IMG/VR virus record: IMGVR_UViG_3300045988_175028
Direction: 5' to 3' (one strand)
DNA length: 64,000 nt
Source of the DNA: a virus
Part shown: positions 1 through 64,000 of the stretch, one piece after another
How the letters are laid out: every line of letters begins with the position of its first letter
How positions within the stretch are numbered: the stretch's first letter is position 1
Position numbers and translations under genes: made by a program
Notes under the pieces: generated by a model
What the model saw: only the letters and a program-made list of their open reading frames with translations
What the model was told of the DNA's origin: nothing
Database searches by the model: none

Positions 1-55
1 AACTTACAAATTTTCTCACCGAGATTAAAAATCAAAAACAAAACTTACAAATTTT
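1..55 (+). repeat. 14-nt direct repeat AACTTACAAATTTT (1-14 and 42-55) upstream of the late promoter; possible operator pair
   Basis: Identical 14-mers read directly from the sequence, spaced 41 nt start to start, just upstream of the -35 at 75-80. The window starts inside or at the first copy, so more copies may lie upstream. Confidence 0.4.
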
Positions 56-74
56 TCTATTTCTTGCCGAAAAT

Positions 75-104
75 TTGACTCCGACCTTTCTCCTATGATA
101 TAAT
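75..104 (+). promoter_or_regulatory. sigma-A/sigma-70-type promoter: TTGACT (75-80), 18-nt spacer, TGaTATAAT extended -10 (96-104)
   Basis: Near-consensus hexamers with a TG extension, about 55 nt upstream of the first + strand gene (ATG at 160, RBS AAGGAG). Confidence 0.6.
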
Positions 105-159
105 AAAAATAGAAACTAAGAGCCAACTACATCTTGGCTTATTTATAAGGAGCACACTA

Positions 160-1479
160 ATGAATCGTCTAAATCTCGACTTCTCACTTTCAAGTGATGA
201 AGCTCGCACCGAATACGTCCAAACCTATATCCAAAACTTCGACGCAGAAAAACCCCTTACAAATTCCGAACTCGAAAAAATCGCCGACTATCTCCTATGG
301 GGTAAAAATTCCGAAGGTCTTTCCTCAGATAAAAGCGCAAATATCGAGCTAAAGTCTACCTGGTCATCTCGCCCAATTGTTTCTCTCGACGAACTACGCG
401 AAAGCCCCGCCTTCAACGAAGACTCAATCCGTCCCATAAATGATACCCCAACCAAAACTTCAAAACAAAAATTTTCACGCCAACTCGCGCGCAAAAACGC
501 CCCATCCCATATTTTAGCTTTACTGGAACCTCTCTGGCGCGAAATTGACGAAATCGACTTCCAGCTCTCTACCTACGAAGTTCGAATCGGTAAAAAAGAA
601 AAAGTTCGCGAAGACCTGCGCGCCCAGTTTACTCCTTCCGAACTCCAAAACCTTGAAGAAAAATCAAAACTCCTAAACCCCTATTCCTACCTAAAACAAA
701 AACGCCTCCTAATCGAAAAACGACGCGAGCAATTCACTCTCCAAGACTTCTACCAGACAAAACTCCAACGCTTTATTCCCCACACCTATAACCCACTCGA
801 AACTCCAACCTTCGACGCTGATATCCCTATCTACCCGCTCGGTCTAAAAGGAACCTCAAGTTTAGCGCGAGCCCTTTTTCCCGAAGGACGCCTCCCAATT
901 CCCTCAGACTTAAAAAACGAAAAAGACCAGCGCGCACTCTCAACCCAAATCTGGGCCCCTCGCTCCTCTCGCTACTTTGACTTTGAGGATTTAACCCATC
1001 TTCAAGCTTTGGTGAAAATTTGGGACTCCCTAGAAGAAGGAATTGACTCCTTACCTCTTGAAAGTACATTGCGCGCACTCTTCGAAACCTTTGATTGGTA
1101 TAAGTCTCTAGCTGATTTGACTCCCCTCGAAGAAGACGTTTTTCAACTAAAAAAGGCCCACCAGCAAAATCAACCCATCGTCGAATACATCAATAAAAAG
1201 TATAACAAAACCTATAATTCAAACTACGTCTCCACTATTTTCCACCAAAAAGCTCTCCTAAAAATTTGCGCGGCTGCTACTACTCATCGAGAGCACGCCG
1301 AAAATTTATTTTTCCCCGAAAACTTCAAATGTTGTAAAGATTGTGGAAGGACTTTACTTTTGGATACTAAATATTTTATGAGGAGACAAAGTTCTCGTGA
1401 TGGATATTCTTGTCGGTGTAAGAAATGTGACCGACTATTACGATATAAAAGAGAAGGGCGTGAAGCCCCTTTGGTATAA
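160..1479 (+). CDS. hypothetical protein; possible transcription regulator (sigma region-4-like HTH plus C-terminal zinc ribbon)
   Basis: 439-aa ORF with an RBS. The segment LTPLEEDVFQLKK...IVEYINKKYNKTYNSNYVSTIFHQKALLKI resembles a sigma-70 region 4 HTH. The C-terminus carries CCKDC...CRCKKC. It is the first gene after a strong promoter. The function is inferred from motif resemblance only. Confidence 0.35.
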   Translation: MNRLNLDFSLSSDEARTEYVQTYIQNFDAEKPLTNSELEKIADYLLWGKNSEGLSSDKSANIELKSTWSSRPIVSLDELRESPAFNEDSIRPINDTPTKTSKQKFSRQLARKNAPSHILALLEPLWREIDEIDFQLSTYEVRIGKKEKVREDLRAQFTPSELQNLEEKSKLLNPYSYLKQKRLLIEKRREQFTLQDFYQTKLQRFIPHTYNPLETPTFDADIPIYPLGLKGTSSLARALFPEGRLPIPSDLKNEKDQRALSTQIWAPRSSRYFDFEDLTHLQALVKIWDSLEEGIDSLPLESTLRALFETFDWYKSLADLTPLEEDVFQLKKAHQQNQPIVEYINKKYNKTYNSNYVSTIFHQKALLKICAAATTHREHAENLFFPENFKCCKDCGRTLLLDTKYFMRRQSSRDGYSCRCKKCDRLLRYKREGREAPLV

Positions 1480-1490
1480 AGGAGAAAACT

Positions 1491-1760
1491 ATGGACAAAA
1501 ATAACCGTACAAAAACTTTTATGGGACTATTAGTAGGATTAGAGGCTGTTGAATTTGTGGGCCTTTGTAAGTTTTTAGGCGTTCGGCTTATTGAGGAAAA
1601 GAGCGAGCCCGCGCCAGCTACGCCCAATAACGAAGCTTCTCAAAAATTCGAAACTCGTGATTTTTCAGACTTATTTAGTGATTTGCTCCAGAAATTTTCG
1701 GAGTTATCCCGCCCTCGTCAGCGTGAACTCATAAAAATCCTCAAAAAAGTCAATAAATAA
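1491..1760 (+). CDS. hypothetical protein (89 aa)
   Basis: ORF with an upstream GGAGAA RBS, tightly packed in the operon. No recognisable motif. Confidence 0.5.
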   Translation: MDKNNRTKTFMGLLVGLEAVEFVGLCKFLGVRLIEEKSEPAPATPNNEASQKFETRDFSDLFSDLLQKFSELSRPRQRELIKILKKVNK

Positions 1761-1778
1761 AAAGGAGGATTAGTAGTA

Positions 1779-2768
1779 ATGCCACTACAACCAAATATAC
1801 CAAAACAAAAACGCTCATTTCTTACAAAAGAATGCCCGCGCTGTAAGCAACAACAACTAGAAGAAGATTTCACAAAAACCCACTCAATTTTTTATCCAGA
1901 TGGGGTACTTCCCATTTGCAATGATTGTATTACTCATTATCTTAAACAAAATGGGTTTAGTTGGCGCGCGGTCGACAAAATCTGCCAATGGGCCGACATT
2001 CCTTTTATTGTGAAAGAGTTTGAAAGATTAAGAGACTTGAATTCTGATGATACTGTTTGGGGTGTTTATGCAAAAGTTTTTGCAACAGAAGAATATAAGA
2101 ATTTGGGATGGGATAGTTATAACTCCCAATATCTCGAACTAAAAAAGGTTGGACTTATTGAAGATGAGATTCCATTAGTAAAAGAGAAACATTTTGAGGA
2201 GTTGCGCCGACGCTGGGGAGGCAACTATGACGATGATGAACTTTATTACTTAGAGGACCTCTATAAAGGCTTGCTCCTTTCTCAAAACGTATCTGGCGCA
2301 CTAGCTATTGACCAAGCTCAAAAACTTTGCAAGCTTTCGTTAGAAATAGATAAACGGATTCGTGCGGGCGACAAAGACGTCGACAAATTCCTCTCATCTT
2401 ATGATAAAATTGTAAAGACAGCAGATTTTACTCCTAAATCAGTCAAAAACGCAACTGACTTTGATAGTATTGGAGAGCTGATGTTCTGGCTCGAAAAGCG
2501 CGGGCATCAAAATAAATTTTATGATAATACTACCAGAGATGTTATTGATGAGACTTTGAAAAATATTGAAGCTTGGAACCAGCGTTTGTATATAAATGAA
2601 GGTGGCCTCGGAGATGAGGTGACCGCGCGACTTCAGGCTCTTCAAAATGTTGCTCAAACAGATAATTTTTACGACCTTCAAGCAGACAACTTTGATACAG
2701 ACGTCTATGAGGCCGAAGCCTTCAAAGAGGACGAAAGTGAGGAGTTTGATGCAGGAGGAACTCTCTAA
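1779..2768 (+). CDS. hypothetical protein; positional candidate for the small terminase subunit
   Basis: 329-aa ORF with an AAGGAGG RBS. Its stop overlaps the terL start (TAATG). N-terminal CPRC...CNDC zinc-ribbon-like motif. Assignment is by position only. Confidence 0.3.
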   Translation: MPLQPNIPKQKRSFLTKECPRCKQQQLEEDFTKTHSIFYPDGVLPICNDCITHYLKQNGFSWRAVDKICQWADIPFIVKEFERLRDLNSDDTVWGVYAKVFATEEYKNLGWDSYNSQYLELKKVGLIEDEIPLVKEKHFEELRRRWGGNYDDDELYYLEDLYKGLLLSQNVSGALAIDQAQKLCKLSLEIDKRIRAGDKDVDKFLSSYDKIVKTADFTPKSVKNATDFDSIGELMFWLEKRGHQNKFYDNTTRDVIDETLKNIEAWNQRLYINEGGLGDEVTARLQALQNVAQTDNFYDLQADNFDTDVYEAEAFKEDESEEFDAGGTL

Positions 2769-4024
2769 TGGCTGTAATTACTTTGCGCGACCCCACTTCA
2801 ATTTATAACTCCCAAAATCGTCTTTTTAGGGAGGGCGTCGAATTAGAGAAAGGAATTGTTATAACTGAGGATTTTTTAGAACGAAATGAGAAGTTTTTAG
2901 AAGAAGAACTTCAACTTTATACGGTTTATCCTGATATTTATTTGGATACAATAAAACCCACTGACTCCCAATTTGATTTATTCCCTTATCAACGATTGTT
3001 CTTGCGCTCACTCATGCGCTATAACCAAATCTATATTACCGCAACTCGCGCGGCTTCAAAATCATTTCTAAGTGTCCTTGGACTCTTTCTTCAATGCGTC
3101 TTTATTCCCAATCACAAGTGTTCAATCGTTGCTCCTGTCAAGACACAAGGCGTAAAAATTATGAGACAAAAAGTAGAAGAAATCATAAAGATTTGGCCTC
3201 TACTAGAAAAAGAGCTTGAGGTTTTTATGGGAAAACCTCATATGAATTTTTCGAAAGATGTAGCTGAGCTCTATTTCAAGAATGGTTCCAAATTTACTTG
3301 CGAAGGCGCTACGGACTCATCACGTGGTCTCCGCCTTCACGCAACATTCCTAGACGAGGTGCGTGATGCTGATGGTGATATTATTTCCGAAGTTATACTT
3401 CCTCAGCTAAATGTTTCTCGACGTGATGCTAATGGTTTAGTAAATCCTTATGAAGTTTGTAATCAACAAGTCATCGCCGGAACCTCAGCGGGCATGAAAT
3501 CCTCTTATGCTTATTCACTTCTAATAGAAACAATGATACAAGCAATAATTGATCCAAAAAGGGCATTTGTTATGGGTTTAGATTATCGTATTCCTGCCCA
3601 GCATGGACTGGTTGATAAGAAGCACGTTGAAAAGTTGAGAATGTCATCAGCCTACAATGAAATGACATTCGCATCAGAGTTCATGGGAACTTGGGCGGGA
3701 GGAAGTGAAGAGTCTTGGTTCGATTTTGAAAAGCTTTCTAAATATCGAACAAAGAAAAATCCAGAATTTACTCAGAAATTTAGAAATCAACAGAATTGTT
3801 TCTACTTTATCAGTGTAGACGTAGGACGCTTACAAGACTCAACAATTGCTTGTATCTTTCGAGTAAATATCAAGAATGACAAATACTACTCAACTCTCGT
3901 CAATATTGAAGTTCTTGGAAGACAGGCAGAAACAAAAACCTTTACACAACAGGCAATTGATTTGAAGCTTTTGATTGAGAGATATAATCCCAGAGAAGTT
4001 TTGATCGACTGCAACGGCTTGGGT
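2768..4024 (+). CDS. terL: terminase large subunit, exon 1 (ATPase domain and start of the nuclease domain)
   Basis: Walker-A-like ITATRAASKS and Walker-B-like HATFLDEVRD. The nuclease-domain motif FISVDVGR...VLIDCNGLG is cut off after G (ggt ending at 4024). After that the ORF runs into unrelated residues and stops at 4072. Confidence 0.8.
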
Positions 4025-5051
4025 AGACGCCTATGCTCAAGTAAAACCTTCTTAACTGCTGGGAACCCCTAACGTAAAGACGAGGGCAATCAGCAACGAA
4101 GCAATTGAATATAACACCTTTTTTGGAGGATGAATTCATGAAGAAAATTGAAAGCTCAAAATATACTTTTAGAACTAATTACTATGCTGATGAATCTGGT
4201 CATATTTGGTCAGAGTATAAAAAAGATTTTCTAACAGAGTATGATGATAAGAATGGTTATAAAAAAGTGGTTCTGATGACAACGGATAAGCCAGTTGGGA
4301 AAGGACACCGTTTTAGTGTCCATCGTCTTATCTTGTCAACTTTTTGTCCAAATAAAAATAGTCATCTACTTACTGTTGACCATTTAGATGGAGACATCAC
4401 TAATAATAAATTAGAAAATCTCAGATGGGCAACGATGAAAGAAAACTTAGAAAATCCCAATACTCTTCCTAATAGAAGATGTTATGACCAAGATGGATTA
4501 TCTAATTCCAGTTCTAAATTTACAAAAGAAAGTTTAGAAAATCTTATTTTAGATATAAATAGTGGCAATTTTAAAAGAAAGGAAATTTTAGAGAAGTATT
4601 GTATTTGCGATGAGACTTTGAGAAATATAATTTTGAAAAAAACTTATAAAATTGAGCTTGAAAATGTTGAAATTACTCCTAAATTTCTTTCGGGTTATGG
4701 TAGGGATACAAGAGGAGTAAAAAATGGAAGAGCAAAGCTAACAGAAGATGATGTTAGAGAGATAATTTCTTTGATAATAGAAAAGAAAAAAACTCTAAAA
4801 GCTATTGCTTCTCAATTCGGAGTATCAATTTCAACAATAAATAGAATAAAATCAAAAACTTCATGGACCGAATTGACAAAAGACGTTATATTCGATTGAA
4901 CGCTCAACGACTATCCCAAAAGGGAGTAGGACCAAGTGGTCCGAAATGGAAGGTACTCTTAAAGAGTAAAGATATAGTCTTATCTATATGGAAACATATA
5001 GCAGTTCATAAGAGAACGCGTATAAAATAACGACTTATACGGAAAATAATG
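4025..5051 (+). mobile_element. group I intron (about 1027 nt) in terL carrying an HNH homing endonuclease ORF
   Basis: The 5' exon ends in U (4024) and the intron ends in G (5051). Joining 4024 to 5052 is in frame and restores ...IDCNGLG|LGLADELIK.... The 3' part contains TAAAGATATAGTC (4967-4979), matching the conserved group I J8/7-P7 sequence AAGAUAUAGUC known from the Tetrahymena and phage introns. Confidence 0.75.
4138..4899 (+). CDS. HNH homing endonuclease with a C-terminal helix-turn-helix DNA-binding module (intron-encoded)
   Basis: HNH motif HRLILSTF...VDHLDGDITNNKLENLRWATMKEN. C-terminal GRAKLTEDDVREII...IASQFGVSISTINRIKSKTSW. I prefer the ATG at 4138 (RBS GGAGGA 8 nt upstream) to the TTG at 4105 used by the ORF track. 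Confidence 0.8.
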   Translation: MKKIESSKYTFRTNYYADESGHIWSEYKKDFLTEYDDKNGYKKVVLMTTDKPVGKGHRFSVHRLILSTFCPNKNSHLLTVDHLDGDITNNKLENLRWATMKENLENPNTLPNRRCYDQDGLSNSSSKFTKESLENLILDINSGNFKRKEILEKYCICDETLRNIILKKTYKIELENVEITPKFLSGYGRDTRGVKNGRAKLTEDDVREIISLIIEKKKTLKAIASQFGVSISTINRIKSKTSWTELTKDVIFD

Positions 5052-5582
5052 TTAGGTCTCGCAGATGAGCTTATTAAAACCCATACAGATGCACGAGGTC
5101 GTGAGCTTCCTGCATACGGCTTTTTCAATAATGATGATTATAAAAAAATCCAACCTAGAGATTCTATCCCTATCTTATATTCTATGAAAGCTAATGGGCC
5201 TTTGAAATCAAAAATCAATGGAAATGCTTATTCTCGTTTGAATGGCGGATTGGTTCGGTTTTTGATTAGTGAGCAGGAAGCACGAAATGCTCTTCTTGGA
5301 ACGAAGGTTGGCCAAAAAATGACGATGCGTGAGCGAGTTCAACGGTTACTTCCCCATGAACAAACAACAAAACTTTTTGAGGAAATGGGAAATCTTCGTG
5401 TCAAAAATGTAGGTATGGATATAGTCCTTGAAGCAATAAACAAACGCTTCCACGATGACCGCTACTATGCTTTTGCTTATGGCCTGTGGCGTATCAAAGA
5501 AATTGAAGAAGCCCAAATGAAAAAACGACAAAGACGGGGCGCCGGAAAACGCAACCTAATATTCTTTACGGGAGGGGCATAA
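5052..5582 (+). CDS. terL: terminase large subunit, exon 2 (C-terminal nuclease domain)
   Basis: Continues the terminase reading frame directly after the intron omega-G (LGLADELIKTHTDARG...). There is no independent RBS in front of the ATG at 5049. Confidence 0.75.
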   Translation, partial: LGLADELIKTHTDARGRELPAYGFFNNDDYKKIQPRDSIPILYSMKANGPLKSKINGNAYSRLNGGLVRFLISEQEARNALLGTKVGQKMTMRERVQRLLPHEQTTKLFEEMGNLRVKNVGMDIVLEAINKRFHDDRYYAFAYGLWRIKEIEEAQMKKRQRRGAGKRNLIFFTGGA

Positions 5583-5583
5583 T

Positions 5584-7101
5584 TTGGAACAACAAAATAC
5601 TGAGTTCAAAAGAAATTTTGACCTTGCCTCCTTTAAAAGAGCATCAAGAGGGATGATTTCTAAGAATGACGAAATTTATGGAGACTATGATTATCTTTCT
5701 TGGCGCTCTCGGTCCCGCACTCTAAAAGATTACAAACCTGAAGAAATTGATAACATTATCAATTCAGGCTCTTTATCAAAACAAAGAGAACTTTCAAGAA
5801 ATTATTTCCTAAAAGACGGTCTATATCGTGCCATTGTCCTCTATTATGCTAATCTTCTAAAGTGTGCGAGCCTTTTGATTCCAAAAGTAGGTTTTGGAAA
5901 AAAGCTTTCTGACAAGACTACTCAGAAAAGATACTATAAAGCTTTGGATTATCTAGATGAAATAAACCCCCCAATTTTGTATAACAAAATTACAACACGA
6001 GCCCTCACTGATGGTGCTTATTATGGACTAATTTCATCTTTGGATAAGGGGTCTTTTGTCCTAATTGACCTGCCGGCCTCTTACTGTCAATCTAGATTTA
6101 GAGATACCTATGGTAGAGATATTATTGAATTTAATGTCAATTATTTTGATCATTTTACTGATGAAGATACTCGAAATCAAGTCTTAGAGATTTATCCCAA
6201 AGAGGTTACAAGTTTTTATCGTCGATATCAAAAAGGTAAAACTAAAACTTCTTGGATAAAATTATCTACTGATAATACTCTTTACTTTAGTATTCTTGAA
6301 GAGGGGAATCCAACTTTTTTGAATGTCATTCCTGCTACAATTCAATATGATGAAGCAGTGGACACTGAAAGGGAAAGAGATTTGGAAGAAATTCGTAAAA
6401 TTCTCATTCAGAAAATACCTCACTTGCAGGATGGAGCACTTCTTTTTGAGCCAGATGAAGCTCTTGAAATGCACACTGGCGCTGTGGGTATGATGAAAGG
6501 GAACAAGAACCTTTCTGTTTTGACCACTTATGCTGATGTAGATAGTATTGTTTCAAAAACTTCATCTGATGCTGTTTCAAATAATCTAGAAAAGATGCTT
6601 CAAAATGTTTATGCCGAAGCTAGCGTCAGTGGTCAGCTCTTTGCACCAACTGGTTCCCAAGCTTTATCTACTTCTATCCTAAATGATATAAGCTTTATGA
6701 TGCCAATTACTAATAAATTTTCAAAATTTATTAGTGAGCTTCTAACCCAACTTTTTGGAAATTCTAACATAAAATTTACTTATAAAATCCTACCGGTTTC
6801 TATTTATAACCAAAGTGATTATCTAACTGATGCTTTCAAATTAGCTCAAAGTGGATATAGTTTCTTCTTACCGGGCGCGGTTATGGATTTAAATCAGCGA
6901 GAGCTCCTAAGTATGAAAGAACTTGAGAATGAGGTTGAAAAACTTCAAGAAAAGTTAGTACCTCTAAATTCGGCTTACACTCAAAGCGGAACTTCTGGAG
7001 ACCCCGGACGTCCAGAAATAAAAACAGAAGAAAAAGCACAGACTACTATTGAACAAGAAGCATCAAAAGACAAACAAGGAGGCTTAAATATAGATGAATA
7101 A
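5584..7101 (+). CDS. portal protein (candidate)
   Basis: 505-aa ORF immediately after terL, in the canonical position and size range, with an acidic/polar C-terminal tail. TTG start after a GGGAGGGG RBS. Confidence 0.6.
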   Translation: MEQQNTEFKRNFDLASFKRASRGMISKNDEIYGDYDYLSWRSRSRTLKDYKPEEIDNIINSGSLSKQRELSRNYFLKDGLYRAIVLYYANLLKCASLLIPKVGFGKKLSDKTTQKRYYKALDYLDEINPPILYNKITTRALTDGAYYGLISSLDKGSFVLIDLPASYCQSRFRDTYGRDIIEFNVNYFDHFTDEDTRNQVLEIYPKEVTSFYRRYQKGKTKTSWIKLSTDNTLYFSILEEGNPTFLNVIPATIQYDEAVDTERERDLEEIRKILIQKIPHLQDGALLFEPDEALEMHTGAVGMMKGNKNLSVLTTYADVDSIVSKTSSDAVSNNLEKMLQNVYAEASVSGQLFAPTGSQALSTSILNDISFMMPITNKFSKFISELLTQLFGNSNIKFTYKILPVSIYNQSDYLTDAFKLAQSGYSFFLPGAVMDLNQRELLSMKELENEVEKLQEKLVPLNSAYTQSGTSGDPGRPEIKTEEKAQTTIEQEASKDKQGGLNIDE

Positions 7102-8449
7102 ATTTGAGTTTCCAGTCGCTGTTTATGGCAATATAGAAAAATATAATGATATATTGTCGAAGGCGCGGTGCCGAATTTTCTATAAATATGGTAATAGAAA
7201 CGGTACTTATATAACAGATGAGTTTGCAGAAAAACTTCTAAAAACTCTTCCTTACGCGCCGGTCAAAGGCATCTATGAATATGATGACTACACTGACCAC
7301 GGAAGTCGAAGAAGCGAGGGAAGAATTTATGGAATTGTTCCCGAAAATCCTAATATTAGCTGGGAATCTCATCTTGATGAAGATGGAGTAGAAAGAACTT
7401 ATGCCTGTGCAGATGTTCTAATTTTTACTGCACTTTATGCCGAGGCGGGAGACATCGTAGGAAAATCTCAATCAATGGAACTTTATGAACCATCTTTGAA
7501 ATACCATCAAGCAATTCATGATGGACAAAAGTTCATTGTGTTTGATGAGGGATGCTTCTTAGGCCTCCAAGTTTTAGGAGATGATGTCGAGCCTTGTTTT
7601 GAGGGCGCGAGCTTCTTCGAACTTCAAACTAGTATTGATAAAGTTATAAAGAAGATTCAAGAAATTGAAGCTATTTATACCAAAAATGGAGGAACAGAGA
7701 CGATGGAAATAAATTTCAAACTTTCCGATAGCCAAAAGTATGACGCTCTTTGGTCTCTCTTGAACACCGAGTATAATGAGGAAGGAAACTGGACAATTAG
7801 CTATGCTATTTGCGAAGTTTTTGATGACTATGCTCTAGCTTATAACTATGAGAGTGGTAAGTATGAGCGGGTTCATTATACGAAGAATGACGAGGCTGAT
7901 AGCGTTGAACTAGGCGAACGTACCCAAGTTTATATTATTGATGTGACTGAAAATGAAAAACAAACTGTTGATACCTTGCGTCAATTGAATGGTGGTACAT
8001 ACGAACTTGTAAATGAAGATTTGGCAAATGCTGAAACTCTAAAAGAAGAAAATTCTAATTTTAGTTCCAAAATTGAAGAACTAAATGGTGAGATTTCCAC
8101 TTTACAAGCAGAGAAGGCTGGTATTGAGGCTCAATATACTGAGGCTCAGGCCCAGGTCCAAACGCTAACAGAAGAAAACAGTTCTTTAAATGAGTACAAG
8201 GCTCAGATTGAAAAGGAGCAGAAAGAGGCCATATTTACAGAGTATGAAGGACATCTAAGTGAAGAGGTTCTAAATACTTATCGTGAAAATAGCACTAATT
8301 ATTCTGTATCTGATTTGGATAAAGAGCTGGCCTATGAGTTGAAGAAGACTGGTTTTTCTACTTTTTCTAAAAACGACCGTCAAGGTCTAATTCCTAAAGA
8401 CGTGCCTCTACAAGGTCTAGATGCCGTCTTAGCTAAATATGTTAAGTAA
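7094..8449 (+). CDS. scaffolding-like protein with a C-terminal coiled coil
   Basis: 451 aa, between portal and capsid genes. The C-terminal third is heptad-rich and E/K/Q-rich (KIEELNGEISTLQAEKAGIEAQYTEAQAQVQTLTEENSSLNEYKAQIEKEQKE). Confidence 0.4.
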   Translation: MNKFEFPVAVYGNIEKYNDILSKARCRIFYKYGNRNGTYITDEFAEKLLKTLPYAPVKGIYEYDDYTDHGSRRSEGRIYGIVPENPNISWESHLDEDGVERTYACADVLIFTALYAEAGDIVGKSQSMELYEPSLKYHQAIHDGQKFIVFDEGCFLGLQVLGDDVEPCFEGASFFELQTSIDKVIKKIQEIEAIYTKNGGTETMEINFKLSDSQKYDALWSLLNTEYNEEGNWTISYAICEVFDDYALAYNYESGKYERVHYTKNDEADSVELGERTQVYIIDVTENEKQTVDTLRQLNGGTYELVNEDLANAETLKEENSNFSSKIEELNGEISTLQAEKAGIEAQYTEAQAQVQTLTEENSSLNEYKAQIEKEQKEAIFTEYEGHLSEEVLNTYRENSTNYSVSDLDKELAYELKKTGFSTFSKNDRQGLIPKDVPLQGLDAVLAKYVK

Positions 8450-8463
8450 TTGGAGGAAATAAA

Positions 8464-9018
8464 ATGGCTACAAAAAGACTAGTAATTAGTGGCTATGGTC
8501 AAGTTGAGCTTAATAATGTTGCCTTCCGCCGTGATGGTCGTATTGAGGCCCAGTGTGCTCCTAATGCTACTGATTTCGCAAATATCCCCGTTGAGAATGG
8601 TATGCTTTTGGCTGTTGATGATGCTAATCATTGTGTGAAGCTACCCAAAGATGAGTCTCTTCCTATTGGTTTAGTTTATTCTACTGAGCATATGTATGAT
8701 GAACGGACTCCTGGTCTAAAGAACTTTAAGCTAAATGGTTCTGATGACTTCTTCCCTCGTCTAGGCTACCTATCTGTTGGTGATAAGTATCGTACCAACT
8801 GCGTTTGCTATGATGATACCGAGTTTACCACTGAGGAAGCTTTAATTACCGCTCTAAAGGCTTGCGCTACCACTCCTGTGTATGGTATGGCTGATGCTTC
8901 TGGTGCTACTAAGCTATCTGCTACTGCTGGTACCTTTGGCCCCAAGCTAAAGGTCGTTGCTTTTGACACTATGCCTGATGGCCAAAAGGGCATCAAGCTA
9001 CAAGTGCTAGCTGACTAA
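8464..9018 (+). CDS. hypothetical head protein (decoration or accessory capsid candidate)
   Basis: 184 aa directly upstream of the capsid gene. Shares the capsid gene's distinctive high-expression codon usage (Leu CTA, Gly GGT, Ala GCT). Confidence 0.35.
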   Translation: MATKRLVISGYGQVELNNVAFRRDGRIEAQCAPNATDFANIPVENGMLLAVDDANHCVKLPKDESLPIGLVYSTEHMYDERTPGLKNFKLNGSDDFFPRLGYLSVGDKYRTNCVCYDDTEFTTEEALITALKACATTPVYGMADASGATKLSATAGTFGPKLKVVAFDTMPDGQKGIKLQVLAD

Positions 9019-9038
9019 TAAAAGGAGGGTAAATTATA

Positions 9039-10091
9039 ATGACTATTAAAGAACTACAAGAAATTGCCCTTCATTGCGCTAAGGGTACTGTTCCTGCCAC
9101 CTATGCCAATCAGAATGTAGATATGGATTCTGCTTTCCTAGATGGTCTAAAGGAGCTAGCTGGTTCCGTAAACCAGTTCATGAAGAATCGTTATGATATT
9201 TATGATATCGTAATTAAGACTGCCGACGAGATTATGCCTAAGAAGGTAATTGATGCCATCGGTATGTTCGCTGAGGTTCAGTCTGTTCCTCAAGGTCAGA
9301 AGGCTATCTTTAAGCGTCGTCTAGGTAAGATGCGCGCCAAGAAGTTCCTAACTCAGGTTGGTCTATCTGGTGTATACGAGACCTTCCGTCTAGACAGTGA
9401 TACCTTTGAGCTAGCTGGCCATGCTGTCGGCGGAGGTGCCACCATCGATTTCGAGCGTATGCTAGATGGTGCTGAAACCATGGCTGAGGTTATGCAGGTT
9501 CTAACTGAGGGTCTAACCGATGCTGTATTCTATGAGGTTCATAAGGCTCTTCGCGCTGCCGTAAATGCTTCCGCTCGTCCTGATGCTAATAAGGTAATTT
9601 CTAATACCTTTGAGGCTGATAAGATGGTAAAGGTAATCAACACTGTCCGCGCTTATGGCAATGGTGTTGTAATTTTTGCTCCTCCTGAGTTTGTAGGCGC
9701 CATGGGCCCTGATGCCATTGTAAGTGGTATTGCTAATACTACTAATGGTATTTATCATCCCCAGGATATTGATGCTATTCATAATACTGGTTATATCAAT
9801 ATCTTCCGTGGAACTCCTGTTGTTCAGATTCCTCAGTCCTTTATCGATGAGTCCAACACCAAGACCTGGATTGATCCTCAGCTAGCTTATATTCTACCTA
9901 CTGGTGGAGAGAAGGTAGTAAAGGTTGTTCTAGAAGGCAACACTCAAATTAATGACTTCAAGAATCGTGATAATTCTCTAGAAGTTTATGCTTATAAAAA
10001 GATGGGCTGCGCTATTTTGGCTCATCATAATTGGGGTATTTATCAGAATACGGGGATTACCCAGACTTTTGAGAATCCTTACGGTTTCTAA
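9039..10091 (+). CDS. major capsid protein (candidate)
   Basis: 350 aa with an AAGGAGG RBS, in the expected position after the scaffold. Extreme codon bias and a strong terminator immediately downstream. Confidence 0.6.
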   Translation: MTIKELQEIALHCAKGTVPATYANQNVDMDSAFLDGLKELAGSVNQFMKNRYDIYDIVIKTADEIMPKKVIDAIGMFAEVQSVPQGQKAIFKRRLGKMRAKKFLTQVGLSGVYETFRLDSDTFELAGHAVGGGATIDFERMLDGAETMAEVMQVLTEGLTDAVFYEVHKALRAAVNASARPDANKVISNTFEADKMVKVINTVRAYGNGVVIFAPPEFVGAMGPDAIVSGIANTTNGIYHPQDIDAIHNTGYINIFRGTPVVQIPQSFIDESNTKTWIDPQLAYILPTGGEKVVKVVLEGNTQINDFKNRDNSLEVYAYKKMGCAILAHHNWGIYQNTGITQTFENPYGF

Positions 10092-10098
10092 TTCTCTT

Positions 10099-10130
10099 CG
10101 AGGGAGGGACAAAACTCCCTCCCTCGATTT
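10099..10130 (+). terminator. rho-independent terminator after the capsid gene
   Basis: 11-bp stem CGAGGGAGGGA (10099-10109) pairing with TCCCTCCCTCG (10116-10126), loop CAAAAC, followed by an AT-rich/T tract. Confidence 0.6.
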
Positions 10131-10166
10131 ATATAAAAATTTTAGGAGTAAAAAGGAGTATTAAAA

Positions 10167-10640
10167 ATGGAGAAGATTAGAGTAATTAGTAAGCATCAAG
10201 GTCCTATTAGTGTGAACATTCCCGACTTGCGCTTCAAGCGCGAGTGGCCTAATAAGGGTGCTAGTGTTCTTATTGAAAGAGAAACTCTGGAAGAAATGAT
10301 GTACGATAGTGGCTTCAAGTATATGATTGATACTGGGATGCTTTATATTGAAGACTTAGAGGTAAAAAAGGAACTAGGCCTTGAGCCTGAAGATGCTACC
10401 GAACCTGTTAATATTATTGTTTTGAGTGACAATGATATGAAGCGAATGATGACTGCCATGCCTCAATTTGAATTTGATGCTAAGCTAAAAACTTTGAACT
10501 ATGAGCAGATGTTGGCTTTGGCTGATTTTGCTATCAAGAACGAGCTAGGAGATTTCGGTAAGTGTGATGCTATAAAGAAGGCCTGTGGGAAAGATATTCT
10601 AACTGCTATTAGATTGAATAGAGAGGATAAGGAGGGCTAA
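10167..10640 (+). CDS. hypothetical structural protein (157 aa)
   Basis: ORF with an AAGGAG RBS in the head-completion region. No motif recognised. Confidence 0.5.
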   Translation: MEKIRVISKHQGPISVNIPDLRFKREWPNKGASVLIERETLEEMMYDSGFKYMIDTGMLYIEDLEVKKELGLEPEDATEPVNIIVLSDNDMKRMMTAMPQFEFDAKLKTLNYEQMLALADFAIKNELGDFGKCDAIKKACGKDILTAIRLNREDKEG

Positions 10641-10642
10641 TA

Positions 10643-11083
10643 ATGGGAACCCCCTTAGAGAAAGTCTATTCTGCCTTCCTGTCTAAAATGCTCGAAGATG
10701 AGTGGTTGAACTGGACACAAGAAGAAGTAGAAGAAGACTTACTAACTATTTTAGACGGCGCGCTACCTTGGTTTAAATTCCCGCGCAAGTCTCTTGAACA
10801 TGACGAACAATACTTTTTTGAAGAACTGGATAATGAAGAAATCCAAATTATTGCCTGCTATATGAAATGTGAGTGGTTGAATCGAACCATTCTAACTTGG
10901 GAAAATGTAAAGCCTTTATATGAGGAAAGGGATTTTTCTCAGGCTAATCTTATTGGTAAATTTACTGAACTTCTAAGAAAGGAAGAGGCAAAAGTCCATC
11001 GTCTAGAAGGAGTTTACTATCGCGCACCGAAGCGCAAGCCATTTTCATATAGACTACTTGCGGAGCAGTATCAGGATGTCTGA
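10643..11083 (+). CDS. hypothetical head-tail connector region protein (146 aa)
   Basis: Tightly packed ORF between capsid and tail genes. Assignment is by position only. Confidence 0.45.
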   Translation: MGTPLEKVYSAFLSKMLEDEWLNWTQEEVEEDLLTILDGALPWFKFPRKSLEHDEQYFFEELDNEEIQIIACYMKCEWLNRTILTWENVKPLYEERDFSQANLIGKFTELLRKEEAKVHRLEGVYYRAPKRKPFSYRLLAEQYQDV

Positions 11084-11342
11084 TTTTACTGAAGGATATA
11101 GTAATAAATTGAAAAATAAACTTTTTGGACTTTTGTGCGAGTTTGAAAAGAAAGGTGAGTGGGAGAAGTTTCTGGACAGTATTCTAACAGAATTATTAGG
11201 AATTCCAGAAGCTTCTCGAACTATCAATTACTATATTCTGTATTATAAGATTTCTTCATTACGTTATCTCCGATATGATTATTTTCGGAGTACAATTTTT
11301 AGTTGTATGACTTTATTGGGAAAATCAAATGAGTTATTTTGA
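11076..11342 (+). CDS. hypothetical protein (about 88 aa)
   Basis: I prefer the ATG at 11076 (MSDFTEGY...), which overlaps the upstream stop (ATGTCTGA), to the track start at 11058. Confidence 0.4.
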   Translation: MSDFTEGYSNKLKNKLFGLLCEFEKKGEWEKFLDSILTELLGIPEASRTINYYILYYKISSLRYLRYDYFRSTIFSCMTLLGKSNELF

Positions 11343-11383
11343 TATATATAAGGGATATATTTATTGCTTAAATAGGAGGGAAT

Positions 11384-12130
11384 ATGGAAAATAATTATTT
11401 TAATAAGATATATTCCCTCCGCTTGAACAGATACGGATTAGATTACCAATCTCGTATCCAAGGTAAGCGCGAGCAGAATTTTGACCTCTATCTTCAAAAA
11501 AGTATTTATCGAGTAGATTTTGAATATAATGATGAATATATAAGTGGAAGTTTCGAACGATATAAACAGGATGACAGTAAAACTCTTCATTATTTACTCG
11601 TAAAAATTGACGTCGAGTTCGCGCCTGGTACGATTTTGATGATACCGGATAAAAACGATGAACTCAAGCCTTGGATGGTTTATTATCTTGAGGAGATAAA
11701 AGCTAGTGGCTATAATCGCTATGTGATGCTTCGCATGACGCATTATCTGGTTTGGCATTCTCGTGATGGTTCTGAACAAGAAAGTTGGGCATATATGTAT
11801 GGCCAAGAAAATAATATGCTTAGAGATGAAATTAGATCTCGTAGCCGTATGGATACCATTTACGCTGAAAATCTCAAAGAAAGTTTCTTTGCTATGCCTT
11901 TAACACAGTATCTAAAGAAAGATGATTATTTTATTATAGGTGAAGAACCGTATCGAGAATTCTATCGAGTAACCGGTTATGATATTCAATCCTCACCTGG
12001 TGTAGAATATGTAACTGTTGATCCAGTTTATGAGTTTGATTTGACGCCTCTTCCTCAAAAGGAGGAAAACGATAACGAAGAGGATTACTTCTGGCTACAA
12101 GGAGGAAATGCCGATGGTAAGAAACCTTGA
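11384..12130 (+). CDS. hypothetical head-tail joining region protein (248 aa)
   Basis: ORF with an AGGAGGG RBS, in the positional context between capsid and tail genes. Confidence 0.45.
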   Translation: MENNYFNKIYSLRLNRYGLDYQSRIQGKREQNFDLYLQKSIYRVDFEYNDEYISGSFERYKQDDSKTLHYLLVKIDVEFAPGTILMIPDKNDELKPWMVYYLEEIKASGYNRYVMLRMTHYLVWHSRDGSEQESWAYMYGQENNMLRDEIRSRSRMDTIYAENLKESFFAMPLTQYLKKDDYFIIGEEPYREFYRVTGYDIQSSPGVEYVTVDPVYEFDLTPLPQKEENDNEEDYFWLQGGNADGKKP

Positions 12131-12602
12131 AGAGCTAGGGCCTTTTCTTCAGAAAATAATGGTTAGACTAACAACTAACCAAAATTTACTAAAGCTATTA
12201 TACTATAGTGATAAGGCTCCTTTGGAGAAAAAAGACCTTACACAAGACCAAATTACAAATGAAGTTTTTGATAAACTTATAAAAATAGTCCCAAGAATAG
12301 GACCGAAGGAAGACGCAAAAAGTCTTATTTCATTACGAGTCGTTGATGGCGCTCGTCTTTCTCCCAATATTGAATTTCAAAGATTAGTTTTAGCTATTGA
12401 AGTTTTTGTTCCTTTGACTCAATGGAAAATGAAAGGGACAAATCTTCGTCCATTTAGTATAATGGGTGAAATTCAAAAAAGTCTAAATGGGAAAGTCATT
12501 GATGGAATGGGTAAACTTCTCGGAGGAGATTTTGAGATAAATTTTCTGACTGATGAAATGTCCTGTTACGAAATGACTTTTGATTTGATCGCTTATGATT
12601 GA
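12108..12602 (+). CDS. hypothetical tail-completion region protein (164 aa)
   Basis: Overlaps neighbouring genes at both ends, consistent with translational coupling. Confidence 0.45.
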   Translation: MPMVRNLEELGPFLQKIMVRLTTNQNLLKLLYYSDKAPLEKKDLTQDQITNEVFDKLIKIVPRIGPKEDAKSLISLRVVDGARLSPNIEFQRLVLAIEVFVPLTQWKMKGTNLRPFSIMGEIQKSLNGKVIDGMGKLLGGDFEINFLTDEMSCYEMTFDLIAYD

Positions 12603-13338
12603 TTGCCATTTTGTGATAAATGAACCGGCGAATTTTCAAAAGATTTGTAAGGTTTATTCTCCTACTATTCGTCAGGTTATTACAGAAGAGAATTTTTTAG
12701 TTTATCGAAAACTTTTAACCCTATCCCAAGAAGAAATTGAAGATGAGTACATGGAGAAAGAAATGGAATTGTCAAATGTTCTAACTCCACTAGAGTATCT
12801 TTTGAATTCTTCTTTTAATAATAAACAAGTAGAAGCTCTTTCTATCAAAGCTTTTGAGTTTTTTATTCACGAACCAGTTTCTTTCATTTATGAAGAAAAA
12901 AAGATTTTAGTTGGAGATTTGAAAAAAATCTTAGAGGACGCGCAGTCATTAGATGATTTGCGTTTTTTGACCAGTGAAAATTTTTTTGACTTTCAAAATC
13001 TTATCAGAAACAGTGTGGGAGAAGACAGTATTGATCCTCCTAATCCTAATGAGCATCCAAAGATAAAAAAGATGAAAGCGAAGGCCAGGTATCGTGATAA
13101 AATAAAAGCGAAAAAAGAAGGGCTAACACTTGATACTTTACTCATTTCAATTTGTTGTATGGGTATTGGAATTACTCCACTTACAGTTGGAGAGTTGAGT
13201 TATGCTACTTTTTCCAAGTTGATAGGCATATATCAAGAAAAGGAAAAATATGAAGTTGATATAAGAAGCTTATTAGCTGGAGCAAGTAGTAAAGATGTAA
13301 AACCAAAATATTGGATACATAATTCTGATAAAAAATAG
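12595..13338 (+). CDS. hypothetical protein (247 aa); the only gene in the window ending in TAG
   Basis: ORF ends AAA AAA TAG (13336-13338). The TAG is embedded in the RBS (TAGGAGG) of the next gene. Confidence 0.45.
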   Translation: MIDCHFVINEPANFQKICKVYSPTIRQVITEENFLVYRKLLTLSQEEIEDEYMEKEMELSNVLTPLEYLLNSSFNNKQVEALSIKAFEFFIHEPVSFIYEEKKILVGDLKKILEDAQSLDDLRFLTSENFFDFQNLIRNSVGEDSIDPPNPNEHPKIKKMKAKARYRDKIKAKKEGLTLDTLLISICCMGIGITPLTVGELSYATFSKLIGIYQEKEKYEVDIRSLLAGASSKDVKPKYWIHNSDKK

Positions 13339-13351
13339 GAGGAAATAAAGT

Positions 13352-14137
13352 ATGGCTTCTATCCTAGATAGATATGGTATCAAGGAAGTTTGCGATTTTA
13401 CTTTTTATAAGATTGTGAAAAACGACGATGGAAGTGTTGGCCATGGTGCCCCCGTTCTATATCTTGATACGCTAAAAGTTTCTACCACTGAGCAGACTGC
13501 TGAAAATACTTCTGCTCGTGGTGGTAAGGGTAACCCAGAACTTATTACTTGGGACTATGGTAAGGAAATCAATGTAACTCTAGAAGACGCTTTGTTCTCT
13601 GCCAAGTCTATGGCTATCATGTTTGGTTCTGTTGATACTAATGGTGACCCCGTAATTAATCAAACGGCTGAAATTATTAAGACTGTTCCCAAGGCCCAGG
13701 TAAAAAAGCTAACTTATGCAGCGGCTGATGCTAGTACGGCAGAGATTGAAATTCGTGGTACTAAAGTTACTCTTTCTGCGGTTAAGCTTTATGATGAAAA
13801 AGGTGTTCCAGTAAATGTTTCACAAGAAGAAGGGGCTCAGGCCGCTTATGCCTATTTAACGGGTACAGTTAATGGAAAGAACATTTCTGAAATTGTAATA
13901 TCTGCTGAAACCTTCCCTGGTACTTATTATTGTACTGGTGATACTTATGCTCGTAGTGAGGATACTGGTGAGGATGAATTCTTCCAGCTAGTAATCCCCA
14001 AGGCAAAGGTAACTTCTGAGAATACTCTAACCATGGAAGCTGAGGGCGATCCCTCTACTTTCAGCATGAATCTAAAAGTTTTACGTCCTGCTGATGGCAA
14101 GATGATGAAACTTATTAAGTATTCTTTAACTGAATAA
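13352..14137 (+). CDS. major tail (tube) protein candidate
   Basis: 261 aa upstream of the tape measure. Shows high-expression codon bias and has its own terminator. Confidence 0.5.
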   Translation: MASILDRYGIKEVCDFTFYKIVKNDDGSVGHGAPVLYLDTLKVSTTEQTAENTSARGGKGNPELITWDYGKEINVTLEDALFSAKSMAIMFGSVDTNGDPVINQTAEIIKTVPKAQVKKLTYAAADASTAEIEIRGTKVTLSAVKLYDEKGVPVNVSQEEGAQAAYAYLTGTVNGKNISEIVISAETFPGTYYCTGDTYARSEDTGEDEFFQLVIPKAKVTSENTLTMEAEGDPSTFSMNLKVLRPADGKMMKLIKYSLTE

Positions 14138-14149
14138 TTGAATAAAATC

Positions 14150-14186
14150 GAAACGGAGGAGGGAGGACCTTCTCCGTTTCTTTTTT
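14150..14186 (+). terminator. rho-independent terminator after the tail-tube candidate
   Basis: Stem GAAACGGAGG (14150-14159) pairing with TCTCCGTTTC (14171-14180), then TTTTTT (14181-14186). Confidence 0.7.
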
Positions 14187-14196
14187 AGGAGGAAAT

Positions 14197-14976
14197 ATGA
14201 ACGAGTTTTCTTTCAAAGAATTGGAACAGTGTTATCTAAAAGCTACTTATCCAATAGAGATTGGGAATAGAACCATTGAAATAAAAGAAATCCTCGCAAA
14301 ATTCGATAAAATTCAAATCGCTGGCCTTGATGAAATAAAACGATGGGTAAGCGCTAATGGTGGGTTTGACAATCGACCTCATATTTTTTGGGAAACTACG
14401 AAAGAAATTGACCTAAGTTTTTCTCAAGGTGTGTTCTCAAAAGACCAGTTCGCACTTATGACGAATTCTAAACTTTTTGAAATTGAGGAAGACAGGCCAG
14501 TTTTGGTAACTAAAATGGAAACTTTGGAAAGTGATGGAGGAAATAAAATTCACCTGAAAGAAATTCCGGTAGATTTATTTATCTATGAAAAAGAAACTGG
14601 AAAGAAAATTTTACCTTTATCCAAAGAAGGAAAAGTTATAGAAATTAGCGAGCCCTATAAAGAAGTTATGGTATCTTATACTTATAACTACCTAGGAGGT
14701 GCGAAGGTTGTAAAAGTTGGTAATAGACTTTTCAATGGTTTTGTTGAATTAGAAGGAAGAACAAGAGTAAAGGATGATACTACTGGTCAGGTAGTTACGG
14801 GGCTTATAAAAATCCCAAAGCTAAAATTGATGACTGGCCTATCTATAAGGCTGGGCGCGCAAGCTACACCTGTCGTAGCCAATTTCAAAGGAGTTGGCGT
14901 TCCAGTGGGGTCAAGAGGAAATTCATATGTTAGTGAGTTTTACTTTTTGAACAATGATATAGATAGTGATTTCTAA
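14197..14976 (+). CDS. paralog of the tail-tube candidate (second tube-like or tail-terminator-like protein)
   Basis: 259 aa. Shares SAxGGxxN...W...KEI...FS...M and TG...L.IPKxK blocks with the 13352-14137 product. Confidence 0.45.
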   Translation: MNEFSFKELEQCYLKATYPIEIGNRTIEIKEILAKFDKIQIAGLDEIKRWVSANGGFDNRPHIFWETTKEIDLSFSQGVFSKDQFALMTNSKLFEIEEDRPVLVTKMETLESDGGNKIHLKEIPVDLFIYEKETGKKILPLSKEGKVIEISEPYKEVMVSYTYNYLGGAKVVKVGNRLFNGFVELEGRTRVKDDTTGQVVTGLIKIPKLKLMTGLSIRLGAQATPVVANFKGVGVPVGSRGNSYVSEFYFLNNDIDSDF

Positions 14977-14982
14977 CTGTAG

Positions 14983-15018
14983 TCAGCATTAGTTTTTAGC
15001 TAATGCTGATTATTTTTT
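14983..15018 (+). terminator. rho-independent terminator
   Basis: Perfect 10-bp stem TCAGCATTAG (14983-14992) pairing with CTAATGCTGA (15000-15009), followed by a T-rich run TTATTTTTT. Confidence 0.7.
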
Positions 15019-15031
15019 AGGAGGAAAAGGA

Positions 15032-18000
15032 ATGGCAGATAAGAAAATCAATATCTCTCTTGGTATATCAGCTGATTTAAATGATTTTCAAAAGAAAATT
15101 GAAAAATTACAAAGCGAATTTGATAAAGTAAAATTTTCTGATTTATCAAGTGAGAAGATTAGTAAAGTTTTTGATAATATTCAAAGTAGATTAAAAAAAT
15201 TACAAGAACTAACTGATAAATCTCCTTCTCTATTAGGAAAAACTGATTATAAGCAAGCGGAGAAAGAAGTAGGTAATCTCCAAACAGATATCTCTAAACT
15301 TGTTAAAGAGATTCAACAATTAGATACAGCCTCTAAAGAAGGGAAGTTAAAAATTCTTCCAAAGGGAGAACAAGAAAGACTTGAAAAATTAAATGAAGCT
15401 ACAAAAAAATATTTAAAAACCTTATCTCAAGAATCAAAACGTCTTGAAGATTTAGAAAAGAAACAAAACAAACTAAAACAAACCCAATTAGCCTTAGCAC
15501 AGTTAGAACAAACTAAAAAAAGTGCTAAATCCAAAAGACAAGTAGCAGACAGTTATTTAAAAGGATTAAATACTCGATTAGCAAAACAGCAAGAAACGTT
15601 AGCTGAACAAAAGCAAACAGAAGAAGCAGTTCAATCTATTTATAAAGCGCAAGGTTTAAAAGGAAAAAAGATTGGAGACACAGAAGTTAATATAAATGGT
15701 ACTGTAACTTCTTTGAATCAAATTAGAAAAGAAGCTGGAGAAACTGCTACCGAAATTGCTACGTTGGAGCAAAAAATTCAGCAATATGTTTCTAAATCAG
15801 ATTTAAATCAATTAAATCAAGATATCCAAACTCAGAGAGATTTAATTGTTAAACTAGAAGAAGAAATAGGTAAATTACAAACAGATAATCCTACCATAGC
15901 CTTAAAAAAACTAAAGACGGCTTTGCAGCAAGCCGGAGTCTCAATGGAAGACATTGGAGATTTAACCAAAAAGGAAGATATAGAAGCTTGGTTAAGTAAT
16001 CTTAATACTTCTGCTCTAGAGAAATTTCGAAGCGGCCTTCAAGGGGTAGAAAAAGCTACTGGAGAAGTCCAACCAGAATTAGAAAAAATGGGCCAATCCG
16101 TTCGTGACAGTGCTGATGATTTTGATGCAGCAGAACGAGCAGCACAAGACTTATCAACATTAAAATATCAATTGATGGATTTCTTTTCTGTTACTGGTGC
16201 TATTCAATTATTTAGAAGAGCTATTCAAAGCGCTTTTGAAACAGTAAAAGAACTTGACGCTGCAATGACTGAAATTGCAGTAGTTTCTGATTTTTCAGTA
16301 AATGATATGTGGGCACAATTACCTCGTTTTACTGAACAAGCCAATGAGCTCGGCATGGCTATCAAAGACACTTATGCAGCAACTACTCTTTATGTTCAGC
16401 AAGGATTAGACTTAGATAAGTCTATAAAATTAGCAACTGAAACTCTTAAAATGGCAGCAGTGGCTGGCATGGATGCCGCGAACGCGACAGATGCTATGAC
16501 AGCTGCATTGCGTGGTTTCAATATGGAATTGGATGAGACTTCTGCTCAAAGAGTCAATGATGTTTATTCTGAATTAGCAGCCATTACAGCCTCTGATACT
16601 CAAGAAATTTCTACCGCTATGACTAAAACCGCTTCAATTGCTCATAGTGTCAATATGGAATTTGAAACAACGGCTGCTTTTTTGGCCCAAGGTATTGAAA
16701 CGACGCGTGAAGCAGCAGAAACTATCGGTACGATGCTTAAAACGGTTATTGGCCGTTTTTCAGAAGTTAAATCTCTTTATACCGAAGGTCAGTTAACTGG
16801 CCAAGATGAAGAAGGAGAAACTATTGATGTAAATAAGGTTCAAACTGCTCTTCGTGCGGCTGGAATTTCTATGAATGAATTTTTGGCTGGTAATGAAGGT
16901 TTAGACCAAGTATTTTTACGTTTATCTAAACGTTGGAATGATTTAGATATTCTTACTCAACGTTATATTGCAACTCAGGCCGCCGGCTCTCGTCAACAGT
17001 CTCGTTTTATTGCTATTATGCAAGACTATGCGAAGACCACTGAATTAGTCAATGCAGCTTACAATAGTACTGGTTCTGGGCAGAAACAATTTGAAAAGAC
17101 TCTTGATTCCCTTGCATCGAAACTTACTAAACTGAAAAATGCTTGGGATCAATTTACTATGGGGCTTGCTAATAATGAGATTATAGGAGCAGCAGTCACG
17201 TTATTGACAGGTCTTCTCACGGCTATTAATGGAATTATTGACGGAATTTCTGGCGGCAATGGCCTAATTAAAAGTGTTGTTACTCTTGGAGCTGCTTTCG
17301 CTGGTTTAAAAGCTGGTGGAGCAATAATAGATAAAATTTTAAGAACCGGTTTTATTCAACGAAAAATAGATGCTTTTAATGGAAATATTAGTAATTCTTC
17401 AACTTCAACCACAACTGCTAATAGTATAGTTCAAACCAGAAGCTTCATTCAAAATGGCAAAACCAGTGCTAAGAATTGGATACAAGGGTGGAAAAGCGCT
17501 GGTGGAGTTGGAGGGAAGAAAGACTTTTTAGTTAGTTCTTTTAGTAATTCATTAAATAAAGTTGGGCAGTCCTTTTCTGTTTTTTCTTCTGGTATGGAAG
17601 AAAATTTACAAAATCAAGTTTATTCTGGTTTAGGAGATATAAGTAAAGGAATTGACAAAAAACTTTTAGGAAAAGATTTTTCAGAATTAAACTCTCTAAG
17701 TGCTCAGCTTAAATTAGGGAAGATTTCTGCCGAAGATTTTCAGAATCAATTAGTAACTTGGGGAGTAAAAGAACAAGAGGCCGCAAAAATTACTAAGGAT
17801 TATACTAATCAAATTGCCCTTCAACAAGAAAAAATGCAATCGTTGTCTCAGACGGGAACGGCATTAGGTATGTCACTTACTATTCTTGGTGGAGTTATTT
17901 CTTCAGTAATACCAGGAGCTGAAGAGTTTGGAAAAGTTTTACAAACAGTGGGAGCAGCTTTAATGGGAATTTCTATGGCATTGCCAGCGGTAGAAAAAGG

Positions 18001-21000
18001 AATAACTTGGCTCTCTGGAGTTTTGAATGTCGCTCCAAAGACTTTAAATATTTATGTAGCCGCTTTTGCTGTAATAGTAGCAGCAGTGGTTGCTATAGTT
18101 AGTTTAATAAAGAAAAATTCTCCTGAAGCTCAACTTGAAAAAGCCTCTAAGGCAACTGAAAAAGCAAAAGAAATGGCAGAAGGGGCTGCTCAGGCTTATG
18201 ATGAGCTATTGAGTAAAAAGTCTGAGTTCGATAAACTTACTACTTCTCTTGAGACCCTAACCCAAGGAACTCTTGAATGGAGAAAAGCTCTAGCAGAAGC
18301 TAATAATGAAGTTATCAATCTTCAAAAGGAATTTCCTGAATTAAAAGTATCAGTAGATAAAGCAACTGGTCAATTGAAAATTGATAACTGGGGAGACGTT
18401 TTAAAGGCTCAGACAAAAAGAATTGAAGCAACTAATAAACAATTGGCCATGGCGCAGGTCAATGAAAATAATAAACAATTAGAAACAACTAAGAAAGGCA
18501 TCAGAAGTGATAAGGAACTAACTTCTGAGGAAAAAGCAAAGAAAGAAGAAGCAGAAAAACTAAAGACAGAAAGCCTTAATGTCGCTTTGATTAGTAGTCT
18601 AATTAGTAAATATCAAACTGAGGCTAATAAAGGTATTTTACAAAATCTGGCAGAAACAATTCTTAAAGATATGACTTATGAAGTTGAAGTCCAGGATACG
18701 AAAGGTAGTGGAGGCAATACAACCCCAGTAAACACTACGCATAAAGAAACAAGAACTTCAAATGTCTATGAGAGTAAAGTCAATACCGACGCTAATAAAG
18801 CAGTTAATTCTCTTTCGGCGTCTCAAAGAAAAACGAAAGCAGAAGAAGTTTTTGGAAAAGATGCCGTAGCAAACATGAAGGACGAGGAAATCAAAGATGC
18901 TTTAAGAGACTATGAAAAAGGTGTAGCAATAGAGAACATAACTAAAAAAGTAGCCAATCTTACTCCTGACCAGCAAGAACTTCTGAATAGAATTCAAGGA
19001 ACTTATACTGGCACTAAGAGTGGTTGGGATACTGCTCAACAAAAAACTTTTAGTGATGAAGATGCTAAAGTTATACAAGATATTTTAGGATTAGATAATA
19101 CTCAAGCTGTTTTGGATATGGCTAAAAGTGGAACTGACGCTATTTCTGCGAATATTAAGAGTGTTGAAACTCAATTTGAAAGATTTGGTGAAGAATATAG
19201 TGGTTCTTTCTTAGACCAGTTTTCAGCAAACAATCTTTCGAATATTGCTTCTCAAGTTGATGAAATGTCAACAAAGAATGCAAGAGCCTATCTTAATGCT
19301 TATAGTGAGGCTTTAGATGGCGTAAAAGAAAAGGATAGAGCGCGCTTGGATAATTATCTTTCCTCAATTGACCTTTCAGATGCTATTCAAGTTCTTGACG
19401 CGAAAGACTTCATGAAAAATCTTGGAATGGATGAAGCTCAAATTGAGAAATTTTGGGCCACTGCTAATAGCGCTGTTAAACCCTATATTACGAGTTTAGA
19501 GCAGATTCAATCTTTAAATGAGAGAATTTCCAAGCTTGGTGAAGTTCGGAGTTTGGTTGAAAATGGAGAAAAGACTTTTAGCTCTAGCAATAAGGAAAGT
19601 CTAGTAAGTGCTGGCTTTGCAGATACTGATTTCTTACAGACTGGAATTGATGAATGGACTTATATTGGAAAAGATAATAATGACTTGTTAAGACAGATAA
19701 ATGAGAAAGTTGCACAGATTGGAGGGCACATTGTTGAAAATCTACAAAATAGTGTCAAGAAAGGAGAAGAATATAAAAAGAAAATTGATGCTGATGAAGA
19801 TGGTTCAACGGCTGAGGATTTGAAGCTTTTGGCCGAGAACGGCTATAGCGGAACTAATTATGATAGAAAAAAACTTGAAGAATTAGCGACGACTTTGAAT
19901 ATTGCAACCGAAGGACTTTCTGAGGAAGGTATAGCTAATAAATTGATTGATGCCTATAATATGGTTGTTAATTTAGCAGATAATAAAGACGCTGTAAAAA
20001 AAGAACTTGTTAATAACGCCTCAAGACAATATGACCTAACTGGTGATTTTGGAACTTATACTGGGAATTTAACCCTAGAAGAACAAAGGGATATAATGGG
20101 AGCTCAGTTAGTTAAGAATACTGGAGCAATGGAACTTTATAATAAGCTAAAAGCTGAAACCAATGATACTTCTAAAGAATTAAATGTAGAATTGGCAGAT
20201 GAGGCCATCCAACTAGTAAAATTGACTGACCGTTACAAAGTAGCCACAAAAAAAATTGAGGATTATCGAGATGTTTTAATTCAGGGTGAAAGTGCAGGAA
20301 CTGATTTCTTCGCCGCTTTAGATAGTGCTAAGAGTGACCTTTCTACTCTTTTTAACGTTGATAAAGAACTAATTACAGAAAATTTTATTCAACAGTATGC
20401 TCAAGATATTTATGATTTGGCGGAAGGCGGGGAAGTTGGCACACAAGCTTTTCAGAATCTTTGGGAAGCTATAAAGCAAATAAAACTTGATTCAATGGTA
20501 GAAGGACTTGATTTCTTTATTGAAGATTCTGAAGATATCATTGATGATTTTAGTAACTGGGTAGAGGGACTAGATCCAACCATTGGGATAGGAACGGAAT
20601 TGTCTACAGAAGGGTTGGAGTCGGGATTAATTCTTCTTGCCCAACAAGCTTATAATGCAGGAAAAGATGTTCAAACTGCTTTAGCTCCTGCCATAGCGAG
20701 GCTTGAAGAGCTAACTGGAACAAAAATAAAAATCCAGTATGAAGAAGAGGAGTTTGATTCTGGAGGAAGATATATTTCTGCCAAATCTATGGAAGGTCTT
20801 TTGGCACAAGGCTGGCACGTTGGAAAAGGTGGAAAATTAGTTAGAACCAAAGCTATTGCTGCTGTTTCCGCCTCTAAAGCGAGGTCTTCTTATGATGAAT
20901 TTGTAGCTCCTTCAGGAAGTAGTTCTGGTAAAAGTTCTACTGGTGGTTCATCCTCTGAAAAGAAAGAATCCACATGGGAAAACCCCTATGATAAGCTCTA

Positions 21001-22819
21001 CAACCTAACCGAAGAAATAAACGAAGCTCTACGTCGGCGTGAAAAGCTTGAAAAGGAATATGACCGCATACTCGAGCGTCGCGGTTCCACATTCCGAGAA
21101 CTTCGCAAAAATTATAACGCCCAGCTTCAATCTCTTCAAAAAGAAATCGCTCTCCAAAATCAACTGCGTGCTGGTCGTCTTGCACAACTAAATACCCTAT
21201 CTTCTGAGACTTACAAAGGTCAAGATAGCGACGGTAATGAACTTATAAAATCCTTTGCTGATTGGGGTGTTACTAAATATGGTAGCTATAACCCCAACAC
21301 TGGCTTACTCAAAATTGACTGGGATGCCATTGATGATGTAAAAGATGAAAATTTAGGTAGTGCTATTGAAGCTTATATTAGTCGCCTAGAAGAACTTCAA
21401 GGTCAAATTGAAGACATCGACACTCAAATTGAAGATTTCAAAGATAAGGTAACTGAACTTCAAAAGGAAGGTATGCAGGATTATCTCGATTTTGAACAGA
21501 AAGTCTATGACGCAATTGTAAATCAACAACAGCAACTAATTGATGATTACCAAGACCTTTCAGATAAGATAAACGATTCCAATTCTAAAATCTTAGATTC
21601 AATCCAACGCTCAATTGATCTTCAGCGTCAAATTAGAGATAACACCCAGACTGAAGAAGATATAAATGAAAAAGAAGCTCGTTTAGCTTATCTACGCCAA
21701 GATACCTCAAATGGAAATCTTTTAGAAATAAAGCAACTCGAAGAAGAGCTTGCTGATGACCGCCAGAACTATGAAGATAGCCTAATTGACCAGCAGTTAG
21801 AGCGTCTAACTCAACAAAATGACGATGCTCAAACCGCGCGAGAGCGTCAAATTGACCTGATGCAAAAACAGCTCGATTATGCTTCAAAGAATGGGGATTT
21901 CTGGAACCAAACCTATGAGTTATTGGCCTCAGGTTTCAGCGCAGATGGGAATTTAAACCAAGCTTCTCAACTTTGGAATTTATTGCAAAAAGATGAAGGC
22001 TGGAAAGGCATGAGTAAGTTCGGCCAGCTCAACTGGCAAGAAGAGATTTCTAAGGCCATCCTTGCAGCGAGTCAGGGTTATGCTAATTGGAATATGTATA
22101 AGGCTGAAAAGGTAGATAAGAGTTTAACCATGAAGAATGGTTTAACTTTGACCTATGATGGTAAGAATTGGAAGGATTCAAGTGGAAATATTTATAATGG
22201 AGTTGATTATGATTCTACTATCGGAGACTTTACCTATACTGGTAGAACAGATGTAACTCCTCCTAAAAATAATTCTGAAAATTCTAATAATTCAAACAAG
22301 AAAATTTCTGTCGGAAGTCGTGTTCGTGCAAATTCCAATAGTTTAATTTACGCTGACTCCTACGGTGGCGGCGGAGCACATCAATACTATGCTAATGACC
22401 CCATCTATACCGTTCTTGATGAAAATAACGGTTACTATTTAACTCGTTATCATAAACTAGGTTCTGGATATACTGGTTGGTTCCGCAAGAAAGACTTAAC
22501 TGCTTACAAGACTGGTGGTATCGCAGACTTCACAGGCCCGGCCTGGTTAGATGGTACTAAATCAAGTCCCGAACTCATTCTAAATGCACGTGATACGGAA
22601 AACTTTATTGCATTGAAAGACATTCTAAGTTCTGTAATGAATAAGAAAGGTCTTTCCAATAATGCTCAGTCTGTTGGCGATATGTATTTCAATATTGATA
22701 TAAATGTTGATGAACTAAGTAATGACTATGATGTTGAAGACCTAAGCAAGAAAATCAAACAAGAACTAACAGATAGTGCCATGTATCGCAATGTAAATTT
22801 GGTGAATTTCATCAGATAA
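15032..22819 (+). CDS. tail tape measure protein (2595 aa)
   Basis: Very long ORF after the tail-tube genes. Extensive coiled-coil sequence, central hydrophobic segments (IIGAAVTLLTGLLTAINGII, LGMSLTILGGVISSVIPGA, IYVAAFAVIVAAVVAIVSLI) and an alpha-helical Q/E/L-rich C-terminal half, all typical of tape measures. Confidence 0.8.
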   Translation: MADKKINISLGISADLNDFQKKIEKLQSEFDKVKFSDLSSEKISKVFDNIQSRLKKLQELTDKSPSLLGKTDYKQAEKEVGNLQTDISKLVKEIQQLDTASKEGKLKILPKGEQERLEKLNEATKKYLKTLSQESKRLEDLEKKQNKLKQTQLALAQLEQTKKSAKSKRQVADSYLKGLNTRLAKQQETLAEQKQTEEAVQSIYKAQGLKGKKIGDTEVNINGTVTSLNQIRKEAGETATEIATLEQKIQQYVSKSDLNQLNQDIQTQRDLIVKLEEEIGKLQTDNPTIALKKLKTALQQAGVSMEDIGDLTKKEDIEAWLSNLNTSALEKFRSGLQGVEKATGEVQPELEKMGQSVRDSADDFDAAERAAQDLSTLKYQLMDFFSVTGAIQLFRRAIQSAFETVKELDAAMTEIAVVSDFSVNDMWAQLPRFTEQANELGMAIKDTYAATTLYVQQGLDLDKSIKLATETLKMAAVAGMDAANATDAMTAALRGFNMELDETSAQRVNDVYSELAAITASDTQEISTAMTKTASIAHSVNMEFETTAAFLAQGIETTREAAETIGTMLKTVIGRFSEVKSLYTEGQLTGQDEEGETIDVNKVQTALRAAGISMNEFLAGNEGLDQVFLRLSKRWNDLDILTQRYIATQAAGSRQQSRFIAIMQDYAKTTELVNAAYNSTGSGQKQFEKTLDSLASKLTKLKNAWDQFTMGLANNEIIGAAVTLLTGLLTAINGIIDGISGGNGLIKSVVTLGAAFAGLKAGGAIIDKILRTGFIQRKIDAFNGNISNSSTSTTTANSIVQTRSFIQNGKTSAKNWIQGWKSAGGVGGKKDFLVSSFSNSLNKVGQSFSVFSSGMEENLQNQVYSGLGDISKGIDKKLLGKDFSELNSLSAQLKLGKISAEDFQNQLVTWGVKEQEAAKITKDYTNQIALQQEKMQSLSQTGTALGMSLTILGGVISSVIPGAEEFGKVLQTVGAALMGISMALPAVEKGITWLSGVLNVAPKTLNIYVAAFAVIVAAVVAIVSLIKKNSPEAQLEKASKATEKAKEMAEGAAQAYDELLSKKSEFDKLTTSLETLTQGTLEWRKALAEANNEVINLQKEFPELKVSVDKATGQLKIDNWGDVLKAQTKRIEATNKQLAMAQVNENNKQLETTKKGIRSDKELTSEEKAKKEEAEKLKTESLNVALISSLISKYQTEANKGILQNLAETILKDMTYEVEVQDTKGSGGNTTPVNTTHKETRTSNVYESKVNTDANKAVNSLSASQRKTKAEEVFGKDAVANMKDEEIKDALRDYEKGVAIENITKKVANLTPDQQELLNRIQGTYTGTKSGWDTAQQKTFSDEDAKVIQDILGLDNTQAVLDMAKSGTDAISANIKSVETQFERFGEEYSGSFLDQFSANNLSNIASQVDEMSTKNARAYLNAYSEALDGVKEKDRARLDNYLSSIDLSDAIQVLDAKDFMKNLGMDEAQIEKFWATANSAVKPYITSLEQIQSLNERISKLGEVRSLVENGEKTFSSSNKESLVSAGFADTDFLQTGIDEWTYIGKDNNDLLRQINEKVAQIGGHIVENLQNSVKKGEEYKKKIDADEDGSTAEDLKLLAENGYSGTNYDRKKLEELATTLNIATEGLSEEGIANKLIDAYNMVVNLADNKDAVKKELVNNASRQYDLTGDFGTYTGNLTLEEQRDIMGAQLVKNTGAMELYNKLKAETNDTSKELNVELADEAIQLVKLTDRYKVATKKIEDYRDVLIQGESAGTDFFAALDSAKSDLSTLFNVDKELITENFIQQYAQDIYDLAEGGEVGTQAFQNLWEAIKQIKLDSMVEGLDFFIEDSEDIIDDFSNWVEGLDPTIGIGTELSTEGLESGLILLAQQAYNAGKDVQTALAPAIARLEELTGTKIKIQYEEEEFDSGGRYISAKSMEGLLAQGWHVGKGGKLVRTKAIAAVSASKARSSYDEFVAPSGSSSGKSSTGGSSSEKKESTWENPYDKLYNLTEEINEALRRREKLEKEYDRILERRGSTFRELRKNYNAQLQSLQKEIALQNQLRAGRLAQLNTLSSETYKGQDSDGNELIKSFADWGVTKYGSYNPNTGLLKIDWDAIDDVKDENLGSAIEAYISRLEELQGQIEDIDTQIEDFKDKVTELQKEGMQDYLDFEQKVYDAIVNQQQQLIDDYQDLSDKINDSNSKILDSIQRSIDLQRQIRDNTQTEEDINEKEARLAYLRQDTSNGNLLEIKQLEEELADDRQNYEDSLIDQQLERLTQQNDDAQTARERQIDLMQKQLDYASKNGDFWNQTYELLASGFSADGNLNQASQLWNLLQKDEGWKGMSKFGQLNWQEEISKAILAASQGYANWNMYKAEKVDKSLTMKNGLTLTYDGKNWKDSSGNIYNGVDYDSTIGDFTYTGRTDVTPPKNNSENSNNSNKKISVGSRVRANSNSLIYADSYGGGGAHQYYANDPIYTVLDENNGYYLTRYHKLGSGYTGWFRKKDLTAYKTGGIADFTGPAWLDGTKSSPELILNARDTENFIALKDILSSVMNKKGLSNNAQSVGDMYFNIDINVDELSNDYDVEDLSKKIKQELTDSAMYRNVNLVNFIR

Positions 22820-22825
22820 TTATAA

Positions 22826-22889
22826 AGCCATAATGGTTTCTTCACTTATCCTTAGAGAAATTTGAGGAAAGGAGGAAACCATTATGGCT
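22826..22889 (+). promoter_or_regulatory. perfect 15-bp inverted repeat forming a hairpin that sequesters the start codon of the next gene
   Basis: AGCCATAATGGTTTC (22826-22840) and GAAACCATTATGGCT (22875-22889), with a 34-nt loop. The right arm contains the ATG at 22884 and abuts the SD AAGGAGGA. The left arm begins 6 nt after the tape-measure stop codon. Confidence 0.55.
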
Positions 22890-23843
22890 ATTGCGTTAAA
22901 AGGAGATTTTATTGGTTTTTCTTTTAATGGACACCGTTCCGAAAGTTTGGGAATTGTGCGGGTGAGTGATGGTAGTAGGTATAATGAAGATTTAGTTCCT
23001 ACTGCTCAAGACAAGACCGTACAGGTTCCCGGAGGGGACGGTTTTTACTATTTTGGGAGTGATTATACCCAAAGACAGTTTAGTATAAATATTGCTTTTG
23101 ATGAATTGACTGAGAAACAGTTTCGAGAATTACAGCAAGTTTTTGGGACAAAAGAACTCGGAAAATTAGTTTTTGATGAAAGACCCTACAAGTATTATAT
23201 GGTAAAATCTGGTAAACCGCAGTTGAAGTATATTTGCTTTGGGGAAGATGGAGAGCGCATCTATAAAGGCGAAGGAACACTAACTTTTACAGCCTATTAT
23301 CCCTTTGCCAAGAGCGCTTTCAAATTTTTGGAGAAAGAGATAGAAGAAGAAACTGGAAAAGAGGTTTATGTTTTACGAAAGACCTATCCCAATATTGAGG
23401 AATGGGCTGAAACATCTGGAATGGGGATGCGTGGGAACTTAGATGCAGTTCCTTCTAAGCCGACGGCAGAGGGCGTTTACTTTATTTCTGTATATAATGC
23501 TGGAGACTTAGAAGCTGATTTTATTCTAAAATTTGGCCTTCCTGCTGGTAATGCTTCTATTGGTGATATAAAAATAACATTAAGTAAAGAAAATGTTGGA
23601 AAAGTAGAAGCTTTTTTAGATCTAAAAGGTTTTAGTAAGAAAGGTACTGATACAGGGTTTCAGATAAATACTAAAACAAATCTAATAGAAGGATTTAATG
23701 CAGAAGGTTTTACTGGAACTCTCTATAATGAGAATATTACTCAAGGAGATTTCTTCAAGATTCCTCTTCAAGAAGAAGGTTATCAGATTGGCGTAACCGG
23801 CGCGACCCCTATAGAAATTGTATATGATTATATTTACTACTAA
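22884..23843 (+). CDS. distal tail protein (Dit) candidate
   Basis: 319 aa directly after the tape measure. The N-terminus FIGFSFNGHRSESLGIVRVS resembles the siphophage tail (Dit) family. Confidence 0.55.
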   Translation: MAIALKGDFIGFSFNGHRSESLGIVRVSDGSRYNEDLVPTAQDKTVQVPGGDGFYYFGSDYTQRQFSINIAFDELTEKQFRELQQVFGTKELGKLVFDERPYKYYMVKSGKPQLKYICFGEDGERIYKGEGTLTFTAYYPFAKSAFKFLEKEIEEETGKEVYVLRKTYPNIEEWAETSGMGMRGNLDAVPSKPTAEGVYFISVYNAGDLEADFILKFGLPAGNASIGDIKITLSKENVGKVEAFLDLKGFSKKGTDTGFQINTKTNLIEGFNAEGFTGTLYNENITQGDFFKIPLQEEGYQIGVTGATPIEIVYDYIYY

Positions 23844-23854
23844 GGAGGCTTATT

Positions 23855-26800
23855 ATGAAGAAAAATAAGTATGAGATAAGCCTATGGGAAGATAGATTAG
23901 TCCCTCAAACTGGAGAAGGGGAAAATATAATTCCCGAACACTATGAAGAAGAAAAAGTTTGTATAATTGGTTCAGATACCATGACATCACAGGCCCGAGC
24001 CCTTGAACCAAAACTAGTGAGAAATGTCAATGGTACGAATAAACTAACTTTCAAATTATACTATACATATACTGATAATGAAACTGGAAAAAGAGTTCAA
24101 AATCCTTTTACTTCTCTTTTGGTAAATGAAAGAAAGGTAAAATGTAAATGGGAAGACCAATGGTATGATTTCGTTATCAAAGGTATCCAAGAAGATAGTA
24201 ATGGGAGGACAATTACTTATACTTGCGAAGACCTTTATATCAATGAACTAAGTAAAACTGGTTTCAACTTAGAATTTGACCAGAAACTCAATAACAACCA
24301 AGGAACTGCGCAGGAGTTGGCTAAGAAAGTTCTTGATGGGACTGATTGGATTGTTGATACTAGCAATAGTGACCATATCTTACAGACGATTGAGGAGCCT
24401 CTTTATAAAGCTTTCTTGAAAAAGAGTATAACAGTCAAAAATGAAAAGGATGAAGATGTTACTATTACACTAGAAAAAGACCCTCAGACTGGAACACTTA
24501 TCTATGTTCCTATTTATCTCTTTTACTCTGTTGTTCAAGAAAAAAAGAGCTACATTCAATTTATTTACAATACTTCCTATGAAACAGAAAGCAATAGTCA
24601 ACTTCTAAAAGAAAATAATTGTTATTCTGTAGATATGAAAGCAGAAGGTTGGAAGGGGTTTGTTGGTACTTATCTCAATGGAGATCCCGTCTTCTCTGAT
24701 GATTATAGAGGAAAGCGCTTAGTTCGCAAGCAACTCCAAGAATTTAATAGCGCACTAAATAGAAATTGCTATGTCTATAAAGACCCGAACAACAATGATA
24801 ATAAAGTTTTGGGTTACTCAACTGTCGAGTACAAAGATCCTACTGTTGTTTTAAATCTAATTTCCAACTCTAAAGAATTTACCGATACACAGGGTTGGCA
24901 GGGCGCACTTAGTTGGGAACTTTATCCTTTATTCTTTGGAGAGGAAAAACTAAATTATTCTTATACTTCAACAACTTATTTACGAAATACGGCTAAAGAC
25001 CCGATTTTGGTATTCAATAGTGGTCTTCAAGATAGTGCAGGTTATTTAGAAGATGGCCTCCAACCAGGACAAAGATATATTCTTAGAATTAGGGGCTATA
25101 ATGGTGAGCCTAAAGCTGATGAAAATGGGAACCTTCCTATTTTCAATAAGAATAGTGAAATTAGTTTTCATATTTACGACTATTTTACTGCTTTATCTTC
25201 TGAAAATTCAATCCCAGTTCATAATACGGAAGATTACTGTAAAAAAATTGGAGAATCACAACTAGAGGACTATTATTTTATTACTTCTGATGTTGAAAAA
25301 AACACAAAGAAAGAATATTATATTAGAAATACAGAGACCAAAAAGTATGACCTCAAAGCGTTTCCAGAGGGAGCAGTTTTTCCCGGAAATGAGCCTTTAT
25401 ATGAAAAGGGTCAAATTCTTCAAATTGAATTCAAAGTAATTCGAGCACGACCTAAAAAAGAGATTACCGCTGGTTATTTTGGAACGTATACTTATACAGA
25501 TAGTGCTGGAAATTTTCAGACTGAAACTTCTATTGCTCGTCCTGGTATTTTTATTTCTTTGCCTGCAAATTCATGGATACAAGAAGTTCAATTTTATCAA
25601 CGAGTAGAAGGATATAATGGTTCGATAATTCATCTTGGAGATTTTGATACTCAGTCTATAGGAATCACTTACTATAAATATTTTCTTCCAAACGATAGCT
25701 ACAAAAAAGAAGAAGATATTGCCTATCTCTATTGCGGAACTACTCAAAAAACAGACCTGACAGAGGTTTATGAAGATAAAAGTGGAGATATTACCCATGT
25801 TCTTTACGAAAAAATTAGAAGTATTACTACAAAAAATTCAAACCGTTTTAATATACTTCAAAATATTGCCGAAACTTTCCAATGCTGGGTAAGATTTAAA
25901 ATTGAACACAATGAAGATACTGGAAAGATTATCTATGAAAAAGGAATTCCTAAAAAGACAGTTTATTTCAAAGAGGAAGTTGGCGAAGACCTTGGATATG
26001 GTTTTGTTTATGGAATTGACTTAAAAACAATTTCTCGTTCAATAGACAGCAATCAACTTACAACAAAAGTAGTAGTTGCGCCGAATACGAGCGAGCATGC
26101 CGAGAATGGTATTTGTCGAATTGCTGATGCCGATTTGAATGAGAATGGGGAAAACTATATTCTAGATTTTGGATATTATATCTCTCAGGGGCTCTTGAAT
26201 TCAGGAGAATTAAATAAATATCTGTATCTTCCTAGTGGTGACAAATCTGGTTTTTATGTTGAATTAAAAAATAAAAATAAAGAATATAATAGTATTGTAG
26301 AAAAACTTACTCCTAAGAAGACTGAACTTTCAAAACAGAGTTCTCTTCAAACTATTTATGACCAGTATGTATCAAATTCTGTAACTGAAATTACCACTCT
26401 TCAAAATAATTTATGCAAATTAGTTGGTTTTGATATTTTTGATGATGAAGCAATCCTTGAATATCTTAAAACTCATTCAGATAATGAAGAAGTAAAAAAT
26501 ATCTATTCTAATTTGATAACTCAGCAACATAAACGAGAAAGTTTTCAAGCTAGTTTAAAATTGATAGAATCTAGTGTAAATGAACTTACCAAAGTAGTAA
26601 ATAGTTATGAAAAGGATTTAAAGGCAAAAGTGAATGAGAAGAAGGTCCTCGAGAGCGCTTTCTACCAAAAATTCTCTCGTTTCATTCAAGAAGGCTCTTG
26701 GACTTCTCAAGATTATATCGACCCAAATCTTTATTATTTAGATGCTCGTAGTGTCGCATATACTAGTTCTCGTCCAAAAATTTCTTATAATATTTCTGTA

Positions 26801-29800
26801 ATTCGACTAAATGCTCTTGATGAATATAAGGGCAAAAAATTCAATGTTGGAGATATTTCCTTTATTGAAGATAAAGAATTCTTTGGATATATAAAAGGAG
26901 AAGATGCTTGGAAAACTCCTTATCATGAAAAGGTTTTGATAAGTGAATCTACCTCTTGGTTTGATAGTCCTGAAAAGGATACCTTTACAATTCAGAATTA
27001 TAAAACTCAATTCGAAGATTTGTTCCAGCGCATAACTGCTACGACTCAATCCCTCCAATATTCTACTGGTGAGTATAATCGTGCTTCAAGTATCGTTGAA
27101 GGAAAGGGAGTTATCAATACTGAAACTCTTCAAAATAGTATCAATATAAATAATGAACTAGTCTTCAAATCTCAAAATGAAGAAATCTTCCAGGATTCTA
27201 CTGGTCTAACTTTGACTGATAAACGTGACCCCTCAAAACGAACTAAACTTACTTCTGGTGGGCTTTTTATATCTACCGATGGTGGAGTTACTTGGAAGAA
27301 TGCTGTTCGCGGCGAAGGCGTAGCAACTCAATATCTAACTTCGGGTTCTATCAATACCAACAATATCGCAATCTATGACGGCGCGCACGCCTCATTCAGA
27401 TGGGACAAATATGGTATCAATGCCTACGATGCTACTCGAGGGATAGATGAAGTGACTAATCAAGAAGTTCTCAAAGGTATTGTCACTAATAATTTTGTTC
27501 GTTTTGACCAATATGGTGTATATGGAATAAAAGGAGCGACAGATGGCCCCTATAATCCTCAGAAGGAAACTACTGTTGAGGGCAAAAAGATAGTTGGTGA
27601 AGACAAAATTTGGCACGACGCTCTTTTTGGAATGACATGGAAGGGATTTTTTCTAAAGAATAAAAGTGCTGACAAAAATCAGCAAATTGAAATTTCAACT
27701 GAAAAAGATATTTGCGTCAGCAAGATTATAGATAAAAAAGTAATTGATAAAATTAGAATCGGTCAAATAACCACTAAAGATAATAAAGTAGCTTACGGCC
27801 TCCAGCTAAAAGATGATACTGGTACAATTACTATGGAAACTGATGATAGTGGGCGACTTTGGCTGAGGGACAAACTACGGATTTCTAATGTTAAATATGA
27901 AAAAACTAAAGATTTATCTTTCGTTGAGGGTAAAACTTATTATAAAAAAGAAAGTGATGGGACTTATTCAATTGTTAAACCTTCTGAAATTTCGATTGAA
28001 GATTGTTATGAACTAAAGAATTCAGGAGTTTCTATTGGCGTTCTTGAAACTGGGGAAGAGAAAAATCAAATCTTCAATTCTAACAATAATTTTATTGTCT
28101 ATGATGATGGATCAGTGAAGGCTACTAAAGGAAGTTTTAGTGGAGGTACTATTGGCGGTTTTACTATTGAGGATAATAGACTCTTTAGCAATGATGTAGT
28201 TCTCTCTTCTCGTGGAATCGAAATTAAGAATAACGGTACTCTTTCAATTTTAGATGGAAACACTGAGGTATTTTCGGCTAATAAAATTTTTTATAAAAAA
28301 ACAACTGATATCACTCCTCAGGAAGAAAAGACTTATTATATTTATAACAAAGATACTGGCGTCTACACTCTTTGGGAAAAAGGAGAATCAACAGAATTCC
28401 CAAGTGATATAGAGATTTATGACGCTGTTCGTAAAACAATTTTTTCAGGTACTTTAGAAGGTGCGAATGGGTCATTTTCTGGTGAATTGAAGGGTGCAAC
28501 CGGAATTTTCTCTGGTGAGTTACAAAGCGCGACCGGTGTTTTTACAGGAGACATTACTGCTCAAAGCGGCACCATTGGTGGTTTTACTATCAATACTAAC
28601 AATCTGACTTCTGTAAACGAGTCAGTTGTTTTAGATGGAACTAATGGAAAGATTACTGCTGAAGATATTGAATTAGGTAATGGTGCGCAGGTAAGAGACA
28701 AAATTTCATTCAAAGGAACAGATGGAACGGTTGCCTATCTTCAAAATCCGGCTTTATATGAGGGAGTAGTTCTCAGTGCCAAAGACATAAAATTAAGAAC
28801 TAGTGGAGTTCTTGAATTTGGAGATATAAAAATCTTTGGAGATCAAACCAATCCAACAATCAAATCTTCTTTATGGACAATTGATAAAGACAAAGCTGTT
28901 TTCAATAATGTAACCGCGCAAGGCGGTACTATCGAGAATGTAGTATTCAAAAATTCTACCATTCAGGGCGCGGGCGGAATTATGTTCTTCAAGCCTTCTT
29001 ATTCTGGTACTAGTGTATCCAGTATAGATACAAAAACAGTTTTTATTGTTGAAGAAACTGGGCTTAAAGTCGGAGACCATGTTATAGTCAATGGTCAAGA
29101 AGGAAATGTTACTGCTGTTGAACAAGAAACCAACATAACTATTAGTGGAGTCAAATTTAAAGGAAATAAAACCGTCACTATAATAAAACTATATAATAAT
29201 AGCTTGGTAGATGGAACAATCAACCTGACTGACAATTTACTAATTGGAGTAAATTCTCTTAGAGCCGAACAATCACAGGATGGAACAGTTGGAAAGAACG
29301 AAGATTGTCATCTTTTTAGAGGTGGTATAACTGTCACTCTTCCAACCATTGTTGCTAAAACTATTGATACTGGTGAGACTCAAACTGTTGTAGAATATCC
29401 TAACAAGCCAAATCTTTTTATCGGAGACCTATATCCAATAACTGGAAAACCTGGTTATGGTCTTTATGGTGATAATGTTTATCTAAATGGCACTCTAACC
29501 ACAAAAGTCAAAAGCGATAAATCTCCAACTTATGCTGGAGTAAATACAATTGATGGATATAATGTCAATGAGAATCTTTTCAAAGATAAAGACGCTTCTC
29601 AAAAAATTGTATTTTGGGCAGGGTCTATAGGCGAAGATAAACCGAGCGTTCAACAGGCTCCTTTCCAAGTTACAGATAAAGGTAACTTATATGCTAAAGC
29701 TGGTACTTTTACTGATAGCGTCTTTTCAAATAGTAAAATAGAAGGTAGTAAAATTTACGGTGCTGATATATATACGGCCAACATTCATGGTTGGACTGGT

Positions 29801-30460
29801 ACCAGTGAAAATGGAGAGAGTAGCGCGCTCAATATTTATAATACTTCCAAAGGAATTATTTTCAAAGAAGAAAAAGATTATAGACCAACTACTGATACCA
29901 AAATAGATACAACTAAAAAATATTATAAAAAGAATTCAAATGAAACTTACTCTATAGTTGAAATTCCAGAAGAGACTAAAATTTCAAGCTATTATGAATT
30001 TATAGAAAAGACCCTTTACCAGATAAGCAAAACTGGATTTGTCACCCCTCAAAAAGAGTTTATTACAATATTTGATAACGCTATTGACTTTTCAGGAGAC
30101 ACTTTTAGAGTAGACACGAAGAAAGGAGAAAAAGAAATAGATAGAATTTTGGTATCTAAAGATGGGATTTCATGTTTTACAGTATTAGATAGTGAGTTTT
30201 CTTCTCAAAAGAGTTATGTTTCTTTTTCTAAAGATAAAGTTTCACTCAAGACAATCACCAGTGGTGAGAAACCGGACATTATCACTGGAGAACTTTCAGT
30301 AGAAGATAGCAAAATTACTTCAAATGGAAACTTTTTTGCTCAACGGAATATCCTTTTTGGTAATTCTTTAGAGTATCGAAAGGTAACTGAAGGAAAAACC
30401 GAAGTAGGTTACGATTTATATATAAAAACATCCACAGAGACTTCGGTGCCTGGCCAATGA
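23855..30460 (+). CDS. tail-associated (Tal-like) baseplate hub / minor structural protein, 2201 aa
   Basis: Position after Dit. The N-terminal KYEISLWEDRLVP...NGTNKLTFKLYY pattern is typical of phage minor structural / tail endopeptidase-family N-termini. The C-terminal half has beta-rich G/T/S repeats such as GSFSGGTIGGFTI. Confidence 0.6.
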   Translation: MKKNKYEISLWEDRLVPQTGEGENIIPEHYEEEKVCIIGSDTMTSQARALEPKLVRNVNGTNKLTFKLYYTYTDNETGKRVQNPFTSLLVNERKVKCKWEDQWYDFVIKGIQEDSNGRTITYTCEDLYINELSKTGFNLEFDQKLNNNQGTAQELAKKVLDGTDWIVDTSNSDHILQTIEEPLYKAFLKKSITVKNEKDEDVTITLEKDPQTGTLIYVPIYLFYSVVQEKKSYIQFIYNTSYETESNSQLLKENNCYSVDMKAEGWKGFVGTYLNGDPVFSDDYRGKRLVRKQLQEFNSALNRNCYVYKDPNNNDNKVLGYSTVEYKDPTVVLNLISNSKEFTDTQGWQGALSWELYPLFFGEEKLNYSYTSTTYLRNTAKDPILVFNSGLQDSAGYLEDGLQPGQRYILRIRGYNGEPKADENGNLPIFNKNSEISFHIYDYFTALSSENSIPVHNTEDYCKKIGESQLEDYYFITSDVEKNTKKEYYIRNTETKKYDLKAFPEGAVFPGNEPLYEKGQILQIEFKVIRARPKKEITAGYFGTYTYTDSAGNFQTETSIARPGIFISLPANSWIQEVQFYQRVEGYNGSIIHLGDFDTQSIGITYYKYFLPNDSYKKEEDIAYLYCGTTQKTDLTEVYEDKSGDITHVLYEKIRSITTKNSNRFNILQNIAETFQCWVRFKIEHNEDTGKIIYEKGIPKKTVYFKEEVGEDLGYGFVYGIDLKTISRSIDSNQLTTKVVVAPNTSEHAENGICRIADADLNENGENYILDFGYYISQGLLNSGELNKYLYLPSGDKSGFYVELKNKNKEYNSIVEKLTPKKTELSKQSSLQTIYDQYVSNSVTEITTLQNNLCKLVGFDIFDDEAILEYLKTHSDNEEVKNIYSNLITQQHKRESFQASLKLIESSVNELTKVVNSYEKDLKAKVNEKKVLESAFYQKFSRFIQEGSWTSQDYIDPNLYYLDARSVAYTSSRPKISYNISVIRLNALDEYKGKKFNVGDISFIEDKEFFGYIKGEDAWKTPYHEKVLISESTSWFDSPEKDTFTIQNYKTQFEDLFQRITATTQSLQYSTGEYNRASSIVEGKGVINTETLQNSININNELVFKSQNEEIFQDSTGLTLTDKRDPSKRTKLTSGGLFISTDGGVTWKNAVRGEGVATQYLTSGSINTNNIAIYDGAHASFRWDKYGINAYDATRGIDEVTNQEVLKGIVTNNFVRFDQYGVYGIKGATDGPYNPQKETTVEGKKIVGEDKIWHDALFGMTWKGFFLKNKSADKNQQIEISTEKDICVSKIIDKKVIDKIRIGQITTKDNKVAYGLQLKDDTGTITMETDDSGRLWLRDKLRISNVKYEKTKDLSFVEGKTYYKKESDGTYSIVKPSEISIEDCYELKNSGVSIGVLETGEEKNQIFNSNNNFIVYDDGSVKATKGSFSGGTIGGFTIEDNRLFSNDVVLSSRGIEIKNNGTLSILDGNTEVFSANKIFYKKTTDITPQEEKTYYIYNKDTGVYTLWEKGESTEFPSDIEIYDAVRKTIFSGTLEGANGSFSGELKGATGIFSGELQSATGVFTGDITAQSGTIGGFTINTNNLTSVNESVVLDGTNGKITAEDIELGNGAQVRDKISFKGTDGTVAYLQNPALYEGVVLSAKDIKLRTSGVLEFGDIKIFGDQTNPTIKSSLWTIDKDKAVFNNVTAQGGTIENVVFKNSTIQGAGGIMFFKPSYSGTSVSSIDTKTVFIVEETGLKVGDHVIVNGQEGNVTAVEQETNITISGVKFKGNKTVTIIKLYNNSLVDGTINLTDNLLIGVNSLRAEQSQDGTVGKNEDCHLFRGGITVTLPTIVAKTIDTGETQTVVEYPNKPNLFIGDLYPITGKPGYGLYGDNVYLNGTLTTKVKSDKSPTYAGVNTIDGYNVNENLFKDKDASQKIVFWAGSIGEDKPSVQQAPFQVTDKGNLYAKAGTFTDSVFSNSKIEGSKIYGADIYTANIHGWTGTSENGESSALNIYNTSKGIIFKEEKDYRPTTDTKIDTTKKYYKKNSNETYSIVEIPEETKISSYYEFIEKTLYQISKTGFVTPQKEFITIFDNAIDFSGDTFRVDTKKGEKEIDRILVSKDGISCFTVLDSEFSSQKSYVSFSKDKVSLKTITSGEKPDIITGELSVEDSKITSNGNFFAQRNILFGNSLEYRKVTEGKTEVGYDLYIKTSTETSVPGQ

Positions 30461-30505
30461 AAACTAGAAACTTTGGCTTTTGCTTAAGCGTAAAAGGAGG
30501 AAATT

Positions 30506-33500
30506 ATGGCAACAATAAATTATACTTATACTGATGATAGACCTAATATAGTTTATCAAATAACTTGTAATTGTACGAGAAGTTCTAATAGTCAAATTAC
30601 ATATAGTGGAACCGTAACTTGGAATCTGCGATATTCAGATTCTCATATTGGAACTGGATATGTGCTAGAATGCAGAGCAACTTCAAGCACTGGTGGAGAT
30701 AGTGGATGGATAGCTTTTACTGAATGGGGAAGTTCTTATAGTGGAACTACAAAAAGGTCATTTAGTTATTCTTTTACTGCTACAAGTAGTTCTGCTGGTG
30801 CCTTTGACCGTGTTACTTTTTCTTTTCGTAATAATTCTAATTATGATAGTGGGTATAATTCTTTCTCAACCTATACCGATTTCTCAACACCAGCTTTATT
30901 ATGGACTAATTGTACTGCTCCTTCAAGAGTTTGGTCTCCCGATGCCCTTATTATAAAACCCGGAACTTTATTAGTAAACTGGTCGGGTGCGACTAATGGA
31001 ACTGATAATGCTATTAAAAATTATACTGTATATTGGCTAGTATCTCCTACAAATGGGGAACTTCCAACCATAAGTCGGTATAGTGGGAAAGAAACTACGC
31101 CAGACTCTTTTTACAATATTACTATTCCAGAAAGCTATCGAGGTCAATACATTTCTGTAAGAATCCAATCCAATGCAACTTATAATAACCCTATAAGTAG
31201 TGACTATATTCGTCGTTCTGTGAATAGCTTACCCAATAGTCCCTTAATTCCTACCACTTCAAAAACAATATCTTCAACTCAGACTTCGGTTGCTATAACA
31301 GACATTTCACCTGGTAATCTAAACTTTGGAAGTAAATCTGGCTCAGTTTACTGGGCCAGAACTTCCGACGGACCAGAAAACCCAGTCAATGGAGGAGAAA
31401 TTACAGATAACACATTAGGAGACTTACATCAAGGAGATAGCAAAAATTATTACTTTTGGACTTATGATGGATTGGAATACAGCTCTTCTCCAACAAAGGT
31501 TACAATAACCAAAAATATAAAGCCCGCTATTGATGTGGCTATAACTAGTTCCACTAATTCTATTGTTAGACTTGAGAGTTCTGAAATTTCTAATGTACTT
31601 GAAACAATAAGTTTTACTGTAACCGCACAGAATAAGGCGTGTTATTACACACTAAAAATTTTGAGAGGAACGGATGCGAATGAAGAGACTTTGTATACTT
31701 TGAAATCAGATATTTATTTATCTGGTTCCGAGGTTTCTGACTCTATAAGTTTTGACATTCGGTCATTAGGATTATCAACAGGGGATTTTTATTTTCATTT
31801 TGCTTGTAATGATTATATAGAAAGCGGAGATAGTATAATAAAGGATAATGATAAAGAAAATTATTATTCTCCTGCTCTCCCGACCTTTTCTGATAATACT
31901 ACTTATAATCAATTTTCAGAAGAAAATGTCTTTAAAGCTAACCCGATTGATTTTTATCAAAATCTTCGTTTTATATCATCCTATTACGACAGTTATCTAT
32001 ATCAAAATGGAATCTTTAAACTTAATACTGGTAGTAATGAAACTATTTCTTATACAGTTAGTAAAAGTTTAAACCAAAAAGAAACAAAAATCTTCTATGA
32101 TGTAACTATAATTTCAGATTTAGTACCTGGTCAGAGTTATGACTTTTTCCCCACTTTACAGTTAGCTGGTCTGACAAGTTCCGCCTTGGTGTCTCGACGC
32201 CGGACTCCTGTATTAGACCCAACCCCTTCCTCTGGAAGCACTTTGTATATCAAACCTTTTACAGATGGATGGGATAAAATAAATAATAAGCCATCTCTTT
32301 CTTCTAAAAAAATTAGTATATCCAAGGGAACTTTCACCAATAATGAACTTACTAAGTTTTATAGCTATTATAATATTGATGAAAATAATAAAGAATGGTG
32401 GAAATCAGTAATTATAACTCCTGATGGCAAAGAGGTTGACGTTACGGATTTAGTAAAAGGAGGCGCGTTAAGTGGGGATTATTATGAAAGAAATTTTGAA
32501 ATAACTGGAAGCGAAGACCCAGATACCTCTGAGCCTAAATCAGGTTTTTTTGATATACTTCCTAATGGTTTTTCTAAAACGGGGGTTCTAACTTGTGTTT
32601 TGAAAAACACTATCACAAATAGATTTGGACAAACTATTTCTAAGCAATCTTCAATCGTAACCTTAGATTTCAATGAAAATCCCGAAGTTATAAGTTTAAT
32701 TCGAGAGGGAAATAATGATATTTATTTATACGAAGAATATAGATTACGATTGACTTATACTATAAAGACTTTTTCTTATAATAAGCTTATTAGATATTCT
32801 TGTTTAATAAATCGTAAAGATGGGAAAGGATTCGTTTCTTATGGTAATGAAGGAGATATAGAAGACAATAGCCCTTCTCCAAAATTTGGTATAGGTAGAA
32901 TTTTTACTAACACTATTGAAGTTACGATTAGTGAGATTCAACAATCTGGGGAATGCTACTTCAATATGATTTTTTATGATGGAGATTCAACGATATATAG
33001 CACTAAAAAGGCTATATCATGTCAAAGAATAAAATTTGCTCCTCCCACCATTTCATTTGATAAAGCTACTTATATAAGTGAGGGAAATACTCTTCCAGGG
33101 AAAGTAAATTGTCAATATAGTATTATTGATTGGGGATATGATAGTAGTCAAGAAAAACTTTTTAGTTCCAAAAGCTTTATATTAAAACTAAATCTTTCTA
33201 AGTATGAGGAAACTGAAAATACTGCCAACACAATTTTTCCACTTACCAAAAGAATTATTGATTTCGAAATTGGTAGATTGACCTTAACTACAACAATAAC
33301 CTATAATGGTCAATCTATTGAAAAACATTCTACCTCAAATGACCTCATAATCTACGGCATCAATCCGACTATTGCTTATCGCCAAAATTACTTAGGAATA
33401 AACACTTCTACTCTTCAAGATGATTCGATAATAACAATAGCTCCAACCTCAGGAAGGAATATTATCTATCTTCAAAAAGTAGGTTCTGCCGATACTTTTA

Positions 33501-33571
33501 AAATAAACTTAGCAACCGGTGCTTTAGAAGGTTTTAATATTGATTGTGGTGAAATCACGAATAAAACTTGA
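30506..33571 (+). CDS. tail fibre / receptor-binding protein candidate (1021 aa)
   Basis: Large S/T/N-rich beta-type protein after Tal, with an FN3-like segment (NYTVYWLVSPTNGELP...). Assignment is by position. Confidence 0.4.
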   Translation: MATINYTYTDDRPNIVYQITCNCTRSSNSQITYSGTVTWNLRYSDSHIGTGYVLECRATSSTGGDSGWIAFTEWGSSYSGTTKRSFSYSFTATSSSAGAFDRVTFSFRNNSNYDSGYNSFSTYTDFSTPALLWTNCTAPSRVWSPDALIIKPGTLLVNWSGATNGTDNAIKNYTVYWLVSPTNGELPTISRYSGKETTPDSFYNITIPESYRGQYISVRIQSNATYNNPISSDYIRRSVNSLPNSPLIPTTSKTISSTQTSVAITDISPGNLNFGSKSGSVYWARTSDGPENPVNGGEITDNTLGDLHQGDSKNYYFWTYDGLEYSSSPTKVTITKNIKPAIDVAITSSTNSIVRLESSEISNVLETISFTVTAQNKACYYTLKILRGTDANEETLYTLKSDIYLSGSEVSDSISFDIRSLGLSTGDFYFHFACNDYIESGDSIIKDNDKENYYSPALPTFSDNTTYNQFSEENVFKANPIDFYQNLRFISSYYDSYLYQNGIFKLNTGSNETISYTVSKSLNQKETKIFYDVTIISDLVPGQSYDFFPTLQLAGLTSSALVSRRRTPVLDPTPSSGSTLYIKPFTDGWDKINNKPSLSSKKISISKGTFTNNELTKFYSYYNIDENNKEWWKSVIITPDGKEVDVTDLVKGGALSGDYYERNFEITGSEDPDTSEPKSGFFDILPNGFSKTGVLTCVLKNTITNRFGQTISKQSSIVTLDFNENPEVISLIREGNNDIYLYEEYRLRLTYTIKTFSYNKLIRYSCLINRKDGKGFVSYGNEGDIEDNSPSPKFGIGRIFTNTIEVTISEIQQSGECYFNMIFYDGDSTIYSTKKAISCQRIKFAPPTISFDKATYISEGNTLPGKVNCQYSIIDWGYDSSQEKLFSSKSFILKLNLSKYEETENTANTIFPLTKRIIDFEIGRLTLTTTITYNGQSIEKHSTSNDLIIYGINPTIAYRQNYLGINTSTLQDDSIITIAPTSGRNIIYLQKVGSADTFKINLATGALEGFNIDCGEITNKT

Positions 33572-33598
33572 CTTCTTTCTAATTTTATTATATAATAA
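33570..33598 (+). promoter_or_regulatory. consensus sigma-A promoter: TTGACT (33570-33575), 17-nt spacer, TATAAT (33593-33598)
   Basis: Read directly from the sequence. The -35 overlaps the stop codon of the fibre gene. It lies 20 nt upstream of the RBS/ATG of the 33619 gene. Confidence 0.65.
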
Positions 33599-33618
33599 AA
33601 TCAAAAGGAGGCAGATTT

Positions 33619-34002
33619 ATGAAAATTACAATTTCCCAACTAATTTCAACTCTAAATATTGAAAAAGAGCTTTTGCCCCAAAAGCTTCCAATTCGTACTG
33701 CTTATAATCTTTCAAAAATCTTCGCACGAGCGCGCGAGGAGCTAGAATTTTATCAAGAGAGATTTAAAGAAATCGTAACCCAATACGGCGAAAAGGATGA
33801 AAATGGAAATCTTATCTTTTTAGAAAATGAAAATGTTTCTATTCCAAAGGATAAGATAGAAAAATGTCAAAAAGAAATTACTGACCTTCAAAACCTAGAA
33901 TTAGAAATTCCAGACTATTCCATTTCTCTAGACAGCTTAGAAGCTATAAAGATTTCTCTTGATGAAATTTCTGTATTACTACCATTTATTTGTGAAAAAT
34001 AA
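33619..34002 (+). CDS. hypothetical protein (127 aa), moron-like single-gene unit
   Basis: Has its own promoter upstream and its own terminator downstream. Acidic helical protein with no motif recognised. Confidence 0.55.
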   Translation: MKITISQLISTLNIEKELLPQKLPIRTAYNLSKIFARAREELEFYQERFKEIVTQYGEKDENGNLIFLENENVSIPKDKIEKCQKEITDLQNLELEIPDYSISLDSLEAIKISLDEISVLLPFICEK

Positions 34003-34014
34003 ATAAAAAGTTAC

Positions 34015-34067
34015 GCCTGCTTTTGATTGGTTATTAGAACTTATTAAAAGCAGGCTCTTTTTATTTT
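34015..34067 (+). terminator. rho-independent terminator (large loop)
   Basis: GCCTGCTTTT (34015-34024) pairing with AAAAGCAGGC (34046-34055), followed by TCTTTTTATTTT. Confidence 0.55.
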
Positions 34068-34120
34068 GGAATAAGAATTTTTTAATCACTTATAAATAGA
34101 GAAGAAAAAGGAGGGATAAA

Positions 34121-34462
34121 ATGGCAGGATATAATCCATATGCTACAAATTCATATCAAGGAACCCAGATGTTTCCACAACCTCAAGGAAATGTTTATAC
34201 TCTAAATAATTCAATGGAAATTGCCAACATACCAGTTAGTGGCGGTATTTCAGTTGGTATCTGTCCAAGTGAAAATCTTATGTATATAAAAGCTATGGTC
34301 AATGGCGCTCCATCTTTAATGGTATATACAATTACTCCTTGTGAGACAAAACAAAATTTACAAAATGATGAAGTTTCTTCAAGATTAGAAAGACTTGAAA
34401 ATCAAATTGAAGAAATCAAAAAACTATTAGGTGGAGGAGGCAAATTAAAAAATGAACTCTAA
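34121..34462 (+). CDS. hypothetical protein (113 aa)
   Basis: AAGGAGGG RBS. Q/N/P-rich N-terminus and a short coiled-coil C-terminus. Confidence 0.5.
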   Translation: MAGYNPYATNSYQGTQMFPQPQGNVYTLNNSMEIANIPVSGGISVGICPSENLMYIKAMVNGAPSLMVYTITPCETKQNLQNDEVSSRLERLENQIEEIKKLLGGGGKLKNEL

Positions 34463-34670
34463 TATGTTATCAGCTTTGATGAATATGGGCCACAACCAAT
34501 CCCAAACTCAAACTCAAATAACTCCTCCAATTGACCCCGAAAAGATGAAACAAATGATACCAAATTTGACAAAAGAAAACCTTGTCCAATTAGTTCAACG
34601 GGCTCGTTTGCAAGGAATACCCGAAGACCAAATCGAACAAGGTCTCAACTTTATATTAAGTTTAAAATAA
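34452..34670 (+). CDS. hypothetical protein (72 aa)
   Basis: Overlaps the upstream gene by 11 nt. No motif recognised. Confidence 0.45.
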   Translation: MNSNMLSALMNMGHNQSQTQTQITPPIDPEKMKQMIPNLTKENLVQLVQRARLQGIPEDQIEQGLNFILSLK

Positions 34671-34719
34671 CTTTTGCGTCCGGGGCATAAGTTATAATAA
34701 ATAAATGGAGGAATAAAAA

Positions 34720-35418
34720 ATGATGAATGAAGGACTATCCGCAGGTGATATCCTCGCTCTAACTCGCGACCAAGATGGAATGGGTAATGCATGGAATAAC
34801 CCTTTTATCTATCTCGTCTGGTTGGCTCTTCTTGGTGGTAATGGAGGTATTTTTGGCAATCGGGATAACGGAGCTCTTCAGAGTTCTCTAACCCGTTCTG
34901 ACCTTTTCGAAGGCTTCAACAACCAGGATGTAAATAGTCAGTTACGTGGTATCACTAATGGCGTATGTGATGGCTTTTATGCTATCAATAGTGGACTAAA
35001 GGATGGTTTCTATGGTAATCAAGGTGCTATGAAAGATGGCTTCTATGGTATCCAGAGCGCGCTAGCTGAGAACCGTTTTGCACAGCAAAATTGCTGCTGT
35101 GAAATTAAGGGTGGCATTAAAGATCTTTCTGCCGAAGGTTATCGTAATACCTGCGAAATCACAACCGCCATCCATGCCGAAGGCGAAGCTACTCGTGCTT
35201 TGATTAATTCCAACACTATGCAGGAATTACGCGATAAGTTAGCTGACCGTGACCGTGAACTACAAACTGCCAATTTCCAGCTATCTCAGCAAACTCAGAC
35301 TGCTGCTCTAGTCGGAACCCTACGTCCATTCCCTCAGCCCGCATATATTACTTGTTCCCCTTATCAGTCCGCCAACGGAACTTGTGGTTCAAGCTATAAT
35401 TGCGGATGCGGTATCTAA
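34720..35418 (+). CDS. hypothetical membrane-anchored, cysteine-rich protein with KDGFYG repeats
   Basis: One hydrophobic segment (NPFIYLVWLALLGGNGGIFG). Three repeats: CDGFYAINSGL, KDGFYGNQGAM, KDGFYGIQSAL. A CCC motif, a coiled-coil stretch and a Cys-rich C-terminus (TCGSSYNCGCGI). Confidence 0.5.
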   Translation: MMNEGLSAGDILALTRDQDGMGNAWNNPFIYLVWLALLGGNGGIFGNRDNGALQSSLTRSDLFEGFNNQDVNSQLRGITNGVCDGFYAINSGLKDGFYGNQGAMKDGFYGIQSALAENRFAQQNCCCEIKGGIKDLSAEGYRNTCEITTAIHAEGEATRALINSNTMQELRDKLADRDRELQTANFQLSQQTQTAALVGTLRPFPQPAYITCSPYQSANGTCGSSYNCGCGI

Positions 35419-35463
35419 TTTTCTTTTACCGTGAATACATATCCGTATCGGAGGTAAATAAAA

Positions 35464-35880
35464 ATGATTGATAGCTATTCAAATACTTCTCAAGAGGTTG
35501 TGGCTGGAGGCAATATTTCCTTTGCCATAAACAGTATTCAGACTGGGTGTACTGCAACTCATAGCGCTGGCAGTACTACTTTCTCACTAAACAAGCCTGG
35601 TTTCTACTTCATAACATTTAATGGGACAGGTGCTATTACTGGAGCGACTGCAGGTACGATAATTGTCTCTATGTTGAATAATGGAACTCTCGTTCCTGGG
35701 GCAACTGCTAGTGTTTCTTCTGCTTCAACAACCGATGTGCGTAGCTTAGCATTCTCCAAACTCATCCAAGTAAAACCTTCTTGTTGTGCTGTAAATAATA
35801 CCACTAATCTAACCTTCAATAATGCTGGCTTGGCTGCAACTTTTACTAATGTAAATGTTGTAATAACTAAAGTAGCATAA
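35464..35880 (+). CDS. small BclA-C-terminal-domain-like / C1q-TNF-like jelly-roll protein (candidate)
   Basis: 138 aa, rich in A/T/G/N/S. The pattern ...GGNISFA...PGFYFITFNGTG...LNNGTLVPGATAS...NVNVVITKVA resembles exosporium BclA C-terminal domain proteins. Called from memory of the family only. Confidence 0.4.
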   Translation: MIDSYSNTSQEVVAGGNISFAINSIQTGCTATHSAGSTTFSLNKPGFYFITFNGTGAITGATAGTIIVSMLNNGTLVPGATASVSSASTTDVRSLAFSKLIQVKPSCCAVNNTTNLTFNNAGLAATFTNVNVVITKVA

Positions 35881-35892
35881 GGAGGCATAATT

Positions 35893-36198
35893 ATGGTAAA
35901 ATTCAAAGCATTATATAAGGGAATGAACGACGACCTAAAAGATGCAGAAATGATGATTGACTATGCTTATGAAATCAGTAAACATGAAGAGGACAAAGCT
36001 TTAGCAGATGAAATCGCAAAATACGCTCAATACCGACTAGAACATTTCATGAATTTCCATAAACTATTTGAAAATGAAGCTTCTAAAGAAAAGAATGTAG
36101 ACAAAGAAACCGTTTCAGAATGTATGTGGCATGAAACCCATGAAATGTTCCAGCACTGGTATGACGATATTGAACGAAAAATAAAGAAGTATTCCTAA
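35893..36198 (+). CDS. hypothetical protein (101 aa)
   Basis: GGAGG RBS. Helical and H/E/K-rich. Last gene of the + strand block. Confidence 0.5.
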   Translation: MVKFKALYKGMNDDLKDAEMMIDYAYEISKHEEDKALADEIAKYAQYRLEHFMNFHKLFENEASKEKNVDKETVSECMWHETHEMFQHWYDDIERKIKKYS

Positions 36199-36202
36199 CT
36201 AT

Positions 36203-36234
36203 AAGAGAGGAGGGCTTTATTGCTCTCCTCTCTT
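36203..36234. terminator. bidirectional rho-independent terminator at the convergence of late (+) and early (-) modules
   Basis: AAGAGAGGAG (36203-36212) pairing with CTCCTCTCTT (36225-36234), with T/A-rich tracts on both sides. It sits between the stop at 36198 (+) and the stop at 36235 (-). Confidence 0.65.
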
Positions 36235-36963
36235 TTATTCCCAATTTACGACTTCAACTTTTTTATAACAAGTTTCACTTATATATTTTCCAATTCCGAC
36301 AGCATCCGCTTCATCTTCAGTAAGACTTACGTCAAACCAATCTTTTGCCAGTTGGCGCATTGAACGCTTTTTATCAGATCTTGAACGTCCTTTCACTCCG
36401 CAGTGAGCGCGCCATGTATTTGTTGGTGCAATTTTGAAAGGAACTCCCAAATCAAAACAAGTCTCCATTAGAATTCCTTGAAGACGGGCTAGGGTCTCAA
36501 AAGTAGTCACACCCATTTTCTCTTGATATTGAATACCCTCGATTCCAACAAAATCTATACTAAAAGTTTTTATAATTGAAACTAACCATTCTTTTATGAT
36601 GTGGTCTCTAGCAATTTCTTCTAAATCAGTGGAAGCACTAAAAATACCATATTTGATGAGTTTTTTATCATCATAGATAGAAAAGCCCGAAACTTTTGTT
36701 GCCTGGTCCAATCCTAATATCCTAAAAGTATCTTTTTTTTTAGGGATGGCTTTTAAAGCTGAAGAAACCAGTGGATTTTCTTTACATAAAGGGCAGTCGC
36801 GCCGAGTACGAATTTTTTTCCAAGGAGCGAAAACATGGTGTCCTTCATTACAGGTATATTCGAGAATTTCGTCTAAATTATGGTACTCGGTAGAAACTAA
36901 ATTCCACCCATCTTTAGACAACTCTGTTTTTATATCTTCTATTTGAATTTTTGCCAATTTCAC
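36235..36963 (-). CDS. RuvC-like Holliday junction resolvase with an N-terminal zinc-finger-like extension
   Basis: ILGLDQATKVSGFSIY (first catalytic Asp), VGIEGIQ (Glu), EDEADAVGIG (Asp). The N-terminal extension carries CNEGHH...CPLC. Confidence 0.7.
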   Translation of the reverse strand: MKLAKIQIEDIKTELSKDGWNLVSTEYHNLDEILEYTCNEGHHVFAPWKKIRTRRDCPLCKENPLVSSALKAIPKKKDTFRILGLDQATKVSGFSIYDDKKLIKYGIFSASTDLEEIARDHIIKEWLVSIIKTFSIDFVGIEGIQYQEKMGVTTFETLARLQGILMETCFDLGVPFKIAPTNTWRAHCGVKGRSRSDKKRSMRQLAKDWFDVSLTEDEADAVGIGKYISETCYKKVEVVNWE

Positions 36964-36973
36964 CCACTTCCTA

Positions 36974-37876
36974 TTACTTTAGTCCGGTAGAACCGAAACC
37001 TCCATCAGCCCTTTCTGTATCTTCCATAACTTTATTTACCAAATAAAAATTAGCTTTAGGAACTTCGGCGAGGACTAACTGGGCAAATTTCTCACCCTTA
37101 TGAATATAATGGTCTGCGCCATGTAGGATGGAAGTAATAATAGGATGGCCATTATCATCAAATTCATAAGTAATATCTTGAATGGGGGCCTCCACATTTT
37201 CAATAATAACACAGACTTCTCCGCGGAACCCTGCGTCAATAGTTGCAGGAGTATTTGCGACTCTTAGCTTTGTTTTTAGACAACGACCACTTTTAGGACG
37301 GATTTGTAATTCATAACCATTAGGAATAGCAAATTTTAGACCAGTAGGAATTAGCTTTGTTTCTCCGGGATGGATAGTATAGTCTTCTAGTGCATATAAG
37401 TCCATTCCACTGTCATCTATATGTGCATATTCAGGCATCCGGACCCCTTTTCGGCACTTCTCATAAGGAATTTGGATATACTTTTTAGCAATTCCTTGAG
37501 TTTCACTGATGCAATTAGCTAATCCATTAGCCAGTTGCTTCAGAAAATCCTTCTTTTGGGCAGAGAAACCTTCTAATGTATCAATCTTTTGGCCTAATTG
37601 GGCAAAATTCTGAATCATATCCTCAACAGTAGCTCCATTAGCATTTATTGCTTGGGCAAAAAGCAAACGAGTATTTGCATTATTCAAACTTCGTAGGTAG
37701 CTATCTAAAACACCAGGAGCTAATAAAGCAAATTTATCTTCGGGAAGATTTAATAGCCCGCCAATTGCTTCAAGGGTATCTTCTTTACCAGAAAGTTCTC
37801 CTATTATAGAAGATAGTTGATGAACGTCTTCTTTGGTAATTTTTTTTTGGGTAGAAAAATCAAATATCTCAGCCAT
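36974..37876 (-). CDS. dut: dUTPase (trimeric type) fused to an uncharacterised N-terminal domain of about 140 aa
   Basis: dUTPase motifs DSGMDLYA, RPKSG, ATIDAGFRGEV, GEKFAQLVL and RADGGFGSTG all lie in the C-terminal 160 aa. Residues 1 to about 140 have no recognisable motif. Confidence 0.8.
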   Translation of the reverse strand: MAEIFDFSTQKKITKEDVHQLSSIIGELSGKEDTLEAIGGLLNLPEDKFALLAPGVLDSYLRSLNNANTRLLFAQAINANGATVEDMIQNFAQLGQKIDTLEGFSAQKKDFLKQLANGLANCISETQGIAKKYIQIPYEKCRKGVRMPEYAHIDDSGMDLYALEDYTIHPGETKLIPTGLKFAIPNGYELQIRPKSGRCLKTKLRVANTPATIDAGFRGEVCVIIENVEAPIQDITYEFDDNGHPIITSILHGADHYIHKGEKFAQLVLAEVPKANFYLVNKVMEDTERADGGFGSTGLK

Positions 37877-38093
37877 CTAATTCCTCCCACAACTCTCCAA
37901 AAATTTCAGTTATCTTGACGAGCCATAGCTCACCGATAATCTCACCTTTGGCCTTTTTTGTCTTATAGGTATATCCTGCTGAACCAATAGTAAATCCTTT
38001 CTCACGAGCATCCTTTCGATAATTTTCAATTACTTGCTTAGCTTCTTCTTCTGTAAAACAAATAATCTCTGTTGTTTCTTTATAAGTTCTCAT
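37869..38093 (-). CDS. hypothetical protein (74 aa)
   Basis: ORF overlapping the downstream start, packed in the operon. Confidence 0.45.
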   Translation of the reverse strand: MRTYKETTEIICFTEEEAKQVIENYRKDAREKGFTIGSAGYTYKTKKAKGEIIGELWLVKITEIFGELWEELDG

Positions 38094-38102
38094 ATACTCT
38101 CC

Positions 38103-38342
38103 TTAGTCTTTTACATCAATATTTAAAGAAGTAAGATTATTTTTATCAATTGATGTTGATGAATTGCTTGTAGTAATTGTAGAATAATAGTAAGGTGTGG
38201 TTGTAATATTAGAACCATAAGAAATAGTATAGCTATCTATTTTACCTTCATTATAAACTTCATTCAGTAGTTTTTGAAGCTCTTCTTTCGTAAATTCTAT
38301 CTTACCCTTTTCATTATGAGGGAATACTCTAATTTTAGTCAT
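38103..38342 (-). CDS. hypothetical protein (79 aa)
   Basis: ORF packed between neighbours, with an S/T/N-rich C-terminus. Confidence 0.4.
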   Translation of the reverse strand: MTKIRVFPHNEKGKIEFTKEELQKLLNEVYNEGKIDSYTISYGSNITTTPYYYSTITTSNSSTSIDKNNLTSLNIDVKD

Positions 38343-38943
38343 TATTACTCTCCTTCTGTGTTAATTCCATAAATCTTGGTAGCGTCTCAATCCAATTACA
38401 AATCATTTGCCAATCGGGTAGGCGATGATGACGTCGTTGCTGATAGATTGTTTTTAATTGCTGATAATTTGTTGTCATTCCGGCTGTTAGCTCAAAACCC
38501 ATTGGAATATTATAAAGAATTTCGATGTATTTTTCTTCCATAAGTTTTTGAATTTCTTTTGTTTTTTCTTTTAAAGCAGATAGTCTATTATATTCGTCAA
38601 TCTTTTCTTGGCAAATATCAATAATTCGTTTATCTACATAAGCATTACATTGCTTTCTTAGAGAGAATTTTACAGCCTTATGCATCTTGCTTTGACTTGA
38701 ATTAATCTCGAACCAATGATACCGTTCTGCTTGCATCCAGGCATTTTGGCTAATTGTTAAATCAAACTGGACAATAATTCCTTTTAGAGCGTTATCATGT
38801 CCCTGTCCAGTTGGACAAGTTAAACACGCCCTAATACCAGGAGTAAGCTCACTATTCAATTTTTCAATATCGATAGCCTTTGGATATTTAGCAGTTTTGA
38901 TTGCTCGTTCAAGACCATACACTTGGGTATTTTCAATTTTCAT
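38335..38943 (-). CDS. divergent ThyX-like (flavin-dependent thymidylate synthase fold) protein with a degenerate signature motif
   Basis: GHDNALKGIIVQFDLTISQNAWMQAERYHWFEINSSQSKMH aligns by eye to the ThyX block GHxSxLEHxxFTFxIxGxSRxxxxQLxRHRxxSxNExSxRY. The C-terminal TTNYQQLKTIYQQRRHHRLPDWQMI aligns to NxRxLxHFxxLRxxxxAQxEIR. The RHRxxS signature reads RYHWFE. Confidence 0.5.
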   Translation of the reverse strand: MKIENTQVYGLERAIKTAKYPKAIDIEKLNSELTPGIRACLTCPTGQGHDNALKGIIVQFDLTISQNAWMQAERYHWFEINSSQSKMHKAVKFSLRKQCNAYVDKRIIDICQEKIDEYNRLSALKEKTKEIQKLMEEKYIEILYNIPMGFELTAGMTTNYQQLKTIYQQRRHHRLPDWQMICNWIETLPRFMELTQKESNND

Positions 38944-39463
38944 TTTTTACCTCCCTAAAAATTAGGTCTTTTGGTAAAAAGTTTTTACAAATATAAATAC
39001 TAGCAAAAGCAACTCCTTTTACCATTTTTGTCATTTCTTTATCTTGATAAAAATTTATCCTTTTATCAAAAATAAGGGCTTGACAGTTCTTTAAATAAGG
39101 GAATCTTTTTTGTCCCTGAAGACTGGGTAAGGGCAATAAAATGGCAAAAGGTTTTCCTAACTCATCTAGTCTCTTTAGAATTTCATCTTTACAAGAAAAT
39201 GGAGGGTTAGAAATTATAATATCATACTTTGGAGGTTCAAAGAAAAAGAAATTTTCTCCATTATCAATATGAGAATAAATAACTTGAAAACCTTTTTCTT
39301 CAAAAATTTTGACATATGCACTATCTTTAGTATCAAAAGGGCACCAAATGATTTTTCCTTTTGGGAGAAATTCTAAAAGAGGCCTCACTGCTTCTACTGG
39401 AGTAAAATATTCATCAGATTGTTTATTCGTTTTCGCGGTTAGATATCCTTTATTCTGTCCCAT
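38933..39463 (-). CDS. amino-methyltransferase-like protein (NPPF motif; putative DNA N6-adenine methyltransferase)
   Basis: DEYFTP near the N-terminus and IIISNPPFS (motif IV). I prefer the ATG at 39463 (RBS GGAGG; the ATG overlaps the TAA of the upstream ORF) to the GTG at 39490. Confidence 0.55.
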   Translation of the reverse strand: MGQNKGYLTAKTNKQSDEYFTPVEAVRPLLEFLPKGKIIWCPFDTKDSAYVKIFEEKGFQVIYSHIDNGENFFFFEPPKYDIIISNPPFSCKDEILKRLDELGKPFAILLPLPSLQGQKRFPYLKNCQALIFDKRINFYQDKEMTKMVKGVAFASIYICKNFLPKDLIFREVKNEN

Positions 39464-39880
39464 TATACCTCCACAATTTGATAAGAACACCCATCAACAG
39501 AATTTATATATTGTAAAACATCTTCATATTCCGGTTTTTTAAACCAATCATTTAGGAGATAAATATAACTAACTTTTTCAATTCCTAAACTTTTGGCTAT
39601 TTTTCTATATTGCGAAATTTTGAAGGCACAGGTTTGAAGTTTTTCGTCAACAGAGCCAGCTACTTTTTGAAATTTCTTTTCATAAATTTTTAGCTCATCG
39701 TTTACTAGGTAAGCTTCATCAGGTAGAAGTTTCTTTGAAATAAGGCTCTTCCAATCAATTTTTAGTTCCTTTAGGTACTGATAAAGCTTATGCTTTGAAA
39801 GATCAATGCCTTCTTTCTTGGCACAACAAATCTTTTCCCCATTTCAGACCATTAGAAGTATCTCTCGGGGCATTAGTCAT
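39463..39880 (-). pseudogene. frame-broken ORF: 25-codon leader (ATG 39880, stop 39803-39805) plus a 126-codon +1-frame body (39843 down to TAA 39465-39463) with no start codon
   Basis: Good RBS (GAAGGA) and ATG at 39880. The long open frame is shifted +1 and has no ATG/GTG/TTG until its last codons. The overlap window contains G4 and A4 runs (plus strand CCCC 39837-39840, TTTT 39833-39836). The body's TAA overlaps the next gene's ATG, suggesting translational coupling. Confidence 0.5.
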
Positions 39881-39883
39881 TTT

Positions 39884-40300
39884 TTAAATCCTTCTTTCTT
39901 TTACAAAATCTCCATCTTCATCAATAAAATAAATATTTCTAATTCCCAAATCTTTTATCAATTTACTACACGCAGGACAAGGGCGAGAGCACGCTCTCTC
40001 ACCCGTTTTCAATTTTCTATAAGTGTAAATAGAAACATCTTTCCATTCTATCTCCTTCCCAATCAATGGAGACAAAGCTGAAATTTCTGCGTGTTCACAA
40101 GAATTGGAGTTTTTATAATCTTCAAAATTACGATACTTATTATAGTAAAATTGAAGAGGACGAGTTTTTGTAGAATTACAAGAAGCAGATAAAATTCTCT
40201 TCCCACTAACAACTACCGCGCCGACTCTTGCCCTATCAAAATTAGAAAGTCTACACATTTGTTTAGCGATATTGAAGAAACTTTTTTCTCTATGAGTCAT
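39884..40300 (-). CDS. dCMP (deoxycytidylate) deaminase
   Basis: Zinc-binding motifs CEHAEISAL (HAE) and PCPACSKLI (PCxxC). 138 aa. Confidence 0.8.
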   Translation of the reverse strand: MTHREKSFFNIAKQMCRLSNFDRARVGAVVVSGKRILSASCNSTKTRPLQFYYNKYRNFEDYKNSNSCEHAEISALSPLIGKEIEWKDVSIYTYRKLKTGERACSRPCPACSKLIKDLGIRNIYFIDEDGDFVKERRI

Positions 40301-40358
40301 TCTATCAGCTCATCCTTTCTTTTTACTATAATAAGTATATCATAAAATTATTCTTTTT

Positions 40359-41627
40359 TCAAATTTTTCTTTGGTCGAGCTCTCGTATAATCTTATCTAT
40401 ACTATGAGCGACTGCGATGAATTGAATTGCATTCCAACCTTTTGTAGTCATTGCCGCGCACCCAATTCGTAGGCCAGAAGCTTCCATAGGAGAGCGTTTT
40501 TCATTTGGAACACAATTTTTATTTAGGGTAATTTTGTGTTTATCAAGTTCTTCTTGGACCTCGCGACCTGTGAGATTAGGGAAGTTTTTTGTAAGGTCAA
40601 TTAGAAAAAGATGATTATCTGTTCCGTCTGTAATTACTTTATAGCCCATTGCTTTAAACTCATTACACATTATCCAGGTATTATAAAGAACTTGGAAGAT
40701 ATATTGCTTAAATTCCTGGGTTAAAGCTTCTTCTGCACAGACCGCTTTTCCTGCAATGATATGCATTAAAGGCCCTCCTTGGTTGGTCGGAAAGACAGCT
40801 CCGTCTACTTTCTTTGCCAGTCCTGGCTTACAAAAGATTAATCCTCCTCTCGGTCCACGCAAAGTTTTATGAGTGGTTGTAGTAATAATATCAGCTAGGC
40901 CAAAGGGAGAGGGGTGATGTCCAGCAGCAATAAGTCCCGCGATATGTGCTATATCAACCATAAAGTATGGGCGGTAATTATTCTTTCGTTCAACTAATTC
41001 TTCTAACTGAACTGCATCAATAATATTTTTTATTCTTTTAAAATCAATAATACGACTATATGCACTTGCCCCAGCGAGAACCATCTTCGGATGATAGTAT
41101 CGAAGTTTTTTTTCTAAATCTTCGTAGTCGATAAAACCATTTTCATCGACGCCGTACTCAACTCGATTATAAATTTTTCCACTAATACTAGCTGGGCCAC
41201 AATGCGAGAGATGGCTTCCATTTTCCAAGCTCATGGCTAATACTGTATCGCCGGGTTCCAATACTGCACAATATGCACTAAGATTTGCTTGCGTCCCACT
41301 ATGAGGTTGTACATTTACATGATAGTCAGTTTCAAAAACTTCTCTCCACTTGTCACAACAATACTCTTCAAGTTTATCTACTGTCTGACAGCCGCCATAA
41401 TATCGACCTTGACGGCCAGAATGGCGGTCAAGTTCCGGATACCCCTCGGCATATTTATTTGTTAAACAAGAGGCCATTGTTGCTCGAACAGCGTCACTAG
41501 GATAGTTTTCACTAGCGATGAGTTCGATATTTTCAGACTGACGCTGACTTTCTTCCAAAATTAATTCTGCTATAGTAGGAGAACTTTTTACTACATAATC
41601 ACAAACCGTTGTATCTAAAGAACTCAA
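40359..41627 (-). CDS. glyA: serine hydroxymethyltransferase
   Basis: ELIASENY near the N-terminus, PLP-lysine motif TTTTHKTLRGPRGG, and a typical length of 422 aa. Confidence 0.85.
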   Translation of the reverse strand: MSSLDTTVCDYVVKSSPTIAELILEESQRQSENIELIASENYPSDAVRATMASCLTNKYAEGYPELDRHSGRQGRYYGGCQTVDKLEEYCCDKWREVFETDYHVNVQPHSGTQANLSAYCAVLEPGDTVLAMSLENGSHLSHCGPASISGKIYNRVEYGVDENGFIDYEDLEKKLRYYHPKMVLAGASAYSRIIDFKRIKNIIDAVQLEELVERKNNYRPYFMVDIAHIAGLIAAGHHPSPFGLADIITTTTHKTLRGPRGGLIFCKPGLAKKVDGAVFPTNQGGPLMHIIAGKAVCAEEALTQEFKQYIFQVLYNTWIMCNEFKAMGYKVITDGTDNHLFLIDLTKNFPNLTGREVQEELDKHKITLNKNCVPNEKRSPMEASGLRIGCAAMTTKGWNAIQFIAVAHSIDKIIRELDQRKI

Positions 41628-41812
41628 CTTTCTTCCTCCTTTGCTTCTAAGTAGCCTTTCAGATGTTCATCTTTTAGAGCTTGTTGGATATTCTTCCAAG
41701 CATCTGGAAAAAGAGAACCAATCAAAAAACTAAAACTAATTTCTTCACCATCAAAATTCTCAATAACTTCTGAAATTTTTTGAAAGCGCTCTTTTGAAAC
41801 TGTCATTTCCAT
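41624..41812 (-). CDS. hypothetical protein (62 aa)
   Basis: Small acidic ORF between the RNR gene and glyA, overlapping the glyA start. Confidence 0.4.
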   Translation of the reverse strand: MEMTVSKERFQKISEVIENFDGEEISFSFLIGSLFPDAWKNIQQALKDEHLKGYLEAKEEES

Positions 41813-41824
41813 AACTAATTCTCC

Positions 41825-43639
41825 TTATCCACATCTGCTCCAACCACAAGATTTACATATGACGCATCCGCCCTCTTGTATAAGTTCAGAACCGCACTCT
41901 GGACACTTAGCGCCATTATCAGTCTCTGGATTGAATGGGGGTCTACTCTCAGAGGTTGATATTTGAGAATTGGAATCTGCCAAGGCAATAATTGAATTTC
42001 CTTTCTCAATTCTTTCCTTCATCTCCTTCCACATTTCCATAAGGGCATTACCTACCGCCATAGGACAGCAAGCGCCCTTTGAAGTATCATGCTTTGTAGC
42101 AGTCCGAGAAGCATAACTTGGACAGGCGCCAGTACTTTGAAGCTGGTCGGCAATATCTTCAATTTTTACGCCACCGCGACAAGCTAGGGAAATCATTCGA
42201 GAAAGACCAACCATAAAGTTAGCACATCCACCGGTACTTCCTTTATTTAGATAAATCTCCATCAGGTCTCCCGTCTGGGGATCAAACCAGGCAGTACAAT
42301 GGAGAGAACCACAACCAGTAGTTAGGCGTCGCTTCATTCCAATTAGATTATCAGAGCAGCTAATGATTTCTCCACGAGGTAAACCTTTTTCTTCTTCTTT
42401 TTCTTGAGAGCTGTCGGTCGTTAGAATTCCAAGTCGCTTACAGCCATTTCTAAAAACAGTAATACCCTTTAATCCTTCTTTCCAAGCATTTAGGTAAATC
42501 TCTTCAACATCCTCAATAGTTGCCTCTTCTGGAAGATTCACCGTACTACTAATAGAAGCATCAATATGTCTCTGCCAAGCTCCTTGCATTAGGACTCTAT
42601 TTAGAGGAGAAATTGTTGATGAAGTACAAAACCAATTAGGAAGTTCAGCTTCATCTTTTATTCCATGTTCATCCATATATTCTTTTACAATTGGAGTATA
42701 TACCTTATAATATTCGTCATGACCATGAAGAGATTCAGTTTTTCGAGTGTAGGAGTTAGCAAAAATTGGTTCGATTCCTCCACTAATCCCCAACATCGTA
42801 GAAATAGTACCAGTTGGCGCGATTGTCAGTAATTGACTATTACGAAGACCATAAGCTTCTATTGCTTCTCGTGTACTCTCACAAGTGTTATTTTTTAGAA
42901 AACCACTTTTTTGAACGCAAGATTTATAATTATCATAAGACCCATTATGCCCAGCAAGAAAAGCCGAAGTATATAAAGCTTGGTCAGCCATTACTAGGCC
43001 GATTCTTTCACATAAATGTCGAGCTTGTTCTGAGTCATAGGGAAGTTCCATTTTTATAAGCATATCTGCCAAACCCATAATTCCGAGACCTATCTGACGC
43101 CAATCTGCGACGGATTGCCTCTGTTCTCTTAATGGATGCAGAGGAAGCCCTTCTTCTAATACTTCATTTAAATAAATAATACCATGAGCTACCGTTTCAC
43201 CAAAATCGTCAAAATCAAACTCTTTATCTTTTACAAAAGCAGAGAGATTTATACTTGACAAGAGACAAGAACCTCCCGCAGGAAGGGGCTCCTCCGCACA
43301 AGGGTTGACTCCTGCATATTCAAAAGTATCATCAAACTCAAGTAGATTATAATTGGAAATAGTATCCCAAAAAAGAATTCCAGGTTCTCCCCAATCCCAA
43401 TTATTTTTACATAACTTTTCAAAAATCTCTCTAGCTTTAGCTGTTTTTGTGATAGTTTCGTTAGTTTCTGGACGAGTAAAAGACATTACCCAATCCTTAT
43501 CATTGATTACCGCTTCCATAAAATCATCAGTCACACGAACAGAAATATTCGCTTTAGTAACAGCATCCGGAGAAGTCTTTATATCAATAAAGTCTAAAAG
43601 GTCAGGATGATGGCAGTCTAAGCTAATCATTAATGCCCC
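41825..43639 (-). CDS. nrdJ: class II (B12-dependent) ribonucleotide reductase, exon 2
   Basis: Begins GALMISLDCHHPD, the continuation of the GRRGA motif. Active-site block NPCAEEPLPAGGSCLLSSINLS and a C-terminal zinc ribbon CPECGS...CVICKSC. Confidence 0.8.
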   Translation of the reverse strand, partial: GALMISLDCHHPDLLDFIDIKTSPDAVTKANISVRVTDDFMEAVINDKDWVMSFTRPETNETITKTAKAREIFEKLCKNNWDWGEPGILFWDTISNYNLLEFDDTFEYAGVNPCAEEPLPAGGSCLLSSINLSAFVKDKEFDFDDFGETVAHGIIYLNEVLEEGLPLHPLREQRQSVADWRQIGLGIMGLADMLIKMELPYDSEQARHLCERIGLVMADQALYTSAFLAGHNGSYDNYKSCVQKSGFLKNNTCESTREAIEAYGLRNSQLLTIAPTGTISTMLGISGGIEPIFANSYTRKTESLHGHDEYYKVYTPIVKEYMDEHGIKDEAELPNWFCTSSTISPLNRVLMQGAWQRHIDASISSTVNLPEEATIEDVEEIYLNAWKEGLKGITVFRNGCKRLGILTTDSSQEKEEEKGLPRGEIISCSDNLIGMKRRLTTGCGSLHCTAWFDPQTGDLMEIYLNKGSTGGCANFMVGLSRMISLACRGGVKIEDIADQLQSTGACPSYASRTATKHDTSKGACCPMAVGNALMEMWKEMKERIEKGNSIIALADSNSQISTSESRPPFNPETDNGAKCPECGSELIQEGGCVICKSCGWSRCG

Positions 43640-44626
43640 CAATATGGACTATATCTTATTTTATTTTGAAAATAAAACTCGGGCGCTACTGTGGTCTTAT
43701 TGTTTCCTCAACCACTAGTCTCTACACGTTCCATCAACTTCTTAGTTGAAATTGATAGCTTCGCTCGGGGTTGTTGGGCGTTCCCCGAATTCACCCAATT
43801 CAAGACGCAGGGCATTCGCTTTATTATATTTTCTTTTTAGAATAATAAAATTATCATCAGGATAAATAAAATTTAGAAATTTTAGTACATCTTTTTTATT
43901 GGCAAATTCTAAGACAAAACAATTTTCGTTTGCTTTTGGCCGAATAATTGTTGAAATGGCGCATTGTTTTAGTAAAATTTGTTGAATACCTGTTAAAACT
44001 TTTAATGATGAAGTAAAAGAAATTTTCTGCCAAATTCTGTTTCTATCTTTTCGTAGTCCCCAGGTCAAACACCCATCTCCATCAAAGAACCCTTGCACCA
44101 AATATCTTTCTAAATTTTTAGAGATAATTGGACAATGTTTATTTTCTTTTGAGGAACAATGTTTATTAAAATCAATAACCAAATCTGAATTGCCAATAGT
44201 GATTCTTGCTCGTGGAAATCGTCTTGCTTCTGGTTTATATGTTAAGTCTTCTCTATAATTAGCTCCAATATAATTAGCAATAAATTGTAATATTTCTTTA
44301 TCATCTAAGCAACATCCAAATTCGATAGAATTATTATTGATGTATCCATCTGCTAACGCATATCCAATAATGTAAGCTTTTTTTGGAGTATCAATTTTAT
44401 TGAACATCTTTGGGTCTTTGTATTTGGGCTTAGCATATTTAGACTTATCATTTAATTTATATTTACTAATCCAATAGCCAACTGTTGACTTACTTTTTCC
44501 AGTAAGTTGAGCAATTTCACGATGAGTTAATCCATCTTCTAAATATTTTTCTAATAATTCTTTATTCATTTAAGAAGCCTCCTACTCTATATATTTTCGA
44601 AAACTTATAATTTATTAAGCGATTTT
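43640..44626 (-). mobile_element. group I intron (about 987 nt) in nrdJ carrying a LAGLIDADG homing endonuclease ORF
   Basis: Exon 1 ends ...GQAGRR (cgt, last nucleotide U at 44627). The intron ends in G (43640). The join restores GRR|GALM in frame. The minus strand carries TAAGATATAGTCC (43655-43643), matching the group I J8/7-P7 consensus. I could not identify a convincing P1/IGS pairing by eye. Confidence 0.7.
43742..44569 (-). CDS. LAGLIDADG homing endonuclease (double-motif) with an N-terminal HTH
   Basis: YIIGYALADGYI and LVQGFFDGDGCL motifs. N-terminal HTH REIAQLTGKSKSTVGYWISK. Own RBS AGGAGG. Confidence 0.8.
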   Translation of the reverse strand: MNKELLEKYLEDGLTHREIAQLTGKSKSTVGYWISKYKLNDKSKYAKPKYKDPKMFNKIDTPKKAYIIGYALADGYINNNSIEFGCCLDDKEILQFIANYIGANYREDLTYKPEARRFPRARITIGNSDLVIDFNKHCSSKENKHCPIISKNLERYLVQGFFDGDGCLTWGLRKDRNRIWQKISFTSSLKVLTGIQQILLKQCAISTIIRPKANENCFVLEFANKKDVLKFLNFIYPDDNFIILKRKYNKANALRLELGEFGERPTTPSEAINFN

Positions 44627-45070
44627 ACGTCTTCCGGCTTGACCAATCTCTTCAGTCGTTTGGCTATATCCCTGCATAAAACTTACCGCGCCGGTGGTTT
44701 GTTCTGCTTGATTATGAACCTTTGCTCCTGCGGGGGCTAATTTAGAAAGGTCAATTCCACAGCCACCACCATAAGAATAAGTTCGAGCTAATTTTTTGCG
44801 ACTTTCAAAAATAGATTCGATATTATCTTCTGGAGGAGTAATAACATAACAATTACTATAAGTTACTCGTGTATCAGTGATTCCCCGATTGCTAAGAATT
44901 CGTCCGCCAGGAATGAACTTTTTTTCAATAATTAGTGCTTTTATTGCTTCATTATTTCCACTAACTCTATCTAACCATTTATCAAATGATTCTTCGTTTT
45001 TACGGTATTTTCTCATCCAAATATCAATACCAAGCAAGTTATCTTTTCCTAGCCATTGCTCTACTGTCAT
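44627..45070 (-). CDS. nrdJ: class II ribonucleotide reductase, exon 1
   Basis: FIPGGRILSNRG, SNCYV, YSYGGGCGIDLSKLAPAGAKV, GAVSFMQGY and GQAGRR match the N-terminal conserved blocks of NrdJ. Confidence 0.8.
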
Positions 45071-45261
45071 TTATTTTCCTCCATATCACAAAACTCACAA
45101 TATCCTCCAACAAAATGATGTTGGCATTGAGATTGATAGTTTTTGTTCTCTCGTAGAAGGCGCGCAACCTCATTATTTAGAGTAAACTGATTAGGCGTGA
45201 GAAGCGTATTGATAAGTTGATTATTCAAATCAATAGCTCTTCGAATTTCAATTTGAGTCAT
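45067..45261 (-). CDS. hypothetical protein (64 aa), Cys/His cluster at the C-terminus
   Basis: CQHHFVGGYCEFC near the C-terminus. Overlaps both neighbours. Confidence 0.4.
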   Translation of the reverse strand: MTQIEIRRAIDLNNQLINTLLTPNQFTLNNEVARLLRENKNYQSQCQHHFVGGYCEFCDMEENK

Positions 45262-46399
45262 TTATAATTTTCCTCCCATCAAAAATTACTTTTCTCCATT
45301 CATAAAACATTCTAAAGGCTTCATAGTTATTGAATCTAACATATTGAAAAGCATCCCTGGCTTCTTGGGTAGAAGGCCATCTTCGCTGATATTTTGCTCG
45401 CCAGCATTTCCAAGGATCTTGATGTTTAGCTATCCATTTACAATAATCAACGATTCTATCTGCTTTATAATTATAGTATTTTGACCTTATAAACCAATTC
45501 AAGACTTCAAAAAGATTTTGTAATTCAGGAGTTGTGATTAGTGTGTCATTATATATAAGTGAAATTTTTATCCAATGTCTATGGAAAAATAGAACTTGAG
45601 GAAGAATTAAAGGCAAGCGATTCATCAAAAAGTCATTCTCATCCTTACAACCTTCATCAACTTTATAAGACATTTGACTTGTTCCTAAATCCCATAAGTA
45701 TCTCATTTTATCACATAAGACGTCATCCATAAAATTATTATATTGTATTCCAAAAACATCTTCCATAATAGGTAGTCGTAACCATTTTAGTAGTTCTTCC
45801 TCCGAAGATACCTGTATAGGAAATTTAGTTCCAAGTGAATATGGTTTTACAGTATTGCTATTTAGATTATTCCGAGAATACAACCAGTCTTTTATAAAAT
45901 CATAAGCGCCATCAACAGCACCAGCATCGTAATCGTGAAGAATAAGACATCTTGTGTTTTGAAACATATAGTCTTCTTTTTTTAGCCAAGGGTCTATATT
46001 TTTCCCATCAATTGAAAGACGAATATGCGCGCTCCATAAAATTCTCTTGAAAAGGCGCGCATCATCCTTTATACGGCAAAAATTAGGAGAATGACGCTCA
46101 TAGATTGAAAAATCAGGAATAGTTTGTTCGATTTCAAGAGGAAGAGGTTTATATGGACCTGGCTGTATCGCACGCCCTCCAAGAATTATCTTATCATCAA
46201 ATAACTCTCGTGGATAAATTCCATCATCATAATCTTTTCTTACATAAAGAGTAGAGAAGCGTTCTGGCGCCAACTCTGGTGCCAGAACGGAAATTTCTCT
46301 TTTTTTCTTATGATAAGCACAAAGTTTCGCACATTCAAGATTAGGGAGGACATTTTGGTAAGTAAAAAAATCGTAATCATGTACTCCAATTATTCCCAT
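45248..46399 (-). CDS. hypothetical protein (383 aa)
   Basis: Long ORF translationally coupled (TAATG) to dnaE exon 2. W/Y/F-rich with no motif recognised. Confidence 0.55.
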   Translation of the reverse strand: MGIIGVHDYDFFTYQNVLPNLECAKLCAYHKKKREISVLAPELAPERFSTLYVRKDYDDGIYPRELFDDKIILGGRAIQPGPYKPLPLEIEQTIPDFSIYERHSPNFCRIKDDARLFKRILWSAHIRLSIDGKNIDPWLKKEDYMFQNTRCLILHDYDAGAVDGAYDFIKDWLYSRNNLNSNTVKPYSLGTKFPIQVSSEEELLKWLRLPIMEDVFGIQYNNFMDDVLCDKMRYLWDLGTSQMSYKVDEGCKDENDFLMNRLPLILPQVLFFHRHWIKISLIYNDTLITTPELQNLFEVLNWFIRSKYYNYKADRIVDYCKWIAKHQDPWKCWRAKYQRRWPSTQEARDAFQYVRFNNYEAFRMFYEWRKVIFDGRKIINDSN

Positions 46400-47862
46400 T
46401 ACTGTTCAATCCTCCCTTGACTTTCTACTGTGCCGTCTTTGTTTATTTTTGTGATTAGCTCAATGCCATGATAAGGAGTATTCTTATATTTTTTCATAAC
46501 GAATTCGTTATCTCTCCTGATGCCTGTAATAATAATTTTGTTTCCTCTACTGAAGATACTTTTTTCAATGACGTGTTTTTTGCCATCGGCACCCCGTTCG
46601 CTAATTTGTTTGTCATAATAAGAAAAGACTTCACCAAAAACTCTTACATTTACGACTCCCTCTCTAGTCAAAACCGTTACCATTTTTTTGCTCTTATCTC
46701 TATCAAGAACAGTACCACAAATGCGATGAATCTTAAAAAGTGGGATTTTCTTTCCTTTTATTTCAATTATTCTATCAATTTCAGGCTGTTCGTTTAGTTC
46801 AAAGAAGTTTGAAAAACCACATAGTCGATAATTGACATCTTGAAGTTCGTGCTGATGAAAATAACAAGAAACGCTGTCCATCTCCCATTTACTAATAGAC
46901 CCAAGACAATATTTATTCCAAACATCAGACATTAGCCTATTATTTACATCATTTAGTAATAATTGGTTATTATCTTTTATGAAAGGACGAATAATATCCA
47001 TCTGAGCTTTATAAATTTTATCCCACTTGGTTTGAGGAATCGCAAATCCACTTTCAGTGTCATAAGGTTCTAGAAAATCAACATCAAAATTCTTTTCATA
47101 AAAGTTCATTGTGATGTTATCTAATCCATAATACTGAGTTCCTACTTTCATCTTTTTTAGATATTTATTGAAATTGAAGACCCGTCTTTGAAGGTCATAC
47201 TCATCAGGAATCAAACCAAAATCAATCAACATCTTCATATTTTGGAGAGTTATCCGTTTTTTCGTATCACTGATTTCTGAGACATAATATTGCATTAAAC
47301 TCTCTCTATTACTAAATTCATCAAAAGCACCAGCTTTTATAAGATTTATCATTTGAGGCTTGTTGATTTTTACTTTTGAGAGAAAATCATCAATTGAGGA
47401 GTAGGGGCGATTTTCAATTATTGATTTTACAATATCTTCGCCTACTTTTACAATTCCGCTCATACCAAAACGAATTATTGACTTTTCTACATCGGGAGAG
47501 AAAGTATAGGTAGATTTGTTTATATCTGGCGGCGCGACATCAATTCCCGACATCTTCATTTTTCCAATGGCAGAGCTAATTTTTCCATAATTTGTGGTTT
47601 TAGTTTTTTTCTTTTTCTTTTTCTCTTTTACGACTTCTTCATCATCTTCATCATCGTCGTTATCATCCTCAAATTCTTCTATACAATCAACATAAGTTTC
47701 TTCAATAGTATCATCTTCCTCGTCTTCTTCTACTCCTTCATTTCCTCCACTATCGCTAATAAGACAAGCGCAATTCCAAAAAATAATCGGAAATTGATAG
47801 GCTAAATTCATTTCTTGAAGAGCGATTAGCGAATAAGCCAAGGTATGTGATGCATTCTTTAC
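46399..47862 (-). CDS. dnaE: DNA polymerase III alpha (DnaE-type), exon 2
   Basis: Starts (V)KNASHTLAYSLIALQ, which continues the conserved GYGFNKSHxxAY motif. Downstream regions are HhH-like and OB-like. There is no independent RBS. Confidence 0.75.
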   Translation of the reverse strand, partial: VKNASHTLAYSLIALQEMNLAYQFPIIFWNCACLISDSGGNEGVEEDEEDDTIEETYVDCIEEFEDDNDDDEDDEEVVKEKKKKKKTKTTNYGKISSAIGKMKMSGIDVAPPDINKSTYTFSPDVEKSIIRFGMSGIVKVGEDIVKSIIENRPYSSIDDFLSKVKINKPQMINLIKAGAFDEFSNRESLMQYYVSEISDTKKRITLQNMKMLIDFGLIPDEYDLQRRVFNFNKYLKKMKVGTQYYGLDNITMNFYEKNFDVDFLEPYDTESGFAIPQTKWDKIYKAQMDIIRPFIKDNNQLLLNDVNNRLMSDVWNKYCLGSISKWEMDSVSCYFHQHELQDVNYRLCGFSNFFELNEQPEIDRIIEIKGKKIPLFKIHRICGTVLDRDKSKKMVTVLTREGVVNVRVFGEVFSYYDKQISERGADGKKHVIEKSIFSRGNKIIITGIRRDNEFVMKKYKNTPYHGIELITKINKDGTVESQGRIEQ

Positions 47863-48968
47863 CACTCATGGTTTCCCATGCCGATTAAATCGTTGTGGTC
47901 TGGACTATACCATCATCCTTATCTAATAAGGCGTCACTATTATAGTCTCTGAACGTCTTTCTTAAATAATTATACTTTCTATTCATTCCAAAAGGTCTAT
48001 TATAAACAATTGCGATTAACTTTAATATATTATACTGATTTGCAGTTTCAATTCTATACAAACCGCTTTCAGACATTCTAATTGCGATATCATCCATGAA
48101 GAAATTATTTTTTAACACTTCTGTAATCCACATGGCAAAATCTTTAGACATCGTGCATATATAAAATTGCGCGCCGCCATAGGAAGTTTTAGAAACACAA
48201 CCATCACCGTCAATTATTCCTCGAATAATATAAGGTAAAAATTGTTTTTCTTCATCAAGAAGTTTTGGCGTTGGCAGAATAATTGATTTATTTGGAACAA
48301 TACCAAAACGTTCAACTTGTTTTGATATGCCAGGTATTGTAATTAAAACTCTATACCTGGTTTTGTGGATTCCATCATTATAACTTTTATAGTCAGTGCC
48401 AATCGTTTTTGCCACAAAGCTTATCGCGTCTTCGTCTGTCATATCTAATCCTAATCCATCTCTATCACTTAACACATATCCATCTGTTAGTAATAAACCA
48501 ACAAAATAAGCATCAAATGGAGAAGTTAATTTTTCTAAGGAGTAAACATAACCCCTGCGACTGTTTTGTGCCTCTTTTATTATTTCTTCATAATTCTCTG
48601 GATAATATTTTTTTACTTTGTCCGTTATTGATTTTTTGGTTTTATAACCATACTTATTCATTAGTTCTATAACGGAGGTCCCTTGTTTATATTCTTCAAC
48701 CAATTGTAGTTCTTGTTCTTTGGATAATTTTTTATATCCCATTGTATCTCACCTCTAATTATAAGTAACCTTTGAGATGAGAAAGCATATCATTTTAAGA
48801 AATTTCGCTGCGGATTATCCAATCTTTAATAATTTTACCATACCCGCACTTTTTCTGCGCGGCCGCTATATACGTTACCGTTACAGTTTGGTTATTAAAG
48901 CTCTAAGGAACTTCCCGCAATTTAAGTGATTTTTAACTATATGTTACCATATAGGGCTTCAATATTCT
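47863..48968 (-). mobile_element. group I intron (about 1.1 kb) in dnaE carrying a LAGLIDADG homing endonuclease ORF
   Basis: The 5' exon ends GGCUUU (...GYGF). Eight nt into the intron, GAAGCC can pair with it and gives the canonical terminal U-G wobble (P1). AAATTGCGGGAAG (48923-48911) resembles Tetrahymena P4. GATGGTATAGTCC (47914-47902) matches the J8/7-P7 consensus. The intron ends in G (47863). Boundaries are good to about +/-3 nt. Confidence 0.75.
47885..48742 (-). CDS. LAGLIDADG homing endonuclease (intron-encoded)
   Basis: YFVGLLLTDGYV and IIRGIIDGDGCV motifs. Own RBS GAGGTGA. The 3' end of the ORF overlaps the intron P7-like core sequence. Confidence 0.8.
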   Translation of the reverse strand: MGYKKLSKEQELQLVEEYKQGTSVIELMNKYGYKTKKSITDKVKKYYPENYEEIIKEAQNSRRGYVYSLEKLTSPFDAYFVGLLLTDGYVLSDRDGLGLDMTDEDAISFVAKTIGTDYKSYNDGIHKTRYRVLITIPGISKQVERFGIVPNKSIILPTPKLLDEEKQFLPYIIRGIIDGDGCVSKTSYGGAQFYICTMSKDFAMWITEVLKNNFFMDDIAIRMSESGLYRIETANQYNILKLIAIVYNRPFGMNRKYNYLRKTFRDYNSDALLDKDDGIVQTTTI

Positions 48969-51488
48969 AAAGCCATAACCTTTACTCGTACAAACTAACA
49001 CATTCCAAACATACTTACAGAATTTTTCATCCAATCCTTTTTCTTTTATAATCCTGAAATATTCATCTTGTAATTCAAGAAAAGCTTTAGGATTTTTCTT
49101 TGCGATAGATTTTCTTAGCTTATCTGCCCAGGTAAGGCTGAAGCCTCCGCACTCAGGCAACTGAACTAACTCCATAAATTTTTCCTGAGACTCACAGATA
49201 CCATAAGAAATCTTTACTACTGGCTCAAGAATTTTCATTTCTTCTTTGGTAAGACCGTAATTCTCCATTTCTTTATACCACAAAGAAATATCATTTTTGA
49301 AACGAGCAAACTTATTTAGAGGTTGCTCGGCTCCTTTTTCTTGAGCCATCAAACGAATTACAGAATTCAAAACAGCCAAGTCATCTACTGATTGAGGATG
49401 AGTTAGCGCGATGCCACTAATTCCACTTTGCTTTTCCATTTGGAATAAGCTGGTGATTTTATGGTCCCATACCATCTTCCACATATCCGGTGCTGTTCGT
49501 TCTAAATTATAAATACCAATAACGCTTTCGTAGGTTTCTTTTAGAGTATCTTTCTTTTTAACATATCCATAATCAACTAGTAAATCTAGACAGTTATGAA
49601 TTTTATCCAACGCTTCTACTGATAATAAATCATACTTGATAAGTGATACATCCTCACACGCATGAAGGTCAAAAGCCGTAATGATGGTTCCATCTGGCGC
49701 GCGCATGAGTCCGGTTGAATTAGTAAAAGGTTCATCCACAAAGATTACTCCACCAGCATGGATTCCATACCCACAAATTAGTCCTTCAATTTTTTGAGCG
49801 ACTTCCCAAACTTCAGGATAATTCTCTGTCATTTCATATACAAATTGTTTGATTGGCTTCCAATCATTTTCAGTATCACCATACATACATTGAGATAAGG
49901 TTCGTAGCAATCCACGGTCAGAGGGAATCAATGAGGCTAGATAAGAAGCAATATCAACATCCACTCCCAAACCACGACAAGCCGTAAGAATTGCAGATTT
50001 AGACTTTTCTTGACGAAAAGTGGCAACATTTGAAACTCGATTATCTCCATAGACTTTTCGTAAATGATTTAGGACTTCTGCACGCCGGCCACCCTCAATA
50101 TCTACATCTACATCAAGTACTGAAACTCGATCTGGATTCAGAAATCTCCATCTAAAAGTTTTGGTAGTCTCTTGTAGAGGATTGATTTGAGTTATATTCA
50201 AAAGATAAAGTAGAATAAAACCTACTCCTGAACCTCTTCCTGGTCCAACCAACGTACCAGCTTTCCAACATTCCTCAATAATTCTTTGAAGATTTAGATA
50301 ATAGGCTGACCAATGTGCTTTATTTACATTAGAAGAAATCCATGTCATTTCAAGACAAGCATTGACCTCATCCCAAGTCTTTTGATTCCATAATTCTTGA
50401 GGCCCATCTTCTAGTGCCTCAACAATCATGCAAGCCAAAGCTCTATCACCTATATAATCAGACTCCACGAATGTTTTCAGATAAGGAATTCTTTCTATCC
50501 AACAATTTTGAACATAACTAATTTTAGGTTCTTTCCAAGGAAGCTGAGGAATATATAAAGGCTTTAGAAGACTATAATCCTCACACATATCTTTTATTTT
50601 TAGGATATTCCTATATGCTATTTGTAATTGCTCTTGTGAAAAATATCCAAAATAACTTTCGAGTTCTTCGGTATCCATTAGATAAGTCGTGGCATAGAAA
50701 TCATCTACTTCTCTATCACCATTCTGGGCATTTAGATAAGCTTTATGAATTGTTCTGTCTTCTTTCTTGAGATAGTGTGTATCCGTTGTGATAATATAAG
50801 GAATTTCAAACTCATTCGATAACTCAAAAAGTTTTTTATTGACGTAAATTTGGTCTTTATTATTACTGGGTTGCATTTCAAAAAAGAAATTTCCATGGCC
50901 AAATAAATTATCCATTTGGCTTATCCAGTTATAGATTTTTGGCATCAATTCTGGATTATCTTTTGCTTTTAGAAGTTGAGTGGGGAGACACCCTCCAAGG
51001 CAGGCTGTCGAGCCAATTACATGACCAGGTTCTGCGCCAATAATTTCAAATAAGTCATTATAATAAGTCGGAACTCGACGCATTCCTCGCGCCATATAAC
51101 TTCTCAACCAAGCGCGAGTAGAAATTTCACGAATCTGCTTATGACCAATAGCATCTTTGGCTAATAAGATAAAGTGATAGTATTTATCTTGTCCAGCTTT
51201 ATAATTTGAAGCATTGAGTCCATTTCGACAAAGGTAAATTTCATTTCCCTGAATGACTTTAAAGTTAGGATGCTTTTCTTTTATTTTTTTATAATATTTT
51301 TCAATTCTAACAGCTCCAGAGATACAATCGTGGTTAGTAATGGCTACCACTTCATGTCCCAGCTCAATGGCATAATCAATTAGGTCTTCAACTTTTATAA
51401 TACAATCGCGCAGTCGAAGATTTGAGGTCTCATCATGATTATGAATTAACTAATGTAAACTACCAGGATAATCCAGGATAGTTTTCAT
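48969..51488 (-). CDS. dnaE: DNA polymerase III alpha (DnaE-type), exon 1, with an in-frame TAG at codon 13
   Basis: RBS AGAGGTGA plus ATG at 51488, giving MKTILDYPGSLH-TAG-LIHNHDETSNLRLRDC...VAITNHD. PHP motifs HxH and (A)ITNHD lie on either side of the track's GTG start at 51350. Polymerase core blocks follow, up to ...TSKGYGF. Confidence 0.7.
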
Positions 51489-51494
51489 TTTTCA

Positions 51495-52199
51495 TCACCT
51501 CTTTCTAAATTCATCACGAACATTGGCTTTATAATTATGTAAATATTTCCAAGTTCTACATCTATTTATATCATATAGTATATTTAAACTAATATTCTCA
51601 TCTCTTGATATTTGAGCTAATGAACGAGAGTCTTTTTCCAATAAGGCTATTATATATTTCGCTTTTTCTTCAGTAATTTTATTAGTTCCTAATTCACCCC
51701 GGCGAACGCTTCCTTGACTTTCTATTCTTATATTTTTCTTATAATGATGAAACCAAATCCAAGTATTGCATCTATTGATATCACTAATAGTATTATAATG
51801 AACCTTATACTGCCTTGCTATTTCTTGTATAGATAATTTTGTATTTTTTAATTTTTCGATAATCTCAAGGACTTCTTTTTCAGTAAGTTTCGCCCAAGGA
51901 TTTTCTTCACTTTTATACTCTTCTCCACCACGAGTTAAATTATATCCTTTTTCTCTTGAAGAATAACTTTTATAATATTCTATCCAATACTTTTCTCTTT
52001 CTTGCAATTCTTGAGGTTCACATTCTTCTATCACTTCAAAAGTAAAATCTTCTTCTCCTAATTTATGAAGTTCTTGGTCAAAATAAGAATATGGTGATGG
52101 CTGATTTAGATGAGCCCATTTTCTTTTTGTAATATCAGTACTTCTCCCTATATATATTTTGTTGTTTTGTTTATTTGTATATTTATATATACCTACCAT
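51495..52199 (-). CDS. GIY-YIG homing endonuclease (free-standing), with two C-terminal HTH repeats
   Basis: GIYKYTNKQNNKIYIGRS...R...H motif. Two repeats, KLTEKEVLEIIEKL...IARQYKVHYNTISDINRCNTW and KITEEKAKYIIALL...ISRDENISLNILYDINRCRTW. Confidence 0.8.
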   Translation of the reverse strand: MVGIYKYTNKQNNKIYIGRSTDITKRKWAHLNQPSPYSYFDQELHKLGEEDFTFEVIEECEPQELQEREKYWIEYYKSYSSREKGYNLTRGGEEYKSEENPWAKLTEKEVLEIIEKLKNTKLSIQEIARQYKVHYNTISDINRCNTWIWFHHYKKNIRIESQGSVRRGELGTNKITEEKAKYIIALLEKDSRSLAQISRDENISLNILYDINRCRTWKYLHNYKANVRDEFRKR

Positions 52200-52205
52200 T
52201 TCTTT

Positions 52206-52499
52206 TTATTCACCAACTATATGACAAGTTTTATTTGGAAATACACTCTTTATTCTAAGTCTATCATCATGTTCGGCTACATCAAAAAATCCCCATCCCT
52301 TATGCAAGCTCATTACTCCTACAATTCTCCAAGGATCTTCGTCAATCAAATAATAAAGTTCGTCTATTTGGATTTTTTCATAAATATCCTCATTTTCAAA
52401 AAGAATATAATTTTCAATTTCCTCTAAGGATTGAAGAGTATTAGGAAGTGAAGCAACTAATTCTTTTGTAAAATTCTCAATTTTATAAATTCCTATCAT
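52206..52499 (-). CDS. hypothetical protein (97 aa)
   Basis: ORF with a GGAGG RBS after the promoter at 52530-52558. Acidic. Confidence 0.45.
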   Translation of the reverse strand: MIGIYKIENFTKELVASLPNTLQSLEEIENYILFENEDIYEKIQIDELYYLIDEDPWRIVGVMSLHKGWGFFDVAEHDDRLRIKSVFPNKTCHIVGE

Positions 52500-52529
52500 T
52501 TACAAACCTCCTTTTTATTTTCTATATAT

Positions 52530-52558
52530 ATTATATACTAAATTCCAAAAAATTTCAA
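52530..52558 (-). promoter_or_regulatory. sigma-A promoter on the minus strand: TTGAAA (52558-52553), 17-nt spacer, TATAAT (52535-52530)
   Basis: Read from the reverse complement. Located directly after the RecJ-like stop codon and upstream of the 52499 gene. Confidence 0.55.
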
Positions 52559-52561
52559 CTA

Positions 52562-54280
52562 TTAGAATGAAAATCTTCCATCTTGAACCTCCATATCTAC
52601 TATAAAGATCTGGGGCAATTCTTGCCCAAGCCAAGTGTTGATATTAGGTCTGCCAACTAAAGTAATATCCATTTCATTTGAAAAACCTTTCAATTCTTCT
52701 ATTAAATCTTTTGCTCTGAACTTAATATAGGTAATTCCATTTTTCTCAATTCGTAAGGTATCTTTATTTTTCCCTATAATTTTTATCTCATTAGGCGAGA
52801 CTACTAAATTAGTAATAGCTATCATCGCTTCAGGATTTTGCTGCCCAAATACCTGCTCATATGGCGCGACATCAAGGATTATGGCTTCTATATCTTTATC
52901 ATTAGCTTTTCTAATAAAATTTACATCATAAATATTTTCTCCAAAATCAATTTGAGAAAGCTCTTTATTTGCAATTTCATGAAGTTTTGAAAGATTTTTG
53001 TCAGAAACGCTAATTCCGAAAGCTTGGTCATGGCCCAACGTATATTCAAAAAGTCCAGTTTTAGATAAAAATTCTTTGAAGGAAGTCAATTCTGTATTAC
53101 TTGGGGCACGGGCGCTACCTCTATCAAAACCTTCAAAATTTCGTCTAGCTAATATAGTAGGTTTATGATATTTTGCCGATAAAACCATAGCCACAAGTCC
53201 ATTTAGCTCAGCGGGAAATTCATCATCATCATCAAGTCTTACAAATAAAATTTGATTTTCCAGCAAATCTTGCTTGAAGATTTTTACTTCTAATTCCTGG
53301 ACTATCTTTTCTTTCATTTTATCTTGATGAACTTTTGCATTTGTGCATTCGCGCGCACTCTCTATACAGAGTCTTTCCATTGTTCCTTTGGCTCCACGTT
53401 TGTGGCACTCTACCATTTCATTTGGTTCAATAAAACTGCGATAAAGTCGATATTTTTCTTCCATTGACCCAACTCGAATCATAGCATTTATAAGAGGAAC
53501 AATATAAAAAGCAACGGTTATAGGATTTATCTTTCCCCCCATTGAATAGTCTTGTTTATCTAATAGAACTCGTAGCATTGTATTCTTTATATTTTGAAAA
53601 CCAGTTTGAACCAAGTATTGATTTTCATATTCAAGCATACTCATCATATCTCCAACTAATGAAACTGCACAAAGGTCAATATAATCATAAGCCCAGTTCC
53701 TCAAAAAATAATCATCTAGGGCTCGGCAAAATTGCCAAACAACCCCTCCACCACAAAGGTTCTTATTTTTATAATTTTTAGAAGTTTGGTTATTTATAAG
53801 TATCATATTGGATGGAATTTCACTTTCAAGTTCTTTTATATGGTGGTCTAAAACAAGGACCGGACAGGTAAAATCCTTTATATATTGTCCATCATTTGTG
53901 GCGCTATCTGGCGCGATAATGAGGCTCCAATCCTTTTTTTCTAATTGCTCCATCATATCAGAAAAACCATGTTGTTTTCCCTCATGAATAAAAAATTCAA
54001 TTTCTTTATCTGGATTCAATCTTTTTATGTATTTATAAATTATAGCAAAAGAACAAATTCCATCGCAATCGCAATCTGCGATAATAGCATAAGGCTTTTT
54101 ATCAAAAATCGTCTTCTCAATAACCCTTATTCCCATTTGGTAATTGTCCAAATCTTCAAAACTTTGTAAGCATTCTTTCGTTGGATGAAGGAAAGCTTGA
54201 ACATCCTGAATACCTCGCGTGCGAAGTAGGTTCTTTCCATAGTCTTCTTTTATCTCTTGATTTACTAGCCGATATTTCAC
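52562..54280 (-). CDS. RecJ-like DHH-family single-strand exonuclease
   Basis: DHH motifs IADCDCDGICS, IAPDSATND and VLVLDHH. 572 aa. Confidence 0.7.
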   Translation of the reverse strand: MKYRLVNQEIKEDYGKNLLRTRGIQDVQAFLHPTKECLQSFEDLDNYQMGIRVIEKTIFDKKPYAIIADCDCDGICSFAIIYKYIKRLNPDKEIEFFIHEGKQHGFSDMMEQLEKKDWSLIIAPDSATNDGQYIKDFTCPVLVLDHHIKELESEIPSNMILINNQTSKNYKNKNLCGGGVVWQFCRALDDYFLRNWAYDYIDLCAVSLVGDMMSMLEYENQYLVQTGFQNIKNTMLRVLLDKQDYSMGGKINPITVAFYIVPLINAMIRVGSMEEKYRLYRSFIEPNEMVECHKRGAKGTMERLCIESARECTNAKVHQDKMKEKIVQELEVKIFKQDLLENQILFVRLDDDDEFPAELNGLVAMVLSAKYHKPTILARRNFEGFDRGSARAPSNTELTSFKEFLSKTGLFEYTLGHDQAFGISVSDKNLSKLHEIANKELSQIDFGENIYDVNFIRKANDKDIEAIILDVAPYEQVFGQQNPEAMIAITNLVVSPNEIKIIGKNKDTLRIEKNGITYIKFRAKDLIEELKGFSNEMDITLVGRPNINTWLGQELPQIFIVDMEVQDGRFSF

Positions 54281-55326
54281 TTCACAATTACTCTCCTTTT
54301 TAATAGCTCTTCAAATTTTTCTTGTCCCTCATCTACTGGAGAGTCCTTCTTTTTTGTAAGGTTTTCTCTATCATAGATAAAAGAAAAATTTGAATAATTT
54401 TTATATTTACTACACATCTTCCACAATTTTTGAAAATAGTCCTCACTTCCAGGCTTTTCTTCATTATCAAAGCAAATAACAATTTCTCTTGGTTGAGCAC
54501 AACGCATCAAAATATCAAGTTGGTACTTATTGAATTGACTTCCACAGGAGGCAACCGCACAGTTAGGAAATGAAAAATTTTCACACATAAGAACGCTTTT
54601 TTCTGCTTCAAAGACATAACAAATTCCATAGCGTTTGATATTTTCCAGATTTTTGTCCAAACCATAGAGGTTTAAACTTAATGGATGTGAATACCATTTA
54701 CCCTCAATTTGAACCGGCATATATTTTCCTACGTTTTCTACCTCCCACTGATTGAGTGCTCGCCCTCTAATTCCAATCAATCCACCTTTAACATTATAAT
54801 GAGGAATTATGATTTTATTTTGACCAATAGAAAAACGAATATTGAATTTATCCATGGCTTTATGAGAAATTCCCTCTTCTTCCCAATCAGCAGGATACTC
54901 TTTTATAAAAACATCCAAGATACCTTTCTCATAAGTTGGAAGTTCTCGTCTTTCTTTTTTTGGCATAAACTCATTTCTTTTTGATTTATAGCTTTCGTTG
55001 ATTTCTGTCTCAGTAAATCTTTTCTCTCCATAACTTTGAACAAATTCTAAAACATCTTCATGCCAGTCATAAGTGATTCCTCTCGTTTCATAATAATGTT
55101 CAATAAAACGAAAGATATTCTGCGCGCCACATTCACTATAACACATAAAAATATGAGTGTTTTTATAATAATAAAGCTTCCAAGATGCTTCATCTAAATT
55201 AGTATTATGACACGCAGTTTTACATAAAAGGAAATCACCCTTGTCTTGCCAAGGAATTTCCAATTTATCCAAAATTTTCTCCACTATTTCATCAGTAAGA
55301 TTTTCAATTATTTCTCTATAGTCCAA
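54277..55326 (-). CDS. DnaG-type DNA primase (zinc finger plus TOPRIM)
   Basis: CHNTN...H...CYSEC zinc-binding region. TOPRIM-like YVFEAEKSV and VICFDNEE. Confidence 0.65.
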   Translation of the reverse strand: MDYREIIENLTDEIVEKILDKLEIPWQDKGDFLLCKTACHNTNLDEASWKLYYYKNTHIFMCYSECGAQNIFRFIEHYYETRGITYDWHEDVLEFVQSYGEKRFTETEINESYKSKRNEFMPKKERRELPTYEKGILDVFIKEYPADWEEEGISHKAMDKFNIRFSIGQNKIIIPHYNVKGGLIGIRGRALNQWEVENVGKYMPVQIEGKWYSHPLSLNLYGLDKNLENIKRYGICYVFEAEKSVLMCENFSFPNCAVASCGSQFNKYQLDILMRCAQPREIVICFDNEEKPGSEDYFQKLWKMCSKYKNYSNFSFIYDRENLTKKKDSPVDEGQEKFEELLKRRVIVK

Positions 55327-55340
55327 AGAAATCTCCCTTC

Positions 55341-56885
55341 TTACTTATTTATCTCTTCTAAGAACTTTTGTTCTTTTTCATCCAATTCCCATTCAACCCT
55401 TTGCTGAGTATCATAAAAATCAAGAATAGGATTCATTCTATCATCAGTTATAAATAAATCAGTAAGTCTTAATGTTCCTGTGTTGAAATAACTCCAAATA
55501 CGAACTTGAGTCCAACGACCCGATCGAACCTTGAATACATCAAAGACTCGATTCGGAATTACGCCGCCTATCAAATTTCCATCTTTTTGAAGTATATCTA
55601 TTTCATCTTTTGTAGGTCGCGCGCCGATTACACCATTATCTGCCTTATTTATTGTTGCTCGACCACCAGCTAAACTTGCTTCATTTCGTATTTCTGAATT
55701 ATCATCTGCTTTGGCATTTACCTGAGTTGAAGTAAAAATTGAGACATTTTGTTCAATAGCTAAATCTTTTAGAGCTGTTGCCATCAATGATAAAATTTCA
55801 TCATTTCTAAGATTATGCCCTCGAAATTCATTCAAAACTCCAGGAGAAATAAAAATATAATCAAAAAAGACATAACGCCGTTGGGAAAGAATTACTTCTT
55901 CTCTAACACTTAGTTTTATCTGTTCAATAGAAGGATTTGGTATTCTCATTAGTTTTAGAGTTTTGTAGGTTTTGATTATATGGCGCGCGACCTCAATTCT
56001 TTTTCTTTCGTCATCAGTAAGAGTATTGAACTTAAATTTAGATTCTTCTACTCCACTAAGATATGCCAGAATCATTTTTATTATTTGCTCTGGTTTCTGT
56101 TCTGTCATAATAAAAAGAACAGGCTCGCACGCGCCATTTTTGACCCACTTCCCATCTACTTCACTATAGAAAAATGGAAAAGCCAATTTACACGCGTCAG
56201 CGACAGAAAGTCTTGTTTTACCACATCCACTAGAAAGACTTCGTATTGTAAGAGCCCCAAGCTCTGCACCATTTATAATTGATGAAAAAATCTCTCCATT
56301 GATTGATAGTCCAATACCTTCTTCACTACCAAATGTCTCAATTACATTATCAATTTCGTTCTCCAACTCCCAAGTTTGGACAGTTTCGTTTTGAATATAT
56401 GATTTTTCCACATCTAATAAATTCTTCTTGACTTCTTTTAGTATATCATCTACTGAAAGATTTTTGAAGCGTTGGTTTATATCGAAAGCTTTAGGTTGAG
56501 TTAGGTTTTCACAATAAATATTACTAGTGTCAAGGCCCATTCGTTTGAGGTCTCTTACTAAGTTGAACTTTTTTAGTTCATTATAATAGTAAAGAAAATT
56601 ACCTGGCTCACTCATAAATTCAGCATCTTGAAGGTATTCAATACCGTTATTTTGAGAAAAAACTAACTGCCCACTTGGGGTACTTTCAAGATAACTTGAA
56701 ACATCAACGGGAGTAATATGAGAAGCACCACCTCGATACAAATTATCAATTGCTACAAATAAATAACGAGTAAAAGTTGAGGAGAAATCGGTAGGAGTTA
56801 TTGTATATTTATCTATCTCACTTAGATACTGAGGATGCTTCATTAGACTTCCAATAATTTGGAGTTCTGTATTTCTATCAATCAT
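55341..56885 (-). CDS. DnaB-like replicative helicase
   Basis: Walker A SSGCGKTRLS. RecA-like C-terminal domain and an N-terminal helical domain. Adjacent to the primase gene. Confidence 0.7.
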   Translation of the reverse strand: MIDRNTELQIIGSLMKHPQYLSEIDKYTITPTDFSSTFTRYLFVAIDNLYRGGASHITPVDVSSYLESTPSGQLVFSQNNGIEYLQDAEFMSEPGNFLYYYNELKKFNLVRDLKRMGLDTSNIYCENLTQPKAFDINQRFKNLSVDDILKEVKKNLLDVEKSYIQNETVQTWELENEIDNVIETFGSEEGIGLSINGEIFSSIINGAELGALTIRSLSSGCGKTRLSVADACKLAFPFFYSEVDGKWVKNGACEPVLFIMTEQKPEQIIKMILAYLSGVEESKFKFNTLTDDERKRIEVARHIIKTYKTLKLMRIPNPSIEQIKLSVREEVILSQRRYVFFDYIFISPGVLNEFRGHNLRNDEILSLMATALKDLAIEQNVSIFTSTQVNAKADDNSEIRNEASLAGGRATINKADNGVIGARPTKDEIDILQKDGNLIGGVIPNRVFDVFKVRSGRWTQVRIWSYFNTGTLRLTDLFITDDRMNPILDFYDTQQRVEWELDEKEQKFLEEINK

Positions 56886-57421
56886 TCAATGTCCTCCAAA
56901 TTCCATCGAGACTTTTTCTTTTGGGATGTAGTTTTTGGCTTTTTTAGTAGAACTTTTTGCTGAAACTCTCGTTGCTTGATTTGTTCTTCGATTCCAGCCA
57001 AAGTTCCTCGTTCATTGTTCTCTCTTTGTTTCCAATAGGTAGTGGCTTCTTCATAAATAAAGGGAATAATCCCTAACCCCCCATGACCCTTTGACCAGTC
57101 TCCATCTCTAATTTCATAAAAATATTTTAGTGTATAAAAAATACCTTTATAAGTTCCAATTTTATCTTTCTCGACGAATTTTTTCAACTGAGCTTCGCAG
57201 AGATGATAGTCATAAGAAACTTTTAAGTCGTGTGCAATAAAATCATAAATACGTTTTTTCCAATCTTTATCTTTTAGAATATTTCCTTTCTTTAGATTTT
57301 CATAACAAGATTTATGATAATACCATCCTTTAGATGGCATTACCCACTCTGTATCCGCACCGGCTAATTGAGCGTCAAAACGTTCTTTACAGGCACGGCA
57401 GATGACTAAATGTTTTGCCAT
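56882..57421 (-). CDS. hypothetical zinc-ribbon protein (179 aa); positional candidate for a replication initiation or loader factor
   Basis: N-terminal CRAC...HKSC. Lies directly upstream of, and overlapping, the helicase gene. Confidence 0.3.
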   Translation of the reverse strand: MAKHLVICRACKERFDAQLAGADTEWVMPSKGWYYHKSCYENLKKGNILKDKDWKKRIYDFIAHDLKVSYDYHLCEAQLKKFVEKDKIGTYKGIFYTLKYFYEIRDGDWSKGHGGLGIIPFIYEEATTYWKQRENNERGTLAGIEEQIKQREFQQKVLLKKPKTTSQKKKSRWNLEDIE

Positions 57422-57444
57422 TTATATCCCTCCAATCTTATTAT

Positions 57445-57473
57445 ATTATACCATATTTTTCTAAAAATGTCAA
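57445..57473 (-). promoter_or_regulatory. consensus sigma-A promoter on the minus strand: TTGACA (57473-57468), 17-nt spacer, TGgTATAAT (-10 at 57450-57445)
   Basis: Read from the reverse complement. Immediately follows the terminator at 57472-57500. Confidence 0.65.
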
Positions 57474-57500
57474 AAAAGAGGTAGGATTTCTCCTACCTCT
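57472..57500 (-). terminator. rho-independent terminator (minus strand)
   Basis: 10-bp stem, 57477-57486 pairing with 57491-57500 (AGAGGTAGGA / TCCTACCTCT), a 4-nt loop, and a T-run on the minus strand (plus-strand A-run 57472-57477). Confidence 0.7.
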
Positions 57501-57516
57501 AATTTAGTTTTATAGA

Positions 57517-58488
57517 TTACATCGCACGTAAGTCCATGACAGCAAGCTGTAAAAGAGAAACTTGATCCTCAGTAACCTCCGACAGTTTTAGCTTTCGTCC
57601 AAATACCATTTCTACCTTTTTAGACATAGCACGAACTGCTGCTTCCTTATCTTCATCGGTTTGGGCATTATTTACCTTAGTAGTCCAAATCTCACGAGCT
57701 TCAGACATTAAGGCATTGAAGTCGAGTTTTTCTTCCTGGATGATTGGTGCTTCATCAGTTACTAAACCGCCATTTTTTTCTTCCATATCAATAGCCTTAG
57801 CTACCGCTTGTTCAAGCTCATGGAAGCCGAATGGAATGCGAGGTTCAAGATATTTATAACGAGAACCTGCGGTAATAGTGGGAGTGGCACGAGTTTGAAT
57901 CCACCGTTCACTTTCTCCTTTTTCATTCCAGGTTTGAGTAATAACTCCAATAATATCGACAAGACCATTGACAGTTTTTAAACAACGATTATTGAGGTCA
58001 GGCTTATAACCAATTACCTTACCATCATCATCTGCTGTTTCTTTTAGATGGCAAGTCATAATGAGTCCATAGCCCATCATGGTAATTTTACGAAGACAAT
58101 TTTCAAATTCCTTTGAAGTTTGACTATAGCCCCCGCCATAGGGGATATCTCCGATTTTACTCACTCCGTTTTGCTGACAAATAAACTGCTCACAAAGGTC
58201 ATATAGAATACCAATAGTATCAATACAAATAGTTGAATACATTTGTTTTGCTTCAGGCTTTTCTAACTGACGAAGAACTAGCTTGAAATCAGCAAACTTC
58301 TGAATTGGAAGAGCGCGAACGCCAGATTGAGCATTTGTACCAATCTCAGTTGCAAGAATCAGGGCTTTATCACTTTGGGCACAAAATTCAGTCTTTCCAA
58401 TTTTAGGAGCTCCCGCCAAAAGAATGAATTTAGAACGTAAGTCGCGTGAGATTTTATTGGGTTGGAGGGAAAAAATATCAATAGCCAT
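57517..58488 (-). CDS. Sak4-like / AAA_24-type RecA-fold ATPase (recombination mediator candidate)
   Basis: Walker A LLAGAPKIGKTEF near the N-terminus. Size and context (next to the SSB-like gene) are typical of phage Sak4-type proteins. Confidence 0.55.
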   Translation of the reverse strand: MAIDIFSLQPNKISRDLRSKFILLAGAPKIGKTEFCAQSDKALILATEIGTNAQSGVRALPIQKFADFKLVLRQLEKPEAKQMYSTICIDTIGILYDLCEQFICQQNGVSKIGDIPYGGGYSQTSKEFENCLRKITMMGYGLIMTCHLKETADDDGKVIGYKPDLNNRCLKTVNGLVDIIGVITQTWNEKGESERWIQTRATPTITAGSRYKYLEPRIPFGFHELEQAVAKAIDMEEKNGGLVTDEAPIIQEEKLDFNALMSEAREIWTTKVNNAQTDEDKEAAVRAMSKKVEMVFGRKLKLSEVTEDQVSLLQLAVMDLRAM

Positions 58489-58502
58489 AACTATTTACCT
58501 CC

Positions 58503-59426
58503 TTAAAATCCCATATCGTCTCCTGCTAAACGAGAAGTAGTTGGTGCAGGAGTCTTCATCTCACCCTTTACTTTGTTCATATCCTTAACCTTCTGGGCCT
58601 CCAAACGAGCCTTACGGGCCTTCATCGCTTGCGCAAGGTCCTCAACATCAAAGGCCTGCTCACCTTCTAGAGCACTCTGAGAACCACCGGTAATTAGTAG
58701 CTCACTAATACTACGGGTGCGAGTCTTTTCAATGGCTTCACCAAAATCTACATCCTCAATATAAGTCTCAGTAGTAGAGGTAAAGTTCAAACGACCGTTA
58801 GCCTTAAAAGTATAATCGGGCTCCCAATACTGGGTAATAGCATTGATAACATTAGGATTAGAGGCATATAGCTTTACTACCTCAACCTGACCATTCCAAT
58901 TAGGAACAATAGTAGTAACCTCTAGCTTCTTTGGCTCGACTTCAATACCGTCCTTATCAACGACATAATTGATATTAGAAACAGCAAAAGTCAAAGAGAA
59001 ACTGGCCTCAGGCTTAAAATCACCAGTAGCCTTACCAACGAAAGAGGCGCTAATGCGGGGAGAACTTACAAAACGACCATCCTTGGAGAAGAACTCGTTC
59101 ATCTTGATTTTTGCGCCAGTAATACGAATCTTATCGGCACCTTCGCGCCCACCAGCAGACGCAATGGACATAAACTCTTCCTTGACACGCTGAATGCTTT
59201 CATAGGAAGGATTCAGGCCTCCATCCTTCTTATACTTTTGACTAAAAAGATGGACAGGGATTTCAAGATGTAGAGGAACGGCATTTACAACTTGCTCAAC
59301 AAGTACCTTGATAGTTCCTCCAATTGTCTCGATTGTCTCGCCATTCTTGACAAAAGAACCATACTTTAAATCAGTTTCACTTAGTAGACCTTCAATACGA
59401 ACACGGTTTTCGGCTTCATGTAGCAT
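58503..59426 (-). CDS. single-stranded DNA-binding protein candidate (non-canonical, 307 aa)
   Basis: Acidic C-terminal tip ending GDDMGF, comparable to the DDDIPF (E. coli SSB) and acidic-tail-plus-terminal-Phe (T7 gp2.5) tips. High-expression codon bias, flanking terminators, and a recombination-gene neighbourhood. Confidence 0.4.
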   Translation of the reverse strand: MLHEAENRVRIEGLLSETDLKYGSFVKNGETIETIGGTIKVLVEQVVNAVPLHLEIPVHLFSQKYKKDGGLNPSYESIQRVKEEFMSIASAGGREGADKIRITGAKIKMNEFFSKDGRFVSSPRISASFVGKATGDFKPEASFSLTFAVSNINYVVDKDGIEVEPKKLEVTTIVPNWNGQVEVVKLYASNPNVINAITQYWEPDYTFKANGRLNFTSTTETYIEDVDFGEAIEKTRTRSISELLITGGSQSALEGEQAFDVEDLAQAMKARKARLEAQKVKDMNKVKGEMKTPAPTTSRLAGDDMGF

Positions 59427-59475
59427 AAAATTTTTCTCCTTTTTACATTTACAATAATTACTTTGGTTCTTTCAT

Positions 59476-59503
59476 AAAAAGGTAGGAGGAAATTCCTCCT
59501 ACC
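59476..59503 (-). terminator. rho-independent terminator (minus strand)
   Basis: GGTAGGAGGA (59481-59490) pairing with TCCTCCTACC (59494-59503). T-run on the minus strand (plus-strand AAAAA 59476-59480). Confidence 0.6.
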
Positions 59504-59519
59504 AAATTATTAAAATAAA

Positions 59520-59771
59520 TTACTCAGCGTCGTCGCTGGGAACAAAGGTGGTACCGGCATCAGTTAGATTTACATAAACTACGGGCTTCTCAGTACCCTC
59601 AACCTCAACCTTCTCACGCTCAACTAGACCCTTCTTCTGTAGGTCAGTTACATTAGCACCTACAGAACGAGAAGCACGACCAATGGCATTACAAATCTCA
59701 TCAATAGAGACATGACCACCATTAGACTTCACATAATCAAATACTTCAGAACTCTTAGCAGTTAGCTTCAT
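59520..59771 (-). CDS. small winged-helix DNA-binding protein (83 aa)
   Basis: MarR/wHTH-like pattern: ...VSIDEICNAIGRASRSVGANVTDLQKKGLVEREK followed by a beta hairpin. High-expression codon bias, own promoter and terminator. Confidence 0.5.
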   Translation of the reverse strand: MKLTAKSSEVFDYVKSNGGHVSIDEICNAIGRASRSVGANVTDLQKKGLVEREKVEVEGTEKPVVYVNLTDAGTTFVPSDDAE

Positions 59772-59856
59772 TTTAGTTTCTCCTTTTACATATAAAATTA
59801 TTTTTTTTATTATTAGATGAGTAAAGGTTTCATGCCTCTCTCAACTTTCTATAAAT

Positions 59857-59885
59857 ATTATAGCTAAAATTTACAAAACTTTCAA
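59857..59885 (-). promoter_or_regulatory. sigma-A promoter on the minus strand: TTGAAA (59885-59880), 17-nt spacer, TATAAT (59862-59857)
   Basis: Read from the reverse complement. The -35 region lies in a short tandem repeat (CAAACTTT units, 59874-59898) that overlaps the upstream stop codon. Confidence 0.6.
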
Positions 59886-59895
59886 ACTTTCAAAC

Positions 59896-62238
59896 TTAGA
59901 AATTTTGGATTTTTATTACTTTTGAATTTCCCCCCAATTTTAGAGTCTTGACTCCTTGTGTGCCACGACTTAATATAGGAATTTCCTCAACTTTCACTCG
60001 AATCTGAGTAGTAGAAGATACAACTAGAATATCGCTAGAGTCAATAAGTGGTAAAAAATCACAAAGATTACCCGCTCTTTGAATCTTTACTCCTTTGGTT
60101 GCGCGTCCGGTAATTTTGAATTCGTTTATATCGGTTCGTTTTGAATATCCATCTTCACTTACAGAAAGAATTTCTCTTGTTTCTTTAGGAATGACTCGTC
60201 CAGAAACAACTTTATCTCCCTCATTTAGCTTAATACCTACAACCCCTCGAGCTACTCTACCAATAGGTCTAATATCTTTAGTTTCGATAATAATAAAATT
60301 TCCTTCCTCGGTAAGGATGCCGACTCTTTCATTTTTCAAAATGAGAATAGAAGCAATCAAATCATCATCATCTAACTTTAAAGCCTGAACGCCAGTGTTT
60401 CTTCGTAAATTATACTCAGAAAGCGCGGACTTCTTCAAAATTCCCTTCTTTGTAAGAAAAAGAATGTTTGAGGACTCTGTATCTTTAGAAAGAATCGTAG
60501 CTGATTTTATTTCATCGTCTCCATTGATGGGTAGGAATGAATTTAGATATTGTTTTTCTCCAATATTGAATTCTCCCATCTTCAAATGATAAAAGGCTCC
60601 GCGCTGTGTAAAAAAGAGAACTTCGTCTGTGTTGTTCCCAATTAGAGTATCAACTACAAATTCTCCTTTATCAAGCTTAAACTTTGAGCCTACACCATTT
60701 CTTCGTTGAGAATAAAGTGTAGAGGTTTCGCTAACAAATACAGCTCCTTCATTTGTGAAAGAAAGAGACAGTTGTTTTTGCTCGATTGTTTCTTCATCAT
60801 TTGAAATATTCAAAATTTTTGTTCGGCGTACGTCTCCAAATTTTTCAGCAACTTCGCGTAAACCTTTTTCAATTTCTTTTTTGAGAAGAGTTTCATCACC
60901 TAAAATGGCTTCAATTCTTTCTTTTTCAGTTTCAAGACTGGACCTTTCAGTTTCTAACTTTGTAATATCTAAATGAGTTAAACGAGAAAGCTTTAGGTCA
61001 AGAATAGCCTTAGCCTGAATTTCATCAATACTTAATAGGCGTTGAAGGCCAATTGAAGCATTCTTCGCATCAGCACTCTGTTTGATAATCTTAATAACTT
61101 CGTCAATCATTGAAATAGCTTTCATCAATCCCTCGATAACGTGAAGACGTGCGAGAATTTTTCTGCGGTCGAATTGAAAACCATTTATATATACGCTTTT
61201 TTCATGTTCCAAATGAGCTTGAAGCATTTCCTTCCAAGTAAAAAGTCTCGGATATCTTCCTTGGTCAAGCATTGTGAAATTGATGCTATAATAATATTGA
61301 AGAGAAGTGTTCTTATATAAATATCGCAGGACTTTATCGGGATTTGCCTTTTTAGATAGATAAATTTTGATAAGAGCAGTTTTTCCTGTCAAGTCATTGA
61401 ATCGTTCTATTCCAGGATTCTTCTCGTCTTCAATAATTTGTTCTAACTCTCCACAAATAGTATTAGTATAAACATTATATGGAATTTCAGTTATTACAAA
61501 ACATCTATCTTTTGCATCAAATTCAACCACGCTTCTTAATTTACAGGCAAATCCAGTGCCATTTTTCATGGACTGCTTTACTTCTTCTTCATTATATAAG
61601 ATAGCACCAGTAGCAAAGTCAGGGGCACAATAGATTTCTTCAAAATCACAATCTGGATTATACAAAAGATGAATTAGAGCGGTATTTAGTTCCTTGAGAT
61701 TGTATTGTGGAACGCTTGAAGCCATTCCAATGCCTATTCCTTGACAACCGTTTACGATATTATAATACCCTTTTGTTGGGAGAACGGCAGGAAATTGTTT
61801 GGTATTGTCATAGCTGTCTCGCCATTCAAAGATAGTTTCTTTATCAATATCTTCAAATAAAATATTTGAAAGTTTAGATAGCCGAGATTCGGTATATCTC
61901 ATAGAGGCCCAGTTTCCACTTTCAATCAAAGAACCAGCATTACCTTTTACATCTACTAAAGGATACCGCATAGCAAAAGGCTGGCCTGCGCGCATAATCA
62001 CAGCTGTGCATGAACTATCTCCGTGAATGTAATAATCGGCCATTGCCATACCTACGGCATTGGCTGTTTTTTTATGGGGGTTAGAAGATGTTAGCTTGCG
62101 AGTAAGCATAGAATAGAAAATCTGGCGCGCAGACGGCTTCAATCCATCTCGCACATCAATTAGTGCTCTTGATTGAAGAACGGCGCCGGCATACTGAGTA
62201 AAACTATCTTTTATAATCGGTGTTAGATTGACTTCCAT
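59896..62238 (-). CDS. type IIA topoisomerase subunit A (GyrA/ParC-like)
   Basis: RDGLKPSARQ near the N-terminus, active-site tyrosine block AMRYTESRL, and a long beta-pinwheel-like C-terminal domain. 780 aa. Confidence 0.8.
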   Translation of the reverse strand: MEVNLTPIIKDSFTQYAGAVLQSRALIDVRDGLKPSARQIFYSMLTRKLTSSNPHKKTANAVGMAMADYYIHGDSSCTAVIMRAGQPFAMRYPLVDVKGNAGSLIESGNWASMRYTESRLSKLSNILFEDIDKETIFEWRDSYDNTKQFPAVLPTKGYYNIVNGCQGIGIGMASSVPQYNLKELNTALIHLLYNPDCDFEEIYCAPDFATGAILYNEEEVKQSMKNGTGFACKLRSVVEFDAKDRCFVITEIPYNVYTNTICGELEQIIEDEKNPGIERFNDLTGKTALIKIYLSKKANPDKVLRYLYKNTSLQYYYSINFTMLDQGRYPRLFTWKEMLQAHLEHEKSVYINGFQFDRRKILARLHVIEGLMKAISMIDEVIKIIKQSADAKNASIGLQRLLSIDEIQAKAILDLKLSRLTHLDITKLETERSSLETEKERIEAILGDETLLKKEIEKGLREVAEKFGDVRRTKILNISNDEETIEQKQLSLSFTNEGAVFVSETSTLYSQRRNGVGSKFKLDKGEFVVDTLIGNNTDEVLFFTQRGAFYHLKMGEFNIGEKQYLNSFLPINGDDEIKSATILSKDTESSNILFLTKKGILKKSALSEYNLRRNTGVQALKLDDDDLIASILILKNERVGILTEEGNFIIIETKDIRPIGRVARGVVGIKLNEGDKVVSGRVIPKETREILSVSEDGYSKRTDINEFKITGRATKGVKIQRAGNLCDFLPLIDSSDILVVSSTTQIRVKVEEIPILSRGTQGVKTLKLGGNSKVIKIQNF

Positions 62239-62276
62239 CTTACAGCTCCTTTCTTTTCATTATAATACAATTATAC

Positions 62277-62308
62277 AATAAAAAAGAGAGGAAATCAAAT
62301 TTCCTCTC
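62277..62308 (-). terminator. rho-independent terminator between the two topoisomerase subunit genes
   Basis: GAGAGGAAAT (62286-62295) pairing with ATTTCCTCTC (62299-62308). T-run on the minus strand (plus-strand A-run 62277-62285). A possible TTGATT-17-TATAAT promoter (62298-62270) overlaps it. Confidence 0.55.
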
Positions 62309-62312
62309 CTAA

Positions 62313-64000
62313 TTATTCTCTTATTGTAGAAAAATCAATATTTTCAAAAATAAAGTCTCTTCTTGGTTTTACCTCGTCTCCCATTAGCTCAAGAAGCAAA
62401 TCAATAGCTTCTTTACTATAATGTAAAACCTCTAACTGTTGAAATTCAGGGGTAAACATTGAAGCATGAGCAGTTTCCGCAGGAAGCTCACCCAGTCCTT
62501 TCGCACGAGTAACAGTTCCTTTTATACTTTTTCGAGCCTTGGCAAATTCTTCATCAGAAAAATAATAGGTTTCTTTTCCTTTGTTTTCAACTATATACAG
62601 AGGAGACCGAAGCCAGCATAGCCGGCCCTCTTTGATGAACTCTGGAGCCAGGTATAGTAAAGCTGACATAATCAAGAGACCAATATGCATTCCATCAGAG
62701 TCGGCGTCGCTACAAATTGCGAGTTTGCCATATCTCAGCTTTTTACTATCGTATCGACCAGGGGTAATATTCATCGCGCTAAGAATCAGTTTAATTTCTT
62801 CATTTTGAAAAATCTTCTCTTCAGAATTAGATAGACAATTAATAATTTTCCCCTTTAGAGTAAGAATGCCATACTTGGTATAGTCTCTCGCCTGAGACAT
62901 TCCTCCCATAGCACTGTTACCTTCAACGAGTAAAAGCGTCGAATCCTGTCCCAAAAACTCCGCATCCTTCAACTTATCACTCGCAAAAACTTTTTTCCGT
63001 TGATTCTTTTCAACTTCTTTGCCCGCTTCAAGAACTTGACGGCGCGCTTTTTCGGCCATCATCTCTGCTTTTTTTTCCTTGACTAATAAATCAACAACTT
63101 TATCAAATTCATCTTTATGTTTTTTTACAAAATCTTTTATAGCATCAGTAAAAACTGTTTGGGTATATCCTCTCAGTTCTGGATTTTGGATACGAGATTT
63201 AGTCTGATTTTGATAAATAGGATGGGGATGGCGTATATTAACAATATAAACAAGTCCCTTTCTTATCATATCGGCAGTAAAATCTCCCTTAGATAAAGAA
63301 TTGATAGTTCTTGTAAAAGCAGTTTTTGCACCAGTACTCGGTGTTCCACCATCTATATTTAGCGCGCCATTAGAGAAAATATATTCTGTTTCCCTCCCGC
63401 TTGTCCATTGAGCAAATACTTCAACCTCGACTTCATCATCAAATTCTTTATACCCATAGATAAAAGATTTATGTAGAGGCTTTTCAATATTGTCTTTGGC
63501 AAAATCCTTTAACCCTTGTGAAGAGTAGAATGTATCGCTTTTACCTTTATAAGTAAAAATAAACAAAACTTTTGGAATAAAGTAAGATGTAAGTCGAAGT
63601 TCTTCTCGAATTCGTTCGGGTTCAAAGGTGTTTTCATCTTTTTCAATATTTAATACTTCCTTATTTGGAGTAAATCTAAAAGTTGAGCCAGTAGAACTAA
63701 CTTCTCTAATCTTTTCACTTTTATTAGAACATGGAATGCCGTCTTGAAACTTTAGATGATATTCACTACCCTCTCTTCGACTCCAAACTTCAAATTCACG
63801 GGAACACACGCATACTGCCGATGTCCCGATGCCATGACATCCTCGAACTTTTTTATAATTAGAAGTATCAAATTTACCAGAACTGTGAGCAGAACAAAAA
63901 AGTTCAATCAAAACTTCCTCACAATCCTTATTCGGCCCGCGGGGAACTCCAGCCCCATTGTCAATGCAGGTTAGTGTGTTGCAGTCATCAGACAAAATTA
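62313..64000 (-). CDS. type IIA topoisomerase subunit B (GyrB/ParE-like), N-terminus beyond the window edge
   Basis: TOPRIM motifs LVEGNSAMGG and CSDADSDGMHI, TLKGKIIN, and ATPase/transducer region blocks. The ORF is open to the end of the window. Confidence 0.8.
   Translation of the reverse strand, partial: ILSDDCNTLTCIDNGAGVPRGPNKDCEEVLIELFCSAHSSGKFDTSNYKKVRGCHGIGTSAVCVCSREFEVWSRREGSEYHLKFQDGIPCSNKSEKIREVSSTGSTFRFTPNKEVLNIEKDENTFEPERIREELRLTSYFIPKVLFIFTYKGKSDTFYSSQGLKDFAKDNIEKPLHKSFIYGYKEFDDEVEVEVFAQWTSGRETEYIFSNGALNIDGGTPSTGAKTAFTRTINSLSKGDFTADMIRKGLVYIVNIRHPHPIYQNQTKSRIQNPELRGYTQTVFTDAIKDFVKKHKDEFDKVVDLLVKEKKAEMMAEKARRQVLEAGKEVEKNQRKKVFASDKLKDAEFLGQDSTLLLVEGNSAMGGMSQARDYTKYGILTLKGKIINCLSNSEEKIFQNEEIKLILSAMNITPGRYDSKKLRYGKLAICSDADSDGMHIGLLIMSALLYLAPEFIKEGRLCWLRSPLYIVENKGKETYYFSDEEFAKARKSIKGTVTRAKGLGELPAETAHASMFTPEFQQLEVLHYSKEAIDLLLELMGDEVKPRRDFIFENIDFSTIRE

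Follow-up and report, generated by a model that had tools for sequence, protein, structure and literature searches.

The window, i.e., the whole stretch of 64,000 nt that was analysed, has a GC content of 35.6% and includes genes for a YonB-like capsid protein, a tail-tube-like protein, a tape-measure protein, RuvC-like, PolIII-alpha-like, RecJ-like, primase-like and DnaB-like proteins, and GyrA- and GyrB-like proteins. An exact, overlapping count gives 28 copies of the palindrome GCGCGC (Table 1). The initial annotation had listed 27 start positions, all of which are correct, and an overlapping copy at 49699 brings the number to 28, so that the exact count is not lower than first stated. All 28 copies lie inside ORFs and are spread over the three codon phases (9/11/8), in agreement with the earlier claim that the motif is independent of reading frame.

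Table 1. Positions of GCGCGC and of isolated GCGCG and CGCGC pentamers in the 64,000 nt window (start positions only for the pentamers).
Word	Position	Strand	Context
GCGCGC	487..492		ORF 160-1479, phase 0, Ala-Arg
GCGCGC	618..623		ORF 160-1479, phase 2
GCGCGC	930..935		ORF 160-1479, phase 2
GCGCGC	1071..1076		ORF 160-1479, phase 2
GCGCGC	1964..1969		ORF 1779-2768
GCGCGC	9332..9337		capsid (YonB-like) gene; GCGTGC/TCGTGC in relatives, a synonymous change
GCGCGC	10758..10763		ORF 10643-11083
GCGCGC	14855..14860		tail-tube-like ORF 14197-14976
GCGCGC	19340..19345		tape-measure ORF; GCACGC in relative L014
GCGCGC	27381..27386		2201-aa ORF
GCGCGC	29823..29828		2201-aa ORF
GCGCGC	33730..33735		ORF 33619-34002
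GCGCGC	35057..35062		ORF 34720-35418
GCGCGC	36407..36412		RuvC-like ORF 36235-36963
GCGCGC	45160..45165		ORF 45067-45261
GCGCGC	46027..46032		ORF 45248-46399
GCGCGC	46055..46060		ORF 45248-46399
GCGCGC	48169..48174		LAGLIDADG ORF 47885-48742
GCGCGCGC, two overlapping GCGCGC (second at 49699)	49697..49704		PolIII-alpha-like gene
GCGCGC	53351..53356		RecJ-like gene
GCGCGC	55122..55127		primase-like gene
GCGCGC	55619..55624		DnaB-like gene
GCGCGC	55983..55988		DnaB-like gene
GCGCGC	61988..61993		GyrA-like gene
GCGCGC	62125..62130		GyrA-like gene
GCGCGC	63042..63047		GyrB-like gene
GCGCGC	63362..63367		GyrB-like gene
GCGCG, isolated	537, 865, 1268, 2498, 2785, 6875, 7163, 7605, 10238, 11467, 23800, 28527, 28968, 32463, 42817, 47532, 48857, 49406, 51112, 52864, 53911, 58313, 60101, 60423	+	
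CGCGC, isolated	1610, 1837, 7255, 9552, 9648, 10782, 11021, 11620, 12939, 28915, 36798, 40217, 40455, 44687, 51088, 51407, 56130, 59144, 60600, 62775	+	

Size of the Excess

The number of GCGCGC copies expected from Markov models is 2.0 (order 0), 1.5 (order 1), 5.2 (order 2), 15.4 (order 3) and 29.3 (order 4). The first two values agree with the earlier estimate of about 1.5 copies. An order 3–4 model had been proposed as a check, and the order-3 expectation lies well below the observed count, while that of order 4 matches it because the sub-words GCGCG and CGCGC are themselves in excess, and the model absorbs the signal. Codon-based null models give 4.6 ± 2.1 copies (maximum 13) by synonymous-codon shuffling within genes, 2.3 by codon permutation and 3.5 by genome-wide synonymous resampling, and for each of the three the count of 28 was reached in 0 of 1000 shuffles. 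The claimed excess, for which the initial annotation had proposed a codon-preserving shuffle as the refuting test, is not refuted. Its reported size of 18-fold holds against base composition, but is reduced to about 6-fold against the conservative codon null. Under this null, GCGCGC is the most over-represented hexamer (z = 11.4) and GCGCG/CGCGC the most over-represented pentamer (112 vs. 34, z = 12.4), and alternating G/C runs of at least 5 nt number 74 against 27 expected in the 64 kb window. The excess is confirmed as genuine and as going beyond codon usage.

Other short palindromes show the opposite trend. By the codon null, the window avoids GATC (0.16-fold), TTAA (0.45-fold) and GTAC (0.53-fold); CTAG, TGCA and ACGT are likewise avoided, as are most other 4 bp palindromes. 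The enrichment of GCGCGC thus reverses the norm for palindromes within the same genome, as had been pointed out.

The Enriched Unit

The unit that is enriched is GCGCG followed by C, G or A, but not T (about 3-fold), and GCGCGC is the form that carries it on both strands (5–6-fold). Shorter words are not enriched (GCGC alone, 0.94-fold; CGCG alone, 0.58-fold), and NCGCGN words are enriched only when GCGCG is present on at least one strand. GCGCGC (3.5-fold), GCGCGG (2.9-fold) and GCGCGA (2.4-fold) differ in this respect from GCGCGT (0.96-fold), and words lacking GCGCG on either strand, such as CCGCGG (1.0-fold) and TCGCGA (0.38-fold), show no excess. The extension to GGCGCGC or GCGCGCC noted previously does occur in 17 of the 28 copies of the window, but it does not define the unit, as a 5′ G (4.1-fold) has no advantage over a 5′ T (4.0-fold) in the pooled family. 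The sole disfavoured flank there is a 5′ A or, equivalently, a 3′ T. Since one-sided forms are enriched about 3-fold and the double form 5–6-fold, independent reading of the word on each strand fits better than a strict dimer site.

Action on DNA Rather Than Codons

Within coding sequence, Ala-Arg is spelt GCGCGC in 9 of 56 cases in the window (0.9 expected) and in 67 of 456 cases in the family (9.4 expected). The excess is as strong in strict non-ORF DNA as in coding DNA: 58 kb of it contain 91 pentamers against 12.5 expected (7-fold) and 18 copies of GCGCGC against 1.2. The earlier conclusion that the effect operates at the DNA level is upheld by these counts and by the codon shuffles. The argument that the motif occurs in genes on both strands has to be discarded, as the mRNA of a palindrome reads GCGCGC either way; strand independence can be validly tested with the non-palindromic pentamer, which is symmetric. 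It occurs 58 times in sense and 52 times in antisense orientation, observed/expected ratios after the codon null are 3.5–3.6 versus 2.5–3.2 in both arms, and isolated pentamers are divided 14:10 and 10:10 in the two arms, so that no orientation bias of the pentamer remains once coding opportunity is removed.

The excess of G/C runs is 2–5-fold across modules, with the tape-measure gene the only exception. Spacing between sites, one of the checks called for, is random (CV 1.06, KS p = 0.73). A single packaging-type signal, among the roles considered at first, is at odds with about 27 sites that are spaced at random and subject to turnover. The pressure acts on DNA rather than codons, and is strand-symmetric and independent of position.

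Distribution among Relatives and Turnover of Sites

A 3–6-fold excess of the word is common to a whole clade of ~118 kb SPbeta-related gut phages, and extends to every relative with a capsid identity of 65% or more. Among loci bearing GyrA of at least 58% identity, 60 of 61 are enriched (median 6.8-fold). Distant cousins are patchy, ranging from GCGC purged to 3.7-fold enrichment, and the control comparisons found no GCGCGC excess in SPbeta, Enterocloster phages or unrelated phages. The word is dispensable, as one clade member (L241) has purged GCGC entirely (0 vs. 11.4 expected) while keeping its gyrase. As pointers to the host, MAG bins are inconsistent in their taxonomy, and every SHMT homologue lies on a phage contig.

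Individual sites, the conservation of which was also to be checked, are not conserved in position. At about 60% nucleotide identity only 0–2 of 8 are shared, close to background, yet each lineage is still rich in sites. Between lineages of ~89% identity the word is retained at 0.577, compared with 0.446 for other G/C-only 5-mers, and reference-to-target retention is higher for the word in 13 of 13 pairs. Density differs 1.3–1.7-fold between closely related lineages. There is, then, a weak fixation bias on interchangeable sites, with copies gained more often and lost less often than comparable G/C-only words. Random spacing, positional turnover and slower loss together argue for selection on density rather than on fixed sites, and the data point to a genome-wide weak pressure for a DNA signal at ever-changing coding and non-coding positions. 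Overall, the initial interpretation is partly supported; of the roles it offered, a putative binding or recombination-type signal is possible.

Possible Functions and Origins

A tentative proposal, made by analogy, is that GCGCG may be a Chi-like 'self' word that a host helicase-nuclease recognises on a single strand. The word would be read by a DNA-tracking enzyme arriving from either direction, the likeliest reader being a host enzyme of the AddAB/RexAB type. With copies scattered in the two orientations, degradation of linear or permuted phage DNA would be halted whichever end it started from, and recombination-dependent replication would be promoted. GCGCGC holds both orientations in six bases, which would account for it being the most enriched form. 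Three observations count against such a role: the symmetric orientation, which would need permuted ends; the known Chi word GCGCGTG, which specifically is not enriched; and the recombination genes of the phage itself (Sak4-like AAA_24, RecJ-like and RuvC-like). Lambdoid phages with such genes have few Chi sites. No homologue of Gam was found, many ORFs being unannotated.

It is doubtful, but conceivable, that the word is the preferred site of a phage DNA enzyme and that its density is selected, candidates being the GyrA/GyrB-type topoisomerase or, alternatively, the Toprim primase. Topoisomerases of the former type are two-fold symmetric, make a 4 bp staggered cut and prefer a GxxC core. Phages of the clade carry genes for GyrB (619 aa) and GyrA (780 aa), nearly all of its GyrA-bearing loci are enriched, gyrase and bias are both missing from the complete PMBT24 genome, and a distant cousin (L193) has both (3.2-fold). 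In S. pneumoniae, GxxC is found at 79% of gyrase cleavage sites, among which GATC ranks first and the consensus is gGATCc (PMC12630141). In a variant of this idea, GCGC-core words would stand in for GATC and GTAC, which the phage must avoid, and both are indeed avoided here. However, cousins L303–L309, L315 and L347 carry the gene and yet lack the bias or have purged GCGC, so a gyrase gene is not sufficient; together with L241, which retains gyrase at a GCGC count of zero, they lead us to reject phage gyrase as a sufficient cause. Further difficulties are that GCGC alone is not enriched, GCGCG being needed, that ~3-fold one-sided forms are unexpected for a strict dimer site, that gyrase of E. 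coli has a degenerate motif of ~130 bp, which is read indirectly (PMC6379681), and that the association within the clade is confounded by common ancestry.

Similarly doubtful is the idea that the word is the recognition signal for a DNA system that is peculiar to the clade and has not been described before, with selection on number and not position keeping its density high. Examples would be loading or cleavage sites of the divergent gyrase-type topoisomerase of the phage, or a 'self-marking' word for phage machinery. If true, this would be the first description in a phage of a palindromic word under positive selection throughout the genome.

Creation of the word by directional mutation or repair, with no selected function, seems unlikely. 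It could involve VSP-like T:G correction tied to cytosine methylation, or some other context-dependent bias in the replication and repair machinery of the host or the phage. Random sites with fast turnover, the differing densities of close lineages, and an excess found in modules generally and in non-coding DNA would all be in keeping with this, and GCGCGT is the sole non-enriched GCGCGN word (against 2.4–3.5-fold for the others), as if T were changed to C there; fixation by biased repair is also formally indistinguishable from weak selection. However, one-step precursors are not below the null (GTGCGC, 2.0-fold; GCGTGC, 1.2-fold; GTGC/GCAC, 0.95-fold), and the VSP-repair signature is rejected on the grounds that T-containing precursors are not depleted. 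T-to-C correction cannot explain the 2.4–2.9-fold excess of GCGCGA and GCGCGG. Pfam and PHROG scans covering about 110 kb of the ~118 kb genome, apart from many small ORFs, recognised neither a cytosine-5 methyltransferase nor a Vsr-like gene, and we know of no mechanism that creates the GCGCG word.

The initial annotation also proposed a modification target. The word would then be a site of a phage or host methyltransferase or of another base modification, tolerated or favoured because protected. This is improbable. A small amino-methyltransferase gene (motif IV NPPF) is present at 38933–39490, a nucleotide-metabolism block comprises dUTPase-like, dCMP deaminase, SHMT and RNR genes, and L241 shows that GCGC may come under restriction pressure in some hosts. 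However, the methyltransferase is accessory and unrelated to the bias, which is the same in near-identical loci with or without it (L362, 8.1-fold; L363, 7.9-fold; L343, 8.1-fold); it is rejected as the cause. Unrelated phages carrying a homologue have no bias, GATC, TTAA and other sites remain avoided, and protection lifts avoidance but does not by itself give a 6-fold excess.

Selection for the structure of Z-DNA-prone (CG)n elements, another role suggested at first, is very improbable. Although the word consists of alternating G and C, and enrichment is also seen for runs of 7–8, it reaches a plateau at about 3–4-fold (runs of 7–9) without growing with length, CGCGCG (2.5–2.8-fold) is below GCGCGC (3.5–6-fold), a flanking T cancels the effect, and other alternating purine-pyrimidine repeats are not enriched. 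Six base pairs are too short for stable Z-DNA. Slippage was tested and rejected as an origin of the excess. Equally slight is the chance that the excess is a by-product of synonymous spellings being pushed onto GCGCGC because the alternatives hold restricted sites: many 4 bp palindromes are avoided in the window, and Enterocloster phage PMBT24 behaves in exactly this way (GCAGC, 0 vs. 36 expected; GCTGC, 0 vs. 35; GCGGC/GCCGC correspondingly 3–4-fold 'enriched'), but here no alternative spelling of Ala-Arg or Arg-Ala is eliminated, others being only diffusely lowered, which with the equally strong non-coding excess effectively refutes it, and the excess persists across enriched lineages that differ in avoided sites (TTAA, 0.35-fold to 1.05-fold).

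Comparison with Known Systems

In E. coli, Dcm/Vsr very-short-patch repair leaves CCWGG-related words over-represented and their T-variants depleted. The present case resembles it in the genome-wide, position-free excess of a palindrome-related word and in the T-ended GCGCGT being uniquely non-enriched, but differs in its undepleted precursors, in the lack of a recognised cognate methyltransferase or Vsr, and in the enrichment of purine-ended variants. Restriction-site avoidance in phages also concerns short palindromes and is lineage-specific and fast-evolving, L241 with its purged GCGC being an example, but the 6-fold excess of GCGCGC is of opposite sign. T5-like phages use a GCGC-containing word repeatedly in the genome as nick sites (5′-R/GCGCRGG-3′), which are few and on one strand only (PMC3517423), whereas the word here is on both strands, and nicking both strands of a palindrome would give a DNA break. 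With type IIA topoisomerases such as S. pneumoniae gyrase there is a common two-fold symmetry, and of the four GxxC words that are palindromic, GCGC is one (PMC12630141); the phage encodes an enzyme of this type and avoids GATC and GTAC. Known gyrase specificity is, in contrast, weak and extended, GCGC by itself shows no enrichment here, and there are gyrase-bearing cousins without the bias.

The Chi-like reading has counterparts in both bacteria and phages. The Chi sites of Firmicutes are short and rich in GCG (AGCGG, GCGCGTG, GAAGCGG; PMC5959072) and have the GCG(CG) core in common with the word of the phage (PMC12315714, PMC5959072), although the exact streptococcal word GCGCGTG is at only 1.2-fold here. 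Chi-rich cos phages show a strong orientation of their sites (20 of 23 in LLS; PMC12315714), unlike the present phage, which shows no orientation bias, favours a palindromic double form and has recombination genes of its own. In phages LLS and P1 of E. coli, the host Chi is the commonest octamer, at ~1 per 1.9 kb, and its sites 'come and go' (PMC12315714). The resemblance to these and to Pseudomonas phage MD8 extends to a short GC-rich word that is the top over-represented k-mer, a density of about one per 1–2 kb, an excess independent of codon usage, frequent one-off related words, turnover of sites, and specificity of the word to a lineage or host (PMC12315714).

Extent of the GCGCGC excess and the word behind it

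The palindrome GCGCGC occurs 28 times in the window, counting overlapping copies, against a composition-based expectation of 1.5–2.0, and the positions listed for it in the initial annotation were all correct. A codon-preserving shuffle, proposed there as a possible refutation, left the excess standing: shuffling synonymous codons within genes gave 4.6 ± 2.1 copies (maximum 13), permuting codons gave 2.3 and resampling synonymous codons genome-wide 3.5, and 0 of 1000 shuffles under each of these three nulls reached 28. Across all k-mers scored against the codon null, GCGCGC led the over-represented hexamers (z = 11.4), as GCGCG/CGCGC did the pentamers (112 vs 34). In the Markov check proposed alongside, the order-4 expectation (29.3) matches the count, but only because the enriched pentamers are input to the model. 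The excess is real, robust and common to the whole clade of ~118-kb SPbeta-related gut phages.

Maximal alternating G/C runs of up to 4 nt were at or under the null (GCGC 0.94×, CGCG 0.58×); longer runs reached 1.5–2.5× (5 nt), 6.2× (GCGCGC), 2.5× (CGCGCG) and 5–14× (7 nt), with no G/C-run enrichment in three control phages. Pooling 500 kb from the family showed NCGCGN to be enriched only where GCGCG stands on at least one strand (GCGCGC 3.5×, GCGCGG 2.9×, GCGCGA 2.4×), and a 3′ T abolished the effect (GCGCGT 0.96×). CGCG without a G or C flank was neutral or avoided (CCGCGG 1.0×, ACGCGT 0.68×, TCGCGA 0.38×). Both genome arms agreed closely over more than 800 kb of clade DNA (GCGCGC 5.1–5.9×, one-sided forms 2.5–3.6×, T-flanked forms 0.6–1.1×). 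The extension to GGCGCGC, suggested initially, is not special, a 5′ G being equal to a 5′ T and only a 5′ A being poor.

Placement of the sites

The initial annotation was right in its core inference that the pressure acts at the DNA level, as seen in codon phase, in the non-palindromic forms and in strictly non-ORF DNA; its additional argument, that copies lie in genes on both strands, is invalid for a palindrome. GCGCGC is found in all three codon phases in the window, and the non-palindromic forms are nearly equal in sense and antisense (58 vs 52); relatives seem to favour the sense strand by 1.7:1, but the codon null already yields this ratio. Of 56 Ala-Arg pairs in the window, 9 are written GCG-CGC where 0.9 would be expected; the family has 67 of 456 against 9.4, and the codon null is conservative because these two rare codons mostly co-occur. 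In 58 kb of pooled clade DNA with no ORF of at least 35 codons in any frame (a separate non-coding count used a looser definition), there were 91 pentamers against 12.5 expected (7.3×) and 18 GCGCGC against 1.2.

Gaps between sites in the window fit an exponential distribution (CV 1.06; KS p = 0.73), with no periodicity, regular spacing or link to local composition. The excess was 2–5× in every functional module but the tape-measure gene, where density is low. The first gene is the densest spot of the window, a mild cluster, in a stretch with a raised codon null as well (12 vs 5 for positions 1–2768).

Genome organisation and relatives

The window is part of an uncultured tailed phage (G+C 35.6%, coding 96%), the features of which are listed in the table. 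An identical portal protein is present in at least 147 assembly blocks, on contigs of ~118 kb, human-gut samples among them. No close GenBank relatives were found; the nearest cultured relatives, the Enterocloster phages and SPbeta, show only ~38% amino-acid identity in the polymerase. The endolysin of a close relative combines Amidase_3 and PG_binding_1 domains, which suggests a Gram-positive host. Neither the prophage search nor the homologues of serine hydroxymethyltransferase (SHMT) gave a host, and searches for RNA families and tRNAs found none.

The SHMT is full-length, which is unusual in a phage, and its homologues at 66–79% identity all lie on phage contigs of the same superfamily. 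The 202-aa protein of the nucleotide block has no assigned function, its ThyX-like match being weak. The block could boost dTTP supply or serve a modified pyrimidine.

Essential genes of the window are split by homing-endonuclease ORFs. The large terminase is unsplit (595 aa) in the relatives L002, L004, L006 and L007, and carries another insertion (DUF723) in L003 and L005. Two short matches to other phages suggest intron ends; Rfam gave no group I intron at the gathering threshold. Near the Mtd_N gene of the close relative L124 (contig IMGVR_UViG_3300045988_178758) lie BspA-type LRR and Gp10_C proteins, and its domain hints at a diversity-generating-retroelement target gene, located outside the window. 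Large proteins of L149 and L401 are probably YonO-type single-subunit RNA polymerases, like those of SPbeta and PMBT24.

Features of the window and of further contigs
Feature	Position	Strand	Description
Rightward arm	1–36.2 kb		Sigma-like gene, large terminase, portal, YonB/YonD/YonG/YomU/YomW SPbeta-type structural genes, giant tape-measure and tail ORFs
Leftward arm	36.2–64 kb		Nucleotide metabolism, replication and recombination genes
First gene	160–1479		439 aa, weak sigma-factor match, 43% G+C; 4 GCGCGC and 7 runs of ≥5 nt in 1.3 kb
Genes split by homing-endonuclease ORFs	2768–5582; 41825–45070; 46399–51350		Essential genes
Large terminase split	within 2768–5582		434 aa, HNH ORF (4105–4899), then 177 aa
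Phage matches	4035–4121; 4932–5051		~80 nt, to Staphylococcus and Lactococcus phages
Nucleotide-metabolism block	36974–45070	−	300-aa dUTPase-like, 202-aa PHROG 6721 protein, dCMP deaminase, SHMT, RNR
Small amino-methyltransferase	38933–39490	−	185 aa; FTP motif, motif IV DIIISNPPFS (NPPF); PHROG 799, E = 6.5e-36
RNR large subunit split	43742–44569		LAGLIDADG ORF
PolIII-alpha-like gene split	47885–48742		LAGLIDADG ORF
Free-standing ORF	51495–52199		GIY-YIG
Replication/recombination genes	leftward arm		PolIII-alpha/YorL-like, RecJ-like, Toprim primase, DnaB, Sak4-like, YorF/YorH, GyrA/GyrB-type topoisomerase
Mtd_N protein	L124:17957–19201		414 aa, N-terminal Mtd_N (major tropism determinant) domain
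Large protein	L149:10807–13527		906 aa
Large protein	L401:5124–7691		855 aa, weak RdRP-family match

Distribution among phages

The excess is present in relatives found via the capsid protein, however distant, with GCGCGC at 12.6× the order-1 expectation at capsid identities of at least 96%, 11.2× at 79–81%, 8.1× at 72–78% and 7.8× at 65–71%. Clade members are likewise enriched in other parts of their genomes, and so are 60 of 61 loci with the clade GyrA (median 6.8×). SPbeta and two Enterocloster phages, of equal G+C, have 0–1 GCGCGC per 50 kb, and no excess was seen in unrelated phages met incidentally. Distant cousins (replication proteins ~30–39% identical) range from purged (GCGC 0.17–0.5×) through neutral to 2–3.7×.

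L241 (IMGVR_UViG_3300031992_000198), a clade member that keeps the core genes, has no GCGC (11.4 expected) and three GGCC (13.7 expected), presumably because its host exerts restriction of the HhaI and HaeIII types. Phages of the clade can thus do without the word, which can yield to restriction pressure. A 174-kb contig, L154 (IMGVR_UViG_3300045988_171548), shows a 3× GCGCG excess and also avoids GATC. It is apparently a different large phage, with only two accessory ORFs in common with the clade, and might share its host.

Avoided words

The window avoids GATC (27 vs 170, 0.16×) and TTAA (225 vs 505, 0.45×), and CTAG, GTAC, TGCA and ACGT each stand at ~0.5×. Unlike the GCGCGC excess, GATC and TTAA avoidance toggles on and off across lineages. 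Among the window and relatives L009–L088, TTAA is avoided in the window's lineage and that of L032 but not in others (0.9–1.05×), which indicates lineage-specific restriction pressure.

The Enterocloster phages PMBT24 (L094 and L181, OQ326496.2) and CB457P2 (L096) contain no GCAGC, GCTGC or GATC per 50 kb (36, 35 and ~128 expected). Because GCWGC is absent, GCGGC/GCCGC is forced, and a spurious GCSGC 'enriched motif' (z ~13) appears. The idea of one Chi-like pentamer per lineage was rejected, the Enterocloster signal (z = 13) being a shadow of zero GCWGC; over-represented words in motif scans need checking against this artefact. GCGCGC in the window is not such a by-product, since all the alternative spellings persist and the excess is as strong in non-coding DNA.

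Turnover of sites

In codon-guided alignments of the window with 20 relatives (57–66% nucleotide identity), 0–2 of 8 window sites were retained, not above background hexamer identity, and these relatives have as many as 26 sites at other positions within the aligned region. Hexamer retention in close relatives was also about that of background hexamers, and sister lineages differ 1.3–1.7× in density. The word was retained better than matched controls (symmetrised 0.577 vs 0.446), these being the remaining 5-mers of G and C only, whose decay is rapid in this AT-rich genome; reference-to-target retention was higher in 13 of 13 comparisons, non-independent in sharing one reference. Better retention together with the standing 3–6× excess implies both slower loss and faster gain. 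Fixation is thus weakly biased across many sites that can stand in for one another, as is seen for codon bias or Chi density; the GCGCG sites are neither a conserved functional set nor a mere mutational hotspot.

Candidate explanations

The word is 5–6 nt long, counted per strand and best on both, sensitive to its 3′ neighbour base, position-free, weakly selected, lineage-specific and dispensable. Per-strand counting, two-strand preference, 3′-base sensitivity and position-free weak selection fit a reader that would track along the DNA in either direction and read the word on one strand. By analogy, it may be a Chi-like self-mimicry word for a host AddAB/RexAB-type nuclease, a reading we hold tentatively. 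The DNA-level pressure of the initial annotation stands, its specific functional suggestions being unproven or disfavoured.

A site for a phage enzyme is a live alternative, somewhat less probable than the Chi-like reading. Gyrase is the most concrete candidate: pneumococcal gyrase cleaves at GxxC and prefers GATC (PMC12630141), which the window phage must avoid, and the gyrase–bias link holds within the clade. However, there are gyrase-bearing cousins without the bias, L241 keeps gyrase with no GCGC, GCGC alone is not enriched, and E. coli gyrase has degenerate specificity (PMC6379681). GenBank 'phage' GyrA matches were bacterial-looking contigs without bias. The NPPF methyltransferase is accessory, present or absent among near-identical relatives, with homologues also in unrelated 30–60 kb phages (39–47% identity); it was rejected as the cause, near-identical loci with and without it being equally biased and unrelated carriers unbiased. 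A DUF2726-like accessory gene common to the biased outlier L154 was rejected, as most clade members lack it, and for a Gam-type inhibitor no homologue was found outside PMBT24. T5-type nick sites (R/GCGCRGG) are no explanation, being restricted to one strand (PMC3517423).

Production of the word by repair or mutation drive is a further live alternative, a little less probable still. The unique lack of enrichment of GCGCGT is still notable as regards VSP-type repair, which is excluded or weakened by the finding of no depleted precursor; a scan of ~110 kb of genome recognised neither a cytosine methyltransferase nor a Vsr gene. The Z-DNA role proposed initially is disfavoured by the register dependence, the lack of a rise with run length and the effect of a flanking T, and dinucleotide slippage was rejected because other (XY)3 repeats are not enriched.

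Comparison with known systems

The searchable literature yielded no earlier report of excess GCGCGC in phages. Phages are known for purging short palindromes, and a palindromic word positively maintained across a clade is the opposite, rarely documented. If phage machinery reads the word, or a repair bias produces it, a new sequence-specific activity would be exposed. If it is a Chi-like self signal, it would show which Chi sequence an uncultured lineage of gut Firmicutes uses and permit host assignment from sequence alone, via genomes in which GCGCG(V) is over-represented and replication-strand-skewed; the 'Chi-rich phage' strategy would then be shared by lambdoid phages and by large, Gram-positive ones whose genomes are permuted.

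We tentatively favour the Chi-like reading because Chi is the only well-established class of positively selected words of this type in phage genomes, and because of two parallels. In phages LLS and P1 the host Chi is the commonest octamer, at one copy per ~1.9 kb, and its individual sites appear and disappear (PMC12315714), and Firmicute Chi sites are short and GCG-rich (AGCGG, GCGCGTG, GAAGCGG; PMC5959072). Unlike Chi, the word lacks an orientation bias, a difference that the Chi-like reading can accommodate only with permuted virion DNA ends; the clade phage bears its own recombination genes, and the streptococcal Chi sequence is not enriched here (1.2×).

Follow-up and report, generated by a model that had tools for sequence, protein, structure and literature searches.

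The minus strand between positions 36974 and 45070 of the window, a 64,000-nucleotide stretch of the viral record IMGVR_UViG_3300045988_175028, encodes a ribonucleotide reductase (NrdJ), a serine hydroxymethyltransferase (SHMT), a dCMP deaminase, a ThyX-fold protein, a small DNA methyltransferase and an N-terminally extended dUTPase (Table 1). Profile searches of each open reading frame recovered all six genes of the original prediction on this strand and at these positions. The module genes are co-directional and tightly packed and plausibly form one operon; terminator-like sites were not enriched within it (9, against 5.9 ± 2.8 in shuffled sequences). Together with 18 kb of flanks, taken from contigs that are 100% identical to the window in the overlap, the readable phage sequence amounts to ~82 of ~111.5 kb. 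It contains an SPbeta-like backbone (Pfam YonG_N, YonD_N, YonB, YorF and YorH), and a RuvC-like gene lies near the module. Most likely the module serves the deoxynucleotide supply of an SPbeta-like human-gut phage of ~111 kb.

Table 1. Genes and inserted elements of the module, in order of window coordinates.
Feature	Coordinates	Strand	Remarks
dUTPase	36974..37876	-	dUTPase at residues ~125-300, fused to an N-terminal domain of ~125 aa
74-aa ORF	37869..38093	-	no family match; clade-conserved
79-aa ORF	38103..38342	-	no family match; phmmer matches in relatives
ThyX-fold protein, 202 aa	38335..38943	-	phrog_6721
Small N6-adenine-type methyltransferase-like protein	38933..39463 (or to 39490)	-	NPPF motif; 176 aa from ATG 39463
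Inserted cassette, ~934 nt	38943..39876	-	open frame without start codon (39466-39843) plus small methyltransferase
dCMP deaminase-family zinc deaminase, 138 aa	39884..40300	-	HAE and PCxxC motifs
SHMT (GlyA), 422 aa	40359..41627	-	Ser + THF -> Gly + 5,10-CH2-THF (family reaction)
62-aa ORF	41624..41812	-	between nrdJ and SHMT; no family match
nrdJ exon 2	41825..43639	-	barrel domain PF02867, 284.5 bits; C-terminal TSCPD PF12637, 48.8 bits
Group I intron, 987 nt	43640..44626	-	breaks nrdJ between GRR and GALM
LAGLIDADG homing endonuclease ORF, 275 aa	43742..44569	-	intron-internal; PF14528, 37.8 bits
nrdJ exon 1	44627..45070	-	N-terminal 148 codons, ends ...GQAGRR; PF02867, 52 bits

Enzymes and mobile insertions of the module

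The dUTPase was identified by PF00692 (65 bits, cut-off 22), the match falling into two stretches owing to an internal insertion, by NF001862 (129.9 bits, cut-off 103) and by phrog_135 (E 1.8e-50). It belongs by these matches to the trimeric dUTPases and is predicted to convert dUTP to dUMP and PPi; the N-terminal domain, which could be assigned to no family, is kept in 14 related loci. The deaminase matched PF00383 (46.7 bits, cut-off 25) and phrog_174, and its zinc motifs read CEHAE and PCPAC. It reached no NCBIfam equivalog (ComEB 19 bits, against 219), and its only sequence match in the PDB was the deoxycytidylate deaminase 4p9c (E 4e-7). The reaction is presumably that of dCMP to dUMP; related phage deaminases favour 5mdCTP (bioRxiv 10.1101/2024.12.05.627091). 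SHMT was recognized by PF00464 (434.6 bits over profile positions 3-398 of 399) and NF000586 (486.8 bits, cut-off 335) and carries the PLP-lysine motif TTTTHKTLRGPRGG.

The small open reading frames recur in relatives. Homologues of the 62-aa ORF were found by phmmer in 12 of 94 scanned sequences, including locus L056, which itself has no SHMT. The 79-aa ORF, 3' of the ThyX-like gene, is also present in more distant SHMT-ThyX-like-dUTPase loci (L133, L139).

The B12-type reductase of the original prediction was confirmed as a family, but not as a single open reading frame, since nrdJ is split by a group I intron. The spliced product of 752 aa passed TIGR02504 (NrdJ_Z, 497.8 bits, cut-off 399.95), which places it among the class II NrdJ reductases, predicted to depend on adenosylcobalamin. 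Against Rfam RF00028 the intron scored 48.4 bits over the full model length (E 5.6e-11), slightly short of the gathering score of 50. Exon 1 terminates in cgt, so that a U stands ahead of the 5' splice site; the last nucleotide of the intron is G, and an endonuclease ORF lies inside it. The exons join in frame to GRR-GALMISL, as in the uninterrupted gene of the related locus L015. At exactly this site the intron is missing in L014, L015 and L017, where nrdJ is continuous, and it is present in L011. The endonuclease, which matches phrog_4645 (E 6.6e-30), is a mobile insertion.

A second insertion separates the deaminase gene from the ThyX-like gene. Its small methyltransferase, with a GGAGG ribosome-binding site ahead of the ATG, matches the DNA methyltransferases of phrog_799 (E 6.5e-36) and, weakly, EcoRI_methylase. 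The cassette is missing in five close relatives (L004, L011, L014, L015 and L017), in which the deaminase gene abuts the ThyX-like gene. The NPPF methyltransferase, earlier counted as a module component, is therefore no member of the pathway and is a mobile DNA-methylase cassette. L014 carries another cassette, with an Eco57I-type methylase, at the same junction, and L066 has a 176-aa homologue of the methyltransferase (38% identical), also directly upstream of the ThyX-like gene.

Fold and active-site residues of the ThyX-like protein

The match of the 202-aa protein to Pfam Thy1 (PF02511) was 19.8 bits (E 7e-4), below the cut-off of 24.8. It matched phrog_6721, labeled 'unknown function', with E 4e-48. 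No NCBIfam model was matched, including TIGR02170, and the family profile found no PDB sequence. Seven of 64 family members match Thy1 by themselves (E <= 0.01, best E 1.7e-6). An AlphaFold model based on a diverse alignment of these 64 sequences had a pLDDT of 96.7 and a pTM of 0.88. Foldseek returned 149 PDB matches at E <= 1e-3, and the best 50 of the 149 were all ThyX, with H. pylori ThyX 3ah5 on top (E 2.5e-7, TM 0.63-0.69). The modeled structure thus has the ThyX fold. Compared with ThyX proteins (T. maritima TM0449, H. pylori 3ah5), the fold is the same (Foldseek probability 1.0, TM 0.55-0.69) and the length is similar (~200 aa), but the sequence is merely 12-17% identical. The label 'ThyX-like' is justified by fold, but neither by the curated Pfam and NCBIfam thresholds nor by the RHR motif.

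Residues were mapped by profile-profile alignment against a small ThyX profile of four sequences, with column counts over the 64 members. The mapping agrees with the order of secondary structure elements in the model; because the profile-profile probability was low, positions in the active-site loop are uncertain by 1-3 residues. T. maritima H53, R78, N163, R174 and H178 correspond to H49 (61/64), R74 (63/64), N159 (62/64), R170 (63/64) and H173 (62/64). The ThyX signature RHRxxSxxxxSxRY, in T. maritima numbering R78-H79-R80 ... S88-x-R90-Y91, is not intact: the family motif reads Q-R74-Y75-H76 ... S-S-Q-S85-x-M87-H88-[RK], with H79 replaced by an invariant Tyr, R80 by His (42/64) and R90/Y91 by Met/His. 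The loop retains an invariant serine, S85, followed by H88, and since the latter is Tyr in 4 of the 64 members, H88 seems to take the place of Y91. Counterparts of R90, R147, R165 and E86 were not found in the family alignment. The three arginines among these we take to be residues that bind the dUMP phosphate and FAD in ThyX, and the retained R174 is presumably the arginine that activates the uracil. Roles have been described for R78, which stabilizes flavin N1, for H53, which stacks with folate and flavin, and for S88 and Y91 (PMC11940539).

The failure of all curated ThyX models and the missing substrate-binding arginines would fit a protein that is no folate-dependent one-carbon transferase at all, and instead another flavoprotein or a nucleotide-binding or regulatory protein. 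SHMT would then be an independent, general auxiliary metabolic gene, one that increases the glycine and one-carbon units available to host pathways, and the host enzyme would make the dTMP. Against this reading, the conserved polar residues map to the flavin, folate and uracil site of ThyX. Furthermore, the conserved GSGHD motif of the family has been a repeated insertion site of homing endonucleases, as is typical of essential enzyme genes. The family is large, with ~2,700 clusters at 50% identity, and its members are 'hypothetical' wherever names were seen.

Genomic neighborhoods of the ThyX-like family and of phage SHMT

The phage context of the family was sampled in 92 loci from 33 lineages. 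A dUTPase gene was present in 51 of these loci, always on the same strand, downstream in 49 and within 1.5 kb in 28. Recurrent neighbors, counted by lineage, were NrdD (15), NrdH-like (9) and NrdG (7), as well as guanylate-kinase-like proteins (9), dNMP kinase (6) and NT5C nucleotidase (6). Searches for ThyA, canonical ThyX and FolA gave no match in any of these 92 loci. The ThyA search detected phage ThyA proteins of 25-28% identity in a control (E 6.5e-14 to 3e-24), and ThyA was present in 4,525 of 50,697 phage records. The complete genomes of phages phiCD211 (131.7 kb), which also encodes a dUTPase, a guanylate kinase and NrdDG, and XP41-N3 (38.6 kb) contain the ThyX-like gene and no further thymidylate synthase. 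The genes thus occupy the niche of a thymidylate synthase, with neighbors that produce dUMP or act on folate and with ThyA in none of 254 loci or the two complete phage genomes. In the cluster of the phage studied here the ThyX-like gene is the sole candidate thymidine-making enzyme.

The family also occurs on bacterial chromosomes. In 65 of 80 species-representative genomes, the 65 being gut species, the ThyX-like gene directly follows folD in the same orientation, in surroundings that include prfB, uvrB, secG and a gene for an M29 aminopeptidase. The family motifs are kept in all 80 bacterial proteins. The folD-linked genes form a single clade at 70% identity, so that the linkage counts as a single event in evolution and could be due to inheritance instead of selection.

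SHMT was earlier thought to be uncommon in phages. This proved incorrect: IMG/VR contigs contain at least 590 relatives, and T4-like Aeromonas phages have an annotated SHMT. In 13 of 43 phage SHMT lineages a co-directional gene of the ThyX superfamily lies at most 3 kb away; it belongs to the present ThyX-like family in four, to canonical ThyX in four and to a third, weak-Thy1 family in five. A canonical ThyX (Pfam 145-247 bits) directly adjoins SHMT in loci L147 and L150. ThyA and FolA were not matched within 10 kb of any of 82 phage SHMT loci, and the neighbors of thymidylate synthase type at these loci were ThyX-type only. The proposed co-occurrence of SHMT with the ThyX-like family was seen, at a distance of up to 3 kb, in the four SHMT lineages, but SHMT is missing near the gene in 30 of the 33 ThyX-like lineages. 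The partnership is therefore not obligatory, and SHMT accompanies the ThyX-like gene as an accessory.

The latter count also speaks for the reading in which the ThyX-fold protein is no one-carbon transferase, as do the ~60 of 82 phage SHMT loci in which no gene within 10 kb resembles a thymidylate synthase. This reading is opposed by the persistent synteny of the family with dUTPase, reductase and NMP kinase genes, in bacteria with folD, and by the lack of an alternative thymidylate synthase in the 254 loci and two complete phage genomes. We consider it unlikely.

The possibility that glyA is a recent host-derived passenger, functionally unconnected to the module, was raised with the original prediction. 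SHMT is universal in cells, and some database matches labeled 'phage' are plainly fragments of host DNA, from Listeria, Staphylococcus and E. coli. Conservation within phages contradicts a passenger. The best 120 of 8,000 scored homologues share 66-100% identity with the phage SHMT, and three contigs inspected for gene content look phage-like. Identity is 75-100% in the phage's own clade and 57-79% in the wider phage clade, whereas sequences from Listeria, Staphylococcus and Enterococcus within the phage collection are only ~47-49% identical. More than 13 related phages likewise have their SHMT gene (75-99% identity) between the 62-aa ORF and the deaminase gene, and in one relative the SHMT gene is itself invaded by an HNH endonuclease. 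The passenger explanation is already largely refuted, and we regard it as very improbable.

Proposed thymidylate cycle and comparison with known systems

Sequence, modeled fold and gene neighborhoods together suggest that the ThyX-fold protein is probably a divergent thymidylate synthase, dependent on flavin and folate, and operates with SHMT in a cycle without DHFR. NrdJ, once its intron has self-spliced, would produce deoxyribonucleotides, and deaminase and dUTPase would both yield dUMP. The ThyX-fold protein, using FAD and folate, would convert dUMP, CH2-THF and a reductant to dTMP and THF, and the phage SHMT would recharge THF with the one-carbon unit of serine, making DHFR dispensable. 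This part of the original prediction follows established biochemistry: because the folate product of ThyX is THF, SHMT suffices to complete the cycle, and a ThyX-SHMT cycle needs no DHFR (PMC6294363). The neighborhoods of the SHMT loci fit it. The predicted absence of DHFR held for the ~82 of ~111.5 kb that were read, in a single-sequence FolA search of limited sensitivity. Reductase, small ORF, ThyX-like gene and dUTPase would constitute the conserved backbone of the module, to which SHMT and deaminase may have been added in one sub-clade as an accessory booster block.

As in the H. pylori cycle (PMC6294363), SHMT is found with a ThyX-type protein, and neither DHFR nor ThyA was found in the ~82 kb. 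Here, however, the pair is phage-encoded and accessory to a host metabolism with its own folate enzymes, and the ThyX member belongs to a divergent, uncharacterized family. The genomic company of nucleotide and folate genes is likewise that of ThyX.

Among SPbeta-family and T4-type phages, SPbeta carries bnrdEF with introns and an intein as well as the dUTPase gene yosS, phi3T carries thyP3, and T4 has td-frd, cd and nrd genes with group I introns. The present module resembles these in a reductase gene invaded by a group I intron and homing endonuclease and in the nearby dUTPase and RuvC-like genes. It differs in having a class II NrdJ where SPbeta has class Ib NrdEF, in a ThyX-fold gene that stands for thyP3 or td, both of ThyA type, and in SHMT in place of DHFR. 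Relatives of SPbeta are known to carry a phage thymidylate synthase, and the reductase genes of SPbeta to carry introns (PMC8270828).

The remodeled loop of the ThyX-fold protein (R90/Y91 to M/H, RHR to RYH, loss of R147 and R165) could also indicate other chemistry at pyrimidine C5, such as hydroxymethylation of dUMP or methylation or hydroxymethylation of dCMP. SHMT would then provide the carbon, the deaminase would act on a modified cytosine nucleotide, and the phage DNA would be non-canonical. A precedent comes from Bacillus phage SP-15, whose gp130, a divergent member of the Thy1 family, was hypothesized to act as a hydroxymethyl-dUMP synthase (PMC5977210). Both proteins are highly divergent ThyX-fold members from Bacillota phages, and the SP-15 'Thymidylate synthetase' A0A127AWA5 was a weak structural match (E 0.054); similarity to gp130 was not detectable among the tblastn matches. 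SP-15 has a second, ordinary ThyX and hypermodified DNA (PMC5977210), whereas the present phage has no ThyX-type gene besides the divergent one in ~82 of ~111.5 kb, and the family is also chromosomal in bacteria. In viromes, 70% of modified-cytosine contigs, compared to 6% of unmodified ones, have a dCMP-deaminase gene no more than 3 kb from a homologue of ThyA-type thymidylate synthase (bioRxiv 10.1101/2024.12.05.627091). The deaminase gene studied here likewise lies beside a thymidylate-synthase-like gene, but the partners in those 5mC/5hmC phages are ThyA homologues in which Asp occupies the N177 position; in the present module the partner is of ThyX fold, a dUTPase is present too and the deaminase is limited to one sub-clade.

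The guanylate-kinase-like, dNMP kinase and NT5C neighbors would also suit such C5 chemistry. It is opposed by the occurrence of the same family and motifs in a housekeeping folD operon of 65 bacterial species, a setting in which a DNA-hypermodifying enzyme is unlikely, and by the 38.6-kb phage that carries the gene without other nucleotide-modifying genes. Furthermore, the constant partner of the family is dUTPase, the deaminase occurring in just one of 33 lineages, and profile searches of the window found no glycosyltransferase, DNA-level kinase or other hypermodification gene. We therefore judge C5 chemistry other than dTMP synthesis to be quite unlikely. There is correspondingly only a slight chance that the loop (RYH, and S-x-M-H for S-x-R-Y) marks an enzyme whose phage product is 5-hydroxymethyl-dUMP or a C5-modified dCMP that the deaminase then processes. 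If so, these gut SPbeta-like phages would have a non-canonical pyrimidine that comes from an enzyme of ThyX type and not from one of ThyA type. Under the favored assignment as a thymidylate synthase, as under its alternatives, the protein belongs to a large, unannotated ThyX-fold family that is common to phage nucleotide clusters and bacterial folD loci.

Gene content and mobile elements of the nucleotide region

The structural genes of the phage lie on the plus strand from window position 1 to ~36000, and the replication and nucleotide genes on the minus strand at 36235-64000. No tRNA and no Rfam match at gathering score was found in the window, and isolated phages and the phage collection gave no near match to it. 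Two contigs of 111.5 kb and 143 kb, both from human gut samples, are 100% identical to it over overlaps of 14.1 kb and 11.5 kb at its two ends. These contigs carry SPbeta-family Pfam domains (YonG_N, YonD_N, YonB, YorF and YorH) and also encode pol III alpha, RecJ, DnaB, primase and gyrase A and B. Introns and an intein are known from the RNR genes of SPbeta relatives, and phi3T carries thyP3, a thymidylate synthase of the ThyA type (PMC8270828).

The dTMP/folate module of the original prediction is real and largely as described, and its logic is a known one. Profile searches with curated models confirmed the identities of the SHMT, dUTPase, deaminase and RNR genes (see table). The SHMT contains the PLP-lysine motif and its family scores are full-length. 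With both exons joined, the RNR scored 497.8 on TIGR02504 (NrdJ_Z, cut-off 399.95) and included the TSCPD domain. By sequence, the only solved relative of the deaminase is deoxycytidylate deaminase 4p9c. The N-terminal extension of the dUTPase and the three small ORFs (two at 37869-38342, one upstream of the SHMT gene) are conserved in the clade without a family match; the 79-aa ORF also comes after the ThyX-like gene in the more distant phage loci L133 and L139.

Features of the nucleotide-gene region and neighbouring insertions (window positions)
Feature	Position	Strand	Model match or remark
GIY-YIG endonuclease ORF with HTH domains	51495-52199	-	free-standing, between RecJ and pol III alpha
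pol III alpha gene, split	48933-51350 + 46399-47865	-	
pol III alpha insertion, 1.1 kb	47857-48967		Rfam group I intron weak, 24.4 bits, E 9e-4
Second LAGLIDADG ORF, in pol III alpha insertion	47885-48742	-	
nrdJ exon 1	44627-45070	-	
nrdJ insertion with LAGLIDADG ORF (43742-44569)	43640-44626	-	Rfam group I intron 48.4 bits, E 5.6e-11 (gathering score 50)
nrdJ exon 2	41825-43639	-	
62-aa ORF	41624-41812	-	
SHMT	40359-41627	-	PF00464 434.6 bits; NF000586 486.8 (cut-off 335)
dCMP-deaminase-family protein	39884-40300	-	PF00383 46.7 bits
Cassette, small NPPF methyltransferase at its end	38943-39876	-	methyltransferase likely from ATG 39463
126-codon open frame	39466-39843	-	no ATG, GTG or TTG start
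ThyX-like protein, 202 aa	38335-38943	-	Pfam Thy1 19.8 bits (cut-off 24.8)
79-aa ORF	38103-38342	-	
74-aa ORF	37869-38093	-	
dUTPase, 300 aa	36974-37876	-	PF00692 65 bits; NF001862 129.9 (cut-off 103); N-terminal ~125 aa (36974-37350) without family match
RuvC-like gene	after dUTPase in transcription direction	-	

Five close relatives (L004, L011, L014, L015 and L017) were aligned to the window, which placed the insertion boundaries exactly. The nrdJ insertion, found in L011 and missing in L014, L015 and L017, is preceded by U and has G as its last base; its excision joins GRR to GALMISL, identical to the junction in the uninterrupted gene. The pol III alpha gene has no interruption in L014 and L017, and in L011 a GIY-YIG gene sits within it. 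Other cases were a LAGLIDADG ORF in the AAA_24 gene of phage locus L095 and an SHMT gene split by a NUMOD4/HNH_3 endonuclease ORF in the 95%-identical relative L004 (7456-9540), at a site equivalent to window ~40784-40788. The endonucleases of the module are passengers.

The original prediction had also listed an NPPF methyltransferase-like protein in the operon. Its gene lies on a cassette missing in all five close relatives, where the deaminase stop abuts the ThyX-like start. At the same junction L014 holds a different two-gene cassette (8171-9960; a 202-aa ORF and a 392-aa Eco57I-type N6-adenine methylase), which may be a restriction-modification or orphan-methylase unit. Because the cassette is missing in the relatives and replaced by another in L014, we ruled out the methyltransferase as a folate-pathway enzyme and regard it as a DNA-methylase moron. 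Its likely start follows a GGAGG site and gives a protein of 176 aa. The stop of the 126-codon open frame just upstream overlaps this ATG; a 25-codon ORF in another frame precedes, and the open frame may be a frameshifted cassette gene. The same 176-aa family (38% identity) occurs directly upstream of the ThyX-like gene in L066 (5911-7148), a distantly related phage with a ThyX-like protein 49% identical to that of the window, while the five nearest relatives of the window lack it. A hot spot for insertion could explain this recurrence, as could a functional link. No homologue of the 126-codon frame was found in the L066 cassette, where another ORF lies upstream of the methylase.

SHMT in phage genomes

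The 120 closest of 8,000 scored SHMT homologues were 66-100% identical to the window protein. Many of them are on contigs of 40-160 kb, and all three inspected for gene content were phage-like. The Listeria, Staphylococcus and Enterococcus sequences of the phage collection were ~47-49% identical to the window protein. Phage SHMT is not rare, and is commoner than the original prediction supposed, with at least 590 relatives in IMG/VR contigs and annotated copies in T4-like Aeromonas phages. The order 62-aa ORF, SHMT, dCMP deaminase, ThyX-like protein, 79-aa ORF, 74-aa ORF, dUTPase and RuvC-like protein recurs in more than 13 relatives, in which SHMT identity is 75-99%. Such conservation among phages runs against the possibility, raised with the original prediction, that the gene is a recent passenger from a host, which can essentially be excluded. 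Locus L056 keeps this backbone but has neither SHMT nor the deaminase, and relatives with a 68-74% identical ThyX-like protein carry only an RNR (class II or III), a small ORF, the ThyX-like gene and dUTPase, so SHMT and the deaminase form an accessory block.

The neighbours of SHMT were surveyed in 82 phage loci representing 43 lineages at 80% identity. A member of the ThyX-like family lay no more than 10 kb away in 10 loci, which represent 4 lineages. Canonical ThyX was found within that distance in four loci, directly adjacent in L147 and L150, with Pfam Thy1 scores of 247 bits (L140) and 145 bits (L147). ThyA and FolA did not occur within 10 kb in any of the 82. About 60 loci had none of these thymidylate genes nearby, and SHMT is thus not tied solely to thymidylate synthesis. 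A different context was seen in L012 (10001-15048), another large phage on a 159-kb contig, which has no thymidylate-synthase-like gene within 10 kb of SHMT; after SHMT come a 143-aa ORF, a class-V aminotransferase, a 3D-domain protein, dCMP deaminase and an HD-domain protein.

A third family, of 208 aa and with a weak Thy1 match, was present near SHMT in five lineages together with a DUF1599 protein. In L174 (11613-12564) it lies downstream of SHMT and dUTPase (Thy1 E 1.2e-3), with the DUF1599 protein assigned to 'nucleotide modification associated domain 1'. We regard the 208-aa family as another candidate divergent enzyme of the ThyX type that may be linked to base modification.

A divergent family with the ThyX fold

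The ThyX-like gene belongs to a large family that has the ThyX fold, diverges in its motifs and lacks annotation. Its product scores below the Pfam Thy1 cut-off, has no NCBIfam match and is assigned to phrog_6721 ("unknown function"); two family profiles (A1 and A2) found no ThyX among PDB sequences. One search gave 2,884 cluster representatives at 90% identity and another 2,688 clusters at 50% identity. All named copies are called "hypothetical protein" (e.g. RefSeq WP_426709913.1 and WP_313069956.1), and the window protein itself is DAX21340.1, found on 135 contigs. We found no prior description in the literature searched, the coverage of which was incomplete.

A structure model built from 64 diverse representatives reached a pLDDT of 96.7 and a pTM of 0.88. 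At E <= 1e-3 it matched 149 PDB structures, the best 50 of which are all ThyX, led by the H. pylori enzyme 3ah5 (E 2.5e-7); TM-scores to ThyX were up to 0.69 at 12-17% identity. An earlier model from a shallow 28-sequence alignment (pLDDT 64) was set aside, yet already pointed to ThyX. In BFVD the top two matches were uncharacterised phage proteins and most later ones annotated phage ThyX.

Residues were mapped with hhalign to T. maritima ThyX alone or to a four-sequence ThyX profile; the probabilities were low and the alignment serves as a guide only. It fits the order of secondary structure, and within the active-site loop it may be shifted by a few positions. T. maritima H53, R78, N163, R174 and H178 correspond to H49 (61/64), R74 (63/64), N159 (62/64), R170 (63/64) and H173 (62/64) of the family. 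Probable counterparts of S88 and Y91 are the invariant S85 and H88 (His in 58/64, Tyr in 4/64). In ThyX, R78 stabilises the reduced flavin, H53 stacks on folate and flavin, and S88 and Y91 are conserved catalytic residues of the active-site loop (PMC11940539). In contrast to ThyX, the family has an invariant Tyr for H79, mostly His (42/64) for R80 and, in the weakly aligned loop, Met for R90, whereas no equivalents of E86, R147 and R165 were found in the alignment of 64 members. By this conservation pattern the family lies outside the ThyX sequence definition yet retains a recognisable active-site core.

Many members elsewhere are interrupted by an HNH endonuclease ORF near residues 42-46, at a conserved GSGHD motif. 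Conserved sites in genes of important enzymes are typical targets of homing endonucleases. Six members (P0139, P0194, P0198, P0199, P0218 and P0225) reach 400-470 aa through an in-frame HNH_3 ORF at this position, which may represent an intein-like arrangement or a read-through intron. Long "fusion" members were dropped as a source of informative partner domains; their extra parts are HNH insertions or an HTH and are therefore uninformative on function.

Genomic context and the proposed folate cycle

The best 80 of 504 IMG/VR relatives together with earlier loci gave 92 phage loci (33 lineages at 70% identity). A dUTPase gene was near the ThyX-like gene in 51 loci, always on the same strand, downstream in 49 and within 1.5 kb in 28. 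Same-strand neighbours within 4 kb were NrdD (15 of the 33 lineages), dUTPase (12), a guanylate-kinase-like protein immediately downstream (9), NrdH-like protein (9), pol III alpha (8), NrdG (7), NT5C nucleotidase (6) and dNMP kinase (6), with Pfam confirming the nucleotidase and both kinase families. The family was exclusive of other synthases: ThyA, canonical ThyX and FolA were absent from all 92 loci. The ThyA search was sensitive, with phage ThyA of 28% and 25% identity recovered at E 3e-24 and 6.5e-14, and the model for canonical ThyX detected true ThyX at SHMT loci. ThyA was found in 4,525 of 50,697 phage records and, among the records listed, several overlap an annotated DHFR gene. Two complete phage genomes with the ThyX-like gene, phiCD211 (131.7 kb, with dUTPase, guanylate kinase and NrdDG) and XP41-N3 (38.6 kb), contain no other thymidylate synthase or DHFR. 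Neither DHFR, searched with a single FolA sequence, nor ThyA was found in the ~82 of ~111 kb covered of the phage of the window.

A scan of one bacterial genome per species gave 252 ThyX-like relatives. The best 80 (L178-L257) were mostly from Bacillota (uncultured Bacilli, Erysipelotrichaceae, Coprobacillus and Lachnospiraceae), with also a Cetobacterium, and all 80 retained the family motifs. In 65 of them folD (PF00763 115.5 bits, PF02882 119.9 bits) lies directly upstream on the same strand, with abutting or overlapping frames, among housekeeping genes such as prfB, uvrB, secG, M29 aminopeptidase, YitT and a DinB-type polymerase. All 65 species fall into one cluster when grouped at 70% identity, which makes this a single, long-retained arrangement. 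The folD-linked copy of Coprobacillus sp. CAG:826 (CDD93532.1; locus L220, 4193-5573) is carried by contigs of up to 1.3 Mb, and all chromosomal copies with looked-up names are 'hypothetical protein'. FolD interconverts 5,10-methylene-THF, the carbon donor for thymidylate synthases. Of all single findings, the folD linkage hints most strongly at use of this cofactor by the family in a core role. It is unlikely that the ThyX-fold protein acts outside folate metabolism, with SHMT as a general metabolic booster.

A different C5 chemistry leading to modified DNA has literature precedents in SP-15 gp130 (PMC5977210) and in pairs of deaminase and ThyA-type genes on modified-cytosine contigs (bioRxiv 10.1101/2024.12.05.627091), and would make this the first ThyX-type route to DNA hypermodification. 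Both the housekeeping context of folD and the constant partnership with dUTPase disfavour this chemistry, and we consider it quite improbable.

Strong evidence from gene context marks the family as the putative thymidylate synthase in many gut phages and in one clade of gut Bacilli. In the most economical reading, which is probably correct, NrdJ would supply deoxynucleotides, the deaminase and dUTPase would both provide dUMP, the ThyX-fold enzyme would methylate dUMP from CH2-THF with release of THF, and SHMT would recharge THF using serine. The analysis shows gene identities, fold, synteny and exclusivity; for the ThyX-fold enzyme we infer both cofactors and product. A DHFR-independent cycle of this kind is known from organisms with ThyX (PMC6294363).

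If the family is a working thymidylate synthase, a core metabolic function would be assigned to a protein called "hypothetical" wherever names were seen, and an apparent thymidylate gap in the genomes carrying it would be closed; at 50% identity the family has ~2,700 clusters, and it occurs on hundreds of gut phage contigs and in at least 65 bacterial species. The accepted ThyX signature (RHR...SxRY) would then be dispensable for the chemistry, which bears on mechanism and on antimicrobials targeted to ThyX. In the phage samples examined, SHMT had flavin-type synthases as neighbours but in no case ThyA or DHFR; this would be a natural illustration of a DHFR-free folate cycle, and dTMP synthesis by these phages would be predicted to persist when dihydrofolate reduction in the host is blocked, for example by trimethoprim.

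Follow-up and report, generated by a model that had tools for sequence, protein, structure and literature searches.

The window, a 64,000-nucleotide stretch of viral DNA (IMG/VR record IMGVR_UViG_3300045988_175028), encodes on its minus strand, at positions 38335..38943, a protein of 202 amino acids that belongs to PHROG 6721 and is referred to here as the ThyX-fold protein. The gene starts with ATG and overlaps its upstream neighbour by 11 nucleotides and its downstream neighbour by 8. A Shine-Dalgarno sequence, GGGAGG, can be read on the same strand at 38950..38955, six nucleotides upstream of the start codon.

Genomic neighbourhood in the window

Four further minus-strand genes in the vicinity belong to nucleotide and one-carbon metabolism. 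The class II-type ribonucleotide reductase gene (41825..45070) is interrupted by a gene for a LAGLIDADG endonuclease (43742-44569; Pfam LAGLIDADG_3), with Ribonuc_red_lgC matching both pieces and TSCPD the larger. Serine hydroxymethyltransferase (SHMT; 40359..41627; Pfam SHMT, E 3.7e-130) makes 5,10-methylene-tetrahydrofolate (methylene-THF), and both the dCMP deaminase (39884..40300; Pfam dCMP_cyt_deam_1, E 3.1e-12) and the dUTPase (36974..37876; Pfam dUTPase, E 7.7e-18, best stretch aa 146-229) make dUMP; the dUTPase is extended at its N terminus by about 140 aa. The one-carbon and pyrimidine module described in an earlier note on this DNA is thus borne out, in that class II ribonucleotide reductase, SHMT, dCMP deaminase, the ThyX-fold gene and dUTPase are found together in the window.

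A small NPPF-motif DNA-methyltransferase-like gene also lies on the minus strand, at 38933..39490 (phrog_799, E 6.5e-36). This neighbour, together with a Dcm neighbour in Fusobacterium phage Fnu1, prompted the idea of a functional coupling to a DNA methyltransferase. The coupling was rejected, since the methyltransferase cassette is absent from locus L007, where the dCMP deaminase gene directly abuts the ThyX-fold gene, and the neighbour in C. difficile phage phiCD211 is unrelated. The methyltransferase-like gene is a variable insert outside the core module.

Relationship to ThyX

The AlphaFold (AF2) model of the ThyX-fold protein, computed as a monomer, has a pLDDT of 96.6 and a pTM of 0.88. 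When this model was compared with the PDB by Foldseek, the best 50 of 147 matches (E <= 0.001) were all ThyX chains, with E-values from 4e-7 to 3e-5 and TM scores of 0.53-0.67 over approximately 205-224 columns. Ranking against BFVD placed family members on top and phage ThyX next.

At the level of sequence the relationship is distant, with 13-17% identity to ThyX. Pfam Thy1 (PF02511) aligns residues 41-179 with profile positions 42-173 of 191 at an E-value of 7.4e-4, and its score of 19.8 bits falls short of the gathering cutoff of 24.8 bits. The same profile matched 16 of 66 diverse family members, with a best E-value of 1.7e-6; every other Pfam family matched three or fewer of the 66, none better than 5e-4. 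Profile-profile alignment of 144 family sequences with 61 ThyX sequences by hhalign gave an E-value of 3.4e-5 over 134 columns, a value reached only when each of the two profiles was broad. Against a ThyX profile restricted to Thermotogae the match was weak (E 0.0099, 56 columns), and so was that of the chromosomal clade of the family alone with ThyX (E 0.091). Neither phmmer nor a profile hmmsearch of PDB sequences retrieved a ThyX, the relationship being beyond the reach of sequence-profile methods, and a search of NCBIfam returned no match.

Together, the sub-threshold Thy1 match, the profile-profile alignment and the structural matches show that the by-eye alignment with ThyX in the earlier note was essentially right. 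Its claim of a ThyX fold is upheld by the high-confidence model and by the best Foldseek matches, and the absence of any significant ThyX-family match, which would have spoken against that claim, is not what was observed. Homology of the window protein to ThyX is therefore confirmed.

Rewritten signature and residue conservation

Two of the sequence blocks shared with ThyX are present. The GHD block (residues 48-50) is part of G48-H49-D50-N51 (38791..38802, minus strand), which corresponds by hhalign to ThyX G-H53-E-T, and the C-terminal block TTNYQQLKTIYQQRRHH (residues 157-173; 38425..38475, minus strand) corresponds to T-V-N163-A-R165...L-R174...H178. In place of the ThyX motif RHRxxSxxxxSxRY, the protein carries RYHWFEINSSQSKMH (residues 74-88; 38680..38724, minus strand), which on direct reading of the sequence is R-Y-H-W-F-E-I-N-S-S-Q-S-K-M-H.

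In a residue mapping that comes from the hhalign profile alignment rather than from superposed coordinates, R74, Y75, H76, S83, S85, M87 and H88 of the family correspond to R78, H79, R80, E86, S88, R90 and Y91 of Thermotoga maritima (Tm) ThyX. Across 230 family members, Y75 and S85 are conserved in 100%, S83 in 98%, and R74, M87, H88 and H49 in 97%; in the C-terminal block, the values are 97% for N159, 98% for Y160, 99% for Q169, 100% for R170 and 99% for H173. The most conserved residues of the family thus fall on ThyX H53, R78, S88, N163, R174 and H178. Conversely, H79, R80, E86, R90, Y91, R147 and R165 of ThyX are replaced or lost. At five of these positions the new residue is itself conserved (Y, H, S, M and H in place of H79, R80, E86, R90 and Y91, respectively), while the positions of R147 and R165 are not conserved in the family.

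Only the first Arg and the second Ser of RHRxxSxxxxSxR(Y) are therefore retained. The earlier view that the signature had been rewritten holds for most of its positions, but not for R74 (ThyX R78) and S85 (ThyX S88), which are kept and 97-100% conserved. Likewise, the RHR residues do not turn up at another place in the protein; the second Ser of the motif, which had been thought missing, is present as S85.

The substitutions concern both ligands of ThyX. At the positions that contact dUMP (Tm numbering), Q75, R78, S88 and R174 are kept, and R74, E86, R90 and R147 are lost. From R90A work on ThyX, R90 is reportedly important for catalysis. In ThyX, H79 and R80 contact the FAD phosphates, R90 is a conserved dUMP contact, Y91 acts as a lid over C5/N5, and R147 and R74 bind the dUMP phosphate (PMC6514825, PMC5003785). 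At the five FAD-contact positions of PMC6514825, R78 is kept, H79, R80 and T55 have become Y, H and N, and R165 is variable. With conserved Y/H in place of H79/R80, M in place of R90 and H in place of Y91, the way in which the protein binds its cofactor and activates its substrate must depart in detail from that of canonical ThyX.

Distribution and genomic context of the family

The window protein matches the PHROG 6721 profile, whose function is unannotated, over residues 1-196 (positions 8-216 of 218; E 3.6e-48). The family comprises about 2,600 clusters at 50% identity; the source-named members that were looked up are all labelled 'hypothetical', and a literature search found no description of it. 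It is most likely a large, unannotated group of ThyX-fold enzymes. By Pfam scan, the long 'fusion' members contain inserted HNH/AP2 endonuclease or HTH domains only, and no informative enzymatic fusion. HNH homing endonucleases sit inside the family gene in some members. Conserved phage genes of nucleotide metabolism are typical sites of such insertion.

The context in phages was surveyed at 91 loci, forming 51 groups at 80% identity. A dUTPase gene lies near the family gene in 25 of the 51 groups, NrdG in 21, NrdD in 20, a dNMP kinase in 9, NT5C in 8, a guanylate-kinase-like (GK-like) kinase in 7 and SHMT in 3. The gene directly downstream encodes a nucleotide kinase at 16 loci and DUF3310 at 4 others. 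In Enterocloster phage CB473P1 and bajarodcaudo virus 5, all neighbours of the family gene are hypothetical. No ThyA or ThyX gene was found at the 91 phage loci, and no DHFR gene near any family locus. The latter fits a ThyX-type reaction, which yields no dihydrofolate.

In bacterial genomes, 78 loci were found, mostly in metagenome-assembled genomes (MAGs) of small-genome Bacilli, and at 66 of them the family gene follows folD, with the two reading frames abutting or overlapping. Surrounded by secA, prfB, uvrB and secG, these folD-coupled copies sit in a housekeeping region of the chromosome; the 1.48-Mb contig JAKVOO010000001.1 and Coprobacillus sp. CAG:826 are examples of their sources. They group as one clade and have the motif QRYHWFDFISSQSTMH in common with the phage copies. 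The family gene is thus physically coupled to two methylene-THF-related enzymes, SHMT in the window phage and FolD in bacteria.

Relation to ThyA and ThyX genes

Neither ThyX nor ThyA was found alongside the family gene in the window or at any of 249 loci, the bacterial part of the survey covering the 78 loci; the same holds for four phage genomes that are complete or nearly so. These four (C. perfringens phage XP41-N3, ProddE, MT835485 and CP067352) thus possess the family gene without ThyA or ThyX; because most phages need no thymidylate synthase, however, this absence is weak evidence.

A comparison of gene slots was made at 79 NrdD-anchored loci of related phages. The family gene is present at 11 of these loci, a ThyX-type gene at 15, and both at none, where approximately two co-occurrences would be expected (p about 0.09 by our own estimate); taken alone, the exclusivity within this set is weakly significant. 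Either gene may stand as X in the shared order c23 - X - GK-like kinase - NrdD - NrdG - dUTPase. The flanking genes are only 26-43% identical, which implies that displacement within the slot is ancient rather than recent. A similar anticorrelation across phage genomes has been described for ThyA and ThyX, which are functionally equivalent (PMC7824862).

Proposed function

The reading that we favour, with modest confidence, is that the ThyX-fold protein serves as the thymidylate synthase of the phage. The phage dCMP deaminase and dUTPase would supply dUMP, and the phage SHMT would supply 5,10-methylene-tetrahydrofolate. The ThyX-fold protein would then move the one-carbon unit to C5 of dUMP to give dTMP, probably via a bound flavin, as in ThyX. 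For this protein, dUMP as substrate, dTMP as product, the use of flavin and the oligomeric state are inferred. Against a thymidylate synthase count the departure from the ThyX-defining motif, the conserved Met at the dUMP contact R90, the His in place of the lid residue Tyr91, the lack of equivalents of Tm R147 and R74, and the change at three of the five FAD-phosphate contacts. Where the gene is found, both in phages and in gut bacteria with small genomes, suggests that it encodes an unrecognised kind of thymidylate synthase.

An altered substrate or product, as the earlier note had proposed, is possible, but it is not what the context points to and we consider it unlikely. Here, the same fold and one-carbon donor would yield 5-hydroxymethyl-dUMP, or methylate or hydroxymethylate dCMP or UMP at C5, and so feed a modified-base pathway. 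One possible route from dUMP to 5-hydroxymethyl-dUMP is the capture of the exocyclic methylene intermediate by water instead of its reduction. In its favour, the rewriting has struck precisely the residues in contact with the nucleotide and those lying over C5/N5: R90 has become M, Y91 has become H, and R147 is lost. Some loci also carry the NT5C 5'-deoxynucleotidase, dNMP kinase and dCMP deaminase, a set that resembles the hmdU pathway of SPO1-type phages. Moreover, PolB shows that ThyX homologues can switch substrate (PMC5003785). However, the folD-coupled housekeeping copy of bacterial chromosomes has the same motif, although a bacterium needs plain dTMP, and the family alternates with ThyX-type genes in one cassette with the same kinase family. 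Furthermore, the window ORFs scanned include no DNA base-hypermodification gene save the variable methyltransferase-like gene, with no glycosyltransferase, 5-hmdU DNA kinase or aGPT-Pplase among them, and the frequency of dUTPase makes dU-DNA unlikely. The dNTP-metabolism neighbours in phages, the lack of co-occurrence with ThyA or ThyX, the slot shared with ThyX-type genes and the folD-coupled housekeeping operon all suggest that the protein plays the usual part of a thymidylate synthase and not some exotic one.

That the protein is a non-catalytic paralog, as had also been suggested, is improbable. A nucleotide or folate binder that tunes host thymidylate metabolism, or an inactive relic, would account for the departure from the canonical catalytic motif and the sub-threshold Pfam Thy1 score, and no member of the family has a known activity. 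Yet the approximately 2,600 clusters retain invariant polar residues at ThyX active-site positions (Y75, S85, R170, Q169, H173, H49 and N159), and the canonical enzyme that such a paralog would accompany, ThyX or ThyA, is absent. The conservation of the folD operon in a housekeeping region and the homing endonucleases inserted within the gene likewise speak against this reading. About as improbable is a TrmFO/RlmFO-like function on a ThyX fold, in which a polymer (tRNA, rRNA or DNA) would be methylated at uracil C5 with folate as the donor: the arginines that grip the dUMP 5'-phosphate (Tm R74, R90 and R147) are lost and a DNA methyltransferase gene adjoins in the window and in phage Fnu1, but that neighbour is variable, the genes that recur around the family gene encode enzymes of the nucleotide pool, with nucleotide kinases immediately downstream of it, and the AF2 model has the size and architecture of the ThyX core with no extra nucleic-acid-binding domain.

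A broader proposal, which we advance tentatively, is that the family may constitute a third and mechanistically distinct class of this enzyme. Such a class would possess the ThyX fold without the motif, with altered flavin binding and dUMP activation (Arg90/Tyr91 to Met/His). An entire lineage of gut Bacilli with small genomes (RF39-like MAGs, where the gene is coupled to folD) would have it as their sole thymidylate synthase, as would thousands of phages of Firmicutes and Fusobacteria, and every annotation pipeline would have overlooked it.

Significance and comparison with known enzymes

ThyA and ThyX are regarded as the two enzyme families behind thymidylate synthesis; ThyX, a drug target, is recognised by its RHRxxS...SxRY motif. 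The family described here is a large sister family of ThyX that has kept the fold but not the motif and that, in many phages, occupies the position expected of a thymidylate synthase. An abundant group of uncultured gut bacteria also carries it on the chromosome, coupled to folD. If active, it would close what look like gaps in dTMP synthesis when metabolism is reconstructed from genomes, reveal which ThyX residues are truly indispensable for flavin-mediated methylene transfer, and represent an enzyme that escapes present ThyX- and ThyA-directed searches and inhibitors. Should its product instead be a modified pyrimidine, it would offer a new route to modified phage DNA.

The ThyA family, which includes thymidylate synthase and the dCMP/dUMP hydroxymethylases of T4 and SPO1-type phages, has the same pathway role, the transfer of a one-carbon unit from CH2-THF to C5 of a pyrimidine dNMP. 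It occurs in the same kind of phage context and shows the same anticorrelation with an alternative enzyme (PMC7824862). Its fold, however, is unrelated, and the family loci have neither a ThyA-like sequence nor a nearby DHFR.

In contrast, ThyX itself (FDTS; T. maritima TM0449, PDB 1O26; H. pylori, 3AH5) shares its overall alpha/beta fold with the family over the full length, and the equivalents of H53, Q75, R78, S88, P151, N163, R174 and H178 are kept. Both fill the same niche in phage dNTP modules and both are tied to the supply of methylene-THF. They differ in the signature, where the window protein has RYHWFEINSSQSKMH, and the window protein scores below the Pfam gathering threshold. ThyX is a flavin-binding homotetramer that has its active sites where three subunits meet and makes dTMP with NADPH and CH2-THF. 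Genes for short ThyX-like phage proteins (approximately 170 aa; for example, locus L264, 5178-5702) share with the family gene the slot that lies upstream of the GK-like kinase gene. These proteins are detected by the ThyX profile, have their own motif, VRHIHAQPYVKSQRNDRQ, are shorter than family members and are not PHROG 6721 by the family HMM.

A ThyX homologue with non-classic specificity is PolB, the polyoxin UMP/dUMP C5-methylase, which shows that the fold can be retuned (PMC5003785). With 38% identity to ThyX, PolB has an FAD pocket hardly altered from that of ThyX, and it keeps the dUMP contacts Arg86, Glu94, Ser96, Arg98, Tyr99, Arg166 and Arg193 (PolB numbering; PMC5003785). While the specificity of PolB is set by two loops (PMC5003785), the family described here has instead changed the motif itself.

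A ThyX-like gene in a nucleotide-metabolism operon

Beginning at an ATG with a GGGAGG ribosome-binding site 6 bases to its 5' side, the ThyX-fold ORF (window 38335-38943, minus strand) encodes 202 amino acids. Its ends overlap the neighbouring genes, by 11 nt on the upstream side and 8 nt on the downstream side, and it is therefore a member of a tightly packed operon. At the site of the ThyX signature, RHRxxSxxxxSxRY, residues 74-88 (nt 38680-38724) are RYHWFEINSSQSKMH, as the earlier note had read them.

In order along the minus strand, the operon comprises a class II-type ribonucleotide reductase (RNR; 41825-45070) split by a LAGLIDADG gene (43742-44569), a 62-aa ORF, SHMT, dCMP deaminase, a frameshifted ORF (39491-39880), a variable methyltransferase-like gene (38933-39490), the ThyX-fold gene, two small ORFs, dUTPase (36974-37876) and a RuvC-like resolvase. 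The presence of RNR, SHMT, dCMP deaminase and dUTPase around the ThyX-fold gene confirms that it is embedded in a C1/pyrimidine operon, as had been proposed. Contig L007 is a variant in which the methyltransferase-like cassette is missing and the dCMP deaminase lies immediately next to the ThyX-fold gene. Neither ThyA nor ThyX was found in the window by tblastn, or among Pfam labels in the 10 kb past each window end.

The frameshifted ORF has an intact counterpart of 138 aa in contig L003 (9065-9481). A single additional G in a G-run (GGGG vs GGG) disrupts it both in the window and in contig L004; the ORF could be a pseudogene, the run could be a phase-variable homopolymer, or the assembly could be wrong here. 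The small DNA-methyltransferase-like gene (phrog_799) has an NPPF motif and a weak EcoRI_methylase match, and translation probably starts at the ATG at 39463, for a product of 176 aa. Within the 300 aa of the dUTPase, the best Pfam dUTPase stretch covers aa 146-229, and the N-terminal extension of ~140 aa matches no family.

The window phage is SPbeta-like, with YorF, YorH, YonG, YonD and YonB families, on contigs of 111-143 kb. Its DNA polymerase III alpha gene (46399-51350, minus strand) is interrupted by a LAGLIDADG gene (47885-48742); this insertion is polymorphic, given that contigs L004 and L006 have an uninterrupted polymerase of 1258 aa. At 51495-52199 there is a GIY-YIG endonuclease gene, and the region 59896-63995 (minus strand) with its flanks (locus L091) encodes gyrase B- and A-like subunits, DNA ligase, RNase H and a UvrD-like helicase. 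The structural module contains ORFs of 2595 and 2201 aa (15032-22819 and 23855-30460, plus strand), followed by a Ser/Thr-rich ORF of 1021 aa (30506-33571).

Homology to ThyX

Pfam Thy1, the flavin-dependent thymidylate synthase family, aligns aa 41-179 of the window protein with profile positions 42-173 of 191 (E 7.4e-4), at a score of 19.8 bits, below the 24.8-bit cutoff. Thy1 was matched by 16 of 66 diverse family relatives (best E 1.7e-6), and every other Pfam family by at most 3 of these, none better than E 5e-4. Profile searches with the family gave no match among PDB sequences. By hhalign, comparison with a narrow ThyX profile was marginal, and when both profiles were broad (144 family members vs 61 ThyX sequences, phage ThyX included) it reached E 3.4e-5 over 134 columns. 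The sequence evidence points weakly but consistently to ThyX homology.

The predicted structure decides the matter. An AlphaFold2 model from 66 sequences had a mean pLDDT of 96.6 and a pTM of 0.88, and its best 50 Foldseek matches in the PDB were without exception chains of H. pylori or T. maritima ThyX (E 4e-7 to 3.5e-5; TM 0.53-0.67; ~205-224 columns aligned at 13-17% identity). In a viral structure library, two uncharacterised relatives ranked highest, ahead of phage ThyX proteins. Together with the broad hhalign comparison, these matches uphold the earlier proposal of a ThyX fold.

Fixed substitutions at active-site positions

The window protein belongs to PHROG 6721 (E 3.6e-48), in which function is unassigned. 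At 90% identity its relatives form 2,884 clusters, and at 50% identity there are 2,613 representatives. NCBIfam has no model for the family, the members looked up are all named 'hypothetical protein' in their sources, and no description was found in the literature. Some members (P0140, P0193, P0197, P0199, P0226 and P0234) carry an in-frame insert of ~230-260 aa with HNH_3, two of them also with AP2, between the equivalents of residues ~34 and ~45, just N-terminal to the GHD motif. In P0132 the domain is present as two tandem copies, the first of which has a degenerate motif.

Residues were equated with those of T. maritima ThyX (in brackets) through the broad hhalign alignment, rather than superposed coordinates: H49 (H53), Q71 (Q75), R74 (R78), Y75 (H79), H76 (R80), S83 (E86), S85 (S88), M87 (R90), H88 (Y91), P147 (P151), N159 (N163), Q161 (R165), R170 (R174) and H173 (H178). 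The same alignment gives the window protein no basic equivalent of T. maritima R74 and R147. Among 230 distinct family members, Y75, S85, P147 and R170 are 100% conserved, and Q169, H173, S83, H49, R74, M87, H88, N159, Y160 and D61 are 96-99% conserved. The residues that are invariant in the family therefore coincide with active-site positions of ThyX, and the substitutions have become fixed and are not drifting.

In ThyX, the RHR motif holds FAD by its phosphates and ribityl chain, and the first Arg of the motif also contacts the isoalloxazine ring and dUMP; dUMP is held by the Ser and Arg of SxRY plus R174, and the SxRY Tyr lies over uracil C5 and flavin N5 (PMC6514825). The contacts in PolB agree with these roles (PMC5003785). 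By these roles, the family retains the Ser and two arginines, the first of the RHR motif and the one that contacts uracil. The His that stacks on the folate in ThyX is retained as well. By the alignment, the replaced elements are the lid tyrosine, one of the dUMP arginines and some of the cradle around the FAD phosphates.

Phage neighbourhoods and a slot shared with ThyX-type genes

Neighbours were surveyed in 91 phage loci with 10-kb flanks (51 groups at 80% identity), genes here and in the other fetched loci being called as simple longest ORFs. The most frequent were dUTPase (25/51 groups), NrdG (21/51) and NrdD (20/51), followed by DUF3310 (10/51), dNMP kinase (9/51), NT5C 5'-deoxynucleotidase (8/51), guanylate/thymidylate-kinase-like kinase (7/51), class II RNR (5/51) and SHMT (3/51). 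The gene directly 3' of the family gene encodes a nucleotide kinase in 16 of the 91 loci; in another 4 it encodes a DUF3310 protein. DHFR was near none of the family loci.

ThyA and canonical ThyX were found in 0/91 of these loci, and both were absent from four complete or near-complete family-bearing genomes (XP41-N3, ProddE, MT835485 and CP067352). Conversely, 0/71 loci anchored on canonical phage ThyX contained the family gene; the HMMs used for neighbours derive from family loci and are therefore less sensitive in this control set.

Anchoring on NrdD of family-bearing phages yielded 79 further loci (NrdD 65-100% identical), with the family in 11, a ThyX-type gene in 15, both together in none and ThyA in none. 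Both kinds share one cassette order: c23 (a small protein), the family or ThyX-type gene, a GK-like kinase, an optional NT5C, NrdD, NrdG and dUTPase. The slot holds the family gene in, for example, loci L248, L253 and L258, a ThyX-type gene in L260, L261, L264, L265, L268 and L270, and is empty in other related phages. Between the two cassette types NrdD is ~72% identical and the small flanking genes only 26-43%, so the exchange is old.

Taken alone, the zero overlap in 79 loci is weakly significant (estimated p ~0.09). With the ThyX baseline of 19% from the NrdD-anchored loci, a rough inference gives p ~0.015 for the lack of ThyX in the 20 family groups with NrdD, and p ~2e-5 for all 51 groups, a less appropriate comparison. 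Functionally equivalent thymidylate synthases are known to be anticorrelated in phages (PMC7824862).

In some relatives of the family-carrying phages, the slot 5' of the GK-like kinase is taken by a short ThyX-like protein of ~174 aa (L264 5178-5702; also L265 and L268) with the motif VRHIHAQPYVKSQRNDRQ; this protein may be another divergent ThyX-fold lineage.

Housekeeping copies in bacteria

A scan of one bacterial genome per species recovered 162 relatives, the best 80 of which lie mostly in MAGs, on contigs of up to 1.48 Mb, labelled Bacilli, Bacillales UBA, Erysipelotrichaceae, Mollicutes and Coprobacillus sp. CAG:826. In 66 of 78 bacterial loci folD, with both FolD Pfam domains, lies directly 5' of the family gene, whose start (longest ORF) overlaps the folD stop by 1-32 nt in most cases; in the remainder it lies within 4 nt or overlaps further. 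The surroundings are housekeeping genes: secA, prfB, uvrB, secG, a ComF-like phosphoribosyltransferase and peptidase M29. All but one of the folD-linked members (65/66) fall inside one nearly pure 67-leaf clade, and they share the motif QRYHWFDFISSQSTMH with phage proteins. FolD interconverts 10-formyl-, methenyl- and methylene-THF. Its adjacency, together with SHMT in the window phage, means that the family is physically coupled to two different methylene-THF-supplying enzymes.

Probable function and relation to known enzymes

The retained active-site residues, the nucleotide-pool neighbours, the methylene-THF coupling and the downstream kinases point to one-carbon transfer from CH2-THF to dUMP as the most likely function. 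The housekeeping operon in bacteria and a position equivalent to, and exclusive with, that of ThyX-type genes point the same way. Such a transfer would amount to thymidylate synthesis by a divergent ThyX-type mechanism, and on balance we favour a thymidylate synthase of this kind.

The earlier note had preferred an enzyme with altered product or substrate. This reading keeps some plausibility because the changed residues surround the nucleotide and the reactive C5/N5 pair, but the housekeeping copies in bacteria and the swap with ThyX-type genes oppose it, and we consider it unlikely. Less likely than either are a non-catalytic protein and, behind it, a polymer-directed uracil methylase, both of which we regard as very improbable.

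As far as can be judged, the window protein would work like ThyX; it differs from ThyX on two defining points, scoring below the Pfam threshold and lacking the ThyX motif. Nor is the family PolB-like, since PolB keeps the motif and tunes its specificity by loops (PMC5003785), whereas here the motif itself has been replaced. PHROG 6721 is best regarded as a large new sister family that shares the ThyX fold.
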